Positions 1 through 38,821 of a stretch of 38,821 nucleotides of DNA are shown here, in pieces. Location of the stretch: contig JACPRL010000183.1 of assembly GCA_016189965.1 (NCBI GenBank), forward strand, positions 1 to 38,821. Direction: 5' to 3'. The notes beneath the pieces were generated by a model. That model ran no database searches, was not told the origin of the DNA, and saw only the letters and a list, made by a program, of their open reading frames with translations. The position numbers and the translations under genes are program-made. Position 1 is the stretch's first letter; every line of letters starts with the position of its first letter. This DNA comes from Acidobacteriota bacterium. Lineage in GTDB: Bacteria; Acidobacteriota; Terriglobia; Acidiferrales; 2-02-FULL-67-57.

Positions 1-32
1 CCGCTGATTGCTGACCGCTGACTGCTTCCCCG

Positions 33-848
33 TCAGGCGAGGAAGCGCTGGACGTAAGGGTCGCGGGCGGCGAGGAGTTCGCCGGGGGTGCCGGCGAAGT
101 AGATTTGCCCGTTGCGCAGCAGCAGGAAGCGGGTGCCGGGAGCCTGGGCGACGCCGTCGCTCGAGGCGGGCTGGAGCGTGCCGGAGTCCTCGTCGTAAAC
201 GTGGCCGGTGAGCGTGAAGGCGTCTTGCAGGCGATGGGTGACGAAGAGCGCGGAGGTCTGCCGGGTGTCGCGCAGGCGGAGGATGAGGGTGAGGATGGTG
301 AGCGCGGTGACGGGGTCGAGCCCGGCGGTGGGCGAGTCGTAGAGCATCACGCGCGGCTCGGTGATCAGCGCACGGGCCAGCCCCACGCGCCGCTTCATCC
401 CCCCCGAAAGCTCGGCGGGCATCTTCCAGATGGCGTCTTCCAGCCCGACGAAGCACAGCACCTCGCGGACGCGGCGCTCGATCTCTTCGTCGGAGAAGTC
501 GGCCTCGCCGTGCGCGGTCTCTTCCAGCAGGCGGTAGGCGACGTTTTCATAGACGGTAAGCGAGTCGAAAAGCGCCATCTCCTGGAAAACGATGCCGAGC
601 TCGGCGCGCAAGGGGAAGAGCTGCTCTTCCTCAAGGTCCGTGATGTCCTGCCCGAGGACGTAGATGTGGCCGCGGTCGGGCTTGAGCAGGCCGAGGGTCA
701 GCTTGAGGAGGAGCGTCTTGCCCGCGCCGGTGGCGCCCAGCAGCACAATCGTTTCGCCGCGCCCGAGCACGAAGCTGACCTCGCGCAGAACTTCGTTTCC
801 GCCGAAGCCCAGCCCCACGCGCTCAAAACGCACAACCTCGTTATTCAC
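33..848 (-). CDS. mlaF: ABC transporter ATP-binding protein, MlaF/Mkl-like
   Basis: 271-aa ORF with Walker A GATGAGKT, ABC signature LSGGMKRRVGLARAL and Walker B VMLYDSPTAGLD. Lies directly downstream of an MlaE-type permease. Confidence 0.9.
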   Translation of the reverse strand: MNNEVVRFERVGLGFGGNEVLREVSFVLGRGETIVLLGATGAGKTLLLKLTLGLLKPDRGHIYVLGQDITDLEEEQLFPLRAELGIVFQEMALFDSLTVYENVAYRLLEETAHGEADFSDEEIERRVREVLCFVGLEDAIWKMPAELSGGMKRRVGLARALITEPRVMLYDSPTAGLDPVTALTILTLILRLRDTRQTSALFVTHRLQDAFTLTGHVYDEDSGTLQPASSDGVAQAPGTRFLLLRNGQIYFAGTPGELLAARDPYVQRFLA

Positions 849-864
849 CGCCGCCTCGCGCTCC

Positions 865-1659
865 TCACCAACCCATTACCTCATTGAGGCGCAGCACCAC
901 CTTGGTGACGAAGAGGTTGACCACCAGAATGAGCACCGAGGCCGTCACCACCGCCTGCGTGGTGGCGCGCCCGACGCCCTGGGTGCCGCCGCGCGCGGTC
1001 AACCCGTAGTAGCAGCCCACCAAGGAAAGGATGAAGCCGAAAACGAAGGGCTTCACCAGCCCCTGCAGCGCGTCGCCGAACTCAATCGCCATGTAGGCCC
1101 GTGTCCAGTACTGCGTCGGGTTCAGCCGAATGACGAAATTCGACACCACCACCCCGCCCACCAGCCCGACGAAGTCGCCGATGATGGTGAGCAGCGGCAG
1201 CATCAGCACCGTGGCCACCACGCGCGGGATGACCAGCTTCTTCAGCGGGTCGGTCCCCAGCGCGCGCATGGCGTCAATCTGCTCGCTCACCAGCATCGAG
1301 CCCAACTCGCTGGCGATGCCGCTCGACACCCGCCCGGACACCAGCAGCGCGATGACCACCGGCCCGATCTCCCGCACCAGCGCCAGCGAGACCACGTCGC
1401 CCGTCAGCCCCGGCGAGCCGAAGCGCACGAACTGGTCGGCAATCTGCAGCACCAGCACCGCCCCGATGAAAAACGACGCCAGCACCACGATGGGCAGCGA
1501 ACCCACCCCGATGAGGTCCATCTGCGCGAAGGTGTCGGTCAGGTAGCGCGGCCGCGCCAGCACGTTGCGCATCGTGCGCCAGCCCAGCAGGGTGAACTCC
1601 TGCACGGCCAGAATTTTCTCTTTCAGCAGGTCGTTGAGCATCGCTACCGGGCTCGCCAT
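865..1659 (-). CDS. mlaE: ABC transporter permease, MlaE family
   Basis: ORF 865..1800 trimmed to the Met at 1659 (MASPVAMLNDLL...). Multi-TM protein with LVREIGPV and SELGSM..SEQIDAMRALG motifs. The 47 upstream codons (MFHVKH...) run through parS and T-rich repeats and are unlikely to be coding. Confidence 0.85.
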   Translation of the reverse strand: MASPVAMLNDLLKEKILAVQEFTLLGWRTMRNVLARPRYLTDTFAQMDLIGVGSLPIVVLASFFIGAVLVLQIADQFVRFGSPGLTGDVVSLALVREIGPVVIALLVSGRVSSGIASELGSMLVSEQIDAMRALGTDPLKKLVIPRVVATVLMLPLLTIIGDFVGLVGGVVVSNFVIRLNPTQYWTRAYMAIEFGDALQGLVKPFVFGFILSLVGCYYGLTARGGTQGVGRATTQAVVTASVLILVVNLFVTKVVLRLNEVMGW

Positions 1660-1720
1660 CGGCGTCGGGCGATTCTCCCTTGCGCCCCCAGCCAAGTCAA
1701 GAAAACCCGCCACCCCAAAG

Positions 1721-1760
1721 CGGAAAGGCGAAAAGGGAAAATAGAAAAGAGAAAATCGGC
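1721..1760 (-). repeat. T-rich 7-bp-periodic repeat array (reverse-orientation copy)
   Basis: The reverse complement reads gccgattttctcttttctattttcccttttcgcctttccgc. It shares the ttctattttc / ttttcgcYtttc core with the copies at 1854 and 4711. Confidence 0.7.
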
Positions 1761-1783
1761 CCACCCCCCCACCGCCTCCCCGG

Positions 1784-1799
1784 TGTTTCACGTGAAACA
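1784..1799. promoter_or_regulatory. parS: parS centromere-like site (ParB binding site)
   Basis: TGTTTCACGTGAAACA is a perfect 16-bp palindrome identical to the chromosomal parS consensus tGTTNCACGTGAAACa. It is intergenic between mlaE and the next gene. Confidence 0.85.
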
Positions 1800-1853
1800 A
1801 TTGTCCGGCCAGTCGTGGTATCGTGGCGGCTTCGCAAACGGGGGCTCTGCTTT

Positions 1854-1896
1854 TGCCTCTTTTCTATTTTCTGATTTCTATTTTCGCTTTTCGTCG
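1854..1896 (+). repeat. T-rich 7-bp-periodic repeat array (TTTCTAT-like units)
   Basis: gcctcttttctattttctgatttctattttcgcttttcgtcgc. About five units of TTTCKMT. Forms an inverted partner of 1721..1760 around parS. Confidence 0.7.
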
Positions 1897-1899
1897 CTG

Positions 1900-2406
1900 A
1901 TGCGGGCGTGGGTCTACAAGGTGAACGCGAAGCGCCCGGGGCGCTTCACGGGCTGGCACTTCGAGGAGTACTTCCGCTACCGCGGCCGCCAGCCCTACGA
2001 GATGGGCGGGCGGGAGTGGATTCGCAGCCCGCAGAGCTGGCGCCACCTGCGCCGCGTGCGGCGCGGCGACCTCTACATCTGCTACCAGGCCGACGAGCGG
2101 AGAATCTACGGCCTGGCGCGCGCCGCCACGAACGGCTACGAGTCGCTCCCCGGCTCCGGGATTTTCGATTCGGTGGACTTTGCCCCGCCGCTCCGGGGCG
2201 GCGCGCTGCGGCTCGCCCACCCGGTGAGTGTCGCGCACCCGGCGGCCCGCGAACTCTTCCGCCACCTGCGCGCCTTCACCGTCCCCTCGCGCGGAACGAT
2301 TCACCCGCTCGCCGCGGACGAGCTTCGCGCCCTGCTCCGTTGCCTCAGCGACTTCAACCCCGCCCAGCGCCCCGCCCTTCAGCATTTTCTCCGAAGCTCG
2401 TCTTGA
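1900..2406 (+). CDS. hypothetical protein, possible EVE/PUA-like domain with conserved C-terminal tail
   Basis: ATG at 1900 lies in frame within the long ORF 664..2406. 168 aa, MRAWVYKVNAKRPG...RRGDLYICYQADERRIYGLARA. The pattern resembles EVE/PUA-like domains. The tail RGTIHPLAADELRALLRCLSDFNPAQRPAL is re-encoded at 2935..3024. Confidence 0.6.
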   Translation: MRAWVYKVNAKRPGRFTGWHFEEYFRYRGRQPYEMGGREWIRSPQSWRHLRRVRRGDLYICYQADERRIYGLARAATNGYESLPGSGIFDSVDFAPPLRGGALRLAHPVSVAHPAARELFRHLRAFTVPSRGTIHPLAADELRALLRCLSDFNPAQRPALQHFLRSSS

Positions 2407-2410
2407 GGGC

Positions 2411-2752
2411 CTATCCGGGGGTGATGGCTTGCGCGGGCAGGGCGATGCCGAACAGGCCGGCCAGGATGCCGACGATATACCCCAGGCAGGTCAAGAAAAT
2501 CGTAAGCCAGTTGCTGACGTCCGCCTCCGGGTTCTTCAACTTGAGGTAGAACATGGCGAACATCGAGAACACAAAGGCCAGAGCCACCAAGCCGGAAAAA
2601 ATCAGCGCCACGTAGGTCTTGACCTTTTCCATCGGGGGCAGCGTGTGAACAGACGGCACGACCGTGCCGGTGACGGTCCAGGCGAGAACCAGGATGGCAG
2701 CAACCAAGGCCAATCCCACGAGCAGAAACGCGACCTTCCAGAAGGTAGTCAC
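2411..2752 (-). CDS. small integral membrane protein (about 3 TM), unknown function
   Basis: GTG at 2752 is preceded by GGGAGGA with a 6-nt spacer. 113 aa, hydrophobic (VAFLLVGLALVAAILVLAW, YVALIFSGLVALAFVFSMFAMF, LTIFLTCLGYIVGILAGLFGI). Visibly lower GC than its surroundings. Confidence 0.65.
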   Translation of the reverse strand: MTTFWKVAFLLVGLALVAAILVLAWTVTGTVVPSVHTLPPMEKVKTYVALIFSGLVALAFVFSMFAMFYLKLKNPEADVSNWLTIFLTCLGYIVGILAGLFGIALPAQAITPG

Positions 2753-2801
2753 AGCAATTCCTCCCGCTGCTAGCCGCGAGGGCGGGCTTGATGTTGGGTC
2801 G

Positions 2802-2830
2802 AGCCTACAGCGCCCGACCTGGGGTGTCAA
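2802..2830 (-). promoter_or_regulatory. sigma70-like promoter for the small membrane-protein gene
   Basis: The minus strand reads TTGACA-N17-TAGGCT, about 45 nt upstream of the GTG at 2752. Confidence 0.5.
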
Positions 2831-2934
2831 GGCGACAACCCCGTAGGCGCGCCGAGAGGATTGGAACTGGCGGTTGCATGTTTCCGCGCCCGATTCCTCG
2901 CCTCGGCGCGGTTGCGGGGGCGTTTTAGGGCGAA

Positions 2935-3049
2935 GCGCGGAACGATTCACCCGCTCGCCTCGGACGAACTCCGCGCCCTGATCGCCTGCCTGAGCGCCTT
3001 CAACCCCGCTCAGCGCCCCGCCCTCCTCGCTCTCCTCGAGGGGCCCTAG
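2935..3049 (+). pseudogene. orphan 3' fragment of a paralog of the 1900..2406 gene
   Basis: 2935..3024 matches 2289..2378 at 80/90 nt (hand count, no indels). It encodes RGTIHPLASDELRALIACLSAFNPAQRPAL followed by its own stop at 3047..3049. No matching N-terminal domain lies upstream. Confidence 0.6.
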
Positions 3050-3100
3050 GCTAGCGAACACGACTCGGCAGGAAGCAGTTGGGCAGGAGAACGGAGCGGG

Positions 3101-4147
3101 CTAGCCGCTGAAGACGTAGAAAACGAGGATGAGCATCGCAGTCCCGAACAGAACACCCAAGGCCGGAGAAGCAATCGGGCCGCCCGGCTCGAGCGTGGCC
3201 AGCTTCGGGTTGCGCGGGCAATAATGCACAGGCACAGAAGTGTTGGGCACGTACCGCGCCACCTGGCGTCGCGCCGTCTCCTCCCGCCAGACAAAGTTGC
3301 CCGTGGCAAACGAGACGGTGTCGCCCACGTAGGAGAAGCCTTCGACGCTGTAGCGATAGGTGATTTCCAGCCGGTACCGGGCCAACCCCCCGGTCTCGAC
3401 CACCTCTGAATTAACAATCGTCGCCTCGGTGGTCGGCCACTGCCGACTGGCGTACATCCGAATCAGCATCCGCAGGCCATTAAACCCCACCAGCAGACCA
3501 TAAAAGCCGAAGAACCCCACGGCGAGATACGTAGCAAAGTCCTTCCTCCGCCGTTCCTCGGACCTGGGGCTGATGGCTTCGGCGCGGGCTTCGAGCTGGC
3601 GCGCTTTCGAGCCGGGAAGAAAAGACTTGAGGGGATGTTTCTTCCGCAGCATGGCGGCATAAGTCCGCAGCGTGCCGGCTACCGCGGCGTGCTCCGGGCC
3701 GTATACTTTCTCCTCCACCTCCAGGGCCCAGCGGTAGTAAGTTTCCGCCTGGTCATACTTGCCCCAATAGGTGCAAAGGTCTGCGAGGTAATGCAGACTC
3801 GAGGCCACATCGGGATGCTCCCGCCCCCACAGCCCTTCCCGAACCGCCAAGAGCTCAAGATAAAGCGGCTCGGCCTCGGCGTAGCGTCCCCGGCGCTCGT
3901 AGAAGTAACCGAAGTGAAAGAGGGTGTGGGTCAGAAAGCGGTGGTCAGCGTCCGCGAGCTCGCGCGCCTGCGCCAGTGCCTCTTTGTAATGCTGCTCGGC
4001 CTGCGCCTCGTGCCCTTGGCGGTCGGCCTGCTCGGCGGCGCGGAGGGCTTCGGCCAAGCGACGCTCATCCGCCCCAGCTAGGCGGACAGAGACCGCCAAC
4101 AAGAGAAGTAACAGCAGCACGCGTCTGACCGGGGTTCGGCTGGCCAC
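3101..4147 (-). CDS. TPR-repeat protein with C-terminal DUF3592-like membrane domain
   Basis: GTG at 4147 follows GAGGGCGGAG. Signal or TM segment VRRVLLLLLLLAVSVRLAGA. TPR_12-like repeats (YKEALAQAREL.., AEAEPLYLELLAVRE, YDQAETYYRWALEVEEKVYG). C-terminal part has TM + WPTTEATIV...YRLEITYRYSVEGFSYVGD...VPVHYCPRNPKLATLEP + TM. Confidence 0.7.
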   Translation of the reverse strand: MASRTPVRRVLLLLLLLAVSVRLAGADERRLAEALRAAEQADRQGHEAQAEQHYKEALAQARELADADHRFLTHTLFHFGYFYERRGRYAEAEPLYLELLAVREGLWGREHPDVASSLHYLADLCTYWGKYDQAETYYRWALEVEEKVYGPEHAAVAGTLRTYAAMLRKKHPLKSFLPGSKARQLEARAEAISPRSEERRRKDFATYLAVGFFGFYGLLVGFNGLRMLIRMYASRQWPTTEATIVNSEVVETGGLARYRLEITYRYSVEGFSYVGDTVSFATGNFVWREETARRQVARYVPNTSVPVHYCPRNPKLATLEPGGPIASPALGVLFGTAMLILVFYVFSG

Positions 4148-4158
4148 GCTCCGCCCTC

Positions 4159-4413
4159 TCAGCCGCTTTCGGTTGCGACCCCAGGCCTGGTTCTCCAAAG
4201 GTAGCGGCAACCCCACACCCCACCCCAGCAAATCAGCAGGGCGAAAACAATCCAAAAGTAGTTCCACCAGGAGGCCCCGGTTTCCAACGTCGCGATATCG
4301 GGACTCTCCGGGTTGTAGTGCACGAGTACCGGCTCGCCCACGCGATAACGAGAAACAACCTGGTAGGGGCTCCCCGCAATGATGAAAGCGGCAATCCACT
4401 CGGGCGGCATCAC
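4159..4413 (-). CDS. short DUF3592-like C-terminal fragment protein (possibly truncated)
   Basis: 84 aa. YRVGEPVLVHYNPESPDIATLE followed by a TM segment mirrors the C-terminal half of the downstream gene's DUF3592 part. The N-terminal half is missing. Its stop lies 11 nt before the next start. Confidence 0.5.
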   Translation of the reverse strand: MMPPEWIAAFIIAGSPYQVVSRYRVGEPVLVHYNPESPDIATLETGASWWNYFWIVFALLICWGGVWGCRYLWRTRPGVATESG

Positions 4414-4437
4414 GCAGGGAAACCAACCTTTAATCTC

Positions 4438-4467
4438 ATCCTAAGACCGCGCTGGGGGGCAAGTCAA
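4438..4467 (-). promoter_or_regulatory. sigma70-like promoter for the DUF3592 gene pair
   Basis: The minus strand reads TTGACT-N18-TAGGAT, ending about 25 nt upstream of the ATG at 4413. Confidence 0.45.
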
Positions 4468-4530
4468 TGCGCGCAGGTTTTCTCTTTGCAAACTCTCTCA
4501 GCCCGTGCATCTGCGGTTTCACTTTGCTGG

Positions 4531-4625
4531 TAGTGGGCGTAGCCTTCGGCGAACAGCCGCGACATCGCCACTAGCGACTTCGTGCGGTCCTTGAACAACT
4601 CCGCCAGCCCCAGGAAGCGCTCCGC
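4531..4625 (-). pseudogene. duplicated 3' end of the 7038..7787 gene (orphan fragment)
   Basis: 4531..4625 matches 7039..7133 at 92/95 nt (hand count, constant offset 2508). It encodes ...ERFLGLAELFKDRTKSLVAMSRLFAEGYAH, but the stop TAA is changed to TAC. No upstream coding part is present. Confidence 0.8.
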
Positions 4626-4710
4626 GATTCAGCGTTTTCTCCGCCGCTGATCTCCGTCCTCTCTGTGCCTGCTCCCAGGGTAGTCGAAGAGTGTGCTGCA
4701 CTCATTCCGT

Positions 4711-4756
4711 GTTTCCTCTTTCCCATTTCTATTTTCTATTTTCGCTTTTCCGCTCC
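4711..4756 (+). repeat. T-rich 7-bp-periodic repeat array
   Basis: gtttcctctttcccatttctattttctattttcgcttttccgctcc. Same family as 1854..1896. A shorter relative lies at 20983..21003. Confidence 0.7.
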
Positions 4757-4784
4757 TATCTGTGCCTTCCCGCTTCCGGTTCTC

Positions 4785-4813
4785 TTGACACCCGGAGGTT
4801 CCTCCTTTAACTT
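4785..4813 (+). promoter_or_regulatory. sigma70-like promoter for the cysteine-rich protein gene
   Basis: TTGACA (4785-4790), N17, TAACTT (4808-4813). Followed by a structured leader of about 160 nt and the RBS GGGAGGAG before the ATG at 4976. Confidence 0.5.
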
Positions 4814-4975
4814 GCAGCTACCAAGCGCAAAAGTACGGTCCGACAACGCGTACTTTTCAGCCGGGGAGGTTGAGGCCCAGAGAAGGCGAGAGGCAGGACT
4901 GCTTCTCGCGCCATTCTCCCTTGTGGATGTCTCCCCGGCGCAGGGAAAACCCCTCCTACGCGATGGGAGGAGCCG

Positions 4976-6982
4976 ATGAAGCGGTATACCTTTAGTCTGC
5001 TGCTCTGTTGTCTTGTCGGGGGCGCCCTCGTCCTTGTCGCGGTATTCTCCGCCGCGGCGCAGCGGTCCTCTTGCGGCGGCGAGGGCCAGCGAGCCTGCAC
5101 GATCTCGCCGGCCGCCTACGTGGGCAGGAAACCGAGCGGTTGTCCTGCGGGGAGTTTCTTCGACCCGATTGACTCCGGCACCTGCTGATCCTGCCCGGAG
5201 GGCTACATCCGCTCCGCGGCGCACGTGAAGGCGGCCGACGCTTGCGTCCATCCCCCCTACGAGCAGTTCCGCCGCGCGACCCGCCACGGGCGCGGGACCG
5301 GGCTGCTGCGCACCGACTGCCCCCGCGGCCAGTTCTGGGACCCGAACGGCTACTGCTGGTCGTGCCCGTCCGGATTCCGCCGCACCGGCCATGGGGTCAC
5401 CGACCCACGTGCCTGCGCGCGAATGGTTCCCCCACAAGCGGGGCGCGCCACCTTGGTCAGAACTCTCGCCTGTCCCTCGGGCAGCTTCTTCGACCCGATT
5501 GACGCCGGTACCTGTTGGCACTGCCCCCAGGGCTACATCCGCTCCGCGGCGCACGTGAAGGCCCCCGACGCCTGCGTCACCACCCTGTTGGCCGGTGCCG
5601 CCGCCGAACTGGGAACCTGCCGGGAGGGCACGGTCAATATCGGCGGCACCTGCAGGAAACGTGGCGCCTGCGGCGCCCAGAGCCAGCGGCCGTGCCTGAT
5701 CGGCGAGCGGACGCCTTCCTGCAATCCGGGGGTCCGCGAGGATTTCAAAACCAACCGGTGCGTGCCGCTGCGCCCAGGCGAGACGCCGTTCACTGCCGGC
5801 CTGGCCTCCCTCGCCGACTTCTACAGCGATGGGCTGCGCGCCGCCTGCCAGCAGATGGCCGCGGGGGTGCGCATCGAATCGAGCACTGAACTCGCCGTGG
5901 GCGCCAACTGCTCCAAAGACATCCTGGCGGGCATCGCGTGCGGCTTTCTGGTTGACCAGATGGGCGGCGGCTATGCCTCCGCCGTCAGTGCCATGCTCGG
6001 TTCCGGCGCTACCGCCGTGCAGTTCCAGGCCGCCGTGGGTCGCGCCTACACCGGCAAGTGTTCCCGGTTCGCCGAGCGCCTGAGCCGCGCCCACCGCGGC
6101 GGGCGCGGCGCCGGCCTGTTCGGCACCGACTGCCCCCGCGGACAGTTCTGGGACCCGAACGGTTATTGCTACTCTTGTCCGAAGGGGTTCGAGCGGACGC
6201 TCAACCCGGTGGAGAGCAACGCGGCCTGCGTGGACAAGCTCGGCGGCGAGCTGCTCCGCGCCTCCTGCAGCGTACAAGAGGCCGTCGGTTCCATGTTCGT
6301 CTCGCCGGCTGACTGCTCGATCCAGATGCTCCAGGGCGGCCTCATCGAAGGAGCCCAACTGGATTTCGCCCGCGCTTCCCAGGAGGTCTGCATGGCCACC
6401 GGGGAGTTCATCTACACCTTCATTGACGCGGTGCAGTACGCCACTGCCCAGCCCGAGCGGAGCGCCGAAAAAATCCAGTCCAGCTTGCGCGCCCTGGTCT
6501 CCAAAGTGCAACGCTCACCAGCCTATCGGAGGACGGTGATGGGGGCGAAAGCGGCCAGCACCGCCCTGTCCGGCGCCGACCTGGTTCGCAAGTTGGAGCA
6601 GTTTCCCGCCTGCAGCCAAGCCCTTCCGAGGCCGAGAGCAGGGGCCCCAGGCACCCCGGCTCCCCCACCCCGACCTCCGGAGCGGGCCGATGTCATTACG
6701 ATCCTCAACTACATGAAGGAGCCGGTTAAGGTCTGCGGCTACCGCTCCGGCCAACACCAACCCGTAAAGTGCTTCCTCGTCCCCCCGGGCGAAAGCGCCC
6801 GGTGGGATCGCACCGGCGAGGAGTACCCCTACGATCTCACCGTCCTCACGCCGCCCCCGCCGGGTTCGCGCGTGTTCCAAGGCGGCTGGCTGTGTGGTAT
6901 CCGCGACAGGCGCGAGCCACGCCTGGGGATCCATCCTTCGGAATCCGGAGGTGCCGCGCGCTGCCAGATCAAGCCGCAGTAA
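4976..6982 (+). CDS. secreted cysteine-rich repeat protein, interrupted by an in-frame TGA at 5186..5188 (possible pseudogene or recoding)
   Basis: ORFs 4976..5188 and 5225..6982 are in the same frame. Signal peptide MKRYTFSLLLCCLVGGALVLVAVFSAAAQ. Four copies of the module CPxGxF[FW]DPxxGxC[WY]xCPxG[YF]. The TGA replaces the Trp codon seen in the paralogous module at 5516-5518. Confidence 0.7.
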
Positions 6983-7037
6983 GCGGGACGATGGCCGGTG
7001 CCCGTTTCGGCGCGCGATTTTCCCACGTCTGCCCGGC

Positions 7038-7787
7038 TTAGTGGGCGTAGCCTTCAGCGAACAGCCGCGACATCGCCACTAGCGACTTCGTGCGGTCCTT
7101 GAACAGTTCCGCCAGCCCCAGGAAGCGCTCCGCCAGTCTCCGCTCCAGCCTCTCCCGGCAGAACACCACCAGCACCACAATCTGCCCGCCCGTGTAGGCC
7201 CCGCCGGTGCCGAAGACGCTCTTCACCTTGTAGGCGGAAACAAAATCCTGCGCCGCGATGATCTTCCGCCCCTGGTGGTCGGTCGCCTCCGCCGCGTCCT
7301 CGACGAAGAACAATCCTGCCGCCCGCCCCATCGTCCGCTCAATGATGTCGGAGTCCTGGCTGTCCACCCACCCCAGCGGCACCCCCAGCTCCTTCAGCAG
7401 CCGGGCAATCATCGGGATCGTATCCACGAACGCCGACGACACCAGCGGAATCCCCATGTGCTCCTTCGAGCGCCGCCGATCGTTCCACTCCGCTTCCTCG
7501 CCGTGCGTGCCCAGCAGCGAGAGCACCGGCGTCGTCGCTTTCAACTCCCCCGCCACCCCGGCCGACTCTGCCAGCCGCCGCACGAACTGCTCCACGGTCC
7601 CCAGCAGTGCCAGATAGGGAACGGTGAGGAAGACGCGCGCCAGCACCACCGACTCGGCAAACTCGGTGTGCACCGCTGCCGCCAGCGCCTGTGCTGCCTC
7701 CTCCATCGCCCTGGCTTTTTGCACCTGTGGCTCGACGCGCGCCCACAGCTTCATCAGCGTGTCGGGAGTGGCGTCCCCGATCTTCAT
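7038..7787 (-). CDS. hypothetical protein (possibly GAF-like fold)
   Basis: ORF trimmed to MKIGDATPDTLMKLW at 7787 with RBS GAGGGGGAAG. 249 aa. No diagnostic motif recognised. The VKSVFGTGGAYTGGQIVVLVVFCRE segment is reminiscent of GAF-type domains. Confidence 0.6.
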   Translation of the reverse strand: MKIGDATPDTLMKLWARVEPQVQKARAMEEAAQALAAAVHTEFAESVVLARVFLTVPYLALLGTVEQFVRRLAESAGVAGELKATTPVLSLLGTHGEEAEWNDRRRSKEHMGIPLVSSAFVDTIPMIARLLKELGVPLGWVDSQDSDIIERTMGRAAGLFFVEDAAEATDHQGRKIIAAQDFVSAYKVKSVFGTGGAYTGGQIVVLVVFCRERLERRLAERFLGLAELFKDRTKSLVAMSRLFAEGYAH

Positions 7788-7862
7788 CGGCTTCCCCCTC
7801 GCCGTCCGGGTGCCGCGAGTCTCGAGTCGCTCTGAGGCTGCGCTGCGTGAGGTGATGCCCGG

Positions 7863-7891
7863 ATTCTCCCCCCGCGCCCCCACCCTGTCAA
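7863..7891 (-). promoter_or_regulatory. sigma70-like promoter for the 7038..7787 gene
   Basis: The minus strand reads TTGACA-N17-GAGAAT, about 75 nt upstream of the ATG at 7787. Confidence 0.45.
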
Positions 7892-7940
7892 CACCAACGG
7901 GTCGCGGGTCACGAACCACGAGTCACGCTCTTATCCGCGT

Positions 7941-7992
7941 CTATCTGTGCCTGCCCGCCGTAGCCTTGGCGAAGGCGGGTGCATCTGTGGTT
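7941..7992 (+). repeat. CTGTG-family repeat copy split by a GC hairpin
   Basis: ctatctgtgc + hairpin cccgcc-gta-gcc-tt-ggc-gaa-ggcggg (7954..7979) + tgcatctgtggtt (7980..7992). The last part equals positions 18-30 of the 30-mer at 9658. Confidence 0.7.
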
Positions 7993-8014
7993 TCAATCAG
8001 TTAGAATCGCCGCC

Positions 8015-9187
8015 ATGCTCCGCTTCCACACCGCCGGCGAGTCGCACGGCCAATGCCTCACCGCACTCGTTTCCGGCCTCCCCCTCGGCGTCCCGGTCGA
8101 CCTCGTTTTCATCAACCGCGAACTCCGCCGCCGCCAGGCCGGCTACGGTCGCAGCACGCGGATGAAGCTCGAGCATGACCAAGTTGCCATCCTCTCTGGC
8201 GTCCGGCACGGGCAGACCATCGGCTCGCCCGTCACGCTTCAAATCGAAAACAAAGACTGGGCCAACTGGGAAGACACCCTGCCGGTCGAAGACAAGCCCG
8301 TCCCGCCGGAAAAGCAGCGCCCGCTCACCCAGCCCCGCCCCGGCCACGCCGACCTCGCCGGCGCGCTGAAGTTCAACCTCCACGACGCGCGCTACATCCT
8401 CGAGCGCGCCAGCGCGCGGGAAACCGCTGCCCGCGTCGCCGCCGGCGCCCTGGCCAAGCCCTTCCTCCGCGCCTTCGGCATCGAAGTCCTGAGCCACACG
8501 GTCGCCATCGGCGCCGTCCGCCTCGAGCGCGCAGCAGCCTGGGAGGAAATTGTCGGCGCCTGCCAGGACCCCGACGCTGAAATCCGCTGCGTCGATGCTG
8601 CCCGGGGCGCGGAGATGAAAAAGTTGATTGACCGCGCCATCGCTGACCGCGACTCTCTCGGCGGCGTCTTCGAAGTCGTCGCTCACAACGTCCCGCCCGG
8701 CCTCGGCTCTCACACCCACTGGGACGAGCGGCTCGACGCCCGCCTCGCTCAGGCCCTGATGTCCATCCCGGCGGTCAAAGCGGTCGAAATCGGCTCCGGC
8801 ATCTCGAACGCCTTCGCCTTCGGCTCCCAGGTGCACGACGAAATCCTCTACGACCCCGCCCGCCGCCGCTTCACCCGCCCCTCGAACCACGCCGGCGGCC
8901 TCGAAGGTGGAATGACCAACGCCGAAGACCTCGTCCTCCGCGGCTACCTCAAACCCATCTCCACCCTCCGCCGCCCCCTGCGCTCGGTTGACCTCGTCAC
9001 CAAAGAGCCGGTCAAGGCCGCCTATGAGCGTTCCGACGTCTGCGTCGTCCCCGCCGCCGGCGTCATCGGCGAAGCCATGGCCGCGCTAGAGCTCGCCGCC
9101 GCCTTCCGCGAAAAATTCGGTGGCGACACGCTCGAGGTAGCCCGCCGCATCTTCTCCGCCTACCTCACCCAACTCCAAAACTTTTGA
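8015..9187 (+). CDS. aroC: chorismate synthase
   Basis: MLRFHTAGESHGQCL... carries the chorismate synthase signature (GESHG). 390 aa. ORF 7979..9187 trimmed to the Met at 8015. Confidence 0.95.
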   Translation: MLRFHTAGESHGQCLTALVSGLPLGVPVDLVFINRELRRRQAGYGRSTRMKLEHDQVAILSGVRHGQTIGSPVTLQIENKDWANWEDTLPVEDKPVPPEKQRPLTQPRPGHADLAGALKFNLHDARYILERASARETAARVAAGALAKPFLRAFGIEVLSHTVAIGAVRLERAAAWEEIVGACQDPDAEIRCVDAARGAEMKKLIDRAIADRDSLGGVFEVVAHNVPPGLGSHTHWDERLDARLAQALMSIPAVKAVEIGSGISNAFAFGSQVHDEILYDPARRRFTRPSNHAGGLEGGMTNAEDLVLRGYLKPISTLRRPLRSVDLVTKEPVKAAYERSDVCVVPAAGVIGEAMAALELAAAFREKFGGDTLEVARRIFSAYLTQLQNF

Positions 9188-9217
9188 AACCACAGATACA
9201 CACAGATGCACACAGAT
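9188..9217 (-). repeat. CTGTG-family 30-mer, inverted copy (left arm of the GxxExxY cassette)
   Basis: AACCACAGATACACACAGATGCACACAGAT matches the reverse complement of 9658..9687 at 28/30 (hand count). Confidence 0.85.
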
Positions 9218-9595
9218 AAGGCAGAGCCGGATTACCCGGAGGCAGAGCTCACCGAGAAGATTCTTGCCGCCGCTTTCAAAGTGCAGAATGTCTTGGGTTG
9301 CGGCTTCTTGGAAAAAGTCGACGAGAACGCATTGGTCGTCGAACTGAGCCGGCAGCAGCTACGCACCCAGCAGCAGAAGCCTCTGCAGGTGAGATACGAA
9401 GGCGCGATTGTTGGCGAGTATACGGCTGACCTCGTGGTTGAGGATCGCGTGATCGTCGAGTGCAAAGCCGTCACGCAACTCGACCCCGTCCATGAAGCTC
9501 AACTGCTAAACTACCTGAAGGCAACGGGCATCCGTGTCGGCTTGCTGCTGAACTTCGGCCGTCCGAAGCTCCAGTACCGCCGCTTTGTAGCTTAG
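9206..9595 (+). CDS. GxxExxY protein (PD-(D/E)xK nuclease-fold family, PDDEXK_3-like)
   Basis: 129 aa. Contains GAIVGEYTADLVVEDRVIVECKA (GxxExxY followed by a D..E.K-type core) and LLNYLKATGIRVGLLLNF, as typical for the family. Confidence 0.85.
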   Translation: MHTDKAEPDYPEAELTEKILAAAFKVQNVLGCGFLEKVDENALVVELSRQQLRTQQQKPLQVRYEGAIVGEYTADLVVEDRVIVECKAVTQLDPVHEAQLLNYLKATGIRVGLLLNFGRPKLQYRRFVA

Positions 9596-9657
9596 GGCGA
9601 TATGCGCTTGCTGTTGGGGGCTCGTGCGTCGGACCCAGATGATTGGAGTCTGTCAAA

Positions 9658-9687
9658 ATCTGTGTGTATCTGTGTGCATCTGTGGTT
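9658..9687 (+). repeat. CTGTG-family 30-mer (three 10-bp units)
   Basis: ATCTGTGTGT ATCTGTGTGC ATCTGTGGTT. Identical 30/30 to 24443..24472. Ends 3 nt before the def ATG. Confidence 0.9.
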
Positions 9688-9690
9688 CCA

Positions 9691-10200
9691 ATGATTTATC
9701 CGATTGTTAAATACGGGGCGTCGGTGCTGGAACACAAGGCGGCGCCGGTGACCGCCTTCGACGCCAAGCTCGCCCGGCTCGTCGAAGACATGTTCGAGTC
9801 CATGTACGCCGCCCACGGCGTCGGCCTCGCCGCCCCCCAGATCGGTATCCCGCTTCAGCTCGCCGTCATTGACACGACCAGCGGCGCTGACCCCGCTGCC
9901 CGCCTCGTCCTCGCCAACCCGGAAATCCTCGCCACCGAAGGCAAGCAGAACGAAGAGGAAGGCTGCCTGAGCCTCCCCGGCTTCCACGCCGTCATCCGCC
10001 GCCCCGCCCGCGTCACCGTCCGCGCCCAGAATGTCTCCGGCAAGCCGTTCACCCGCACCGGCGAAGCCCTCCTCGCCCGCGCCTTCTGCCACGAGATTGA
10101 CCACCTCCACGGCCGCCTCTTCCTCGCGCATCTCTCCGCGCTGAAGCGCGACCTCATCCGCCGCAAAATCCGCAAACTCATCAAAGCCGGCGACTGGTGA
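9691..10200 (+). CDS. def: peptide deformylase
   Basis: Contains the GVGLAAPQIG, EGCLSLPG and HEIDHLHG motifs. 169 aa from the Met at 9691. Confidence 0.95.
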   Translation: MIYPIVKYGASVLEHKAAPVTAFDAKLARLVEDMFESMYAAHGVGLAAPQIGIPLQLAVIDTTSGADPAARLVLANPEILATEGKQNEEEGCLSLPGFHAVIRRPARVTVRAQNVSGKPFTRTGEALLARAFCHEIDHLHGRLFLAHLSALKRDLIRRKIRKLIKAGDW

Positions 10201-10292
10201 CACTTCAGTGTCACCCTGAGCGGAGTCCCGACAACCGTCGGGACGCAGTCGAAGGGGCCGCTTCCTCTGTGCTCTCTGTGCCCTCTGTGGTA
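10196..10292 (+). repeat. composite intergenic element: two 8-bp-stem hairpins + GTCACCCTGAGC module + CTCTGTG-type repeat
   Basis: First hairpin ggtgacac-ttca-gtgtcacc (10196..10215) overlaps the def stop. Second hairpin gtcccgac-aacc-gtcgggac (10225..10244). Then cctctgtgctctctgtgccctctgtgg (10264..10290). Same architecture as 24379..24472. Confidence 0.7.
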
Positions 10293-10303
10293 AATCAGTC
10301 CTG

Positions 10304-11266
10304 ATGAAACTGCTCTTTTGCGGCACGCCTGAGTTCGCTGTCCCGACACTCCGCCGGCTGCACGCGGAGACGTTTGACATTGCCGCTGTCGTCACCCAGC
10401 CCGACCGGCCCAAGGGCCGCGGCCTCGCCCCCGCCGCCCCACCCGTGAAGCTGGCAGCGCAGCAGCTCGGCCTGCCCGTCGAGCAACCCGACAAGTTCAA
10501 AGGCGAGCCCGGCCGCGCGCTGCTGGCCCGGCACCAGCCCGACGCTGTCGTCATCGTCGGCTACGGCCAACTCATCCCCGCCGACTTGCTCCGCCTCCCC
10601 CGCCACGGCTGGATCAACCTCCACGCCTCGCTGCTTCCCAAATACCGCGGCGCCGCCCCCGTCCAGTGGGCACTCATCAACGGCGAAACCGCCACGGGCG
10701 TCACCACCTTCCAGCTCGACGAAGGCCTCGACACCGGCCCCATCTTCCTCCAACGCGAAGTCCCCATCGCCGAAGACGACAACGCCCTCACGCTCAGCCA
10801 CCGCCTGGCCGAAGTCGGTGCCGAGTTGATGGTTGAAACCCTGCGCCGCCTCGCCGCCGGCCAGCTCACCCCAGAGCCGCAGGACCACTCCCGCGCCACC
10901 AAAGCCCCGCTGCTCAAGCGAGAGCACGGCCGCCTCAACTTCTCGCTTCCCGCCCGCGACATCTCGAACCGCATCCGCGGCCTCGTCCCCTGGCCCGGTG
11001 CCTTCACCTCCTTCCGCGGCACCCTGCTTCATATCTGGCACGCGAAGCCCGTCGGGCCGCCCGCCGGCGTCGTCCAACCACCTGCTCCCGGCACGCTCCT
11101 GGTCGAAAGGCACGCCCTCTACGTCGCCTGCGGCCCCGAAGCTTCGGGGAACACCTGGCTGCGCCTCGAAGAACTCCAGCCCGCCGGCCGCAAACGCCTC
11201 TCCGCCACCGACTTCATCAACGGCTTCCACGTCCGCACCGGCGAAAAGCTGGAGACACCGGCCTGA
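10304..11266 (+). CDS. fmt: methionyl-tRNA formyltransferase
   Basis: 320 aa. FCGTPEFAVPTL N-terminus and HASLLPKYRGAAPVQWALING motif. Classic def-fmt pairing. Confidence 0.95.
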   Translation: MKLLFCGTPEFAVPTLRRLHAETFDIAAVVTQPDRPKGRGLAPAAPPVKLAAQQLGLPVEQPDKFKGEPGRALLARHQPDAVVIVGYGQLIPADLLRLPRHGWINLHASLLPKYRGAAPVQWALINGETATGVTTFQLDEGLDTGPIFLQREVPIAEDDNALTLSHRLAEVGAELMVETLRRLAAGQLTPEPQDHSRATKAPLLKREHGRLNFSLPARDISNRIRGLVPWPGAFTSFRGTLLHIWHAKPVGPPAGVVQPPAPGTLLVERHALYVACGPEASGNTWLRLEELQPAGRKRLSATDFINGFHVRTGEKLETPA

Positions 11267-11288
11267 ACGAAGCCTAATCTGGGTTCAG

Positions 11289-11310
11289 CCCAGCGGCTCC
11301 TGCCGCTGGG
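11289..11310 (+). terminator. hairpin downstream of fmt (no U-tract)
   Basis: cccagcgg-ctcctg-ccgctggg, an 8-bp GC stem 23 nt after the fmt stop. Confidence 0.3.
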
Positions 11311-11325
11311 AACCGTGTGGGAGCG

Positions 11326-11353
11326 TTGACACGAACCGGCCATCTGCTAAAAT
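11326..11353 (+). promoter_or_regulatory. sigma70 promoter of the toxin-antitoxin operon
   Basis: TTGACA (11326-11331), N16, TAAAAT (11348-11353), with an extended -10 TGc. Confidence 0.65.
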
Positions 11354-11380
11354 TTGATTGATATCAATCAACATCAATCA
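11354..11380. promoter_or_regulatory. palindromic operator (probable antitoxin binding site)
   Basis: TTGATTGATATCAATCAA is a perfect 18-bp palindrome (11354..11371). An extra half-site ATCAATCA follows (11373..11380). It sits immediately after the -10 element. Confidence 0.6.
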
Positions 11381-11389
11381 GGAAGGACC

Positions 11390-11689
11390 ATGGTCAATCG
11401 CATCCCCCTTACGAAAGCCCGGGTCAACCTCGGGCAACTGGTGCGCCGCGTTCATGTCAACAAGGAGTACTTCATTCTGGAAAAGGACGGCATTCCAGTC
11501 GCCGGCCTGATGGACGCGGAAGAACTGGAGGACTACCTCGAGGTGCGCAACCCGAGCGTCCGAGAACACATCCGGGCCAGCCACGACGAGTATCTGGCCG
11601 GCAAGGCGCGCCCGGCGGAGGCTTTGCTGACCCGGACCAGGAAAAACAAGCGGCGTCGCTCCAGGGCTCGGCGACCTCGAAAGGCATGA
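11390..11689 (+). CDS. type II antitoxin, Phd/YefM family
   Basis: RBS AGGAAGGA. MVNRIPLTKARVNLGQLVRRV...YFILEKDGIPVAGLM. 4-nt ATGA overlap with the downstream toxin. Unusual Arg/Lys-rich C-terminal tail. Confidence 0.8.
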   Translation: MVNRIPLTKARVNLGQLVRRVHVNKEYFILEKDGIPVAGLMDAEELEDYLEVRNPSVREHIRASHDEYLAGKARPAEALLTRTRKNKRRRSRARRPRKA

Positions 11690-11976
11690 CGCTGCTTTTT
11701 CGCGTCCTGGCCACACCCCATTTTGACCACCTCTTCCGAAAACTCGGCAAACACCACCCAGATCTTCAAGGCATCTTCCGGGATGCACTCAGCACCCTGC
11801 AGACCGACCCGCACAACCGGACTCGCCGGCACGCTATCAAGAAACTCGAAGGGCTCAAGCCCGGCGAAGGGCAGTACCGGCTCCGCCTCGGGCGCTGGCG
11901 CTTTCGCTATGATATCGCCGGCCAGGACGTAGTTCTCCACTACTGCGGACTGCGCCGGGAAGAAACCTATCGCTAG
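11686..11976 (+). CDS. type II toxin, RelE/ParE family
   Basis: 96 aa. YRLRLGRWRFRYDIAGQDVVLHYCGLRREETY is the typical RelE/ParE C-terminal core. Translationally coupled to the antitoxin. Confidence 0.8.
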   Translation: MTLLFRVLATPHFDHLFRKLGKHHPDLQGIFRDALSTLQTDPHNRTRRHAIKKLEGLKPGEGQYRLRLGRWRFRYDIAGQDVVLHYCGLRREETYR

Positions 11977-11991
11977 GAGTTGGAGTAGTCC

Positions 11992-12780
11992 TTGATGCTC
12001 TTCGGTGCCGCCATCGCTTTGCTGCTCGGAGGGTTGGCCGTCTACGCCTTCCTCATCGAGCCCTATTGGCTCCACGCCACCTACCACCGCCTACCGGCCC
12101 CCGTCCGCGCGCCGCTGAAAATTGCCCTGCTCAGCGACCTGCACACGCTCGGCCTCGGCCGCCGCGAACGCAAACTCCTCCGCCTGCTCGAAGCCGAACA
12201 GCCCGACGCCATCCTCATCGCCGGCGACTCCCGTTCCACCTCCCGGCGCGCCACCTACGAATCCATCCGCGAGACGCTCTCCCACCTGCGCGCCCCGCTC
12301 GGCGTCTGGCTCGTGCGCGGTAACCACGACAAGGACGCCCGCCGCCTCGCCCAGGCGCTCGACGGCCTCGAAAGCGACGGCATCCACCTCCTCCTCAACC
12401 AGGGCTGCGCCCTGCGGCCCGACGTCTGGCTCGCCGGCCTTGACGACGTCCGCGGCGGCCGCCCCGACCCCGACCTCGCTCTCCGCGACGCCCCCGCCGG
12501 CGCCTGCCGCATCGCTCTCTTCCATTGCCCGGTAGGATTCGAGCCGCTCGCCGGCCGCGTCGAACTCGCTCTCGCCGCTCACACCCACGGCGGCCAGGTG
12601 CACCTGCCCTTCATCCGTCCCTTCTGGCTCCCGCGCGGCTGCGGCTCCTACCTCGAAGGTTGGTATGAGAAGAACGGCACGCCGATGTACGTCACCCGCG
12701 GCCTCGGCACCTCCGGCCTGGCGCTGCGCTTCCGCTGCCGCCCCGAAGTCGCTTTCCTCCTCCTCGAACCCTCCCACTGA
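11992..12780 (+). CDS. metallophosphoesterase (membrane-anchored, YkuE-like)
   Basis: N-terminal TM segment, then the LSDLHT, GDS, RGNHD and HTHGGQ motifs. Confidence 0.85.
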   Translation: MMLFGAAIALLLGGLAVYAFLIEPYWLHATYHRLPAPVRAPLKIALLSDLHTLGLGRRERKLLRLLEAEQPDAILIAGDSRSTSRRATYESIRETLSHLRAPLGVWLVRGNHDKDARRLAQALDGLESDGIHLLLNQGCALRPDVWLAGLDDVRGGRPDPDLALRDAPAGACRIALFHCPVGFEPLAGRVELALAAHTHGGQVHLPFIRPFWLPRGCGSYLEGWYEKNGTPMYVTRGLGTSGLALRFRCRPEVAFLLLEPSH

Positions 12781-12798
12781 CCTCTGCTCTTCCCTTCC

Positions 12799-12846
12799 TT
12801 GCCTCTTTGCCTCTTTGCCTCTTTGTTTCTTTGCCTCTTAGCCTCC
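12799..12846 (+). repeat. tandem 8-mer array (TTGCCTCT x6, two units degenerate)
   Basis: ttgcctct ttgcctct ttgcctct ttgtttct ttgcctct tagcctcc, read directly from the sequence. Confidence 0.85.
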
Positions 12847-12861
12847 TACCCCCTGTGCCTG

Positions 12862-12870
12862 TGCTACAAT
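12862..12870 (+). promoter_or_regulatory. extended -10 element (TGcTACAAT) upstream of rpe
   Basis: TG-n-TACAAT ends 9 nt before the rpe ATG. There is no Shine-Dalgarno sequence in between. Confidence 0.4.
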
Positions 12871-12879
12871 TCTTCGTTT

Positions 12880-13578
12880 ATGCGGGGAATCAAAAGCAAC
12901 GGCCCGGTGGAAATCGCCCCCTCCATCCTGGCCGCCGACTTCACCCGCCTCGGCGAGCAAATCGCCGAGCTTAAAGCCGCCGGCTGCCAGCTCCTCCACA
13001 TCGACGTCATGGACGGCCACTTCGTCCCCAATCTCACCATTGGCCTCCCCGTCGTCCGCTCGCTCCGCCGAGCCACCGACCTCGCCCTCGACTGCCACCT
13101 GATGATTTCCGAGCCCGACCGCTACGTCGAAGCCTTTGCCGAGGCCGGCGCCGACATGATTTCGGTTCATCAGGAGGCCGCCCCGCACCTCGACCGCACA
13201 CTCGCCGCCATCCGCGCTGCCGGCGCCCGCGCCGGCGTGGCGCTCAACCCCGCCACCCCTGTGGTGCTGCTCAGCGAGGTGCTCCCGCAGGTGGATTACG
13301 TGCTCGTGATGTCGGTCAACCCCGGCTTTGCCGGTCAGCAATTCCTCCCCGGCGCCCTGGCCAAGCTCCGCCAGTTGGCCGACTGGCGCGCCGACCGCCG
13401 TCTCCATTTTTGCCTTGAAGTGGACGGGGGAATTGGGGTAGAAACTATCGGGGAGGCAGTTCGAGCCGGAGCCGATCTCGTAGTGGTAGCCACATCCATT
13501 TTCCACGCGCCCAACCCCCGGCAGAGCTTCGAACAGTTGCGCCAACTGGCCTGGTCGGCCGTCGCCGAGAAAGTCTGA
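12880..13578 (+). CDS. rpe: ribulose-phosphate 3-epimerase
   Basis: Contains PSILAADF, HIDVMDGHFVPNLT and MSVNPGFAGQQF motifs. ORF trimmed to the Met at 12880. Confidence 0.95.
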   Translation: MRGIKSNGPVEIAPSILAADFTRLGEQIAELKAAGCQLLHIDVMDGHFVPNLTIGLPVVRSLRRATDLALDCHLMISEPDRYVEAFAEAGADMISVHQEAAPHLDRTLAAIRAAGARAGVALNPATPVVLLSEVLPQVDYVLVMSVNPGFAGQQFLPGALAKLRQLADWRADRRLHFCLEVDGGIGVETIGEAVRAGADLVVVATSIFHAPNPRQSFEQLRQLAWSAVAEKV

Positions 13579-13595
13579 ACGCTTTGCTTGCGGCA

Positions 13596-14819
13596 ATGAA
13601 GAAAAACCGCCGTCTGCTCGCCCTCGCCGGGGTCGTGTCGCTGGCCCTGACAGTGGCTGGCTGCCACCGCCACAAGCACGCCCCGCCCGACCTCTCCGCC
13701 TCGCAGGAGCCCGACAAGGTGCTCTTCGAACGCGCCACCGAAGACATCAAGAACAAGCGCTTCGATACCGCCCGCCTCACCCTTCAAACCCTCATCAATA
13801 CCTACCCCGACAGCGACTACCTGGCCGCGGCCAAGCTCGCCATCGCGGACTCCTACTACGAGGAGAGCACCTCGGCCTCCCTCAACCACGCCGAGGTCGA
13901 ATACAAGGACTTCATCACCTTCTTCCCCAACGCGCCCGAGGTCGCCTTCGCCCAGTACCGCGCCGCCATGTGCCATTACCGGCAGCTGGAAAAGGCCGAC
14001 CGCGACCGCACCCACGCCCGGCGCGCCGAAGAGGAGTTCCAGCGCCTGCTGGTCAACTACCCCGAAAGCGAATACGCCGCCGAGGGCGAGCAGCGCCTCA
14101 TCGCCGTGCAGGAAATTCTGGCCGAGGGTGAATTCCACGTCGGCCGCTTCTATTTCATCCGCGGCTCCTGGCGCGCCGCCGCCGCCCGCTTGGCTCCATT
14201 GGTCGAGCGCTATCCCAACTTCAGCAAGCGCGATGAGTCGCTCTGGATGCTCGGCCAGGCTTGGGAGAAACACATACGGTTCTTCTGGGAGCCGGACCCC
14301 GAGCGCGCCGCCTCCTACTATGCCCGCCTCATCCGCGAGCACCCGATGAGCGAGAACGTAGCCGACGCCAAGGACGCCCTGGCCCGGCTCGGCCAGCCCG
14401 TCCCGGAACCCGACCCCGTGCTGCTGGCCCGCGCCCAGAGCGTCGCCCCCGTCAACCTCCAGGACGAGGAGCGCCGTGGGCTGCTCGGCCGCCTCTTTGG
14501 CCTCTTCAGCAGCCACCCGGATGTATCCGCCGCCGCCGCTCGCCTCGGTCCTCCGCCCCTTGAGCCTCCCGAAGAAACCCCGCGCATTCCACCACCCCCG
14601 TTCCAGAAGGTGATGACCGCTGTGCACAGCGGGCGCGTCGAGATTAAGCAGGTAGAGAAAATGCCCGAGGGTGCTGCAGCCTCGCCTCAGGGCCAGCCGG
14701 CCGACCAGTCCCAGCAGCCCGCGCAAGCCCAGGGGGAAGACAAGGATCAGAAACAGACCGACAAAAAGGAGCCCGCCCGCAAGAAATCCTTCTGGCGCAA
14801 GCTCGTCCCTTTCTGGTAG
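13596..14819 (+). CDS. bamD: outer membrane protein assembly factor BamD-like lipoprotein with low-complexity C-terminal extension
   Basis: Signal peptide plus lipobox LTVAGC. TPR-like N-terminal region (FDTARLTLQTLINTYPDSDYLAAAKLAIADSYY...). Q/K/D-rich tail. Confidence 0.8.
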   Translation: MKKNRRLLALAGVVSLALTVAGCHRHKHAPPDLSASQEPDKVLFERATEDIKNKRFDTARLTLQTLINTYPDSDYLAAAKLAIADSYYEESTSASLNHAEVEYKDFITFFPNAPEVAFAQYRAAMCHYRQLEKADRDRTHARRAEEEFQRLLVNYPESEYAAEGEQRLIAVQEILAEGEFHVGRFYFIRGSWRAAAARLAPLVERYPNFSKRDESLWMLGQAWEKHIRFFWEPDPERAASYYARLIREHPMSENVADAKDALARLGQPVPEPDPVLLARAQSVAPVNLQDEERRGLLGRLFGLFSSHPDVSAAAARLGPPPLEPPEETPRIPPPPFQKVMTAVHSGRVEIKQVEKMPEGAAASPQGQPADQSQQPAQAQGEDKDQKQTDKKEPARKKSFWRKLVPFW

Positions 14820-14843
14820 CCCCCCCACCCTGGCGCATTCCGC

Positions 14844-14872
14844 TTGACACTCCGCTGCGCCCCGTTTAGCAT
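14844..14872 (+). promoter_or_regulatory. sigma70-like promoter for the response regulator gene
   Basis: TTGACA (14844-14849), N17, TAGCAT (14867-14872). G-rich RBS before the GTG at 14915. Confidence 0.5.
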
Positions 14873-14914
14873 CCCCTCACTGCGCCGAAGTAGGAGTCTA
14901 AGGGGGGAGACGGC

Positions 14915-16228
14915 GTGCCCGGAAAAGTCCTTGTCGCCGACGACAGCCTGAAGGTCCAGAGGGACCTCACCCAACTGCTCCAGCAGGCGGGTGTGGAAGT
15001 CGTCACCGTCTCCAACGGCGAGCACGCCGTCCGCAAGCTCCCCGCCATCCAGCCCGACCTCGTCATCGCCGACTGCTTTATGCCCGTCCGCGATGGCTAC
15101 GAAGTCTGTGACTTCATCAAGAACGCCCCGGAGTTCTCCCGCACCCGCGTTCTCCTGCTGATCGGCAAGATGGAACCCTACGACAACAAACGCGCTCAGC
15201 AGGTGCGCGCCGACGGCAAGCTCGAAAAACCCTTTGAAGATCTGCAAGCCGTTCTGGCCGCCATCAACCAGCACCTCGGCGCTGTGCTGGCCACCCGACC
15301 GGCTGCCCCCGCCCCTGCCATCGAGGAGTTCTCGGCTGCCGTTCCGGAGGTCCCGGCGGAGGCCCCCGCACCCGTTGCCGCCCCACCCCCGGCTCACGAA
15401 CCCGAACCCGAGCCCGAAGCCTTCGCCACCCGCCCGCCGCCGGTCACCTTTGAGACCCAGACCCCCTTGGGCTTTGCTGACATGATGGCCGAGGAACCAC
15501 TTCCGCCGGCGCGCGTGCCTCCTCCGCCCGCCGCCGCGGTCACCGAATCCGAAGAGGTGGTCGACCTCAGCCAAGCCACGATGCTTAGCTCCACGGAAGA
15601 GCTCCAGCAACGCATCCGCGAAGAGCGTCTCGCTCCGCCGGAAGCGGCGCCGGCCGAGGTCATCACCCCGGCCGAAGAAATCCCCGCCGCCGAACCCGCG
15701 CCCGAAGAAGCTCCGACCGTCATTGCCACCCGGTTCGAGCCTGTTCCAAGCGAAACGCCTCGCACTGTCGAAAAGCCCGAGCTGGCCGCCGCCTGGGAGA
15801 TGACCGGCCCGGAGCCCGGCGCTCCGGAAATCCCCGCCGCTGGCGGCTGGGATAGCCAGTGGAAGGATACGGGGGAAGCGGTCGCGGAAGAGGAAGAGCT
15901 GGAAGAAGAGCCGTTGCCGGCTGAACCCGCCCCGGCCGAAGCGGCCGCCACGCGGCCCTATGCCCCCGAAGAATTCGCCGCCGCCATGGCCGCTGCCCTG
16001 GGCGAACCTGTGCCCGCCGCGCCCCCGGCGGCGCCCGAACCTCCGGTCGCCGGCACGGTGTCGCTCGAACCAGCGGCACCCACCGCGCCTGAGATCGACC
16101 CCGTCCTGCTCGACGCCGTGGTCGAGCGCGTCCTCCAGCGTCTCTCCCCGCAGGTGATGGAAACCATCGCCCGCGAAATCGTCCGCCCCCTCGCCGAAGC
16201 CATCATCCGCGAACAACTCCAGGAGTAG
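14915..16228 (+). CDS. response regulator (receiver domain) with long Pro/Ala/Glu-rich region and short conserved C-terminal helix
   Basis: VLVADDS...DLVIADCFMPVRDGYEV...KLEKPF is a REC domain. About 270 aa of P/A/E-rich low complexity follows, then LLDAVVERVLQRLSPQVMETIAREIVRPLAEAIIREQL. Confidence 0.85.
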   Translation: MPGKVLVADDSLKVQRDLTQLLQQAGVEVVTVSNGEHAVRKLPAIQPDLVIADCFMPVRDGYEVCDFIKNAPEFSRTRVLLLIGKMEPYDNKRAQQVRADGKLEKPFEDLQAVLAAINQHLGAVLATRPAAPAPAIEEFSAAVPEVPAEAPAPVAAPPPAHEPEPEPEAFATRPPPVTFETQTPLGFADMMAEEPLPPARVPPPPAAAVTESEEVVDLSQATMLSSTEELQQRIREERLAPPEAAPAEVITPAEEIPAAEPAPEEAPTVIATRFEPVPSETPRTVEKPELAAAWEMTGPEPGAPEIPAAGGWDSQWKDTGEAVAEEEELEEEPLPAEPAPAEAAATRPYAPEEFAAAMAAALGEPVPAAPPAAPEPPVAGTVSLEPAAPTAPEIDPVLLDAVVERVLQRLSPQVMETIAREIVRPLAEAIIREQLQE

Positions 16229-16234
16229 CGTCGC

Positions 16235-17122
16235 CTACTCGCGCCCCTCCAGCGCTCGCAGAAACAGCAGAACTGCCTGGTTGAACTCCTCCGGGCGTTC
16301 CATGTTCACCGTGTGGCCTGAGTTGGAAATGTTCACCCGGCGGAGGCCGGCGATGCCGGCTTCGAGCCGACGCGCGATGTCGTAGAGGTCCGGGGTGTCC
16401 CGATCGCCTACCACCAACAGCGCCGGCACGCGGATTTCCCCCAGCCGCCCCAGCGCCGGCGGGTCGAGCCCGATCGGCGCCACCGTAGGCAGCCGGGAGT
16501 TCTCCGCCCAAACTCTCTTCGCCTTCTCCCGCGCCGCCGGGTTTTTCGGCGCGGGAAGCAAGTGCGGATCGTCAAGCAGCAGTTGCACGTAGCGTTCGGT
16601 ATCGCCCTCTTGCAGGGCCGCCATGAAAGGCGCCACCCATTTCTGGAACTCCTCCGAAAACGGGTGGCCGCTCACACCGGCCGCCACCAGCACCAGACAC
16701 TCGACCCGCTCCGAGTGAGCGAGGGCGAAGTCAATCGCCAGCGCCCCGCCCAGCGACAACCCCACCAGGCACGCCTTCTCAATCTTCAGGAAGTCGAGCA
16801 GAGCCGCCAGGTCTTCGAGGGGCGAAAACGGTTCCGTGGGCCAAGCCGACTTCCCCCACCCCCGCACGTCGTAGCGCACCACCTGGAACTCCCGGGCAAA
16901 AACCTCGAACTGGTCGTCCCACAGCCGGTGGTCCATCCCGCCGCCCACACCGATGAATACCACCGGTCGGCCGCTGCCCGTGGCTTCATAGTAGAGACGA
17001 GTTCGGTTCACTTCCGCATAGCCCTGCACGACCTTCTCCTCTGCCGGCGCGGCCGCCGCACCGACTCCAAACACCAATGAAAGCAAGACCGGCAAACCGC
17101 CGCTCCACCGCCGGCTCTTCAT
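16235..17122 (-). CDS. alpha/beta hydrolase, secreted
   Basis: Signal peptide MKSRRWSGGLPVLLSLVFGVGAAAAP. Nucleophile elbow GLSLGG. HTVNMERPEEF near the C-terminus. Confidence 0.85.
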   Translation of the reverse strand: MKSRRWSGGLPVLLSLVFGVGAAAAPAEEKVVQGYAEVNRTRLYYEATGSGRPVVFIGVGGGMDHRLWDDQFEVFAREFQVVRYDVRGWGKSAWPTEPFSPLEDLAALLDFLKIEKACLVGLSLGGALAIDFALAHSERVECLVLVAAGVSGHPFSEEFQKWVAPFMAALQEGDTERYVQLLLDDPHLLPAPKNPAAREKAKRVWAENSRLPTVAPIGLDPPALGRLGEIRVPALLVVGDRDTPDLYDIARRLEAGIAGLRRVNISNSGHTVNMERPEEFNQAVLLFLRALEGRE

Positions 17123-17233
17123 ACCTTGCCTCACTGCAATCGCGGGGAGTGGTAGTCTCCCACATTCCATCCCCACTTTCCATTTCGGCGCAGGCTTGGC
17201 TTATACTGCGGTATTCCGTTGCGGGACTGAGAG

Positions 17234-20053
17234 ATGACCGGGCAGGACATTCCCAAAGCCTACAGCCCCGGCGCCATCGAGCGCCGCTGGGCCGAGTGGT
17301 GGGTCAACGAGCGCCTTTTCACCCCCGAGGTCGCCGCCCGCCACCGCCCGCCCGACCGCGGCACCTTCTCGCTCGCCATCCCGCCCCCCAACGTCACCGG
17401 CTCCCTCCATATGGGCCACATGCTCGAGCACACCCAGATTGACATCCTGATGCGCTGGCGGCGCATGCAGGGCTACCGCGTCCTCTGGCTCCCCGGCACC
17501 GACCACGCCAGCATCGCTGTGCACGTCCTGCTGGAACGGGAGTTGGCGGCGCAGGGCCTGACCCGCCAGCAGCTGGGCCGCGAAGAGTTTCTGCGGCGCG
17601 CCTGGCAATGGAAGGCCGAAAGCGGCGACACCATCAAGCAGCAAATGATCCGCCTGGGGGCGTCGGTCGACTGGGGCCGCGAATGTTTCACCATGGACAG
17701 CGACCGCTATCGGGCTGTCCTGGAAGCTTTCATCCGCCTCTACGACGAGAAACTCATCTACCGCGGCCGCTACCTCATCAACTGGTGCCCGCGCTGCCTG
17801 ACCGCTTTGAGCGACCTTGAGGTCGTGCACGAAGAGCGCGACGCCAAGCTCTACTTCCTCCGCTACCCGGTGCTCGGTACCGATCGCCACCTCACCGTCG
17901 CCACCACCCGGCCGGAAACCATGCTGGGCGACACCGCCGTCGCCGTCCACCCCGCCGACGACCGTTACCGCCAGTTCGTCGGCCGCAAGGCCCTCCTGCC
18001 CCTAATGAAGCGCGAGATTCCCATCCTGGCCGACGAAATCGTTGACCGCGAGTTCGGCACCGGCGCCGTCAAGGTCACCCCGGCGCACGACCCGAACGAC
18101 TTCGAGCTCGCCCGGCGCCACCACCTGCCGGAAGTGGACGTGATGGACGACGCCGCCCGCATGAATCAAAACGCCGGCCCCTACGCCGGCCTCGACCGCT
18201 ACGAAGCGCGCCAGCGCGTCGTCGCCGATCTCGAAAAGCAGGGCCTGCTGGAAAAAGTTGAACCCTACCGCCACGCCCTCGGCACCTGCCAGCGCTGCAA
18301 GACGCCGGTCGAGCCGCGCGTCTCCGTCCAGTGGTTCTGCCGCATGAAGGAGTTGGCCGCGCCGGCCATTGACGTCGTCCGCCGCGGCCTCATCCGCGTC
18401 CTGCCGGAAAACAACGTCAAGGTTTATCTCAACTGGATGGAGAACATCCGCGACTGGTGCATTTCCCGCCAGCTCTGGTGGGGCCACCGCATCCCGGTCT
18501 GGCACTGCGCCTGCGGCGGTATGACGCGCGTGCGCGACTCACGCGTGGCAGTCGTCAACGGTCATCCCCAGCCCGCCAGCCCGCCCGAGAAATGCGAGCA
18601 GTGCGGCAACAGCGCGTTGACGCAGGACCCCGACGTTCTTGACACCTGGTTCAGCTCCGCCCTCTGGCCTTTTTCCACCCTCGGCTGGCCCGACGACACG
18701 CCCGACCTGCGCGACTTCTACCCCACCACACTGATGATCAACGGCTTCGACATCCTCTTCTTCTGGGACGCGCGCATGATCATGGCCGGGCTCAAGTTCA
18801 TGCCGCGCGAAAAACTGGAAGAGCGAATTCCGTTCAAGACTCTCTACATCCACGCCCTCGTCCGCGACCCCGAGGGCCGGAAGATGTCAAAGACCCGCGG
18901 CAATGTCGTCGACCCGCTCGACCTCATCGAGGAGTACGGCACCGACGCCTGCCGCTTCACCCTCGCCCTCATGGCCGCGCCCGGCACCGACATCGCCCTC
19001 AGCCCCGACCGCCTCCGCAGCTACCGCGCCTTCGCCAATAAAATCTGGAACGCCGCCCGCTTCATTGCGCTCAACCTCCAGCGCGCCGAGCAGAACGGAA
19101 CACTCCCGGCCGATTTCGCCGCCCGCTTGCTCCGCCAGGGCCCGCCGGAGAACCGAACCTTCGACCCGCCCCCCGCCTGGGTTGACCGCTGGCTCGCTTC
19201 GCGCCTCCACCGCCTCAGCCTTACCGTCGGCGAAGCGCTCGACAACTTCCGCTTCCACGAAGCCGCCCACGAGCTCTACCACTTCTTCTGGCACGAGTTC
19301 TGCGACTGGTACCTCGAATGGGTCAAGCCCGTCATTGCCGCCGATCCTGCAAAGCGGGACGCCCCCGCGCCGGACGGACAGCGCGCCGCCTGGAGCTACC
19401 TCCTCACCCACTTCGAGTGGGCCTTGCGCCTCCTGCATCCCTTTATGCCCTTCATCACCGAAGAGCTCTGGCGGCGCCTCTACGACGCTGAGCATTCGCT
19501 CGCTCTCCAACACTTGCCTCGGGGCGACGCCCGGCGCTTCGACAGCCGGGCCGAAGAAGAGATGGCGCTTGTCCAGGAGGCCATCGTCGCCCTGCGCAAC
19601 ATTCGCGCCGAGATGCGCCTCGACGCCCGCCGCCGCGTCCCCGGCGAACTGGCCACCCACGAACCCGCGGTCTTCGACCTCTTGGAAGCTCATCGCCAGT
19701 CCATCCTCCGCCTGGCGAACCTCTCGGAGCTGAGGCTCTCTCGCGATTCGCTGGCGGCCGAGGGCGGCGTCCTGCGCCACGCCGCCCGCTTCGACGCCCG
19801 CATTCCCTTCTCGGAGGCCGACCTCGCTGCCGAACTCAAACGGTTGCGCAAGGAAAGAGAAAAGCTGGAGAAAGAGCTCAGCGGCATGCGCACCCGCCTG
19901 GCCGACCGCGACTTCCGCGCCAAAGCCCCCGAAGACGTCGTCCGCGGGCTCGAACAGCGCCAGGCGGAGTACAATACCCAGTACGAAAAAGTCACCCGCT
20001 TGCTCGAAACGCTGGAGAACCGCCTCTCATCGGGCGGGGCACCTGCCCGATAA
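17234..20053 (+). CDS. valS: valine--tRNA ligase
   Basis: 939 aa. HIGH-type motif PPPNVTGSLHMGH, KMSKS motif KMSKTRGN, and a C-terminal coiled coil. Confidence 0.97.
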   Translation: MTGQDIPKAYSPGAIERRWAEWWVNERLFTPEVAARHRPPDRGTFSLAIPPPNVTGSLHMGHMLEHTQIDILMRWRRMQGYRVLWLPGTDHASIAVHVLLERELAAQGLTRQQLGREEFLRRAWQWKAESGDTIKQQMIRLGASVDWGRECFTMDSDRYRAVLEAFIRLYDEKLIYRGRYLINWCPRCLTALSDLEVVHEERDAKLYFLRYPVLGTDRHLTVATTRPETMLGDTAVAVHPADDRYRQFVGRKALLPLMKREIPILADEIVDREFGTGAVKVTPAHDPNDFELARRHHLPEVDVMDDAARMNQNAGPYAGLDRYEARQRVVADLEKQGLLEKVEPYRHALGTCQRCKTPVEPRVSVQWFCRMKELAAPAIDVVRRGLIRVLPENNVKVYLNWMENIRDWCISRQLWWGHRIPVWHCACGGMTRVRDSRVAVVNGHPQPASPPEKCEQCGNSALTQDPDVLDTWFSSALWPFSTLGWPDDTPDLRDFYPTTLMINGFDILFFWDARMIMAGLKFMPREKLEERIPFKTLYIHALVRDPEGRKMSKTRGNVVDPLDLIEEYGTDACRFTLALMAAPGTDIALSPDRLRSYRAFANKIWNAARFIALNLQRAEQNGTLPADFAARLLRQGPPENRTFDPPPAWVDRWLASRLHRLSLTVGEALDNFRFHEAAHELYHFFWHEFCDWYLEWVKPVIAADPAKRDAPAPDGQRAAWSYLLTHFEWALRLLHPFMPFITEELWRRLYDAEHSLALQHLPRGDARRFDSRAEEEMALVQEAIVALRNIRAEMRLDARRRVPGELATHEPAVFDLLEAHRQSILRLANLSELRLSRDSLAAEGGVLRHAARFDARIPFSEADLAAELKRLRKEREKLEKELSGMRTRLADRDFRAKAPEDVVRGLEQRQAEYNTQYEKVTRLLETLENRLSSGGAPAR

Positions 20054-20071
20054 GAGACGAAACCGAAGGAG

Positions 20072-20974
20072 ATGAGCGCAGCCTCCGACAAACCCGCCGC
20101 CCTCGCCGCCCACCAGCAGCTTGACTGGTGCTCGAAGGAAATCACCGCTCTGCTCGAGCAAGCCCTAGCCGAAGATGTCGGCTCCGGTGACTTGACCTCC
20201 GACGCCGTCTTTCCCGAACCGACCGAAGCCGTCGGCCGCTTCCTCGCTCGGCAGGTGCTCGTCGTCGCCGGCCTCCCCTTGGTCGAGCAGCTCTTCGAGT
20301 TGCTCGACCCCAGCACCCGCTTCCAGCCGCTGGTCGAAGAAGGCACGCTGGTCGGCCGCAGCCTGCTGGCTGAAGTGCGCGGCGACGCGCGCGCTCTCCT
20401 GCGCGGCGAGCGCACTGCCCTGAACCTCCTCCAGCGGCTCTGCGGCATCGCCACCTTGACCCGCCGCTTCGTCCACCGCCTGGAAGGCACACGCACCCGA
20501 CTGCTCGATACCCGCAAGACCACCCCGGGGCTGCGCCAGCTGGAGCGCTACGCCGTGCGCGTCGGCGGCGGCTCGAACCACCGCTTCGGCCTCTACGATG
20601 CCGTGCTCATCAAGGAGAACCACGCCCAGCTCACCGGCGGCGTCGGCGAAGCCGTCCGCCGCGCCCGGGAGAAGTACGGCCGGCAGCAGAGCATCGAGGC
20701 CGAGGTGCGCGATGAAATCGAAGTCCGCCAGGCGCTCGACGCCGGCGCCGACATCCTCCTGCTCGACAATATGAGCCCGGAGCAGATCCGCGACTGCCTC
20801 GCCATCATCCAGCGCCGCGCCCGCGTCGAGGTTTCGGGCGGCATCACGCTGGAAAACCTGCGCGAGTACGCCGAGCTCGGCGTCGACGCCATCTCCGTCG
20901 GCGCCCTCACCCACTCGGCCGCGGCAGCCGACATCAGCTTTGATGTTCGGCCCGCCGCGGAACCGGACTCATAG
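20072..20974 (+). CDS. nadC: nicotinate-nucleotide diphosphorylase (carboxylating)
   Basis: RBS AAGGAG. Contains LLDTRKTTPGLR, DAVLIKENH and ILLDNM motifs. Confidence 0.93.
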   Translation: MSAASDKPAALAAHQQLDWCSKEITALLEQALAEDVGSGDLTSDAVFPEPTEAVGRFLARQVLVVAGLPLVEQLFELLDPSTRFQPLVEEGTLVGRSLLAEVRGDARALLRGERTALNLLQRLCGIATLTRRFVHRLEGTRTRLLDTRKTTPGLRQLERYAVRVGGGSNHRFGLYDAVLIKENHAQLTGGVGEAVRRAREKYGRQQSIEAEVRDEIEVRQALDAGADILLLDNMSPEQIRDCLAIIQRRARVEVSGGITLENLREYAELGVDAISVGALTHSAAAADISFDVRPAAEPDS

Positions 20975-21007
20975 CCGGACTCATTTTCGGATTTCGCTTT
21001 CGAGTTC

Positions 21008-22018
21008 ATGATGCCCAAGCGCCGGCCGCCCCTGGCTTCGACCGACCGCCGCGTCGACAAGCTGCTCGGCTTGCTCATCGAGCATCCCATGGTGGTGCTG
21101 AGCGGCGCCAAGATCGCCCGCCAGGTCGGCGTCAGCCGCTCCGCCGTTTGGCATTGGGTGGAAAAGCTCCGCGCCCTGGGCGTCCGAATCAAAGGCCACC
21201 CCAAGACCGGCTACCAGCTCGAACGCGTCCCGGACATCCTCGTACCGCAACTCCTGCGCCTGCGCCTCGAGGGCACTGCCTTCGCCCGCCGCATCCACCA
21301 CTTTTTCAAGATTCACTCCACGAACGACGTTACTCTCGAGCTGGCCGCCGCCGGCGAGCCTCACGGAGCGCTCGTCCTGGCCGAGGAGCAGACCGCCGGC
21401 CGCGGCCGCCTGGGCCGCGCCTGGTACTCCGAAAAAACGACCGGCATCTACCTGTCCGTCCTCCTGCGGCCGCAACTCGCCCCGCAGCAGGCCCCGCTGC
21501 TGACGCTCCTGGCCGGGTTGGCCGTCCGCGACGCCGCGGTCGAAGTCACCGGGCTCGCCGTGGATCTGCGCTGGCCGAACGACCTGCTGGTGGGCGGGAA
21601 GAAATTCTGCGGCATCCTCACTGAGATGCAGGCCGAAGCCGATCGCATCCGTCACGTGGTGGTGGGCATCGGCGTCAACGTCAACCACAGCCGGATTCCG
21701 TCGGAGCTGGAAGCCATCGCCACCTCGCTCCGTCTGGCCGGCGGCCGTGCCTTCTCGCGGCTCGAAATCCTCGTCCGCTTGCTGCATGCGCTCGACCACC
21801 ACTACAATCAGCTCTTGCGCGAGGGCGCCGCCCCACTGATTGCCCGCTTCAGCGAAGTCTCGAGCTTCGCCCGCGGCAAACGGGTTCGCGTCGCGATGCC
21901 GAGCGAGGAAATCAGCGGCGTGACCGCCGGGCTCGACTCCACCGGCTGCCTGCTCGTCCGCCGCGACGCGGACGGTGAGACCGTGCCGGTCCTGGCCGGC
22001 GACGTCACCGAGGCTTGA
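21008..22018 (+). CDS. birA: bifunctional biotin--[acetyl-CoA-carboxylase] ligase / biotin operon repressor
   Basis: N-terminal wHTH (SGAKIARQVGVSRSAVWHWVEKLRALGV). Ligase motif QTAGRGRLGRAW. Confidence 0.93.
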   Translation: MMPKRRPPLASTDRRVDKLLGLLIEHPMVVLSGAKIARQVGVSRSAVWHWVEKLRALGVRIKGHPKTGYQLERVPDILVPQLLRLRLEGTAFARRIHHFFKIHSTNDVTLELAAAGEPHGALVLAEEQTAGRGRLGRAWYSEKTTGIYLSVLLRPQLAPQQAPLLTLLAGLAVRDAAVEVTGLAVDLRWPNDLLVGGKKFCGILTEMQAEADRIRHVVVGIGVNVNHSRIPSELEAIATSLRLAGGRAFSRLEILVRLLHALDHHYNQLLREGAAPLIARFSEVSSFARGKRVRVAMPSEEISGVTAGLDSTGCLLVRRDADGETVPVLAGDVTEA

Positions 22019-22033
22019 ATTAAGATCGATACC

Positions 22034-22888
22034 ATGACGTGGCTCGAAGTTGCTTTCGCTGCTCTGGTGGTTCTGGCGCTGGCCGCTGGCTGGTATAAGT
22101 ATTCGATCAGCACCGGCGCTGTACCCAAGGTGCTTGAGTTTTACCTCTGGCTCACACCCATCCTGACCTTTACGGCGCTCAGGCTGTTACACGCTCGCGC
22201 CGGACTCCAGGGGCTTGTCCCCATAGCTGTCGTTCACTTGGCAATCGTCGCCTGGGCGTTGTGGATTGTTCACCCTTCAACCTGCAGGGGTGTCACCCCT
22301 TGGCTGGACGGGGTTCTTCTTGTCGTTGGGGCAGCGGTCGTCTGGCTGGGCGCCATCACCTTCGCGGGAATGGAACTTCAGGGAATTGCAGCGCATCGTG
22401 GGGACCACCTGTTTACTGTTGGCGGCTTCCTGGTTGGCGCGCTCCTCAGCCTGGCGGGATTTATGGGGCTCAGCGCTCACTTACGCGAACGTGGCGAAAT
22501 CCTCCTGTCGCAGCTTGGGCTCTTAGCTCTGATAATCGGGACTGTCTGCTGGATTTTGCATCTTGCATTCCGCGCCACCGTCATGCTGGCGGCAGCGCAG
22601 GAATCTGCGGCGCCCACTTGGTACCCGCCGCTCCGGCTGTGGGCGGGGGCGATGTACGCCGCTTACATGGTCCTCGCTTATCTCTCCATCGCTTTCTACG
22701 GCGCAGCCATGCAGAAGACAGGATTGGCAGGGAAGGGTTGGGGGCGGACGTTTGTCGCTTTTGGATTGATTGCAGCAACGGGATTTGTGGCGCAGGGATG
22801 GTGGGACGTGCCTCTCGCGGTTCAGTTCATGCCCTACGCTATGGGCATGATTCTGCTTCGACGGGCGATGCTTCGCGCCAGTAGTTGA
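22034..22888 (+). CDS. polytopic membrane protein, unknown function
   Basis: 284 aa with about 8 hydrophobic segments. Visibly lower GC than the flanks. No motif recognised. Confidence 0.65.
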   Translation: MTWLEVAFAALVVLALAAGWYKYSISTGAVPKVLEFYLWLTPILTFTALRLLHARAGLQGLVPIAVVHLAIVAWALWIVHPSTCRGVTPWLDGVLLVVGAAVVWLGAITFAGMELQGIAAHRGDHLFTVGGFLVGALLSLAGFMGLSAHLRERGEILLSQLGLLALIIGTVCWILHLAFRATVMLAAAQESAAPTWYPPLRLWAGAMYAAYMVLAYLSIAFYGAAMQKTGLAGKGWGRTFVAFGLIAATGFVAQGWWDVPLAVQFMPYAMGMILLRRAMLRASS

Positions 22889-22974
22889 TCGGGCAGTCAT
22901 AAGGAGGCCTTCCATGAACCCGCAGGAGCAAGTTACCTCAGCGGATCGTCTGTTCACCCCACGGGTCTTTCACG

Positions 22975-23283
22975 GTGGTGAGTTCCCTTTTTTTCCTGGC
23001 TGCTATTTGCATACATCATGCCTTCAATCCCGCGACTCTACTCCGGGATGTAGTTATCTACCCCGTCGCTCTGCTCGTTCCTGTTGCTCTCTGGAAGAAT
23101 CGCCGTTGGCTCTACGTTGTGGCTGTGATCGTGATTGCGATTCCGTCGGTCGCTTTTCTGCACCTCTCCACCCTCGGTAGACCGGCGGAGCTGAAGCCAT
23201 TTCTCAACCACCTTTTTCTTCTGTTAGCTGGCACCTCTGCGATCCTTGTAGGCATCAGCGCATTTGTGAAGAAGCGGGTTTGA
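22975..23283 (+). CDS. small membrane protein (3-4 TM). The true start may be the ATG at 22914 via a frameshift in a T7 run.
   Basis: 102-aa hydrophobic ORF from the GTG at 22975, without an SD. The ATG at 22914 has a perfect AAGGAGG-N6 RBS but is in another frame. The frames would fuse if the T7 run at 22988..22994 were T6. Confidence 0.55.
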   Translation: MVSSLFFLAAICIHHAFNPATLLRDVVIYPVALLVPVALWKNRRWLYVVAVIVIAIPSVAFLHLSTLGRPAELKPFLNHLFLLLAGTSAILVGISAFVKKRV

Positions 23284-23340
23284 GCACGATGACCCTACCG
23301 GAGGCTTTGCTCAAGGACGACAACTGGTTTCCGCTTGTGA

Positions 23341-23380
23341 GACCGTTGCGCCTTTTGGCGGTGGTCGCATTTATTTTTTT
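23341..23380 (+). terminator. possible intrinsic terminator
   Basis: Imperfect stem gaccgttgcgcc/ggcggtggtc followed by ttattttttt. Alternatively this lies inside a 45-aa small ORF (23289..23426). Confidence 0.3.
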
Positions 23381-23486
23381 GCGCGCGACGCCGACGGGTC
23401 CCGACCAAAGCGCTGATGAACATTGAATTTGAAGACTGATGGAGTCTCGACGGGTCAACCCTCTCGCCATGCTTGCCCTGAGCGTA

Positions 23487-23510
23487 GTGTATCTGTGTGC
23501 ATCTGTGGTT
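23487..23510 (+). repeat. CTGTG-family repeat copy (positions 7-30 of the 30-mer)
   Basis: gtgtatctgtgtgcatctgtggtt, 24/24 identical to the corresponding part of 9658..9687. Ends 15 nt before the coaX ATG. Confidence 0.85.
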
Positions 23511-23525
23511 TCATAAATAGCCTCT

Positions 23526-24365
23526 ATGCTGCTGGTCATCAACGTCAACAACACCAACACGCTGCTCGGGGTCTATGAAGGCGAGCGCCTGCGGGCTCAC
23601 TGGCGCCTGATGACCGTCCACCAGCAAACCGTGGACGGCTTCGGCATCCAGGCGCGCAACCTGCTCCAACTCGCCGGCCTCGACGCCGGCCGGATTGACG
23701 GCGTCATCGTCAGCTCCGTCGTCCCGCCGCTCGACCGCACGGTCGCCGAGATGGTGCGCCGCTACTTCAAGCTCGAGCCGCTCTTCGTCGGCCCGGGCAT
23801 CAAGACGGGCATCCGCATCCGCTACGACAACCCGCAGGAGGTCGGCGCCGACCGCATCGCCAACGCCGTGGCTGCTTTCGCCAAGTACGGCGGGCCGATT
23901 GTGGCGGTGGACTTCGGCACCGCCATCACCTTCGACGCCATCTCCGCCGAGGGCGACTACCTGGGCGGCATCATCTGCCCGGGCATTGGCATCGCCTCCG
24001 ACGCCCTCTTCGAGCGCACCGCGCGCCTGCCCCGCGTCTCCTTCGCCCGGCCGGAGAAGCTCATCGGCACCCACACCGTGGGCTCCATCCAGTCCGGCCT
24101 CCACTACGGCTTTCTCGCTCTGGTGGACGGCCTGCTCGACCGCCTGAAGGAAGAGATTGGCCCCAAGACCCGCGTCATCGCCACCGGCGGCGGCGCCGGC
24201 TTGCTCGCCGACGCTTCCCGCCACATCGAGCTGGTTGACGAATTCCTCACCCTCGACGGCCTCCGCCTCCTCTACGAACGCAACCTGCCTGCGAAGGAGA
24301 AGCGCGAACCGCCGCCCGCCAAGGCCGCCTCCGCTGCTCGCAAGAACCCAAAGCGCCGCCGCTGA
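23526..24365 (+). CDS. coaX: type III pantothenate kinase
   Basis: Contains LLVINVNNTNT, GADRIANAVAA and VDFGTAITFD motifs. Basic C-terminal tail. Confidence 0.93.
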   Translation: MLLVINVNNTNTLLGVYEGERLRAHWRLMTVHQQTVDGFGIQARNLLQLAGLDAGRIDGVIVSSVVPPLDRTVAEMVRRYFKLEPLFVGPGIKTGIRIRYDNPQEVGADRIANAVAAFAKYGGPIVAVDFGTAITFDAISAEGDYLGGIICPGIGIASDALFERTARLPRVSFARPEKLIGTHTVGSIQSGLHYGFLALVDGLLDRLKEEIGPKTRVIATGGGAGLLADASRHIELVDEFLTLDGLRLLYERNLPAKEKREPPPAKAASAARKNPKRRR

Positions 24366-24378
24366 TCCCCATCCCTCT

Positions 24379-24472
24379 GTCATTCCGCCTTTCTTTGTCA
24401 TTCTGAGCCCCGAAGCTTCGGGGCGAAGAATCCCATCGAGAAATCTGTGTGTATCTGTGTGCATCTGTGGTT
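24379..24472 (+). repeat. composite intergenic element: GTCATTCTGAGC hairpin module + CTGTG 30-mer
   Basis: gtcattctgagccccgaagcttcggggcgaagaatcc contains the 18-nt palindrome 24407..24424 with an extended stem. It is followed by the 30-mer at 24443..24472. Confidence 0.8.
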
Positions 24473-24509
24473 ACATATCTTCCTACTCGGCTGTGCGGGG
24501 GCAGTTCCC

Positions 24510-25247
24510 GTGGAGAACTACTTCAACTACTACACCGAAATCGAGGAGTACTTCTGGCAGAAGCGCGGCGCCAGCCTCCTGGTCTCCACGCTCGACTGGG
24601 CCGTCATCGAAAGCTGGCAGAAGGCCGGCGTCCCCCTCGAGGTCGTGCTGAAGGGCATTGACCGCGCCTTCGAGCACTACGACTCCGCGAAGCGCGGCCG
24701 CCCTATCAAGAGCCTGCTCTACTGCGTCGACGCGGTCGCCCAGGTCGCCGAGGAAGCCAAAGAAGCCGCCGCCGGCCGCGCCTCCGATGCGCCCGCCGCG
24801 CCCCGCCCGGCTCCCTTCGGTCCCGGCGAAATCGCCGCCTTCTTCCGCGCCAATGCGAGTGCTTTGCGCGAAACCGCCGGTCGCTCCGATGCGGGCTCGC
24901 TCGCCGCGCCCTTGCTCGAGATTGCCGACGCCCTGGAGGCGCTCGCCGGACAGCCGGCCACCGAAACCACCGCCAACCTCGAAGGCCTCGAGCGGCAGCT
25001 CAGCGTCTTCGAGGAAAAATTGCAGGCGGCGCTCACCCAGGCAGCGAGCACCGAGGAGCTGCTAGCGCTCCGCCGCGAGGTCGAGCGCGCCCTCGCTCCC
25101 TACCGCCGCCGGATGAAGGCCGAGCAGCTCGTCCTGATCGAAAAACAGTTCCTGCAAAAAAAACTTCTCGAGCGCTACCGCCTGCCGCGCCTGAGCCTGT
25201 TCTATCTCCCGGCCGCCGCCCTGCCCACCGCGGAGGAAGGAAGCTGA
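24510..25247 (+). CDS. conserved hypothetical protein
   Basis: ORF 24447..25247. The first 21 codons are repeat-encoded (MCICVHLW...), so the GTG at 24510 (VENYFNYYTEIEEYF...) is preferred. Ala/Glu-rich helical C-terminal half. The start is uncertain. Confidence 0.55.
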   Translation: MENYFNYYTEIEEYFWQKRGASLLVSTLDWAVIESWQKAGVPLEVVLKGIDRAFEHYDSAKRGRPIKSLLYCVDAVAQVAEEAKEAAAGRASDAPAAPRPAPFGPGEIAAFFRANASALRETAGRSDAGSLAAPLLEIADALEALAGQPATETTANLEGLERQLSVFEEKLQAALTQAASTEELLALRREVERALAPYRRRMKAEQLVLIEKQFLQKKLLERYRLPRLSLFYLPAAALPTAEEGS

Positions 25248-25250
25248 GCC

Positions 25251-26525
25251 GTGGACTCCTTCACCGTGCGCGTGGAAAAACTTGTCTACGGCGGCGAAGG
25301 CCTGGCCTACCACGGGGGCAAACCGGTCTTTGTCTCCTTCGTGCTGCCGGGCGAGGTCGTCGACGTCTTTCCGATCGAAGAGTCGCGCAAGTTCATCCGC
25401 GCCCTACCCGCCCAGGTGAAGGAAGCGGCCGGCGAGCGCATCGCTGCCGACTGCCCCTACTTCGGCCGTTGCGGCGGTTGCCACTATCAGCACCTCCCTT
25501 ACGAGCGACAGCTCGAAGTCAAGCGGGACATCCTGCACGAAACCCTGCGCCGCCTAGGCAAGATTGAACGGACGGAGGAAATCGCCCTCCACGCCTCGCC
25601 GCCGTGGCACTACCGCAACCGCGTCCAGTTGAAGCTGGCGCCACACCCGGTGGCGGCCGACCGGCTCCAGGTCGGCTTCCATCGCGCCGGCTCGCGCACC
25701 CTCTGCGGCATCGAGCAATGCCCCATCAGCTCGCCCAAGCTCAATCAGCTGATCTCCGTGTTGAACCGGTTGAGCGCGGAAGGCGCACTTCCGCTCAGCC
25801 TGCGCGCCGCCGAGGCTCTTGCCGACGACCGCGACCACACTCTCTGGCTCACACTCGCCGCGCCGCAACTGGACTTCGACCGCGCCGCCCTCGCCGAGCG
25901 CCTGCGCACCGAGCTCGACGGGCTCCTCTCCCTTCAATCCGTCGAAACGTCAACCGAACGCACCGAGACCGACGGCCTGGGCTGGATTTACTACCAGGTG
26001 GGAGCGGAGCGGCTGCGCGTCAGCCACGCCAGCTTCTTCCAGATCAACCGTCACCTGCTGCCGGTGCTGGTCGAGCGCGTGACGCAAAACTTGGAAGGCA
26101 AGGTGGCGCTCGACCTGTATGCCGGTGTGGGACTCTTTACGCGGGCGCTAGCGCGAAAGTTCGCCCGCGTCGTGGCGGTCGAAAGCAGCACAGCCGCAGC
26201 GGCCGACCTAGCTGCCAACGTCGCCGACCTGGCCGGCGTCGAGACGCGTGCGTCCAGCGTCCTCGACTTCCTCCGCCAGTCTCCCGAAAAGTCTGACCTC
26301 GCGCTGCTCGACCCGCCTCGCTGTGGCCTAGGCCGCGGCGTGGCTGAGGCGTTGAACGAGCTCGCGCCGCCGCGCCTCCTCTACCTCTCCTGCGACCCTT
26401 CCACGCTGGCGCGCGACCTCGCCCGCCTCGCGCCCCACTATCGCCTCGTCGGCCTAGAACTGTTCGACCTGTTCCCGCAGACTTTCCACATCGAAACTCT
26501 GGCTCGCCTCGACCGAGCCGCCTAG
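25251..26525 (+). CDS. rlmD: 23S rRNA (uracil-5-)-methyltransferase, RlmD/RumA family
   Basis: TRAM-like N-terminus, Fe-S cysteine cluster CPYFGRCGGCHYQH, and SAM MTase motifs LDLYAGVGLF and DPPRCGL. Confidence 0.88.
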   Translation: MDSFTVRVEKLVYGGEGLAYHGGKPVFVSFVLPGEVVDVFPIEESRKFIRALPAQVKEAAGERIAADCPYFGRCGGCHYQHLPYERQLEVKRDILHETLRRLGKIERTEEIALHASPPWHYRNRVQLKLAPHPVAADRLQVGFHRAGSRTLCGIEQCPISSPKLNQLISVLNRLSAEGALPLSLRAAEALADDRDHTLWLTLAAPQLDFDRAALAERLRTELDGLLSLQSVETSTERTETDGLGWIYYQVGAERLRVSHASFFQINRHLLPVLVERVTQNLEGKVALDLYAGVGLFTRALARKFARVVAVESSTAAAADLAANVADLAGVETRASSVLDFLRQSPEKSDLALLDPPRCGLGRGVAEALNELAPPRLLYLSCDPSTLARDLARLAPHYRLVGLELFDLFPQTFHIETLARLDRAA

Positions 26526-26633
26526 TGCCGTTCCATCTAGTTGGAGCCATTTCGGGTGAGCACAAATCTGCAGCATAGATGCATAATCTCGCCGACCAAA
26601 GTTAGCCGGAAAGAGTTGGAACGGTACTAGCCC

Positions 26634-29312
26634 ATGCGCTTTCCTGTGTTCTGGCTGGCCGCCGTGTTCGCAGCCGGGCTCGCCGCTTTTGCTGACGTGG
26701 ACGATCCCCCGCGTGTCCTGTTTGCGCTGGCGCTGGCGGCGCTGTTGCTGGGGACGCTTTGCCTGGGGCGTCGCTGGCTGACGACGGCGCTCGCCTGCGC
26801 GCTGGTCGGCTTTTTTCTTTTCGGCGGCGCCACCATCAGTCTGCGCGCGGCCTCGATCGCCGCCACCCGCGTCGACCGCGTCATTGCCCGCGAACCACTC
26901 GACCTGAGCGAAGCTGTCCGCCTGACCGGCTGGCTGCGCCGAAGCCCGGAGCAGAAACCGTTCGCCGTCTTCTACGACCTCGAACTCGAAAACCTCGAAA
27001 CCGGCGGCCAGCGCTATGACGCTTCCGGCGGCGTCCGCCTGAGTTACTTCCTTCCCTCCGACCGAGAAGAACCTCGCCCCTCCCTTCCTGCTTTGCGCTA
27101 CGGCGACCGCGTCGAAGTCCTCACTCGCGTCCATGCCCCCGTCAACCGGCAGAACCTCGGCAGCTTCGACTGGCGCGCGCACCTAGCCCGGCAGAGAATT
27201 TTTCTCGAAGGCTCGCTGAAAAGCCCCGAGCTGCTCACCAAACTTCCCGGGCCGCGCGGCAACCGCTTCTCCCGCTGGATTCAAACTCTCCGCACCCGCC
27301 TGCTGGCACAGCTCGACTCCCTGTTTCCGCCGGACACGCGAGGCGACGAGAACGCCGTCCTGCGGGCCATGCTGCTCGGCGACAGCGGCTTCCTCTCCCA
27401 TCGCCTGGCGGAGGATTTTCGCACCAGCGGCACCTACCACGTTCTGGTTGTCTCCGGGCTGCACGTCGGCGTCATCGCCGTGTTCGTCTTCTGGCTGCTG
27501 CGGCGCTTGCGCGCGTCCGAGGAGGTCGGCGCCGTCATTACCCTAGCGGCGCTGGTCTTCTACCTGTTCCTGGTCGAGGACCGGCCACCCATCGAGCGCG
27601 CCGTCTGGGCCGCGGGCGTCTACCTGACGGCGCGGCTGCTCTTCCGCCAGGTGCACCTCGGCAATACCACTGCGGTGGCGGCGCTGCTGGTGCTGTTCCT
27701 TCACCCGGAATGGATCCTCGACCCGAGCTTTCATCTCTCCTTCGCTGCAGTCTTCCTGATTGCTTTTCTCGCCCTGCCCTGGATCGAGCGCACCACGCAG
27801 CCCTACCGCGACTCGCTCTGGTTTCTCGACACTCCCGAGCGCGCCGAGCAACTGCGTGAGCCCCGCCTAGTGCAGTTCCGGCTCGACCTGCGCGCCCTGG
27901 CCGAGCTGCTGGCCCCCCTGGCCTTCTGGGCCGAAGAAAAAGAGCGCGCCGTGCTGCGCCTCCTCGCTTGGGTCGTCCGCGTCGGACTCCGCGCCCTGGA
28001 CTTCTTTCTGATTTCGCTGGCCATTCACCTCGGCTTCGTGCTGCTGACCGCTTTGTATTTTCAGCGCGTCGTCTGGCTGGGCCTGGCAGCGAACATCCTG
28101 GTGGTGCCCCTGGTGGGCTTCATCGTGCCGCTGGGCCTGGCCACGCTGCTTGTGGCTTTGCTGTGGTTGGCCGGCGGAATGCTGCTGGCTGAGCTAGTCC
28201 GCTTGCTGGTGGGTTTGCTTCTGGTGATTGTTGAGTCAGTGGCGGGACGTCTTACATGGGGGATTCCGCCCCCGCCGGCATGGCTGGTGGTGCTCTACCT
28301 CGGCGGGCTGGCGCTGCTAGCTGTGGCGGCGGTGCGCCAGCAGCGTCAACGCTGGGCGTTCGCGGGACTGGTGGCGTTGATTCTTGTCGTCGTTGCCCAT
28401 CCGTTTCCCCCGCGCCTGCCGGAGAACGTGCTCGAAGCCACCGTGCTCGACGTCGGCCAAGGCGACTCGGTATTCCTCACTTTTCCCAACGGAGAGACTT
28501 GGCTGGTGGACGGCGGCCGCGGCCCCGTGGAGATTGGGCGCGGCTATTGGGTTGGCGAGGATATCGGAAGAACGGTCGTCGTCCCCTATCTGCGCGCCCG
28601 GGGAATCAAGCGCCTCGACCGTGTCTGGCTCACCCATGCCCACCACGACCACATGGCCGGCCTCGGCGAAGTTCTCGACCAGTTTCCGGTGGGCAGCTTC
28701 GAGGTTGGCCCCGCGCCCGCCAGCTCCGCCTATGAGAAATTGCTCCAGCATGTCCGCGAGCGCGGCATTCGGCTCCGGCAACATAGAGCGGGAGAGCGTT
28801 TCACGCTGGCGGGCGTCGAGATCGAGATTCTCTGGCCGCCTCCGACCTATCAGCCGGGTCGCGCCCCCTCGAACAACGATTCGCTGGTGCTGCGGTTGTG
28901 TCGGGCAAATACCTGCGTGCTGCTACCCGGCGATATCGAAACAGACGTGGAGAAGACCCTTGCCATGCAGCAACCCGCCTTGCAGGCCGCCGCGCTCAAA
29001 GTGCCGCACCACGGCGGCCGCGGCGCTGCCACGACGGAGTTCCTAGCAGCAGTCGGGCCCCGCGCCGCCATAATTTCCGTCGGCGCCACCAATCCCTTCG
29101 GACACCCCTTTGAAGAGGTGACCGAGCGGCTGGCGGCGCAGGCCGAGCGGGTCTATCGCACCGACCGCGACGGCAGCGTCACGGTGCGCGTCGAAGAACA
29201 CGGGCTCGCGGCGGAGAGTTTTCGGGAGCAGCAGCGCAGCGAACTCTACCCGAGTCTCTGGGCCAAGCTGGGCGCTTGCGCCCGGCAGCTCCTCTTACTA
29301 GAATCCGACTGA
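26634..29312 (+). CDS. comEC: DNA internalization-related competence protein ComEC/Rec2
   Basis: 892 aa. Polytopic competence domain (GTYHVLVVSGLHVG) plus a C-terminal metallo-beta-lactamase domain (THAHHDHMAGL). Confidence 0.92.
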   Translation: MRFPVFWLAAVFAAGLAAFADVDDPPRVLFALALAALLLGTLCLGRRWLTTALACALVGFFLFGGATISLRAASIAATRVDRVIAREPLDLSEAVRLTGWLRRSPEQKPFAVFYDLELENLETGGQRYDASGGVRLSYFLPSDREEPRPSLPALRYGDRVEVLTRVHAPVNRQNLGSFDWRAHLARQRIFLEGSLKSPELLTKLPGPRGNRFSRWIQTLRTRLLAQLDSLFPPDTRGDENAVLRAMLLGDSGFLSHRLAEDFRTSGTYHVLVVSGLHVGVIAVFVFWLLRRLRASEEVGAVITLAALVFYLFLVEDRPPIERAVWAAGVYLTARLLFRQVHLGNTTAVAALLVLFLHPEWILDPSFHLSFAAVFLIAFLALPWIERTTQPYRDSLWFLDTPERAEQLREPRLVQFRLDLRALAELLAPLAFWAEEKERAVLRLLAWVVRVGLRALDFFLISLAIHLGFVLLTALYFQRVVWLGLAANILVVPLVGFIVPLGLATLLVALLWLAGGMLLAELVRLLVGLLLVIVESVAGRLTWGIPPPPAWLVVLYLGGLALLAVAAVRQQRQRWAFAGLVALILVVVAHPFPPRLPENVLEATVLDVGQGDSVFLTFPNGETWLVDGGRGPVEIGRGYWVGEDIGRTVVVPYLRARGIKRLDRVWLTHAHHDHMAGLGEVLDQFPVGSFEVGPAPASSAYEKLLQHVRERGIRLRQHRAGERFTLAGVEIEILWPPPTYQPGRAPSNNDSLVLRLCRANTCVLLPGDIETDVEKTLAMQQPALQAAALKVPHHGGRGAATTEFLAAVGPRAAIISVGATNPFGHPFEEVTERLAAQAERVYRTDRDGSVTVRVEEHGLAAESFREQQRSELYPSLWAKLGACARQLLLLESD

Positions 29313-29572
29313 TGGCGGACGAAACCCGGGAACCCAAGTTAGCGGAAGCCATCGCCGAAGAATCCCGCCGCGTGCGCCGCCTGCAGCTTGCGGTGCGCCT
29401 GGTGATGAACGTCATCAGCCAGGGCAACCTCTCCTTTGACGAAGCCTCCCAGATGGTCGCCGCCACCCGCCGCGTGGCTCTGGCGCTGTTTCCCGACAAG
29501 GAAGGCGTCTACGACCTGCTCTACCAGCCCCGCCTGCAGCGCTTGCTAGCGCAGAAGTACCGCCTGCAGTAG
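29312..29572 (+). CDS. hypothetical small protein
   Basis: The ATG at 29312 overlaps the comEC stop (TGATG). 86 aa, MADETREPKLAEAIAEESRR.... No motif recognised. Confidence 0.45.
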   Translation: MADETREPKLAEAIAEESRRVRRLQLAVRLVMNVISQGNLSFDEASQMVAATRRVALALFPDKEGVYDLLYQPRLQRLLAQKYRLQ

Positions 29573-29576
29573 TCCC

Positions 29577-30125
29577 TCAACCCCAGAGCAGTTTCGCCGC
29601 GAGCAGCCCGAGCAACACAGCGCACCCCACGGCCGCTCGCCATTCCCGGTTCTGGCGGTAGAGCGCGGCGTCGAAGCGGGCGCGCGTGTCTCCGCTCGCC
29701 GCCGGAGTGAGCCGGGGCCAGAACGCCGGCACTTGCGCGGCATAGCGGGCGTAGAGCTCCGGCGCCCGCGCGCGCCGCTCCTGCTCTTCGCGTTGCATCA
29801 CCGGAACGAAGAACAGCAGGAAGTAAACGACAATCAGGAGAGCCAGTTCGGCGCGGGCGGCTGCCAGCGCAAATCCTGCCAGGATGAAACTCGTTCCGAC
29901 GTAGAGCGGATGCCGGAGGTAGGCATAGGGGCCGGACACGGTCAGTGCCGACTCCCGCCGCAGATGGCCCGCCGCCCAGGCGCGCACCGCGAGTCCCACC
30001 AAAACCAGAGGGACGCCGGCGCTCAACAGCCGCGGTGTGGGCTGCGCGAACACCAACACCAGCGCCGCCAGCAGAAAGTGTAGCGGGACACGCGCCCCCG
30101 CGGCCCAGTCCGCGTAGCTACTCAT
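29577..30125 (-). CDS. isoprenylcysteine carboxyl methyltransferase (ICMT)/phospholipid methyltransferase family membrane protein
   Basis: 182 aa, polytopic, with an RHPLYVGT motif typical of the family. Overlaps the upstream GT9 gene by 8 nt. Confidence 0.75.
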   Translation of the reverse strand: MSSYADWAAGARVPLHFLLAALVLVFAQPTPRLLSAGVPLVLVGLAVRAWAAGHLRRESALTVSGPYAYLRHPLYVGTSFILAGFALAAARAELALLIVVYFLLFFVPVMQREEQERRARAPELYARYAAQVPAFWPRLTPAASGDTRARFDAALYRQNREWRAAVGCAVLLGLLAAKLLWG

Positions 30126-31155
30126 CGCTGCTCTTTACGGCGCGCTCTACCGCTGCCAGCACTTCCTCCACTGTGATGGCTAGCATAGCCGGCGACACTT
30201 TCTCTTCGTGCTTGTAGCTCGTGGGCCCGCGGTCGCGATGGTGGATGACCACTGCGCGCGAGCCGAAGGGTCCATTCCGCTTAGGGTCGGTCGGGCCATA
30301 GAGGCCCACCACGGGCGTTCCGACGGCGGCCGCGATGTGCAGCGGGCCGGTGTCCCCGCTGATGAGCACGCGGGCGCGCCGCACCAGGGCGACCAGTTGC
30401 CGAGGCGTCAGCGGGAAATGCACGGGGCGCGTGACGCGCGCCTGCGCCATGAATTCGCTCGCCAGGCGCTCTTCTCCCGGCCCGGCGTTCAGCACCGAGC
30501 GCCAGCCGCGCGTGCGCGCCAGGGCATTGTGCAGCGCTGCATAGCGCTCGATGGGCCAGCACTTCGAGCCCCAGCCCCCGCCAGGACTCAGGACGAAAAA
30601 ATGCCGCACCTGGTTTTGTTGGAGCTGCTCCTCCACGTAGGCTTCATCGTCAGGCTGCGTGGACAGAGGAAACCGCCACGCGGGCTCGGCGGCGCCCGCG
30701 GCTTTGACCAGGGAGAGGTTCATTTCGATGACGTGGACATTCTCCGGCGGCCGCACGGCCGTGGTGTAGAAGGCCGCGGCGCCAGATTCCTTGGCGGCGT
30801 TCATATCGAAGCCGATACGTTCGCGCGCGCCGCTAAGCCGCGCCAGCAGCGCCGATTTGTAAAGTCCCTGAAAGTCGATGGCGGTGTCGTAGCCCGCCTG
30901 GCGCAGCGTCCGGGCCAGCTCGCTGAAGCCTCGCCAGGTGCGCGCCCGCAGCAGTTCACGGCGCCAAGTGGTTGTGTCGGCCGGAATGATTCCCGAAATG
31001 TCGGGGTTCAGCTCGATCAGTTCGTGCCACCGGCGCTCGACCAGCCAATCAATGTGCGCGCGGGGAAAAGCCTCGCGGAGCGTCGCCACGCCCGGCAGGG
31101 TGTGGACGATGTCGCCCATCGACCCGAGGCGGACGACCAGGATCCGTTCCCTCAT
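30118..31155 (-). CDS. waaC: glycosyltransferase family 9 (LPS heptosyltransferase I-like)
   Basis: ILVVRLGSMGDIVHTLP N-terminus and GDTGPLHIAAAVGTPVVGLYGPTDP C-terminal motif. Confidence 0.8.
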   Translation of the reverse strand: MRERILVVRLGSMGDIVHTLPGVATLREAFPRAHIDWLVERRWHELIELNPDISGIIPADTTTWRRELLRARTWRGFSELARTLRQAGYDTAIDFQGLYKSALLARLSGARERIGFDMNAAKESGAAAFYTTAVRPPENVHVIEMNLSLVKAAGAAEPAWRFPLSTQPDDEAYVEEQLQQNQVRHFFVLSPGGGWGSKCWPIERYAALHNALARTRGWRSVLNAGPGEERLASEFMAQARVTRPVHFPLTPRQLVALVRRARVLISGDTGPLHIAAAVGTPVVGLYGPTDPKRNGPFGSRAVVIHHRDRGPTSYKHEEKVSPAMLAITVEEVLAAVERAVKSSDE

Positions 31156-31216
31156 CGGAGGAACCGTTGTCGTGTAGTGGCGAGCAGTTCGCGTGTGGTG
31201 GACGCGGCGGTGTGTC

Positions 31217-31603
31217 TCACTCGTAGAGTTTCTCGACGTGATCCACCCGGAACAGGCGGTTCACCCGCTGCACCAGCTCGGCCCGCCGGTCGTTCAGCTC
31301 CGGGATCAGTTTTGCCAACTCCGCCAGGCGGTCTCTTTCGCTGCGTGGGAGCCGCCGCACCTCGTCCTCCGCCCGCCAGAGTTTCCGGTTTACTTCTGCC
31401 AGCTCCTGGGTGGCCTTCGCATAACCGTCCCGGTCGGTATCGCCGCTCTTGCGCAGCCAATCGGCCAGCGCCGCTTCAATCAACTCCAACTCCTGTTGGA
31501 AATGGGCGACCTTCACGTTCCGCTGCCGGCCCGCTTCAATCTTCAGGTGCAGGATGGTCTTGCGGTCGACCAGCTCGCCGGGGCTCGGGTTCATCAGTCC
31601 CAC
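31217..31603 (-). CDS. small coiled-coil protein of unknown function between the two heptosyltransferase genes
   Basis: GTG at 31603 lies 7 nt after AAGGAGGAGG (alternative ATG at 31594). ...MNPSPGELVDRKTILHLKIEAG.... Helical. Confidence 0.55.
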   Translation of the reverse strand: MGLMNPSPGELVDRKTILHLKIEAGRQRNVKVAHFQQELELIEAALADWLRKSGDTDRDGYAKATQELAEVNRKLWRAEDEVRRLPRSERDRLAELAKLIPELNDRRAELVQRVNRLFRVDHVEKLYE

Positions 31604-31655
31604 CGCCCAACCTCCTCCTTCGTGCCAGGCTCGGGTGCTTGAACTCGGCTTGCGC

Positions 31656-32732
31656 TCATCGCCGCTCGACCACGCGGCGGTCGGCCAGGGCCGCGTCGAC
31701 CGCCTGCCAGACATCTTCTACGCCTACGCGCGTCATGCAGCGATGATCCACGGGACACTGGCGCAGAAAGCAGGGGCTGCAAGAGACCGGATGCTTCACC
31801 ACCCGCGCCCGCGCGTTCAACGGCCCGGTGCCCGCCTCGTCGCTCGGCCCGAAGATGATTACCTGCGGCAATCCAACTCCGGCCGCCAGGTGCATCGCTC
31901 CCGAGTCGTTGCCGATGAACAGGTCCACCGAAGCCAGCAAGGCGAGAAACTCTTCGAGTGTAGTTTGCCCGACGAGCGAGATCGGCTTGGTTCGCATGCG
32001 GGCGGCAATCGCCTCGCCGAGCGATGCCTCGGCGGAAGTGCCGCAGAGTAGCACAGCGGCGTCGTAGGCCTCAGCCAAGCGGTCGGCCAGCGCGGCAAAG
32101 CGTTCGGGCAGCCAGCACTTGGCTGAGCCGTAGGCGGCGCCGGGGGCGATGACTACCCGCAGGTCCGAGCCCTCGCCGAGGCCCAACGCGCGCAGACGTT
32201 GCCGCAGGCGCTCGCCCGCCGCCGCCGACGGCTCGAGCCGAATCTCGCCAATGACCGGCAAAGAGCCAAGCCAGCCCGCGCGCCGCAACAACTCCAGGTA
32301 GTAATAGGTTTCGTGCGGCGGAATGTCCGCCGGCTTGGGCACAGCAATGGCTTCAGTCAGCAAGAGGCGGCGGGCGTCGCGCGCATAGCCCACGCGGCGG
32401 GGAATCCCGGCGCGGAAGGCCAGCCAGGCAGCTTGAAAGGCGTTCTGGAAAAGCACCGCCAGGTCGAAGCGCTCGCGTCGGAGCTCGGCGGCCAGGCGCT
32501 CGAGGCCGGCAAGGCCGCGGTGGCGCCCGCGATGGTCAAAGACGAGCACGCGGTTGACGCCGGCGACGCTGGCGTAGAGCCCGGCCACGCTGGGCCGCGC
32601 CAGCACCGTGATGTCGGCTGCAGGAAACTTCTCCCGCAGCTTGCGCAGCGCCGGCAGCGACATCACCGCATCGCCCACCCAGTTCGGCACCCGAACCAGA
32701 ATCTTCTCGGCGTCGGTGATAGTTGCGGGCAT
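31656..32732 (-). CDS. waaF: LPS heptosyltransferase II (GT9)
   Basis: PNWVGDAVMSLPALRKL N-terminus and GNDSGAMHLAAGVGLPQVIIFGPSD motif. Confidence 0.85.
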   Translation of the reverse strand: MPATITDAEKILVRVPNWVGDAVMSLPALRKLREKFPAADITVLARPSVAGLYASVAGVNRVLVFDHRGRHRGLAGLERLAAELRRERFDLAVLFQNAFQAAWLAFRAGIPRRVGYARDARRLLLTEAIAVPKPADIPPHETYYYLELLRRAGWLGSLPVIGEIRLEPSAAAGERLRQRLRALGLGEGSDLRVVIAPGAAYGSAKCWLPERFAALADRLAEAYDAAVLLCGTSAEASLGEAIAARMRTKPISLVGQTTLEEFLALLASVDLFIGNDSGAMHLAAGVGLPQVIIFGPSDEAGTGPLNARARVVKHPVSCSPCFLRQCPVDHRCMTRVGVEDVWQAVDAALADRRVVERR

Positions 32733-32734
32733 GT

Positions 32735-33796
32735 TCAGGCTGCGCTCGCCTCCAGGCGCTCGGCCACGGCGGCAAAGAAGCCGGCTTCGTCATCGAGCAC
32801 CAGTTCCATCCGGCAATAAAAGGTCGGCGGGAGGCTCGGTGGCACCACAGTGAGATTGATCAGGTCTTTCTCCGTCGTCAGCAGCACGCGCGCGCCGGCG
32901 CGGTCGGCAAGCCGGATGATGTGGCGGAAGTCCTCGATGCCATACCGATGATGGTCGGCGAAGGCCAGCGTGGCGGCCAGGTTGAAACCGTCGCGGCGCA
33001 GGTCATCCCAGAAGGCCTCCGGGTTCCCCAGGCCGCAAAAGGCGAGCGCCGGCTGCTGCTTGAGAACGAAGAGATTGGCCGGGCGGTGCGAGGCGGCGTC
33101 AAAGACCCCACTCAGGCGAGTTACGGCGCGAAAAGCCGGCGCCTGCGGGTTCCAGCGGCGCACCGCGGCGACAACTTCTGGCGGAACCGAGTTGTGCGCC
33201 CGGGTGAACACAATCATGTCGGCGCGGCGCAGGGCTTCCAGCGGCTCCCGCAGGCGTCCGGCGGGCAAGACGGCGCCTTCGCCGAGGGGGTCGGTGACGT
33301 CAATCAGCACCAAGTCGAGGTCGCGGGCCAAGTGCAGGTGCTGGAAGCCGTCATCGAGCAGGAACACCTGCGGCGGCCTCGGCGCTTCCATCGCCAAAAT
33401 TTTCTGGGCGACGGCAAAGCGGTCCTCACCGATGCCGATGGTCACGTCGGGCAGATGGCGGGCCAGCAGAATGGGTTCGTCGCCCATCAGTTCCGGCGTG
33501 TAGCGGGAGACTTCGCCCTGCCCGTTGATGACCAGCGGCAGGCGCTCGCGACGCCCGTAGCCGCGGGTCAGAATCGCCACCTGCGTCCCGCGCTGGCGCA
33601 GCCCGGCGGCCAGGCGCAGCACCAGCGGTGTTTTCCCCGTCCCGCCCACCGTCAGGTTGCCGATGCTGATGACCTTGGCCGGCAGCCGCTGCGAGCGGAG
33701 CCAGCCCCGTTCATAGGCCGCCGCTCGCGCGCGCATCAGAGCGGCATAGAGTTGTTCCAGCGGCCAGAGAAGCCAGCGCATCCAGCGAGGCCACAT
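32735..33796 (-). CDS. lpxK: tetraacyldisaccharide 4'-kinase
   Basis: P-loop GNLTVGGTGKTP. 353 aa. Its start overlaps the waaA stop by 1 nt. Confidence 0.92.
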   Translation of the reverse strand: MWPRWMRWLLWPLEQLYAALMRARAAAYERGWLRSQRLPAKVISIGNLTVGGTGKTPLVLRLAAGLRQRGTQVAILTRGYGRRERLPLVINGQGEVSRYTPELMGDEPILLARHLPDVTIGIGEDRFAVAQKILAMEAPRPPQVFLLDDGFQHLHLARDLDLVLIDVTDPLGEGAVLPAGRLREPLEALRRADMIVFTRAHNSVPPEVVAAVRRWNPQAPAFRAVTRLSGVFDAASHRPANLFVLKQQPALAFCGLGNPEAFWDDLRRDGFNLAATLAFADHHRYGIEDFRHIIRLADRAGARVLLTTEKDLINLTVVPPSLPPTFYCRMELVLDDEAGFFAAVAERLEASAA

Positions 33797-35082
33797 CAGG
33801 CAGCAGCTCCCGGCGGCGAATTCATCAGCGCGGCGATGCGGGCGGCGGAGCGGGCCGCTGCTCCACGTTCCCGCTCGATGACGGCGCGTGCGGCCTCTCC
33901 CGCCCGCCGACAGGCGGCTGGGTCATCAAGCAAGGCCGCCAACAGAATTCCCAACTCGTCGCTCGAGTTGACTTGAAAAGCGCCGCGCGCTTCGAGCAGC
34001 CTCTCGGCCACGGCGCGGAAATTTTCCATCGACGGCCCGAAGATGACCGGCTTGCCCCACAGGGCGGGCTCAATGGGGTTGTGTCCGCCGCCGGCGACCA
34101 GCGAACCGCCGATGAAGGCGACCGTGGCCGCCGCGTACGTCCCAGCCAGCTCGCCCAGTGTGTCGAGCAGCACGGCGGCCGGGCGACCGTTGGGCCGAGC
34201 CCACTGGCTGCGGCGCACGAACTCAAGGCTGCGACTGGCAAGCAGCCGCGCCACGTCGTCAAACCGCTCCGGATGGCGCGGAGCGAGCACCAACAGTGGC
34301 GGGCGGCCGCCCACTTGGCGGCACATCTCGAGCGCGTCGAGAAGTTTTTCTTCCTCGGCGGCGAGCGTCGAACCGGCAACCAGAATCGGACTGCCGTAGG
34401 CCAGCGACTCTAGTTCATCGAGGAAGGCCGGCCGCGCCGGTTCGGGAAGGTCGAACTTCAGGTTTCCGCCGACGGCCACGCGCGCGGCCGGGGCGCCCAA
34501 CTCGCGCAGGCGGCGCGCGTCTTCTTCGGTCTGCATCAGGAACAGGTCAACGTGGGCCAGCACGCGGCGGAGGAAGAAGCGAAACAGACGGTAGCGGTGG
34601 AAGGAGCGGTCGGATAGGCGGCCGTTGACGAAAACGATCCGCGCCCCTTGCCGCCGCGCCTCCCGCAGGAAGTTCGGCCACATTTCGGTTTCGGCAATGA
34701 CGACGAGCGCCGGCCGGACGGCGGCGAGCAGCCGACGGCAGGCAAAGGCGAAGTCGAGCGGAAAGTAAAAGGTGGCGTCGGCGTCGAGCCGGCGCGCGGC
34801 CACTTCCTGCCCGGTGCGCGTCGTGGTGCTGACGAGCAGCTTACATCCCGGGAAGCAGGCGCGCAGTTCGCGGAGCAGCGGCGCCACGGCCAGCGCCTCG
34901 CCCACCGAAACCGCGTGCACCCAGAGAGCCCCGGGCGACGACTGGCGAACCGTCGGCGGGACTCGCCCCAGGCGCGCCCGCAGGTTGTGCAGGTATTTGT
35001 TCTGCCGCAGGCCGCGGAGCAGAAAGTAGGGGCTGGCGAGCAGCAGCGCCGCGCCCAGCATCAAACTGTAGAGAAAGTACAT
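33796..35082 (-). CDS. waaA: 3-deoxy-D-manno-octulosonic acid transferase
   Basis: WVHAVSVGE motif. The N-terminus MYFLYSLMLGAALLLASPYFLLRG aligns with the usual WaaA membrane anchor. The longer ORF start at 35118 is possible but would overlap the divergent gene. Confidence 0.88.
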   Translation of the reverse strand: MYFLYSLMLGAALLLASPYFLLRGLRQNKYLHNLRARLGRVPPTVRQSSPGALWVHAVSVGEALAVAPLLRELRACFPGCKLLVSTTTRTGQEVAARRLDADATFYFPLDFAFACRRLLAAVRPALVVIAETEMWPNFLREARRQGARIVFVNGRLSDRSFHRYRLFRFFLRRVLAHVDLFLMQTEEDARRLRELGAPAARVAVGGNLKFDLPEPARPAFLDELESLAYGSPILVAGSTLAAEEEKLLDALEMCRQVGGRPPLLVLAPRHPERFDDVARLLASRSLEFVRRSQWARPNGRPAAVLLDTLGELAGTYAAATVAFIGGSLVAGGGHNPIEPALWGKPVIFGPSMENFRAVAERLLEARGAFQVNSSDELGILLAALLDDPAACRRAGEAARAVIERERGAAARSAARIAALMNSPPGAAA

Positions 35083-35116
35083 TGCGTTCGACGCTATTAT
35101 AAGCCCGCCGCGAGTC

Positions 35117-35731
35117 ATGCGCCGAAGCTACGACATCATCGTTGCGCTCCTGACGCCTTGTGTTCTGGTCACTGCGCTCTCGGCTCACCGCGCGACCGAA
35201 ACGCCGGCCGCGGACTCGCATCAGGGCGTCACCCTGGCCGCCATTCCCGTCACGGACGAGGCGGAAGCGGAGAAGATTTTCGGAAAGAAGGCAGCGCCGC
35301 TGCGCGCTGGCGTTCTGCCGGTGGAAATTGTCATCACCAACGAGCGGGCGGAGGCGGTGCGCGTGACGCTGGAGCGGATTGAGCTGGTCACCGAACAAGA
35401 GAAGTTCGCGCAGGCCGACCCGGAGCGTGTCGGCTGGTTGCTCTATCCGCCGCCCAAGGTCACCGAGGGCTGGGAACGCGCGCGCCGCCAGCCCAAGGAC
35501 AAGGACCGAGAGAAGCGGGAGGAGGCCCAGGCGGCGCTGCGCGCCCGGCAGTTGCGCGCGGAGATGGTTCCTGCCGGCGCGTCGGCGCGCGGCTATCTCT
35601 TTTTTGAGATGGGCAAGGCAAACGTGAAGCTGGCCGAGGTGCGCCTCTACATTCCCGAGGTGGTGGTCCTGCCGGGCGAGGAGCCGTTGCTCTACTTCGA
35701 GATTGAACTCGAGCCCGACGCCCGGCCCTAG
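35117..35731 (+). CDS. secreted hypothetical protein
   Basis: 204 aa. Signal-like N-terminus MRRSYDIIVALLTPCVLVTALSAHRA. No motif recognised. Confidence 0.6.
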   Translation: MRRSYDIIVALLTPCVLVTALSAHRATETPAADSHQGVTLAAIPVTDEAEAEKIFGKKAAPLRAGVLPVEIVITNERAEAVRVTLERIELVTEQEKFAQADPERVGWLLYPPPKVTEGWERARRQPKDKDREKREEAQAALRARQLRAEMVPAGASARGYLFFEMGKANVKLAEVRLYIPEVVVLPGEEPLLYFEIELEPDARP

Positions 35732-35764
35732 CGCGGGGGCTGTGATAGAATCCCGCTTCCTTTG

Positions 35765-37966
35765 ATGTCCAATCTCCTCGACGACCTGAACCCGGCGCAA
35801 CGCCAGGCCGCGGTGGCTACCGACGGGCCGCTGCTGGTGGTGGCCGGGGCCGGCACCGGCAAGACCCGTGTCATCACCTACCGCATCGCCTATCTGATCG
35901 AGCAGGGGAAGGCCCGGCCGGAAGAGATCCTAGCCGTCACCTTCACCAACAAGGCGGCCGAAGAGATGCGCGAGCGGATCGAGCAACTGGTGCGTGGCGC
36001 GGGACCGTGGACTTCCACCTTCCACTCCTTCTGCGCGCGGCTGTTGCGCCGCGAAGCGCCGGCGGTGGGTTTGCCGCGGGACTTTTCCATCTACGACGAC
36101 GATGACCAGGAGCGGCTGGTGCGCGCCCTGCTCAAGGAGCAGGGCGAGGACGACCGGGCGTGGGTGGCGCGCGGGCTACTCGAGCGCATCAGCCGGGCGA
36201 AGATTGCCGGGCGCACGCCCGTTGACTGGGCCGAGAGCCGCAACCCGGAGGAGCGCCATCGGGCGGAAATTTTCTCCCGCTACCAGCAGGGGCTGCGGGC
36301 GGCGCGGGCGCTCGATTTCGACGACCTGTTGCTCGAGGCGGTGCGGGCGCTGGTCGAGCACCCCGAAGTGCGGCGGCGCTGGCAGCAGCGCTTCCGCTAC
36401 CTGCACGTGGACGAGTACCAGGACACCAACCGGCCGCAGTATGAACTGATCCGGTTGCTCGCCCCGCCGTCCTCGCCCAACGTCTGCGTGGTGGGCGATG
36501 AGGACCAGTCCATCTACGCCTGGCGGGGTGCTGACTACGGCAACATCTTTCGGTTCGAACAGGATTTCCCCAGCACGCGGGTCATTCTGCTGGAGCAGAA
36601 CTACCGCTCCACCCAGCCCATCCTGGACGTGGCGACCACAGTCATCCAGCACAACCTCAGCCGCAAGCCCAAAGTGCTGTGGACAGCGAGCCCGGAAGGG
36701 CCGAAGGTGCGCTTCTATGAGGTGGCCGACGCTCAGAGCGAGGCGCGGTTCGTAGCTGAGCGCCTCTGGAGCTACCAGCGCGAGGAGCCTGGCGGGCGGG
36801 CGGCGGTGCTCTATCGCACCAACGCGCAGTCGCGGCTCTATGAGGAGGCGCTGCGGCAGCTCGACCTGCGCTACCGGCTTGTGGGCGGGTTCAGCTTCTA
36901 CAAGCGGGCCGAGGTGAGAGACCTGCTGGCCTACGTGCGCGCGGCGCGCAATCCGCGCGACGAGCAGAGCGTGCTGCGCATTCTGAATGTCCCGCCGCGC
37001 GGCATCGGCCCCATGACGGTCGAAGCGCTGCGCGCCGACGCACGGGAGCGCGGGCTGAGCCTCTGGGAGGCGCTTGAGGTGAGCAGCAAGGAGCAACTCG
37101 AGCGGTTTGCCCGATTGATGCGCGGGCTGCGCGACACAATCGAGAGCAAGCCCTTTCCCGAGGCGCTGGAGGAGATTCTCCGCACCAGCGGCTATGAGAA
37201 GTGGCTGACCGAACAGGACACACCAGAGGCCGAGGGGCGGTTGGGGAACCTGCATGAACTGATCGCGGCGGCGCGGGAGAGCGAGGCGCGTGGCGAGCCG
37301 CTCGAAGAGTTCCTCGACCGCGCCGCCCTGGTGAGCGATGCCGACGACTACGACGCCGCTGCCGGCATTACCCTAATGACGTTGCACAGTGCCAAGGGCA
37401 CAGAGTTCGACACCGTGTTTCTGGTCGGCCTGGAGGAGGGCCTGCTGCCGCACAGCCGGGCGCTGGAGAGCGACGCCGACATCGAGGAGGAGCGGCGGCT
37501 CTGCTATGTGGGGATGACGCGGGCGAAGACGGAGCTCTGGCTGCTGCGGGCGCGGCAGCGGCGCTCCTGGGCGAGCGGCGAAGCCCAGGAGACCGAGGCG
37601 TCGCGCTTCCTGCGGGAAATCCCCGACGAACTGGTGGAACGGCTGGGCGAAGAAGTTTCGACGCCAGCCACAGGCGCCGGGGGTTGGACCTACGAAGTTC
37701 TCCCCGAGGAACGGAAATGGAACCAGCGGCGGCGCGAAACAAGAACACAACGCCGGTCCCGCAATCACGGCGCGCGGCCTGGTGCGCCGCGGCGGCCGAC
37801 GGATGCGCGCTATCCGCTGGGCGCGACGGTGCGGCACAGCAAGTTCGGTGAAGGCACGGTGCTGGCCATCGACGGCGACGGGCCGGAGCGCAAGATTGTG
37901 GTGAGTTTCCCCGGCTACGGGCGGAAGACGCTCGTGGAAAAATACGCCTGCCTAGAGCGTGTCTAA
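35765..37966 (+). CDS. pcrA: ATP-dependent DNA helicase, UvrD/PcrA family
   Basis: Contains AGAGTGKTRVIT, DEYQDTN, QNYRST, TLHSAKGTEFD and VGMTRAK helicase motifs. C-terminal Tudor-like tail (HSKFGEGTVL). Confidence 0.93.
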   Translation: MSNLLDDLNPAQRQAAVATDGPLLVVAGAGTGKTRVITYRIAYLIEQGKARPEEILAVTFTNKAAEEMRERIEQLVRGAGPWTSTFHSFCARLLRREAPAVGLPRDFSIYDDDDQERLVRALLKEQGEDDRAWVARGLLERISRAKIAGRTPVDWAESRNPEERHRAEIFSRYQQGLRAARALDFDDLLLEAVRALVEHPEVRRRWQQRFRYLHVDEYQDTNRPQYELIRLLAPPSSPNVCVVGDEDQSIYAWRGADYGNIFRFEQDFPSTRVILLEQNYRSTQPILDVATTVIQHNLSRKPKVLWTASPEGPKVRFYEVADAQSEARFVAERLWSYQREEPGGRAAVLYRTNAQSRLYEEALRQLDLRYRLVGGFSFYKRAEVRDLLAYVRAARNPRDEQSVLRILNVPPRGIGPMTVEALRADARERGLSLWEALEVSSKEQLERFARLMRGLRDTIESKPFPEALEEILRTSGYEKWLTEQDTPEAEGRLGNLHELIAAARESEARGEPLEEFLDRAALVSDADDYDAAAGITLMTLHSAKGTEFDTVFLVGLEEGLLPHSRALESDADIEEERRLCYVGMTRAKTELWLLRARQRRSWASGEAQETEASRFLREIPDELVERLGEEVSTPATGAGGWTYEVLPEERKWNQRRRETRTQRRSRNHGARPGAPRRPTDARYPLGATVRHSKFGEGTVLAIDGDGPERKIVVSFPGYGRKTLVEKYACLERV

Positions 37967-37978
37967 AGAAGGAGGCGC

Positions 37979-38821
37979 ATGGCTTCCGCACTGTGGCGCA
38001 CGAAAAGCATTGACCAGTTGCTGGCGGACACCCAACAGCCGGGCAAGCGCCTGAAAAAAGTCCTGGGGCCGTGGGCGCTGGTGGCGTTGGGCATCGGCGC
38101 CGTCATCGGGACAGGGGTGTGGACGCTCTCGGGCACGGCGGCGGTGGGCGTGCAGTTGGAGGTGGGTTCGGTCTGGCGCGCGCCGGTGCTCGACCTCCTG
38201 CTCCACGGCTCGGAAGCCACGGGGATTACGGGGCGGCCGGGCGCCGGGCCGGCGATTGCGCTGAGCTACCTGCTGGTGGCCATCGCCTGCGGTTTTGCCG
38301 CCCTCTGCTACGCCGAGCTGGCCTCGACCGTCCCGGTGGCCGGCAGCGCCTACACCTACAGCTACGCCACGCTCGGGGAGCTGGTGGCGTGGATCATCGG
38401 CTGGGACCTGATCCTGGAGTACGCGGTCTCAAACAGCGCCGTGGCGGTGGGCTTCAGCGGCTACCTGAACGCGTTCTTGAAGATTTTCGACGTGACGCTG
38501 CCGCGCGCGCTCGCCGAGCCCATCTTCGACAGCACGGGTGCGTACACGGGTGCCTACTTCAACCTGCCGGCGTTTCTCATCGTCATGGTCTTGACGCTGA
38601 TGCTGGTGCAGGGGATTCGGGAGAGCGCCCGCGCCAACAACATCATGGTGCTGATCAAGGTGCTGGCCATCCTGCTCTTCATCGTGGGCGCGGCGCGCTA
38701 CGTCAGCGTGGACAACCTGCGGCCGTTCGCCCCCAACGGCTTCCAGGGGGTGCTGACGGGCGCCGCGCTGGTGTTCTTCGCCTACATTGGTTTCGATTCC
38801 GTTTCGACCGCGGCCGAGGAG
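37979..38821 (+). CDS. amino acid permease (APC superfamily), 3'-truncated by the window end
   Basis: RBS AAGGAGG. MASALWRTKSIDQLL...LGPWALVALGIGAVIGTG...CYAELASTVPVAGSAYTYSYA. The frame is open to the last base. Confidence 0.88.
   Translation, partial: MASALWRTKSIDQLLADTQQPGKRLKKVLGPWALVALGIGAVIGTGVWTLSGTAAVGVQLEVGSVWRAPVLDLLLHGSEATGITGRPGAGPAIALSYLLVAIACGFAALCYAELASTVPVAGSAYTYSYATLGELVAWIIGWDLILEYAVSNSAVAVGFSGYLNAFLKIFDVTLPRALAEPIFDSTGAYTGAYFNLPAFLIVMVLTLMLVQGIRESARANNIMVLIKVLAILLFIVGAARYVSVDNLRPFAPNGFQGVLTGAALVFFAYIGFDSVSTAAEE

Follow-up and report, generated by a model that had tools for sequence, protein, structure and literature searches.

A 2.5-kb segment carrying a single gene for a secreted cysteine-rich protein is bracketed by direct copies of the 3' end of the neighbouring gene, G1, and a smaller structure of the same design surrounds a membrane-protein gene about 2 kb away, beside G2. 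The locus is most likely an ordinary scar of recombination between related strains at a gene-swapping hotspot and not a new kind of mobile element. We put about even weight on additive recombination having displaced the ends of resident genes and left the two repeat pairs as scars; each event could be a Campbell-type single crossover or a case of homology-facilitated illegitimate recombination. The features of the locus are given below in coordinates of the window, which is the whole stretch of 38,821 nt that was analysed.

1900 to 2406, plus strand: G2 (168 aa), a conserved backbone gene, a few homologues of which match the EVE domain; 2289 to 2378 is the gene-attached copy of the second repeat pair (DR2).
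2407 to 8014: variable islet of 5.6 kb between the conserved G2 and aroC (start ATG at 8015), with gene content that differs among relatives.
2411 to 2752, minus strand: gene for a 113-aa predicted membrane protein (GTG start, GGAGG upstream), bracketed by DR2 together with 2753 to 2934.
2935 to 3049, plus strand: orphan2, comprising the DR2 copy at 2935 to 3024 and its own family-like tail of eight codons with a stop codon, after which comes TAGGCTAG.
3101 to 4426, minus strand: gene for a TPR and DUF3592 protein, between the two inward-pointing orphans, with a promoter-like site at 4467 to 4438.
4505 to 4521, plus strand: isolated arm of the dispersed GTGCATCTGYGGTTTCA repeat, located 9 nt past orphan1.
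4531 to 4630, minus strand: orphan1, the orphan copy of the first repeat pair (DR1), encoding the same 31 residues with three synonymous changes and the stop codon TAA changed to TAC, without an upstream gene body.
4631 to 4975, plus strand: region upstream of the cysteine-rich gene, with a T-rich heptad repeat, an ATCTGTG-type motif, TTGACA-N17-TAACTT, and a structured 160-nt leader; at its left edge (4630/4631) is the sharp junction without homology.
4976 to 6982, plus strand: gene for the secreted cysteine-rich repeat protein (668 codons), with an in-frame TGA at 5186 to 5188.
6983 to 7037: 55 nt that separate the stop codons of the cysteine-rich gene and G1, two convergent genes.
7038 to 7787, minus strand: G1 (249 aa), an accessory gene of the islet; it belongs to a widespread family, has a predicted fold resembling GAF, and is not matched by Pfam.
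7039 to 7138, minus strand: gene-attached copy of DR1, the last 31 codons of G1 and the "TA" of its stop codon.

The copies of DR1 at 4531 to 4625 and 7039 to 7133 are identical at 92 of 95 positions with an offset of 2508 (blastn E = 3.6e-39), as an earlier, sequence-only reading of this DNA had reported, and a repeat search extends them to 95 of 100 over 4531 to 4630 and 7039 to 7138. They contain exact blocks of 17, 49, and 26 nt, and no third copy exists in the 38.8-kb window. That reading had taken the right copy for the genuine end of G1 and the left copy for an orphan, and both assignments hold; the left copy is an orphan because TAC stands in place of the stop codon and the frame contains a TGA two codons upstream of the start of homology. 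The homology stops sharply at both sides, and gapped local alignment of the flanks returned nothing. All three differences (G/A, A/G, and C/T on the plus strand) are synonymous, which has a probability of 0.019 if all changes are neutral and of 0.07 under a mixed model. G1 has a promoter-like site upstream at 7891 to 7863.

DR2, which the sequence-only reading had missed, pairs the 3' end of G2 with 2935 to 3024 (80 of 90 positions identical, 89%) and follows the same order as DR1: the 3' end of the gene, then the cargo, here one small membrane-protein gene, then the orphan downstream. Of the nine codons that differ, five do so synonymously; orphan2 has an open frame that ends one codon earlier than that of G2, and the tails of both G2 and orphan2 match the C-terminal pattern of the family. 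At all four repeat edges, the homology breaks off abruptly. From their sequences, both orphans look like the 3' ends of diverged alleles and not like decayed in-place duplicates. The sequence TAGGCTAG after the orphan2 stop codon is identical in one relative (L066) and similar in the others, and it is absent after the present end of G2; since this ancestral motif has been kept downstream of orphan2, orphan2 appears to be the displaced resident end. Mean identity to the G2 family is 0.50 for orphan2 versus 0.57 for the end of G2, so part of the divergence of orphan2 probably arose by decay after displacement, a point against the recombination proposal set out below.

Both structures lie in an interval that varies in gene content. 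The backbone, mlaF-mlaE and G2 on one side and aroC-def-fmt on the other, is common to the related loci L053/L054, L056/L057, L065, and L066 at about 71-79% nucleotide identity. L066 has an empty interval with a spacer of 15-18 nt between G2 and aroC, L053 has two unrelated ORFs, L056 has PMSR, ABM, and STAS genes, and L065 has YndJ in addition. Five different contents occur among the relatives, none of which carries any of the window's islet genes at this position. These observations support the earlier claim that the bracketed DNA is accessory. They also place G1 itself, which had been taken simply as the neighbouring gene, within the hypervariable 5.6-kb interval: given that the content differs among relatives and that G2 lies next to aroC in L066, G1 is accessory too. 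The relatives found are distant, and they include neither a G1-TPR arrangement without the cysteine-rich gene nor a G1-cysteine-rich arrangement without the orphan. The empty site that the sequence-only reading had proposed (the end of G1 followed directly by 4505 to 4518 and 4438 to 4467) was likewise not found in the databases searched, which contain no genome closer than 71-77% amino acid identity. A metagenome scan with G2 gave only seven loci, mostly short; scanning genomes with G1 yielded 48 loci without synteny to the window, and the closest homologue (P0002) is not syntenic either. An exact-protein look-up with the window's G1 and cysteine-rich proteins returned no further contig, and PDB sequence searches with G1 and G2 had no match.

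Additive recombination would account for these features as follows. The 2.5-kb segment would be one of two layers added to the G2-aroC islet, each layer consisting of DNA from a related lineage in which an allele of a gene already resident here (G1 for the right-hand layer, G2 for the left-hand one) was linked to the donor's own downstream gene. Joining would have required one homologous exchange within the shared gene and one non-homologous junction, putatively at 4630/4631 for the cysteine-rich segment and at 2934/2935 for the membrane-protein segment. A Campbell-type single crossover would have brought in a circularised fragment; in homology-facilitated illegitimate recombination, the illegitimate joint would have fallen just inside the resident gene. 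Either route would leave the gene intact, followed by the cargo and then by the final ~100-115 nt of the other allele, pushed aside; a dedicated integrase would be unnecessary, and the 49-nt exact block would still permit RecA-mediated loss of the segment. Consistent with such events are the synonymous or conservative divergence of the copies, their native-like tails, and the sharp joints without homology in the flanks. The second, independent repeat pair, the varying content of the interval, and the lack of Pfam matches to mobility genes in the window point the same way. Experiments provide a precedent: when a circular molecule bearing a portion of a gene end integrates by a single crossover, that end is duplicated over 109-950 bp (PMC3240628). 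Counting against the proposal, neither a parental donor nor a recipient haplotype was found, the nearest homologues being 71% (G1), 77% (G2), and 68-69% (cysteine-rich protein) identical. In its classical form, homology-facilitated illegitimate recombination mostly removes recipient DNA and does not duplicate it (PMC3240628), so that either a circular intermediate or an oddly placed joint would be needed, twice. Both remnants are also short (100 and 115 nt; p ~0.03 for junctions spread evenly over genes of 750 and 507 nt), which hints at a mechanism that prefers a certain length or gene ends. An undescribed class of integrase-less "homology-handle" cassettes, single-gene modules carrying ~100 nt of a host gene's 3' end as the means of inserting downstream of that gene, would account for the length of both repeats (~90-100 nt) and for their position at gene ends; we consider such a class quite improbable. 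A dedicated mechanism behind the similar repeat lengths would be the more interesting outcome if true, and nothing found requires one.

The order of intact gene end, cargo, and displaced copy of the same end is, as the sequence-only reading had recognised, what circular or one-sided integration into a 3' end would produce, and that reading had proposed site-specific integration. Among its closest known counterparts is e14 or phage 21 at the icd gene of E. coli, where an intact gene terminus, inserted DNA, and a displaced C-terminal fragment (icdC) follow each other and the copies differ mostly by synonymous or conservative changes (PMC13626634). An element with an attachment site mimicking the terminal ~100 nt of G1, and a second such element for G2, could have supplied a new terminus and displaced the original one, its integrase having since been lost by internal deletion, or it could be a satellite mobilised in trans. 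This origin is possible but unlikely. The direct repeats of a target-gene 3' end at both borders, their similar lengths (95-100 and 90 nt), their icd-like divergence, and the end of DR1 homology at the stop codon, expected if restoring the coding end suffices, all agree with it. Yet no integrase, transposase, or phage gene was matched by Pfam among the likely genes of the whole window, confirming the earlier observation on integrases, and the segments and the rest of the window likewise yielded no excisionase and no recombinase of the tyrosine or serine type. ARAGORN found no tRNA in the window, Rfam had no match, viral contig scans with the repeat, G1, and the cysteine-rich protein had none, PADLOC had none among the islet proteins, and NCBIfam gave just weak, sub-threshold TPR matches for the TPR/DUF3592 protein. 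Whereas e14, a prophage remnant of ~15 kb, encodes a site-specific integrase of its own and excises upon SOS induction, the cargos here are ~2.4 kb and ~0.56 kb with one gene each, and the two targets have no evident common core. No recurrent use of the targets was seen either: orphan ends of G1 or G2 were found in none of 68 related loci, no orphan G1 3' end appeared among the 48 loci of the genome scan or in the set of 46 other genomic loci with G1 homologues, and the three closest homologues of the cysteine-rich gene lie in unrelated contexts without flanking repeats or an orphan 3' end. In a background check of ~921 kb of related loci, repeats were all intergenic, MITE-like, or paralogous, and none was an orphaned gene 3' end.

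The central piece from 2935 to 4630 (orphan2, the TPR/DUF3592 gene, and orphan1) could instead be the newcomer, a 1.7-kb fragment of a sister haplotype (G2'-TPR-G1') put by two illegitimate joins into the divergent intergenic region that separates the small membrane gene from the cysteine-rich gene. One event would then cover both orphans and their inward-pointing symmetry, the TPR gene is a compositional outlier (GC3 0.73 versus 0.83-0.93 for mlaF, mlaE, G2, the small membrane gene, the cysteine-rich gene, G1, def, and fmt), and the 7-mer GCGTTTT stands immediately outside both ends of the piece. Such a sequence has a chance of ~2-3% of occurring there by accident, however, homologous ends in this orientation should swap the interior and not insert it, the orphans differ from their partners unequally for a single donor (3% versus 11%), and neither kind of haplotype was found; we regard a newcomer at the centre as clearly unlikely. 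Insertion of this piece as a single circle was rejected, as the gene order it predicts is not observed. Duplication in place, by a long target-site duplication, a replication template switch, or a tandem duplication followed by deletion, with the orphan then decaying neutrally, is improbable. It fits an insert flanked by direct repeats with sharp edges, the lost stop codon of orphan1, and the alteration of orphan2 at some conserved positions. A 90-nt copy would, though, give one tail made from unrelated cargo DNA, whereas both tails of DR2 are native-like family C-termini with the expected ends; in addition, none of the DR1 differences changes a residue, and neither terminal inverted repeats nor a transposase is present. 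The earlier suggestion of duplication-mediated capture, if it meant duplication in place, is disfavoured for the same resemblance of both orphans to the ends of different alleles. Highly improbable is an assembly artefact, whether two strains present together were joined into a chimera or a repeat was resolved wrongly. In its favour, the window behaves as one metagenomic contig of which the databases contain no second copy, but the repeats are not collapsed, since their copies are 3% and 11% diverged, a misjoin in the assembly graph falls inside a shared k-mer and leaves one copy instead of two around unique DNA, and the novel junctions 2934/2935 and 4630/4631 share no sequence. A transposon with a target-site duplication does not fit, there being no transposase and no terminal inverted repeats at the insert ends and the repeats being 90-100 nt long and allele-like. 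A diversity-generating retroelement, in whose template/variable repeat pair mismatches would be confined to template adenines, was rejected; no reverse transcriptase was found, and the observed mismatches are synonymous and not adenine-specific.

Additive recombination resembles laboratory cases of Campbell crossover and homology-facilitated illegitimate recombination in that foreign DNA with a stretch of homology is added by one homologous exchange and one non-homologous joint, and it differs in that those events had known substrates, delivered by transformation or conjugation, which we here infer. Rhs, CDI, and T6SS effector-immunity loci likewise acquire successive modules that shift an earlier 3' end downstream, leaving orphaned fragments beside retained genes, and displacement has left orphaned 3' ends at T6SS effector and Rhs loci (PMC5361080). 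Their displaced ends are different toxin domains with immunity genes and constitute functional variation, whereas here the peptide of the G1 end is identical and that of G2 slightly different; no toxin or immunity gene was detected at the locus. The islet as a whole, with its fixed interval, conserved flanks, different whole genes, and no mobility genes of its own, corresponds to the minimal mobile elements or replacement-type flexible islets of Neisseria and others (discussed in PMC3082526 and PMC1538595). In those, the content is exchanged by homologous recombination in the flanks and no gene end becomes duplicated, unlike the two orphans here, which point to additive events at this islet besides replacement.

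The locus may thus represent a clean, doubly replicated natural example of how a small islet grows between conserved genes, with incoming DNA adding a gene and shifting the resident tail without replacing the islet content. Hotspots in this uncultured lineage would then be shaped by additive recombination as well as by flank-to-flank replacement. For annotation, a duplicated gene end around an insert is insufficient for calling an integrative element. ComEC is encoded in the same window (26634 to 29312).

The cargo and the intergenic DNA have features of their own. The cysteine-rich gene encodes a signal peptide and cysteine-rich repeats, as had been described, and its reading frame is broken by the in-frame TGA, which falls at an invariant Trp (Trp in six of six aligned homologues). 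This is an already known kind of feature and of modest interest. Reading the TGA as Trp or selenocysteine was rejected: mlaF, mlaE, aroC, def, and fmt end in TGA, and a SECIS match is absent. The promoter proposed upstream of this gene is present in its letters (TTGACA at 4785 to 4790, a 17-nt spacer, and TAACTT at 4808 to 4813, read by eye), and the promoter scan did not list it, its -10 element being too weak. The T-rich repeat (4712 to 4754) is likewise real and had been described as the segment's own, but it has further copies upstream of mlaE and G2 (1719 to 1754 on the minus strand and 1853 to 1892 on the plus strand). An ATCTGTG-type motif follows at 4750 to 4773. The degenerate CTGTG repeat noted beside the left DR1 copy belongs to a dispersed intergenic family, of which GTGCATCTGYGGTTTCA occurs six times versus 0.1 expected.

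Two gene-end duplications of the same design lie at a small hypervariable islet in the window, and the locus is most likely a new example of an already known type of recombination scar. The repeat bracketing the cysteine-rich (Cys) gene, one copy of which is the end of the 249-aa gene G1 (7038-7787, minus strand), was aligned within the window: 4531-4625 and 7039-7133, 2508 nt apart throughout, are identical at 92 of 95 nt (E = 3.6e-39), in identical blocks of 17, 49, and 26 nt, and a repeat search extends the match to 95/100 across 4531-4630 and 7039-7138. As the sequence-only reading proposed, the right copy is the genuine 3' end of G1 and the left copy (orphan1) is an orphan fragment with an altered stop codon. 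Orphan1 lacks an upstream gene body, with a TGA two codons ahead of the homology start, and gapped alignment found no similarity past either edge of the repeat. All three differences in the 95 nt are synonymous in the G1 frame, where ~26% of random changes are expected to be (P = 0.019 if every change was neutral, ~0.07 if half fell on the selected copy).

The second structure, not noticed by that reading, lies 2 kb to the left, where the 3' end of gene G2 (2289-2378) matches 2935-3024 at 80 of 90 nt and five of nine differing codons are synonymous. The features are as follows.

1900-2406, plus strand: G2, 168 aa; its 3' end (2289-2378) is the gene-attached copy of the second pair
2411-2752, strand opposite to G2: predicted membrane-protein gene, 113 aa, bracketed by the second pair
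2935-3049: orphan2, the displaced G2-end copy (2935-3024) plus its own family-like tail and stop codon
3101-4426, minus strand: TPR/DUF3592 gene, between the two inward-pointing orphans
4531-4630: orphan1, encoding the same 31 residues as the G1 end; stop TAA changed to TAC
4976-6982: Cys gene, whose product starts with a signal peptide and continues in Cys-rich repeats
7039-7138, minus strand: final 31 codons of G1 and the 'TA' of its stop codon

The order is G2 > (membrane gene) orphan2 > < TPR < orphan1 (Cys gene) < G1. Between its copies the second pair holds only the last 28 nt of G2, the membrane-protein gene, and the 182 nt upstream of that gene. The orphan2 frame is open as far as its own stop, one codon shorter than G2, and the C-terminal tails of the pair (ALQHFLRSSS and ALLALLEGP) both match the family pattern. 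The ancestral downstream motif TAGGCTAG directly follows the orphan2 stop. The related locus L066 has the identical motif, overlapping its aroC -10 box, and the other relatives have close versions; no motif of this type occurs at the present G2 end. From these sequence features, orphan2 looks like the displaced resident G2 end. Its mean identity to the family is 0.50 versus 0.57 for the G2 end, so displacement was followed by some decay.

Syntenic relatives, reached through G2 homologues, share the backbone mlaF-mlaE / G2 ... aroC-def-fmt with the window at ~71-79% nucleotide identity, yet the G2-aroC content differs in every genome compared:

L066: empty; the G2 stop and the aroC start are 15-18 nt apart
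L053/L054: two unrelated ORFs
L056: PMSR-ABM-STAS
L065: PMSR-ABM-STAS and YndJ
L067: yet another ORF

None of the window's islet genes were found in these loci, so G1, which the earlier reading took as the neighbouring gene, is itself accessory here. The stretch between fmt and rpe (11354-12780; Phd/YefM antitoxin, 96-aa ORF, metallophosphoesterase) is a further small islet when compared with the backbone; fmt adjoins rpe in L056, and L065 and L066 hold other genes there.

Additive recombination at a hotspot is the simplest reading of both structures. Incoming DNA from a related lineage would have carried a G1 (or G2) allele together with the gene downstream of it in that lineage. A single homologous exchange inside the shared gene, combined with a single non-homologous joint between 4630 and 4631 for the Cys segment or 2934 and 2935 for the membrane-gene segment, would give the order intact gene, cargo, displaced terminus. 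In conjugation experiments, single crossovers of circular molecules carrying a partial gene end gave end duplications of 109-950 bp, and in classical homology-facilitated illegitimate recombination the deletion of recipient DNA is the commoner outcome (PMC3240628). At T6SS effector and Rhs loci, displacement is described as leaving orphaned 3' ends (PMC5361080). The window encodes ComEC, which would fit DNA uptake without being proof of it. The databases searched contain no close relative (the nearest G1, G2, and Cys homologues are 71%, 77%, and 68-69% identical), and no empty site and no parental haplotype could be demonstrated. The remnants, of 100 and 115 nt, are both short (probability ~0.03 under uniformly placed junctions), so a mechanism that favours a certain length keeps some plausibility.

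The geometry of the locus is also that of e14 at icd/icdC (PMC13626634), so an integrase-borne element, decayed or mobilised in trans, is a less likely rival. Pfam scans covering the likely genes of the 38.8-kb window detected no integrase, as first noted, and no transposase or phage gene; the cargos are tiny; and orphan G1 or G2 ends occur in none of 68 related loci, all of which speaks against such an element. The window also has no tRNA or Rfam family, and viral contigs yielded no relatives of the repeat, G1, or the Cys protein. Direct repeats 50-300 nt long, surveyed across ~921 kb of related loci, were intergenic, MITE-like, or paralogous, and none were gene-end orphans. The initial observation is confirmed and its interpretation partly supported.

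The central piece from orphan2 through TPR to orphan1 could possibly be a single inserted fragment, which would account for the symmetry of the orphans and for the TPR gene's low GC3 (0.73), but needs two illegitimate joins and is hard to square with how differently the pairs have diverged (3% at G1 versus 11% at G2). Duplication in place is disfavoured because, after copying of 90 nt, one tail should come from unrelated DNA, whereas both are family-like. An assembly artefact is unlikely given the diverged repeat copies and novel junctions without shared sequence.

The G1 family (~245 aa) has no Pfam model and is widespread, elsewhere in unrelated contexts; JGI sometimes mislabels it 'histone H3/H4'. 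The AlphaFold model of G1 is confident (pLDDT 90.9) and is structurally closest to GAF domains, as in phytochromes and response regulators (TM-scores ~0.45-0.6); the duplicated part corresponds to the last helix and tail. In L050 (9010-10318), from a Marinacidobacterales MAG, a G1 homologue is interrupted by a ~670-bp insert, probably a MITE or IS, with short repeats that recur elsewhere in the locus, several copies in all.

The segment between the G1-end copies does contain the T-rich repeat, the TTGACA-N17-TAACTT motif, and the single secreted cysteine-rich gene originally described, but an in-frame TGA (5186-5188) interrupts the gene at codon 71, which is Trp (CWSCP motif) in 6/6 aligned homologues. 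TGA serves as an ordinary stop elsewhere in the window, so the Cys gene is either a recent pseudogene or carries a sequencing error at this codon. Its closest homologues (68-69% aa identity) lie in unrelated contexts, with no flanking repeats around them. The T-rich heptad repeat (TATTTTC-like; 1719-1754 minus, 1853-1892 plus, 4712-4754 plus) precedes the -35 box in the promoters of mlaE and the Cys gene, stands immediately before G2, and resembles an UP element in this 65% GC genome. The 160-nt Cys-gene leader (4810-4980) has an unusually stable predicted fold (-70.9 kcal/mol, z = -2.84 versus shuffles) with a perfect 9-bp stem (4829-4837 / 4849-4857).

Solo arms of the GTGCATCTGYGGTTTCA repeat occur at 4505-4521, 7961-7995, 23479-23513, and 24441-24475, and in a related MAG (L056, 12628-12662). 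There are six matches versus 0.1 expected, most of them within ~35 nt upstream of plus-strand starts (aroC, def, coaX, and another ORF), and the repeat may be promoter-associated. The window carries a GxxExxY / PD-(D/E)XK_3 gene (9206-9595) between aroC and def, an interval that is empty in relatives. Inverted arms enclose the gene (9184-9217 and 9656-9691) and consist of an ATCTGTG repeat with a 10-nt period, the same repeat that forms the solo arms. A GxxExxY homologue in L026 (6283-6660) lies between 78-nt direct repeats, each itself a hairpin, and the gene with its arms appears to be a selfish or mobile gene associated with repeats.

Follow-up and report, generated by a model that had tools for sequence, protein, structure and literature searches.

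Inverted CTGTG word arrays around a GxxExxY nuclease-fold gene at gene junctions of an Acidobacteriota genome

Word arrays and the aroC-def cassette

The window analyzed here is a 38,821-nt stretch of an Acidobacteriota MAG (GCA_016189965.1; JACPRL010000183.1:1-38821). It carries arrays of short words upstream of aroC, def, fmt, coaX, and an ORF starting at 24510, and a small nuclease-fold gene lies between two such arrays at the aroC-def junction. Coordinates, strand, and evidence (in parentheses) are listed below.

4508 to 4521, plus: head-only copy, CATCTGCGGTT TCA (sequence, neighbor fragment)
7932 to 7949, plus: units 1 and 2 of the split array (right arm) preceding aroC, TTATCCGCGT CTATCTGTG (sequence)
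7950 to 7981, plus: hairpin module, CCTGCCCGCC...GGCGGGTG, between unit 2 and the terminal unit (sequence)
7982 to 7995, plus: terminal unit CATCTGTGGTT with TCA (head); the aroC ATG (8015) follows after 19 nt (sequence)
8015 to 9187, plus: aroC, chorismate synthase (NCBIfam, 412 bits)
9188 to 9217, minus: cassette left arm, three decamers (plus strand, AACCACAGAT ACACACAGAT GCACACAGAT), head toward aroC (decamer matches, sequence)
9206 to 9595, plus: GxxExxY protein gene (PF13366/TIGR04256), small PD-(D/E)XK nuclease of the RecB/Cas4/lambda-exonuclease type (profile, fold)
9658 to 9690, plus: cassette right arm, ATCTGTGTGT ATCTGTGTGC ATCTGTGGTT with CCA (decamer matches, sequence, folds)
9691 to 10200, plus: def, peptide deformylase, downstream of the cassette (profile match)
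10264 to 10293, plus: solo right-arm array of another flavor, CCTCTGTGC TCTCTGTGC CCTCTGTGG TAA, period 9 (sequence)
23491 to 23513, plus: solo right arm with two units, ATCTGTGTGC ATCTGTGGTT TCA; the coaX ATG (23526) follows after 12 nt (decamer matches, sequence)
24443 to 24475, plus: solo three-unit right arm, ATCTGTGTGT ATCTGTGTGC ATCTGTGGTT ACA (decamer matches, sequence)

An arm consists of three tandem 10-bp words (~30 bp; core, ATCYGYG) and closes with CTGTGGTT-TCA, its head; the arrays are TG-rich in sequence, not A/T tracts. The window contains 8 matches to the CTGTG decamer where 0.68 would be expected, a count that none of 100 shuffles reached. A reversed-pattern control gave 1 match in 41 genomes versus >70 real matches, and copies are conserved at orthologous sites of independently assembled genomes. 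Simple TG-rich units in a fragmented MAG could have pointed to chance low-complexity sequence or an assembly artifact, but the shuffle, reversed-pattern, and orthologous-site controls refute such an origin and leave it a negligible probability.

The initial annotation, made from the sequence of the window, listed six forward copies and placed five of them just before start codons. Those positions were borne out, with heads 3 to 37 nt from the starts of aroC (head ending at 7992), def, fmt (10264 to 10293, 10 nt before the ATG at 10304), coaX, and the 24510 ORF (24443 to 24472, GGTT head ending 37 nt before a GTG start that is conserved in relatives). The list was incomplete, as the reverse copy that abuts the aroC stop (9188 to 9217) had been missed. 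The fmt copy, described as a variant, does precede the fmt ATG and has a different word flavor (CTCTGTG, period 9), which is similar to that of the arms (period 8) around the second GxxExxY gene of the MAG (contig C59) and likewise points heads outward. The proposed 10-bp period is typical (24 of 31 cross-phylum arms) and not universal, with period 9 in 6 of the 31 and period 8 in a sister flavor of the arm words. Long-ORF artifacts with starts inside arrays (e.g., ORFs 7979.., 9643.., and 24447..) confirmed the suspected spurious ORF extensions. The split design of the aroC array (7932 to 7992) was also found at C8, C83, C135, C17, and C140; at least five split copies have their insert at one exact position, directly after ATCTGTG, where no target duplication was visible.

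The arms at 9188 to 9217 (minus) and 9658 to 9687 (plus) form an inverted pair (28/30 matches) around the GxxExxY gene. On its outer sides this cassette directly adjoins the aroC stop (0 nt) and leaves 3 nt before the def ATG (9691). The aroC TGA (9185 to 9187) is itself the TGA of the head motif TGAAACC, a junction also present in relatives, and the ATG of the nuclease gene (9206) falls inside the left arm. This full-length form has as its sole gene a promoterless, 129-aa nuclease-fold gene. ORF 9206 to 9595 scored 147.1 bits against TIGR04256 (cutoff, 35); residues D75, E85, K87, Q99, and Y103 were invariant in 37 sequences, and the AlphaFold2 model (pLDDT, 92.6) had lambda exonuclease, LHK-Exo, Cas4 SSO0001, and MGME1 as its top Foldseek matches. 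The product is a member of PF13366 (PDDEXK_3) with a PD-(D/E)XK fold and intact D...ExK residues.

Position and polarity across the MAG

We counted ~32 to 39 array copies across the MAG, a number that is approximate, like the MAG counts below, because a simple gene caller was used on a 59%-complete assembly in 194 contigs, with copies at contig ends lost. In 23/26 copies, the head was closer than the tail to a gene (p = 9e-5), with median distances of 11.5 nt for the GGTT(TCA) head end and 142.5 nt for the other end. Among heads ≤40 nt from a gene, 15 followed stops (antisense) and 10 preceded starts (sense). Assigned to the nearest gene boundary, arrays at starts were 11 sense and 2 antisense, those at stops were 0 sense and 17 antisense, and none lay inside coding sequence. 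In a separate count with 60-nt windows, the sense:antisense values were 12:3 before starts and 1:12 after stops. Stop-side arrays often abut or supply the neighbor's stop codon. This heads-out rule was also obeyed by two of the other array flavors with enough copies, and by the degenerate copy at 4505 to 4518 that had been set aside as an exception: its head (4508 to 4518) is directed at the end of a gene-tail fragment on the minus strand, ~11 nt off, whose former stop lies at ~4531 to 4533. Elements were found within co-directional gene runs, arms also lie between convergent and divergent genes, and inverted pairs of arms number four in the MAG.

The originally described placement, upstream of starts and in the same orientation, is real in the window and is half of the picture, given the 15 close antisense copies after stops. 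A bias specific to starts does not survive the genome-wide count (15 to 17 copies at stops versus 10 to 11 at starts), an outcome that the initial annotation had itself named as refuting, and the suggested insertion preference for 5' ends of genes fits the start side and is too narrow for junctions that include the stop side. Nonrandom position and orientation, the broader claim, hold genome-wide.

We interpret the arrays as terminal arms of small palindromic "junction elements," the full form of which carries a GxxExxY nuclease gene, rather than as a start-specific promoter/UP module, and give this reading a probability of about 0.7. A complete element is a promoterless GxxExxY gene between two inverted arms (one in the window, 9188 to 9687) that fills a short stop-to-start spacer. 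Both arms of the inverted repeat point their heads outward from the filled spacer; right arms therefore precede start codons by a few nucleotides, in sense, and left arms directly follow stops, in antisense. Solo arrays and gene-less hairpins would be derivatives of the full cassette.

The cassette in relatives and across phyla

Flanks of 80 GxxExxY homologs from many phyla were scored for inverted repeats, and ~50 of the 80 genes were flanked by inverted arms with three ATCYGYG-type decamers each (scores of 15 to 34 at armed homologs versus a shuffle maximum of ~10 to 13). In 26/49 strong-arm cassettes, the upstream ORF had its end −15 to +8 nt from the outer end of the left arm, and an ORF started ≤45 nt after the right arm in 35/49. 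This GxxExxY junction cassette (arms plus gene) seems to be undescribed in print. Because the same words flank GxxExxY genes across phyla, they are probably recognition sites of the nuclease; the phased protein-binding array proposed initially is plausible in that putative role, and not as a promoter module. By analogy with REP/RAYT and NTS/Ssn, the nuclease may copy, maintain, or move the arms.

The aroC-def junction holds a GxxExxY gene in the MAG, G004, G006, and G008, a gene-less arm pair in G002 and G003, and only the left arm in G009; this series (full cassette, gene-less hairpin, lone arm) points to a way in which solo copies can arise. One filled site in G002 reads TGA-agg-[83-nt hairpin]-...ATG, and its empty counterpart has 4- to 12-nt spacers in the MAG, G007, G008, and G013. 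On this comparison, the filled junction is at least one lineage-specific gain of a gene-less hairpin into an 8-nt stop-SD-start spacer. No clear direct target-site duplication was found at the filled/empty pair (TGA-agg-[element]-tcataggggg... versus TGA-gaggagcc-ATG).

Arrays number 17 in congener G001 and 13 in congener G002, and neither genome has a GxxExxY gene at E ≤ 1e-5. Since their arms are intact without this gene, and G002 also gained the hairpin, arm persistence, and perhaps spread, does not obviously need a resident nuclease. Both congeners keep the coaX-upstream arm at the same site; the six other genera included in the comparison lack it, and in three of them an SD-like leader occupies the position. 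Downstream of coaX, G001 has an ATCCGTG-flavored array followed by different sequence, and G002 has a decayed trace only.

RNA folds, promoter signals, and related systems

Between the MAG and G002, arms were identical at 57/60 positions (95%), the loop at 18/39 (46%), and flanking coding sequence at 83 to 87%; a solo arm was identical at ~31/33. That arms are more strongly conserved than the coding sequence beside them could reflect a host-level function, not selfish maintenance. Predicted folds of paired arms have energies of −38 to −55 kcal/mol (z, −5.5 to −8), the arms of the full cassette pair in both minimum-energy and centroid RNA folds, and the predicted full-cassette stem encloses the aroC UGA and ends beside the def AUG. 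Junction elements would be co-transcribed with operons, and pairing of their arms into a long stem would place the upstream stop beside the downstream start. These stable stems and their reach from UGA to AUG, the 95% arm identity, the persistence of arms in congeners lacking the nuclease gene, and the location in co-directional gene runs are also what would be expected of intercistronic stem-loops selected by the host in polycistronic mRNAs, as RNase III processing sites, mRNA stabilizers, insulators, or stop-to-start placement devices, with the nuclease gene as an occasional loop passenger; a precedent exists in 23S rRNA intervening sequences that contain an internal ORF. Most copies, however, are solo arms that can form no stem (a single arm as a hairpin gave 0 kcal/mol, no better than shuffles), yet they are equally conserved. 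What is conserved is sequence identity rather than pairing via compensatory change. A host-specific RNA role also fails to predict that the same words accompany the nuclease gene across phyla. Some arms lie between convergent or divergent genes, where a single transcript would not contain both, and the window had no Rfam 15 match at the gathering score. We regard host-selected RNA structure as possible but unlikely.

No plus-strand sigma-70 consensus site (−35/−10 with 16- to 18-nt spacing) was found in 7700 to 10400 or 23200 to 24600, so that no array there overlaps one. The initial annotation had favored a phased regulator-binding or promoter/UP-like module serving downstream housekeeping genes, and the five forward copies before starts, the predominance of the 10-bp period (24/31 arms), and the coaX-upstream copy, present in all three members of the genus without an SD-like leader there, agree with it. 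A missing SD is ordinary here, however, as only 38% of genes have one; sister flavors have periods of 8 to 9, copies after stops outnumber those before starts, and the genes downstream of arrays are a functional mixture (2-hydroxyacid dehydrogenase, TldD, PrmC, NusB, EamA, EutN, and DUF72) instead of a housekeeping set. With the arrays also being arms of a cassette found in many phyla, the promoter/UP-like module is unsupported and very improbable.

Ends of IS and Correia elements sometimes act as outward promoters, and a subset of heads might do so by accident, with the A/T-rich sequence beside the head (GGTTTCA-TAxxxT) as a −10 box near the ATG of short-leader or leaderless transcripts. TAGAAT is located 7 nt upstream of the aroC ATG and 9 nt upstream of the C141 start, and TATTCT is 6 nt upstream of the C36 start. 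In several relatives, GGTTT-CATAAT/CATAGT/TATATT-N5-ATG recurs at the starts of coaX and the 2-hydroxyacid dehydrogenase gene, where a head-to-ATG distance of 12 nt is conserved. TANNNT occurred 5 to 8 nt before the start in 3/25 array-adjacent genes versus 3.6% in the background, an enrichment that is not significant (p = 0.057); many heads (e.g., at def, C135, and C175) have no such box, and the head-adjacent boxes lacked a −35 or extended −10 partner. Outward promoter activity of this kind is improbable.

For the junction-element reading, the nearest analogs of the cassette are REP/RAYT and NTS/Ssn. REP/REPIN-RAYT systems (REPtrons) likewise have one small enzyme gene bracketed by inverted short repeats, with the repeat dispersed intergenically in many gene-less copies (singlets and inverted doublets), long persistence at orthologous sites, and lineage-specific flavors. 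Their enzyme is an HUH/Y1 IS200/IS605-like transposase, whereas the one here is a PD-(D/E)XK RecB/Cas4-like nuclease; their repeat is a GTAG-headed imperfect palindrome, whereas the arm here has three tandem 8- to 10-bp words without an internal palindrome; and the arrays here lie flush against stop and start codons. Members of the Ssn family are small site-specific GIY-YIG single-strand nucleases with genes amid the NTS repeats that they recognize; NTS repeats are many-copy around genes, and the family is spread across bacteria (PMC11893778). The cassette resembles this arrangement in placing a small nuclease gene amid copies of a many-copy repeat, with recognition here putative, and differs in nuclease (GIY-YIG there versus PD-(D/E)XK here), words, and arm architecture.

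Correia elements and other MITEs (ERIC, RUP, BOX) are short, co-transcribed intergenic inverted repeats, with hairpins that can be processed and sometimes with outward promoters. Terminal inverted repeats are common to both (four inverted pairs in the MAG), but here there is no TA or other target duplication at the filled/empty site and no DDE transposase parent, the full form has a nuclease-fold gene, and the arms are tandem word arrays. Tn7 and Mu ends contain several phased transposase-binding sites, comparable to the multiple directly repeated words per inverted end here, where binding is putative; unlike them, the elements have no transposase and no target duplication and are far smaller (~0.1 to 0.5 kb). 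The 23S rRNA intervening sequences of Leptospira and Coxiella hold a small ORF in the loop of a long stem and leave the transcribed region unbroken. A long closing stem formed by the flanks is shared, according to the predicted folds, whereas protein genes rather than rRNA surround the elements here, and the window ORF encodes a GxxExxY protein, not a four-helix-bundle protein. As a further likeness, the MAG has a gene of TIGR02436, the family named for the 23S rRNA intervening-sequence ORF, and this gene, too, is framed by inverted word arrays between stop and start.

Cassette anatomy and the GxxExxY nuclease

The window is contig C144 of a MAG of 1.57 Mb (194 contigs, 59% complete, 66% G+C), on whose fragmentary sequence genes were called with our own simple codon-usage model (1,476 genes, 84% coding). 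In the window, the decamer ATCTGTGTGT with at most one mismatch occurred 8 times against 0.68 expected, a count reached by no shuffle; Tandem Repeats Finder reported period-10 arrays at 9191-9218, 9658-9684, 23487-23507 and 24443-24469 and a period-9 array at 10264-10289. The initial annotation had placed such copies just before five start codons, and direct reading of the sequence confirmed both coordinates and distances. The five genes were identified with NCBIfam, the GTG start at 24510 is kept in relatives, and ORF starts inside arrays (7979.., 9643.., 24447..) are, as had been proposed, artefacts of long-ORF listing.

Arrays of the window
4508-4518, forward, degenerate copy
copy ending at 7992, forward, before the aroC ATG (8015)
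9188-9217, reverse, adjoining the aroC stop codon, missing from the initial annotation
9658-9687, forward, before the def ATG (9691)
copy ending at 10290, forward, variant copy before the fmt ATG (10304)
copy ending at 23510, forward, before the coaX ATG (23526)
copy ending at 24472, forward, before the GTG-started ORF at 24510

The arrays at 9188-9217 and 9658-9687 form an inverted pair enclosing a 129-aa ORF, a GxxExxY protein (TIGR04256, 147 bits) in which D75, E85, K87, Q99 and Y103 are invariant among 37 aligned homologues. A confident AlphaFold2 model (pLDDT 92.6) had lambda exonuclease, LHK-Exo, Cas4 SSO0001, MGME1 and the AdnAB nuclease domains as its nearest solved folds; the modelled fold is that of the RecB/Cas4-like branch of PD-(D/E)XK enzymes, with a D..ExK..QxxxY signature. 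A PDB sequence search returned noise only (E > 0.2), matching no solved structure. The family (PF13366/GxxExxY) is very large, and a 2012 superfamily survey listed its function as unknown, with "multiple transfers" (PMC3424549).

The arrays are very probably the arms of a GxxExxY cassette. Four inverted pairs were found in the MAG, one with the nuclease gene (the window copy) and three gene-less; the latter precisely fill the space between a stop codon and the following start and fold at −41, −37.6 and −55.4 kcal/mol (z, −5.5 to −8). In a sample of 80 GxxExxY proteins (49-68% identity) from Acidobacteriota, Verrucomicrobiota, Chloroflexota, Desulfobacterota, Nitrospirota, Planctomycetota, Ignavibacteria, Saprospiraceae, Burkholderiales, Neisseriaceae, Spirochaetota and others, about 50 genes were flanked by inverted arms of three tandem like words (left, ..CCAC[AG]GAT-NNACAC[AG]GAT..; right, ATC[CT]G[TC]G..GG(C/TT)), with inverted-repeat scores of 15 to 34 against a shuffle maximum of about 10 to 13. 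Period 10 was commonest (24 of 31 arms), with period 9 in six, and the nuclease ATG often lies inside the left arm, giving MHTD.. N termini. Among the 49 strong-arm cassettes, an upstream ORF ended within −15 to +8 nt of the left arm's outer end in 26, an ORF started no more than 45 nt after the right arm in 35, and a reverse-strand ORF ended at the right arm in 8.

A second GxxExxY gene of the MAG (locus L107, C59:7320-7780), 45% identical to that of the window, has inverted arms of a period-8 CTCTGTG word (TAGCCACAAAGGCACAGAGACACAGAGAG ... CTCTCTGTGCCTCTGTGTCTCTGTGGCC), a flavour with about 50 copies in the MAG and the nearest to the fmt-proximal variant copy. A four-helix-bundle gene of TIGR02436 (the "23S rRNA intervening sequence protein" family) at C46:6100-6600 likewise lies between inverted arrays, here built from a different word, that run from TGA to ATG (left, TGA-GTGGCAAGTGGCAAGTGACAAGCGACAAGTGACCAG; right, CTTGTCGCTTGTCGCTGGTCACTAGGCACTAGCC-ATG), a junction-filling architecture as in the GxxExxY cassette.

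Heads-out geometry across the genome

About 32 to 39 array copies were found in the MAG, none within coding sequence in the genome-wide tally. The head end, ...CTGTGGTT(TCA), is the gene-touching end (median gene distance, 11.5 nt versus 142.5 nt for tails) and was closer than the tail to a gene in 23 of 26 copies (p = 9e-5). Heads no more than 40 nt from a gene end numbered 25, of which 15 faced stop codons and 10 start codons. Assigned to the nearest boundary, 11 copies were sense and 2 antisense at starts, with 0 sense and 17 antisense at stops; in 60-nt windows, sense:antisense counts were 12:3 upstream of starts and 1:12 downstream of stops. The head overlaps the stop codon or lies 0-1 nt from it in at least six copies on the stop side (TGA/AACC, TAGgAACC, TAACC).

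The same-orientation bias upstream of starts in the initial annotation is real, but it is only one half of a mirror-symmetric rule that includes the stop side. Placement is not specific to starts, since copies are at least as frequent downstream of genes genome-wide, an outcome that the initial annotation itself had named as refuting its reading, and the head of the copy at 4508-4518, formerly set apart as an exception, also faces the end of a gene-tail fragment (minus strand). The weight given to 10-bp helical phasing is lessened by sister flavours with periods of 8 to 9. The TTTGTG/TTCGTG flavour obeyed the heads-out rule in the MAG tally and the CTCTGTG flavour did so less cleanly, whereas CTCTGCG did not; GGTCGCT and CTTGTCG had too few copies for their orientation to be judged.

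The start-codon module proposed initially is mostly explained away by the cassette. A start-specific promoter or regulator at housekeeping genes is highly improbable: scans for sigma-70 and terminator consensus sequences found nothing overlapping arrays, genes downstream of arrays are mixed, and starts lacking a Shine-Dalgarno (SD) sequence are ordinary in this MAG (GGAG/GAGG in only 38% of genes), so its absence was rejected as a special trait. An Rfam scan of the whole window at gathering thresholds returned no family. DnaA boxes (TGTGNATAA), LexA boxes, IHF sites, Chi/KOPS and Rho rut sites were compared by eye and set aside as partial matches, as replication-polar sites or as lacking heads-out geometry.

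An accidental outward −10 element at some array heads is distinctly improbable. TAGAAT lies 7 nt before the aroC ATG (8003-8008), TAAATA 6 nt before the coaX ATG (23514-23519), and an A/T-rich, −10-like TACATATCTT follows the head at 24472 (24473-24484); relatives carry GGTTT-CATAAT/TATATT-N5-ATG at coaX and at a 2-hydroxyacid dehydrogenase gene. In the leaderless test, however, TANNNT stood 5 to 8 nt before the start in 3/25 cases versus 3.6% (p = 0.057), and enrichment was not accepted.

Three further features of the arrays were observed. The TTTGTG/TTCGTG flavour (about 58 copies in the MAG) is skewed to the stop side (32 antisense after stops versus 7 sense before starts). If the head TGA falls out of frame, the upstream ORF continues across the antisense array to a stop at the array's tail (GATAA/GATAG), and predicted proteins gain tails such as ..KPQMHTDEHR. 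A second hairpin module, which starts CCTGCC(C)... and ends ...GG(G)TT, occupies an identical place in at least five arrays, between the ATCTGTG of unit 2, which it directly follows, and the terminal CATCTGTGGTT; no convincing target duplication was found at these inserts, which look like site-specific nesting of one repeat family within another.

Read-through arrays (antisense to the upstream ORF)
C75:7512-7543
C17:397-428
C161:1468-1489
C175:3113-3134

CCTGCC(C)...GG(G)TT hairpin inserts
window 7950-7981
C8:~3965-3996
C83:~3866-3912
C135:~2168-2214
C17:3225-
C140:29-

Gain, decay and conservation at orthologous junctions

Junctions were compared with those of relatives in Candidatus Acidiferrales/Terriglobia (Acidobacteriota), including the congeners G001 and G002; no record of the exact def protein was found in public assemblies. 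The aroC-def junction holds the GxxExxY gene in four genera (the MAG, G004, G006 and G008), gene-less inverted pairs in G002 and G003, the left arm alone with the def ATG directly after it in G009, and a left stub with a different palindromic array in G010. This series suggests a possible route to gene-less pairs and solo arms in place. The solo arm upstream of coaX is present in all three genus members and in none of six other genera compared; G003, G005 and G006 have SD-like leaders there instead.

The G002 junction that follows the 2-hydroxyacid dehydrogenase gene reads TGA-agg-[83-nt gene-less hairpin]-tcatagggggtaatc-ATG. Since the MAG, G007, G008 and G013 have 4- to 12-nt spacers with SD sequences, the hairpin is a gain in the G002 lineage; a target-site duplication was looked for at this filled/empty junction and none was evident. 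Other modules were acquired there in G001, G004 and G010. The junction before the same gene is empty in G001 and G007 (6-nt spacers) and elsewhere is filled by a pair, a solo right arm or a head remnant, the 12-nt distance from head to ATG being conserved. At C15:~1660-1668, an in-frame TGA (MKTIVVTRYGAPDVME*RDRAEP...) interrupts the quinone-oxidoreductase-like gene that follows the empty junction, at a position read as Leu in G002; a pseudogene, a sequencing error or recoding could each explain it.

Conservation was compared at a hairpin between two EutN-like genes.

Identity at the EutN-like hairpin, MAG versus G002
left arm: 30/30
right arm: 27/30
loop: 18/39
upstream coding flank: 121/145
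downstream coding flank: 144/166

The solo arm of C83 is likewise about 31/33 identical to its G002 orthologue, with the neighbouring spacer scrambled. Neither G001 nor G002 (the latter 94% complete, in 30 contigs) had a GxxExxY gene at E ≤ 1e-5, yet their exact arrays number 17 and 13, respectively. The arms are thus under sequence constraint or homogenization for which a resident nuclease is not obviously needed. Copy number nevertheless peaks where the nuclease that matches the arms is present: in the MAG, whose nuclease gene has CTGTG arms, 24 CTGTG-flavour matches were counted versus 1 CCGTG, two to three times more than in any relative despite the MAG's completeness of only 59%.

A host-selected RNA hairpin function is improbable: a single arm does not fold, so the well-conserved solo arms are left unexplained. 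It is rather unlikely that the arrays, beyond being remnants of a selfish cassette, serve as a sequence-specific junction signal that selection preserves for its own sake. A host factor, or a nuclease in trans, would then read the phased ATCYGYG words as marks of exact cistron borders, with possible roles in transcript processing, insulation or translational coupling. That reading draws on arms conserved above the adjoining coding DNA beside a scrambled loop, on their persistence in nuclease-less congeners, and on at least one new array gain in a congener without the GxxExxY gene.

Proposed mechanism and relation to known systems

We put the probability that the arrays are cassette arms whose words are used by the nuclease, taken as one statement, at about 0.7. 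The mechanism by itself is proposed tentatively from sequence, at slightly under even odds. The phased ATCYGYG words would be recognition sites of the GxxExxY nuclease, which may copy, maintain or move the arms, by analogy with RAYT-REP and Ssn-NTS; elements would be co-transcribed, and paired arms could close a stem that brings the upstream UGA beside the downstream AUG.

REP/REPIN-RAYT and NTS-Ssn, the latter an analogous nuclease-repeat pairing (PMC11893778), work similarly, but the cassette belongs to neither: its enzyme fold differs, and its arm is a tandem word array, not a palindrome. In placement and in forming hairpins it is like Correia elements and other MITEs, but it has neither a target duplication nor a DDE parent. 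Literature searches turned up neither the cassette nor its arms, only incidental mentions of GxxExxY or PF13366/PDDEXK_3 (no paper linking the family to a repeat), and nothing on intervening sequence proteins with intergenic inverted repeats. The cassette thus seems, on sequence grounds, to be a repeat with a cognate small nuclease that is apparently undescribed in the literature searched, to which are added here a quantified heads-out geometry, an in-situ decay series, a polarized filled/empty junction and above-coding arm conservation in nuclease-less congeners.

The three-word arm is a testable substrate for PF13366/GxxExxY, as NTS is for Ssn and REP for RAYT. For annotation, the arrays account for falsely extended N termini and for read-through at C termini (MHTD.., ..TDEHR peptides) and for the repetitive look of many Acidobacteriota intergenic spacers. 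The heads-out rule, the decay series and the filled/empty junction bear on how operon junctions gain and lose small palindromic modules, and arm conservation without a nuclease raises the question of upkeep by enzyme, gene conversion or host.

Other junction modules were seen in the window. Modules of the form GTCAYYCTGAGC...hairpin...GAAG(R)ATC lie at 10197-10255 and 24391-24432, beside the tails of the fmt and 24510-ORF arrays, and G001 has one that fills the orthologous junction behind its 2-hydroxyacid dehydrogenase gene. A pyrimidine-rich period-8 array (TTGCCTCT, about 6 copies, sense) at 12787-12847, between a stop at 12780 and a gene start near 12880, may be another flavour of junction array.

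Follow-up and report, generated by a model that had tools for sequence, protein, structure and literature searches.

Between aroC and def of an acidobacterial genome lies a small gene of the GxxExxY (PDDEXK_3) family that is bracketed by inverted copies of a short repeat, and further copies of this repeat are scattered around it. The locus thus raises the question of whether gene and repeats belong together as one element, and if so, what kind of element this is. The window, i.e., the whole stretch of DNA analysed here, is an entire contig of 38,821 bp from an Acidobacteria metagenome-assembled genome. The cassette takes up 508 bp of it (9184-9691) between aroC and def, and is laid out as follows:

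8015-9187, + strand: aroC (chorismate synthase), left flank of the insertion site
9184-9217, + strand: left arm, made up of TTGAAACCAC and then three CACAGATRCA decamers in tandem; holds the ATG (9206) of the GxxExxY gene
9206-9595, + strand: GxxExxY / PDDEXK_3 gene, 129 aa, with a predicted minimal RecB/Cas4-like PD-(D/E)XK nuclease fold
9596-9657, + strand: 3' spacer inside the cassette, from the stop codon to the right arm
9658-9691, + strand: right arm, reverse complement of the left arm, its last base (9691) being the A of the def ATG
9691-10200, + strand: def (peptide deformylase), right flank of the insertion site

An earlier note on this DNA had described the arms as inverted copies matching at 28 of 30 positions, which was borne out: positions 9188-9217 and the reverse complement of 9658-9687 differ by two mismatches, and no match as good was obtained in 100 shuffles. 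The inverted repeat lengthens to 34 nt at 91% (31/34; 9184-9217 and 9658-9691), and its left arm adjoins the aroC stop codon (9185-9187). The repeat had been taken for a unitary 30-mer, which has to be revised, as each arm is CACAGATRCA x2.8, i.e., three tandem decamers with the core CRCRGAY. The arms are not self-complementary and a lone arm folds at 0 kcal/mol. As had also been noted, the ATG at 9206 lies inside the left arm, and across the clade the N-terminus that the repeat encodes is conserved as M-x-T-D. The lower GC content proposed for the cassette was likewise found (0.54-0.59 over the cassette vs 0.66-0.75 in the flanks).

The identity of the encoded protein is clear at the family level. 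The 129-aa protein matches PF13366 (PDDEXK_3) with an E-value of 4e-41 (140.5 bits, cut-off 22) and TIGR04256 (GxxExxY) with an E-value of 3e-43 (147.1 bits, cut-off 35), and these two are the only Pfam and NCBIfam matches of the cassette gene. E36, E85, and K87 are invariant in the family, D75, Q99, and Y103 are nearly invariant, and all six are retained in the window copy, so that the D...E-x-K plus Q-x-x-x-Y set of RecB/Cas4/lambda-exonuclease-type nucleases is complete. Of the eponymous motif, G33 and E36 are kept, and position 39 is an aspartate where at least 90% of relatives have tyrosine; this replacement of the motif tyrosine by D39 may mean that the window copy is impaired. An AF2 model built on a deep alignment (pLDDT 94) has a PD-(D/E)XK core in the order alpha-alpha-beta-beta-beta-alpha-beta-beta, and its best Foldseek matches in the PDB are Cas4 SSO0001, lambda exonuclease, and related RecB-type nucleases at a TM of about 0.5. 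The deep alignment was used instead of a shallow one, with which the model reached a pLDDT of 66 and returned meaningless Foldseek matches.

Other resources returned little on this family. No relative of the GxxExxY protein turned up when the PDB was searched by sequence, PHROGs held no match for it, and PADLOC gave no significant defence match (best BrxF, E-value 0.008). A survey of the PD-(D/E)XK superfamily from 2012 lists the function of GxxExxY as unknown (PMC3424549). The family is very large, with 17,180 clusters at 50% identity matching the window protein. Its members are usually present in multiple copies per genome, in which they differ from RAYTs.

The history of the insertion can be read from the same site in relatives. 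The nearest GxxExxY homologues (71-80% identity) are syntenic, with the order aroC-GxxExxY-def-fmt and the same inverted arms, and a gene-bearing cassette is found at aroC-def in the window, in L001, in L002-L008, and in L210/L211. In L209, whose aroC is 83% identical, the site holds an empty hairpin, in which the two arms enclose a loop of 13 nt. Where the element is missing, the def ATG follows the aroC stop codon after a spacer of 8 nt (L219, aroC 81% identical) or 7 nt (L220, 79%), which agrees with the tight aroC-def neighbourhood that the earlier note had described; in L221 (aroC 72%), 17 nt separate the two genes, and more distant relatives lack arrays altogether. A comparison of this junction in relatives, which had been proposed in search of an empty site, thus revealed an unoccupied site and also a gene-less hairpin. 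Judged by this comparison, the element is an insertion in a very tight operon junction that occurs in three states, namely gene-bearing, gene-less, and absent.

The loops of the empty hairpins in L209 resemble the 5' codons of the gene (GAT AAA GAA CAA GAG ACA AAA ...), although these are short matches made by eye. The resemblance suggests that these hairpins arose from gene-bearing copies by internal deletion. Variants of the arms are mirrored on both sides of the cassette; in L002, for example, CACGGAT on the left is answered by ATCCGTG on the right.

A foreign 24-nt hairpin was also observed: L003 and L210 have it in both arms, at mirrored positions, and L002 has it in the left arm alone.

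Between orthologues, the dN/dS ratio of the gene is 0.06-0.12 where dS is measurable, with a dN similar to that of aroC, and the gene is by this measure under purifying selection and not decaying. The cassette, which the earlier note had seen as wedged into the neighbourhood, is thus not a recent arrival: as far as synteny and substitution rates tell, the window copy is an old insertion that has been passed on vertically under purifying selection, in an aroC-def junction that is tight for translation.

Further arrays of the same kind are present in the window. The solo copies reported by the earlier note were all found again:

4505-4518, + strand: partial terminal unit GTGCATCTGCGGTT, 13/14
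7941-7993, + strand: solo array ahead of aroC, oriented like the right arm, its two units split by an inserted small hairpin CCCGCC...GGCGGG
10264-10290, + strand: array of a different (variant) subfamily, CCTCTGTGC x2.9 with a 9-nt period, upstream of fmt
23487-23510, + strand: two-unit solo array, oriented like the right arm and identical to its final 24 nt (24/24); the next ATG lies 15 nt downstream
24443-24472, + strand: three-unit solo array with exactly the sequence of the right arm

At the position matching 7941-7993, the relative L209 carries a complete left arm-loop-right arm structure. Every solo array of the window is followed, after 5-40 nt, by the start codon of a + strand gene. 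This placement, together with a 10-bp phasing that is typical of cooperative protein binding, would suit arrays that serve as operator or other regulatory sites, with GxxExxY as a DNA- or RNA-binding regulator, a nucleoid-type protein, or a defence factor, and with no mobility involved. Such a reading depends on how general the pattern is, and it is taken up again below with the repeat-based survey.

The association of gene and arrays was followed from both sides. Starting from the gene, 80 loci from unrelated metagenomes (321 kb, GC 39 to 67%) with homologues 48-68% identical to the window protein were collected, comprising 82 GxxExxY genes. Most of the 82 genes are bracketed by two to four tandem units of about 10 nt upstream and their reverse complement downstream, with the unit core C-R-C-R-G-A-(T/C/A), and the homologues often start within an array, like the window gene. 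This is what the earlier note had proposed to look for, namely other GxxExxY genes flanked by inverted copies and starting inside one. These loci contain 267 arrays where about 6 would be expected; under a strict pattern, both arms were recognized for 47 of the 82 genes, a single arm for 27, and no arm for 8, the association being judged by pattern-based counts and shuffles since the arms of unrelated loci are too alike for a non-cognate control. Several of the eight arm-less genes have variant cores that fall outside the strict pattern, such as CACGAA in L014 and L042. The spacing of left-to-right array pairs is bimodal, with pairs either below 300 nt and gene-less or 300-700 nt apart and gene-bearing. 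Paralogues within one locus are about 37-58% identical to the query. Homologues on six plasmids, the only plasmids with one, are flanked by single-unit inverted or direct repeats, and the single-copy ones on Treponema and Fusobacteria plasmids have one CACGGAT/ATCCGTG core per side.

Starting from the repeat, the pattern ATCYGTG-N3-ATCYGTG-N3-ATCYGTGGTT was scanned in one genome per species. Among the matches listed are Acidobacteria, Verrucomicrobia, Planctomycetes, Cyanobacteria, Proteobacteria, Nitrospirae, Chloroflexi, Bacteroidetes, Spirochaetes, NC10, and others. The 120 loci chosen in this way among the matches listed (843 kb) contain 271 arrays, which form 71 left-to-right pairs, mostly spaced by 0-150 nt, and leave 129 arrays unpaired. 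Five GxxExxY genes are present in these loci, and all five lie exactly between a left and a right arm. In a comparison of repeat numbers with the gene, also proposed earlier, arrays far exceed genes and are mostly gene-less inverted doublets. In 729 kb of array-bearing contigs from IMG/VR, a viral-contig collection, no GxxExxY gene was found. Taken at the level of these surveyed loci, gene and arrays co-occur as a unit across many phyla.

The same loci also inform on how the hairpins behave. Arrays are under-represented in long open frames (53% vs 88% in the array-chosen genome loci), and for single strands of the empty hairpins folding is strong (z = -4.7 to -9.7). The loops of empty hairpins have a mean identity of 49% within a locus vs 15% between loci, so that whole hairpins appear to be copied as units. 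Across 13 hairpins and the aroC-def site, no target-site duplication was seen outside AACCAC...GTGGTT.

These surveys bear on two of the alternatives. That a GxxExxY gene simply landed beside pre-existing repeats could be imagined from the solo copies elsewhere in the window, yet none of the 100 shuffles came close to the arm pair, most of the 82 independent genes are bracketed, and so are five of five genes from loci that were chosen for their arrays. Chance placement is refuted by the two locus surveys and we regard its probability as negligible. As for the regulatory role, the position of the window solos upstream of + strand genes is not general, because in the 120 genome loci the orientation of solo arrays relative to transcription is random (22 vs 23). 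The invariance of the catalytic residues, the insertion/deletion polymorphism together with the copied loops, which speak for the turnover of an element, and a best PADLOC match of no more than BrxF (at the E-value given above) also argue against purely regulatory sites, which leaves this explanation very improbable.

If gene and arms form one element, the question becomes how they are matched to each other. With the arm type defined as the seventh base of the core, the two sides agree in every one of the 44 cassettes. The nearest protein neighbour has the same arm type in 70 of 80 cases vs 33 expected by chance, a co-variation that is partly confounded with host phylogeny; the observation made in L048 and L078 is not. 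Each of these two loci contains two GxxExxY subfamilies, and each subfamily has its own flank type, with 10-nt CACAGAC units in one case and CTC-R-CAGAG units in the other. The latter core, that of a divergent GxxExxY subfamily, also occurs in the variant array of the window at 10264-10290. Divergent homologues display the same array architecture with other cores (ACCAGATGA, ACGGAAT, and CACGAA).

In some cassettes (L168, L082), the units within one arm are more alike than partners in the opposite arm. The arms may thus evolve, or even arise, partly independently.

The matching of gene and arms could also be explained if GxxExxY were a free-standing homing endonuclease gene. Gene-less hairpins, spread by other means, would then be the targets that its product cuts, and the gene would be copied into the loop through recombinational repair on arm homology. 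The nuclease fold, the always precise location of the gene between left and right arm, the presence/absence polymorphism at a conserved site, and the identical arm type on both sides in all 44 cassettes are all compatible with homing. The loops in L209, on the other hand, apparently carry 5' coding remnants (by eye), which would make these hairpins deletion products and not virgin targets. Furthermore, paralogues of the same locus, at the identities given above, are not recent copies, and synteny and purifying selection indicate long vertical descent. On balance we find homing unlikely.

A further alternative acts on RNA. In the predicted minimum free energy fold of 9170-9710, the arm-arm helix closes the whole ORF (z = -4.1), and the base of this helix juxtaposes the aroC stop codon with the ATG of def, a gene without a Shine-Dalgarno sequence, at a junction that measures 7-8 nt without the cassette. 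The cassette might therefore resemble an intervening sequence, in which an arm helix of about 34 bp hides the GxxExxY start and serves as the substrate of RNase III or a different double-strand RNase, whose cuts remove the cassette and leave a near-leaderless def mRNA. We hold this to be improbable, and the idea that goes with it, that the inverted repeat is kept since residence in the operon is thereby harmless, strikes us as no likelier. In 47 distinct cassettes, the arm-arm mismatches comprise 42 G·U and 48 A·C (sense strand), i.e., no excess of wobble pairs, besides 100 other, uncompensated transversion mismatches. They are concentrated in the 3-nt spacers, and the cores are conserved in sequence across phyla, beyond what mere pairing would demand. 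In addition, solo arrays are common and, as described above, oriented independently of transcription, and an Rfam search gave no match at either gathering or E-value thresholds. Without wobble bias or compensated changes and with conserved cores, the arms look like phased protein-recognition sites and not like an RNA stem selected for pairing. RNA-level effects of the inverted repeat are possible, and the RNA-level reading could coexist with the DNA-level one as a side effect of the inverted repeat.

The DNA-level reading can be compared with several known systems. In REPIN-RAYT systems, REP doublets that form hairpins are combined with REP-associated tyrosine transposases (Bertels & Rainey 2011, PMC3116915). 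Like these, the present system has a small gene flanked by inverted short repeats, gene-less copies that are far commoner and consist mostly of extragenic, hairpin-capable inverted doublets and decaying singlets, a gene that, at aroC-def, is vertically inherited under purifying selection, and a repeat type that is tied to the protein clade. In contrast to RAYTs, which are Y1/HUH IS200-type transposases, GxxExxY is a PD-(D/E)XK (RecB/Cas4-like) protein of about 125 aa; its arms are phased decamer arrays without self-complementarity, whereas a REP is an imperfect palindrome with a GTAG head; and the GxxExxY gene sits inside the doublet loop. Membership in the REP/RAYT family was rejected, as there is no Y1/HUH domain and the arms are not palindromic. 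The REP/RAYT-like unit that the earlier note had suspected thus holds for the flanking inverted repeats, the dispersal, and the empty sites, and fails for the enzyme, which is PD-(D/E)XK and not Y1/HUH, and for the arms, which are decamer arrays.

Similarities to IS elements and MITEs comprise the terminal inverted repeats, gene-less derivatives that outnumber gene-bearing ones and of which some apparently originated by internal deletion, and site polymorphism. Unlike those elements, the cassette encodes no DDE, HUH, or serine/tyrosine recombinase, target-site duplication was not seen, and the gene-bearing copies are old and divergent instead of near-identical. IS/MITE family membership was rejected as well, since Pfam and NCBIfam revealed no transposase of a known family.

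The ends of Tn7 and Mu carry several phased copies of a protein-binding motif that are inverted between the two ends, and Tn7 employs a PD-(D/E)XK protein, TnsA. The phased motif copies inverted at the two ends of the cassette follow the same principle. Tn7 and Mu extend over tens of kilobases and depend on a DDE transposase; the sole protein encoded by the cassette, by contrast, is a small nuclease.

Intervening sequences of 23S rRNA can contain an ORF, as in the Coxiella IVS with S23p (PMC4990558). With these the present element shares a cassette size of about 430-500 nt, a single small ORF, inverted repeats that can form a stem in the transcript, and tolerance inside an essential transcription unit. 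It differs in its PD-(D/E)XK ORF, in its location at an mRNA junction and not in rRNA, and in arms that are conserved in sequence without compensatory changes. S23p, for its part, is a four-helix bundle.

A published description of the association between GxxExxY and repeats was not found in a literature search of incomplete coverage, and an earlier one is possible. What is apparently new here is the combination of enzyme class and repeat architecture, while the principle of a gene flanked by repeats that it is presumed to disperse is known.

Taken together, we consider it probable that 9184-9691 is a member of a widespread palindromic element family, REPIN/RAYT- or IS/MITE-like in organization and built on a RecB/Cas4-like nuclease. 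The ends of such an element would consist of two to four phased units of about 10 bp with a conserved heptamer core (CRCRGAY here), and its loop would optionally carry the gene of the roughly 125-aa GxxExxY nuclease. We infer that the GxxExxY protein acts on the arrays. It would recognize the phased cores on DNA, with several protomers aligned on one helix face at each end, as in transposons with multi-site ends, and the nuclease would cleave directly at the boundaries of the element (AACCAC / GTGGTT) or close to them, perhaps on the extruded hairpin or on single-stranded DNA. Cleavage might then mobilize its own cassette and, in trans, gene-less derivatives, in the manner of RAYTs with REPINs or IS elements with MITEs; gene-less hairpins and solo arrays would be such non-autonomous derivatives. 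That the elements are mobile or were formerly mobile is the best-supported reading. Long vertical persistence and divergent paralogues disfavour frequent recent transposition of gene-bearing copies.

More broadly, GxxExxY and its phased-decamer palindromes may constitute a second, independently evolved class of long-lived intragenomic replicator, present in at least 10 bacterial phyla and some viral contigs and centred on a putative minimal sequence-specific nuclease, a proposal to which we give about even chances.

GxxExxY/PDDEXK_3 is among the larger bacterial families without an assigned function, and the link to a DNA motif provides a testable hypothesis on its role, namely that it binds and cuts phased CRCRGAY cores. 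If the proposal is true, a function would be assigned to a very large family that is now annotated as unknown, and a nuclease of only about 125 aa would be sequence-specific through a modular, phased recognition site. It would also mean that gene-repeat partnerships of the REPIN-RAYT style arose more than once with unrelated enzymes, and it would account for a class of intergenic repeats that is found from Acidobacteria to Cyanobacteria and Spirochaetes. Finally, the annotation of repeat-encoded N-termini (MxTD), of operon junctions that bear a cassette, and of assembly breaks would benefit.

A second dispersed family of small hairpins, with the sequence GTCAYYCTGAGC ... GTCGAAGGG / CGAAGAATC, was observed in the window and in loci fetched from other genomes or metagenomes (L-numbers):

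window 10204-10256, second-family hairpin
window 24400-24437, second-family hairpin
L001 about 4030-4055, second-family hairpin
L002 2968-2989, second-family hairpin
L003 2965-2988, second-family hairpin
L003 3457-3483, second-family hairpin
L215 about 3715-3738, second-family hairpin

Two arrays in the window are each immediately preceded, directly upstream, by such a hairpin, and in relatives it sits within the arms of the GxxExxY cassette. Both arms of L003 and L210 contain it at mirror positions; in L002 it is found in the left arm only. This placement suggests either that the hairpin inserts site-specifically into the sequence of the arms or that one arm is converted by the other.

Among the array-bearing viral contigs from IMG/VR (L228-L307), adjacent solo arrays share the same orientation in 47 cases versus 4 with opposite orientation (p = 2e-10; for example, L297, L237, L248, and L251). 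Replication direction or local amplification could underlie this co-orientation. No co-orientation of adjacent solo arrays was found in the genome loci (12 versus 9), and solo-array orientation did not match the direction of transcription.

The window also contains other short-period arrays:

1719-1756 / 1857-1893, inverted pair of a 7-nt TTTCTAT-type array with a 109-nt loop
4719-4754, 12787-12847, further short-period arrays (7-nt solo, 8-nt array)

The TTTCTAT-type array has one solo copy besides the inverted pair, and the TTGCCTCT array consists of six units with an 8-nt period. Their layout resembles that of the decamer hairpins, but the units differ; no gene associated with the 7-nt or 8-nt arrays was found in the window. 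In addition, positions 4531-4630 and 7039-7138 form a 100-nt direct repeat with 95% identity. It is a duplication, beside the partial array at 4505-4518, of the 3'-terminal part of the minus-strand gene 7038-7919.

Two features concern the genes around the cassette:

window 8002-8017, TAGAAT region upstream of aroC (L001 about 1796-1812; L002 about 1771-1789; L008 about 1793-1811)
window 11354-11689 and 11686-11976, two small, overlapping, low-GC genes 3' of fmt

The window and its relatives share a conserved TAGAAT that precedes the aroC start codon by 7-11 nt, which suggests a candidate promoter yielding a leaderless or near-leaderless aroC mRNA. The gene pair after fmt looks like a toxin-antitoxin insertion; PADLOC returned no match for it.

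In the GxxExxY gene of the window, codon 39 (9320-9322) encodes Asp instead of Tyr, the name-giving residue of the family, which is present at this position in at least 90% of relatives; the predicted catalytic residues are all intact. Some family members carry two GxxExxY domains in tandem within one protein (250-290-aa matches, e.g., P0241, P0244, and P0245). Between L002 and L210, the synonymous divergence (dS) of the GxxExxY gene is 0.55 versus 0.18-0.20 for aroC and def, a roughly threefold excess; for more distant pairs, the dS of the GxxExxY gene reaches saturation. Possible reasons for this high divergence are a weak codon bias or that paralogous copies occasionally replace the gene.
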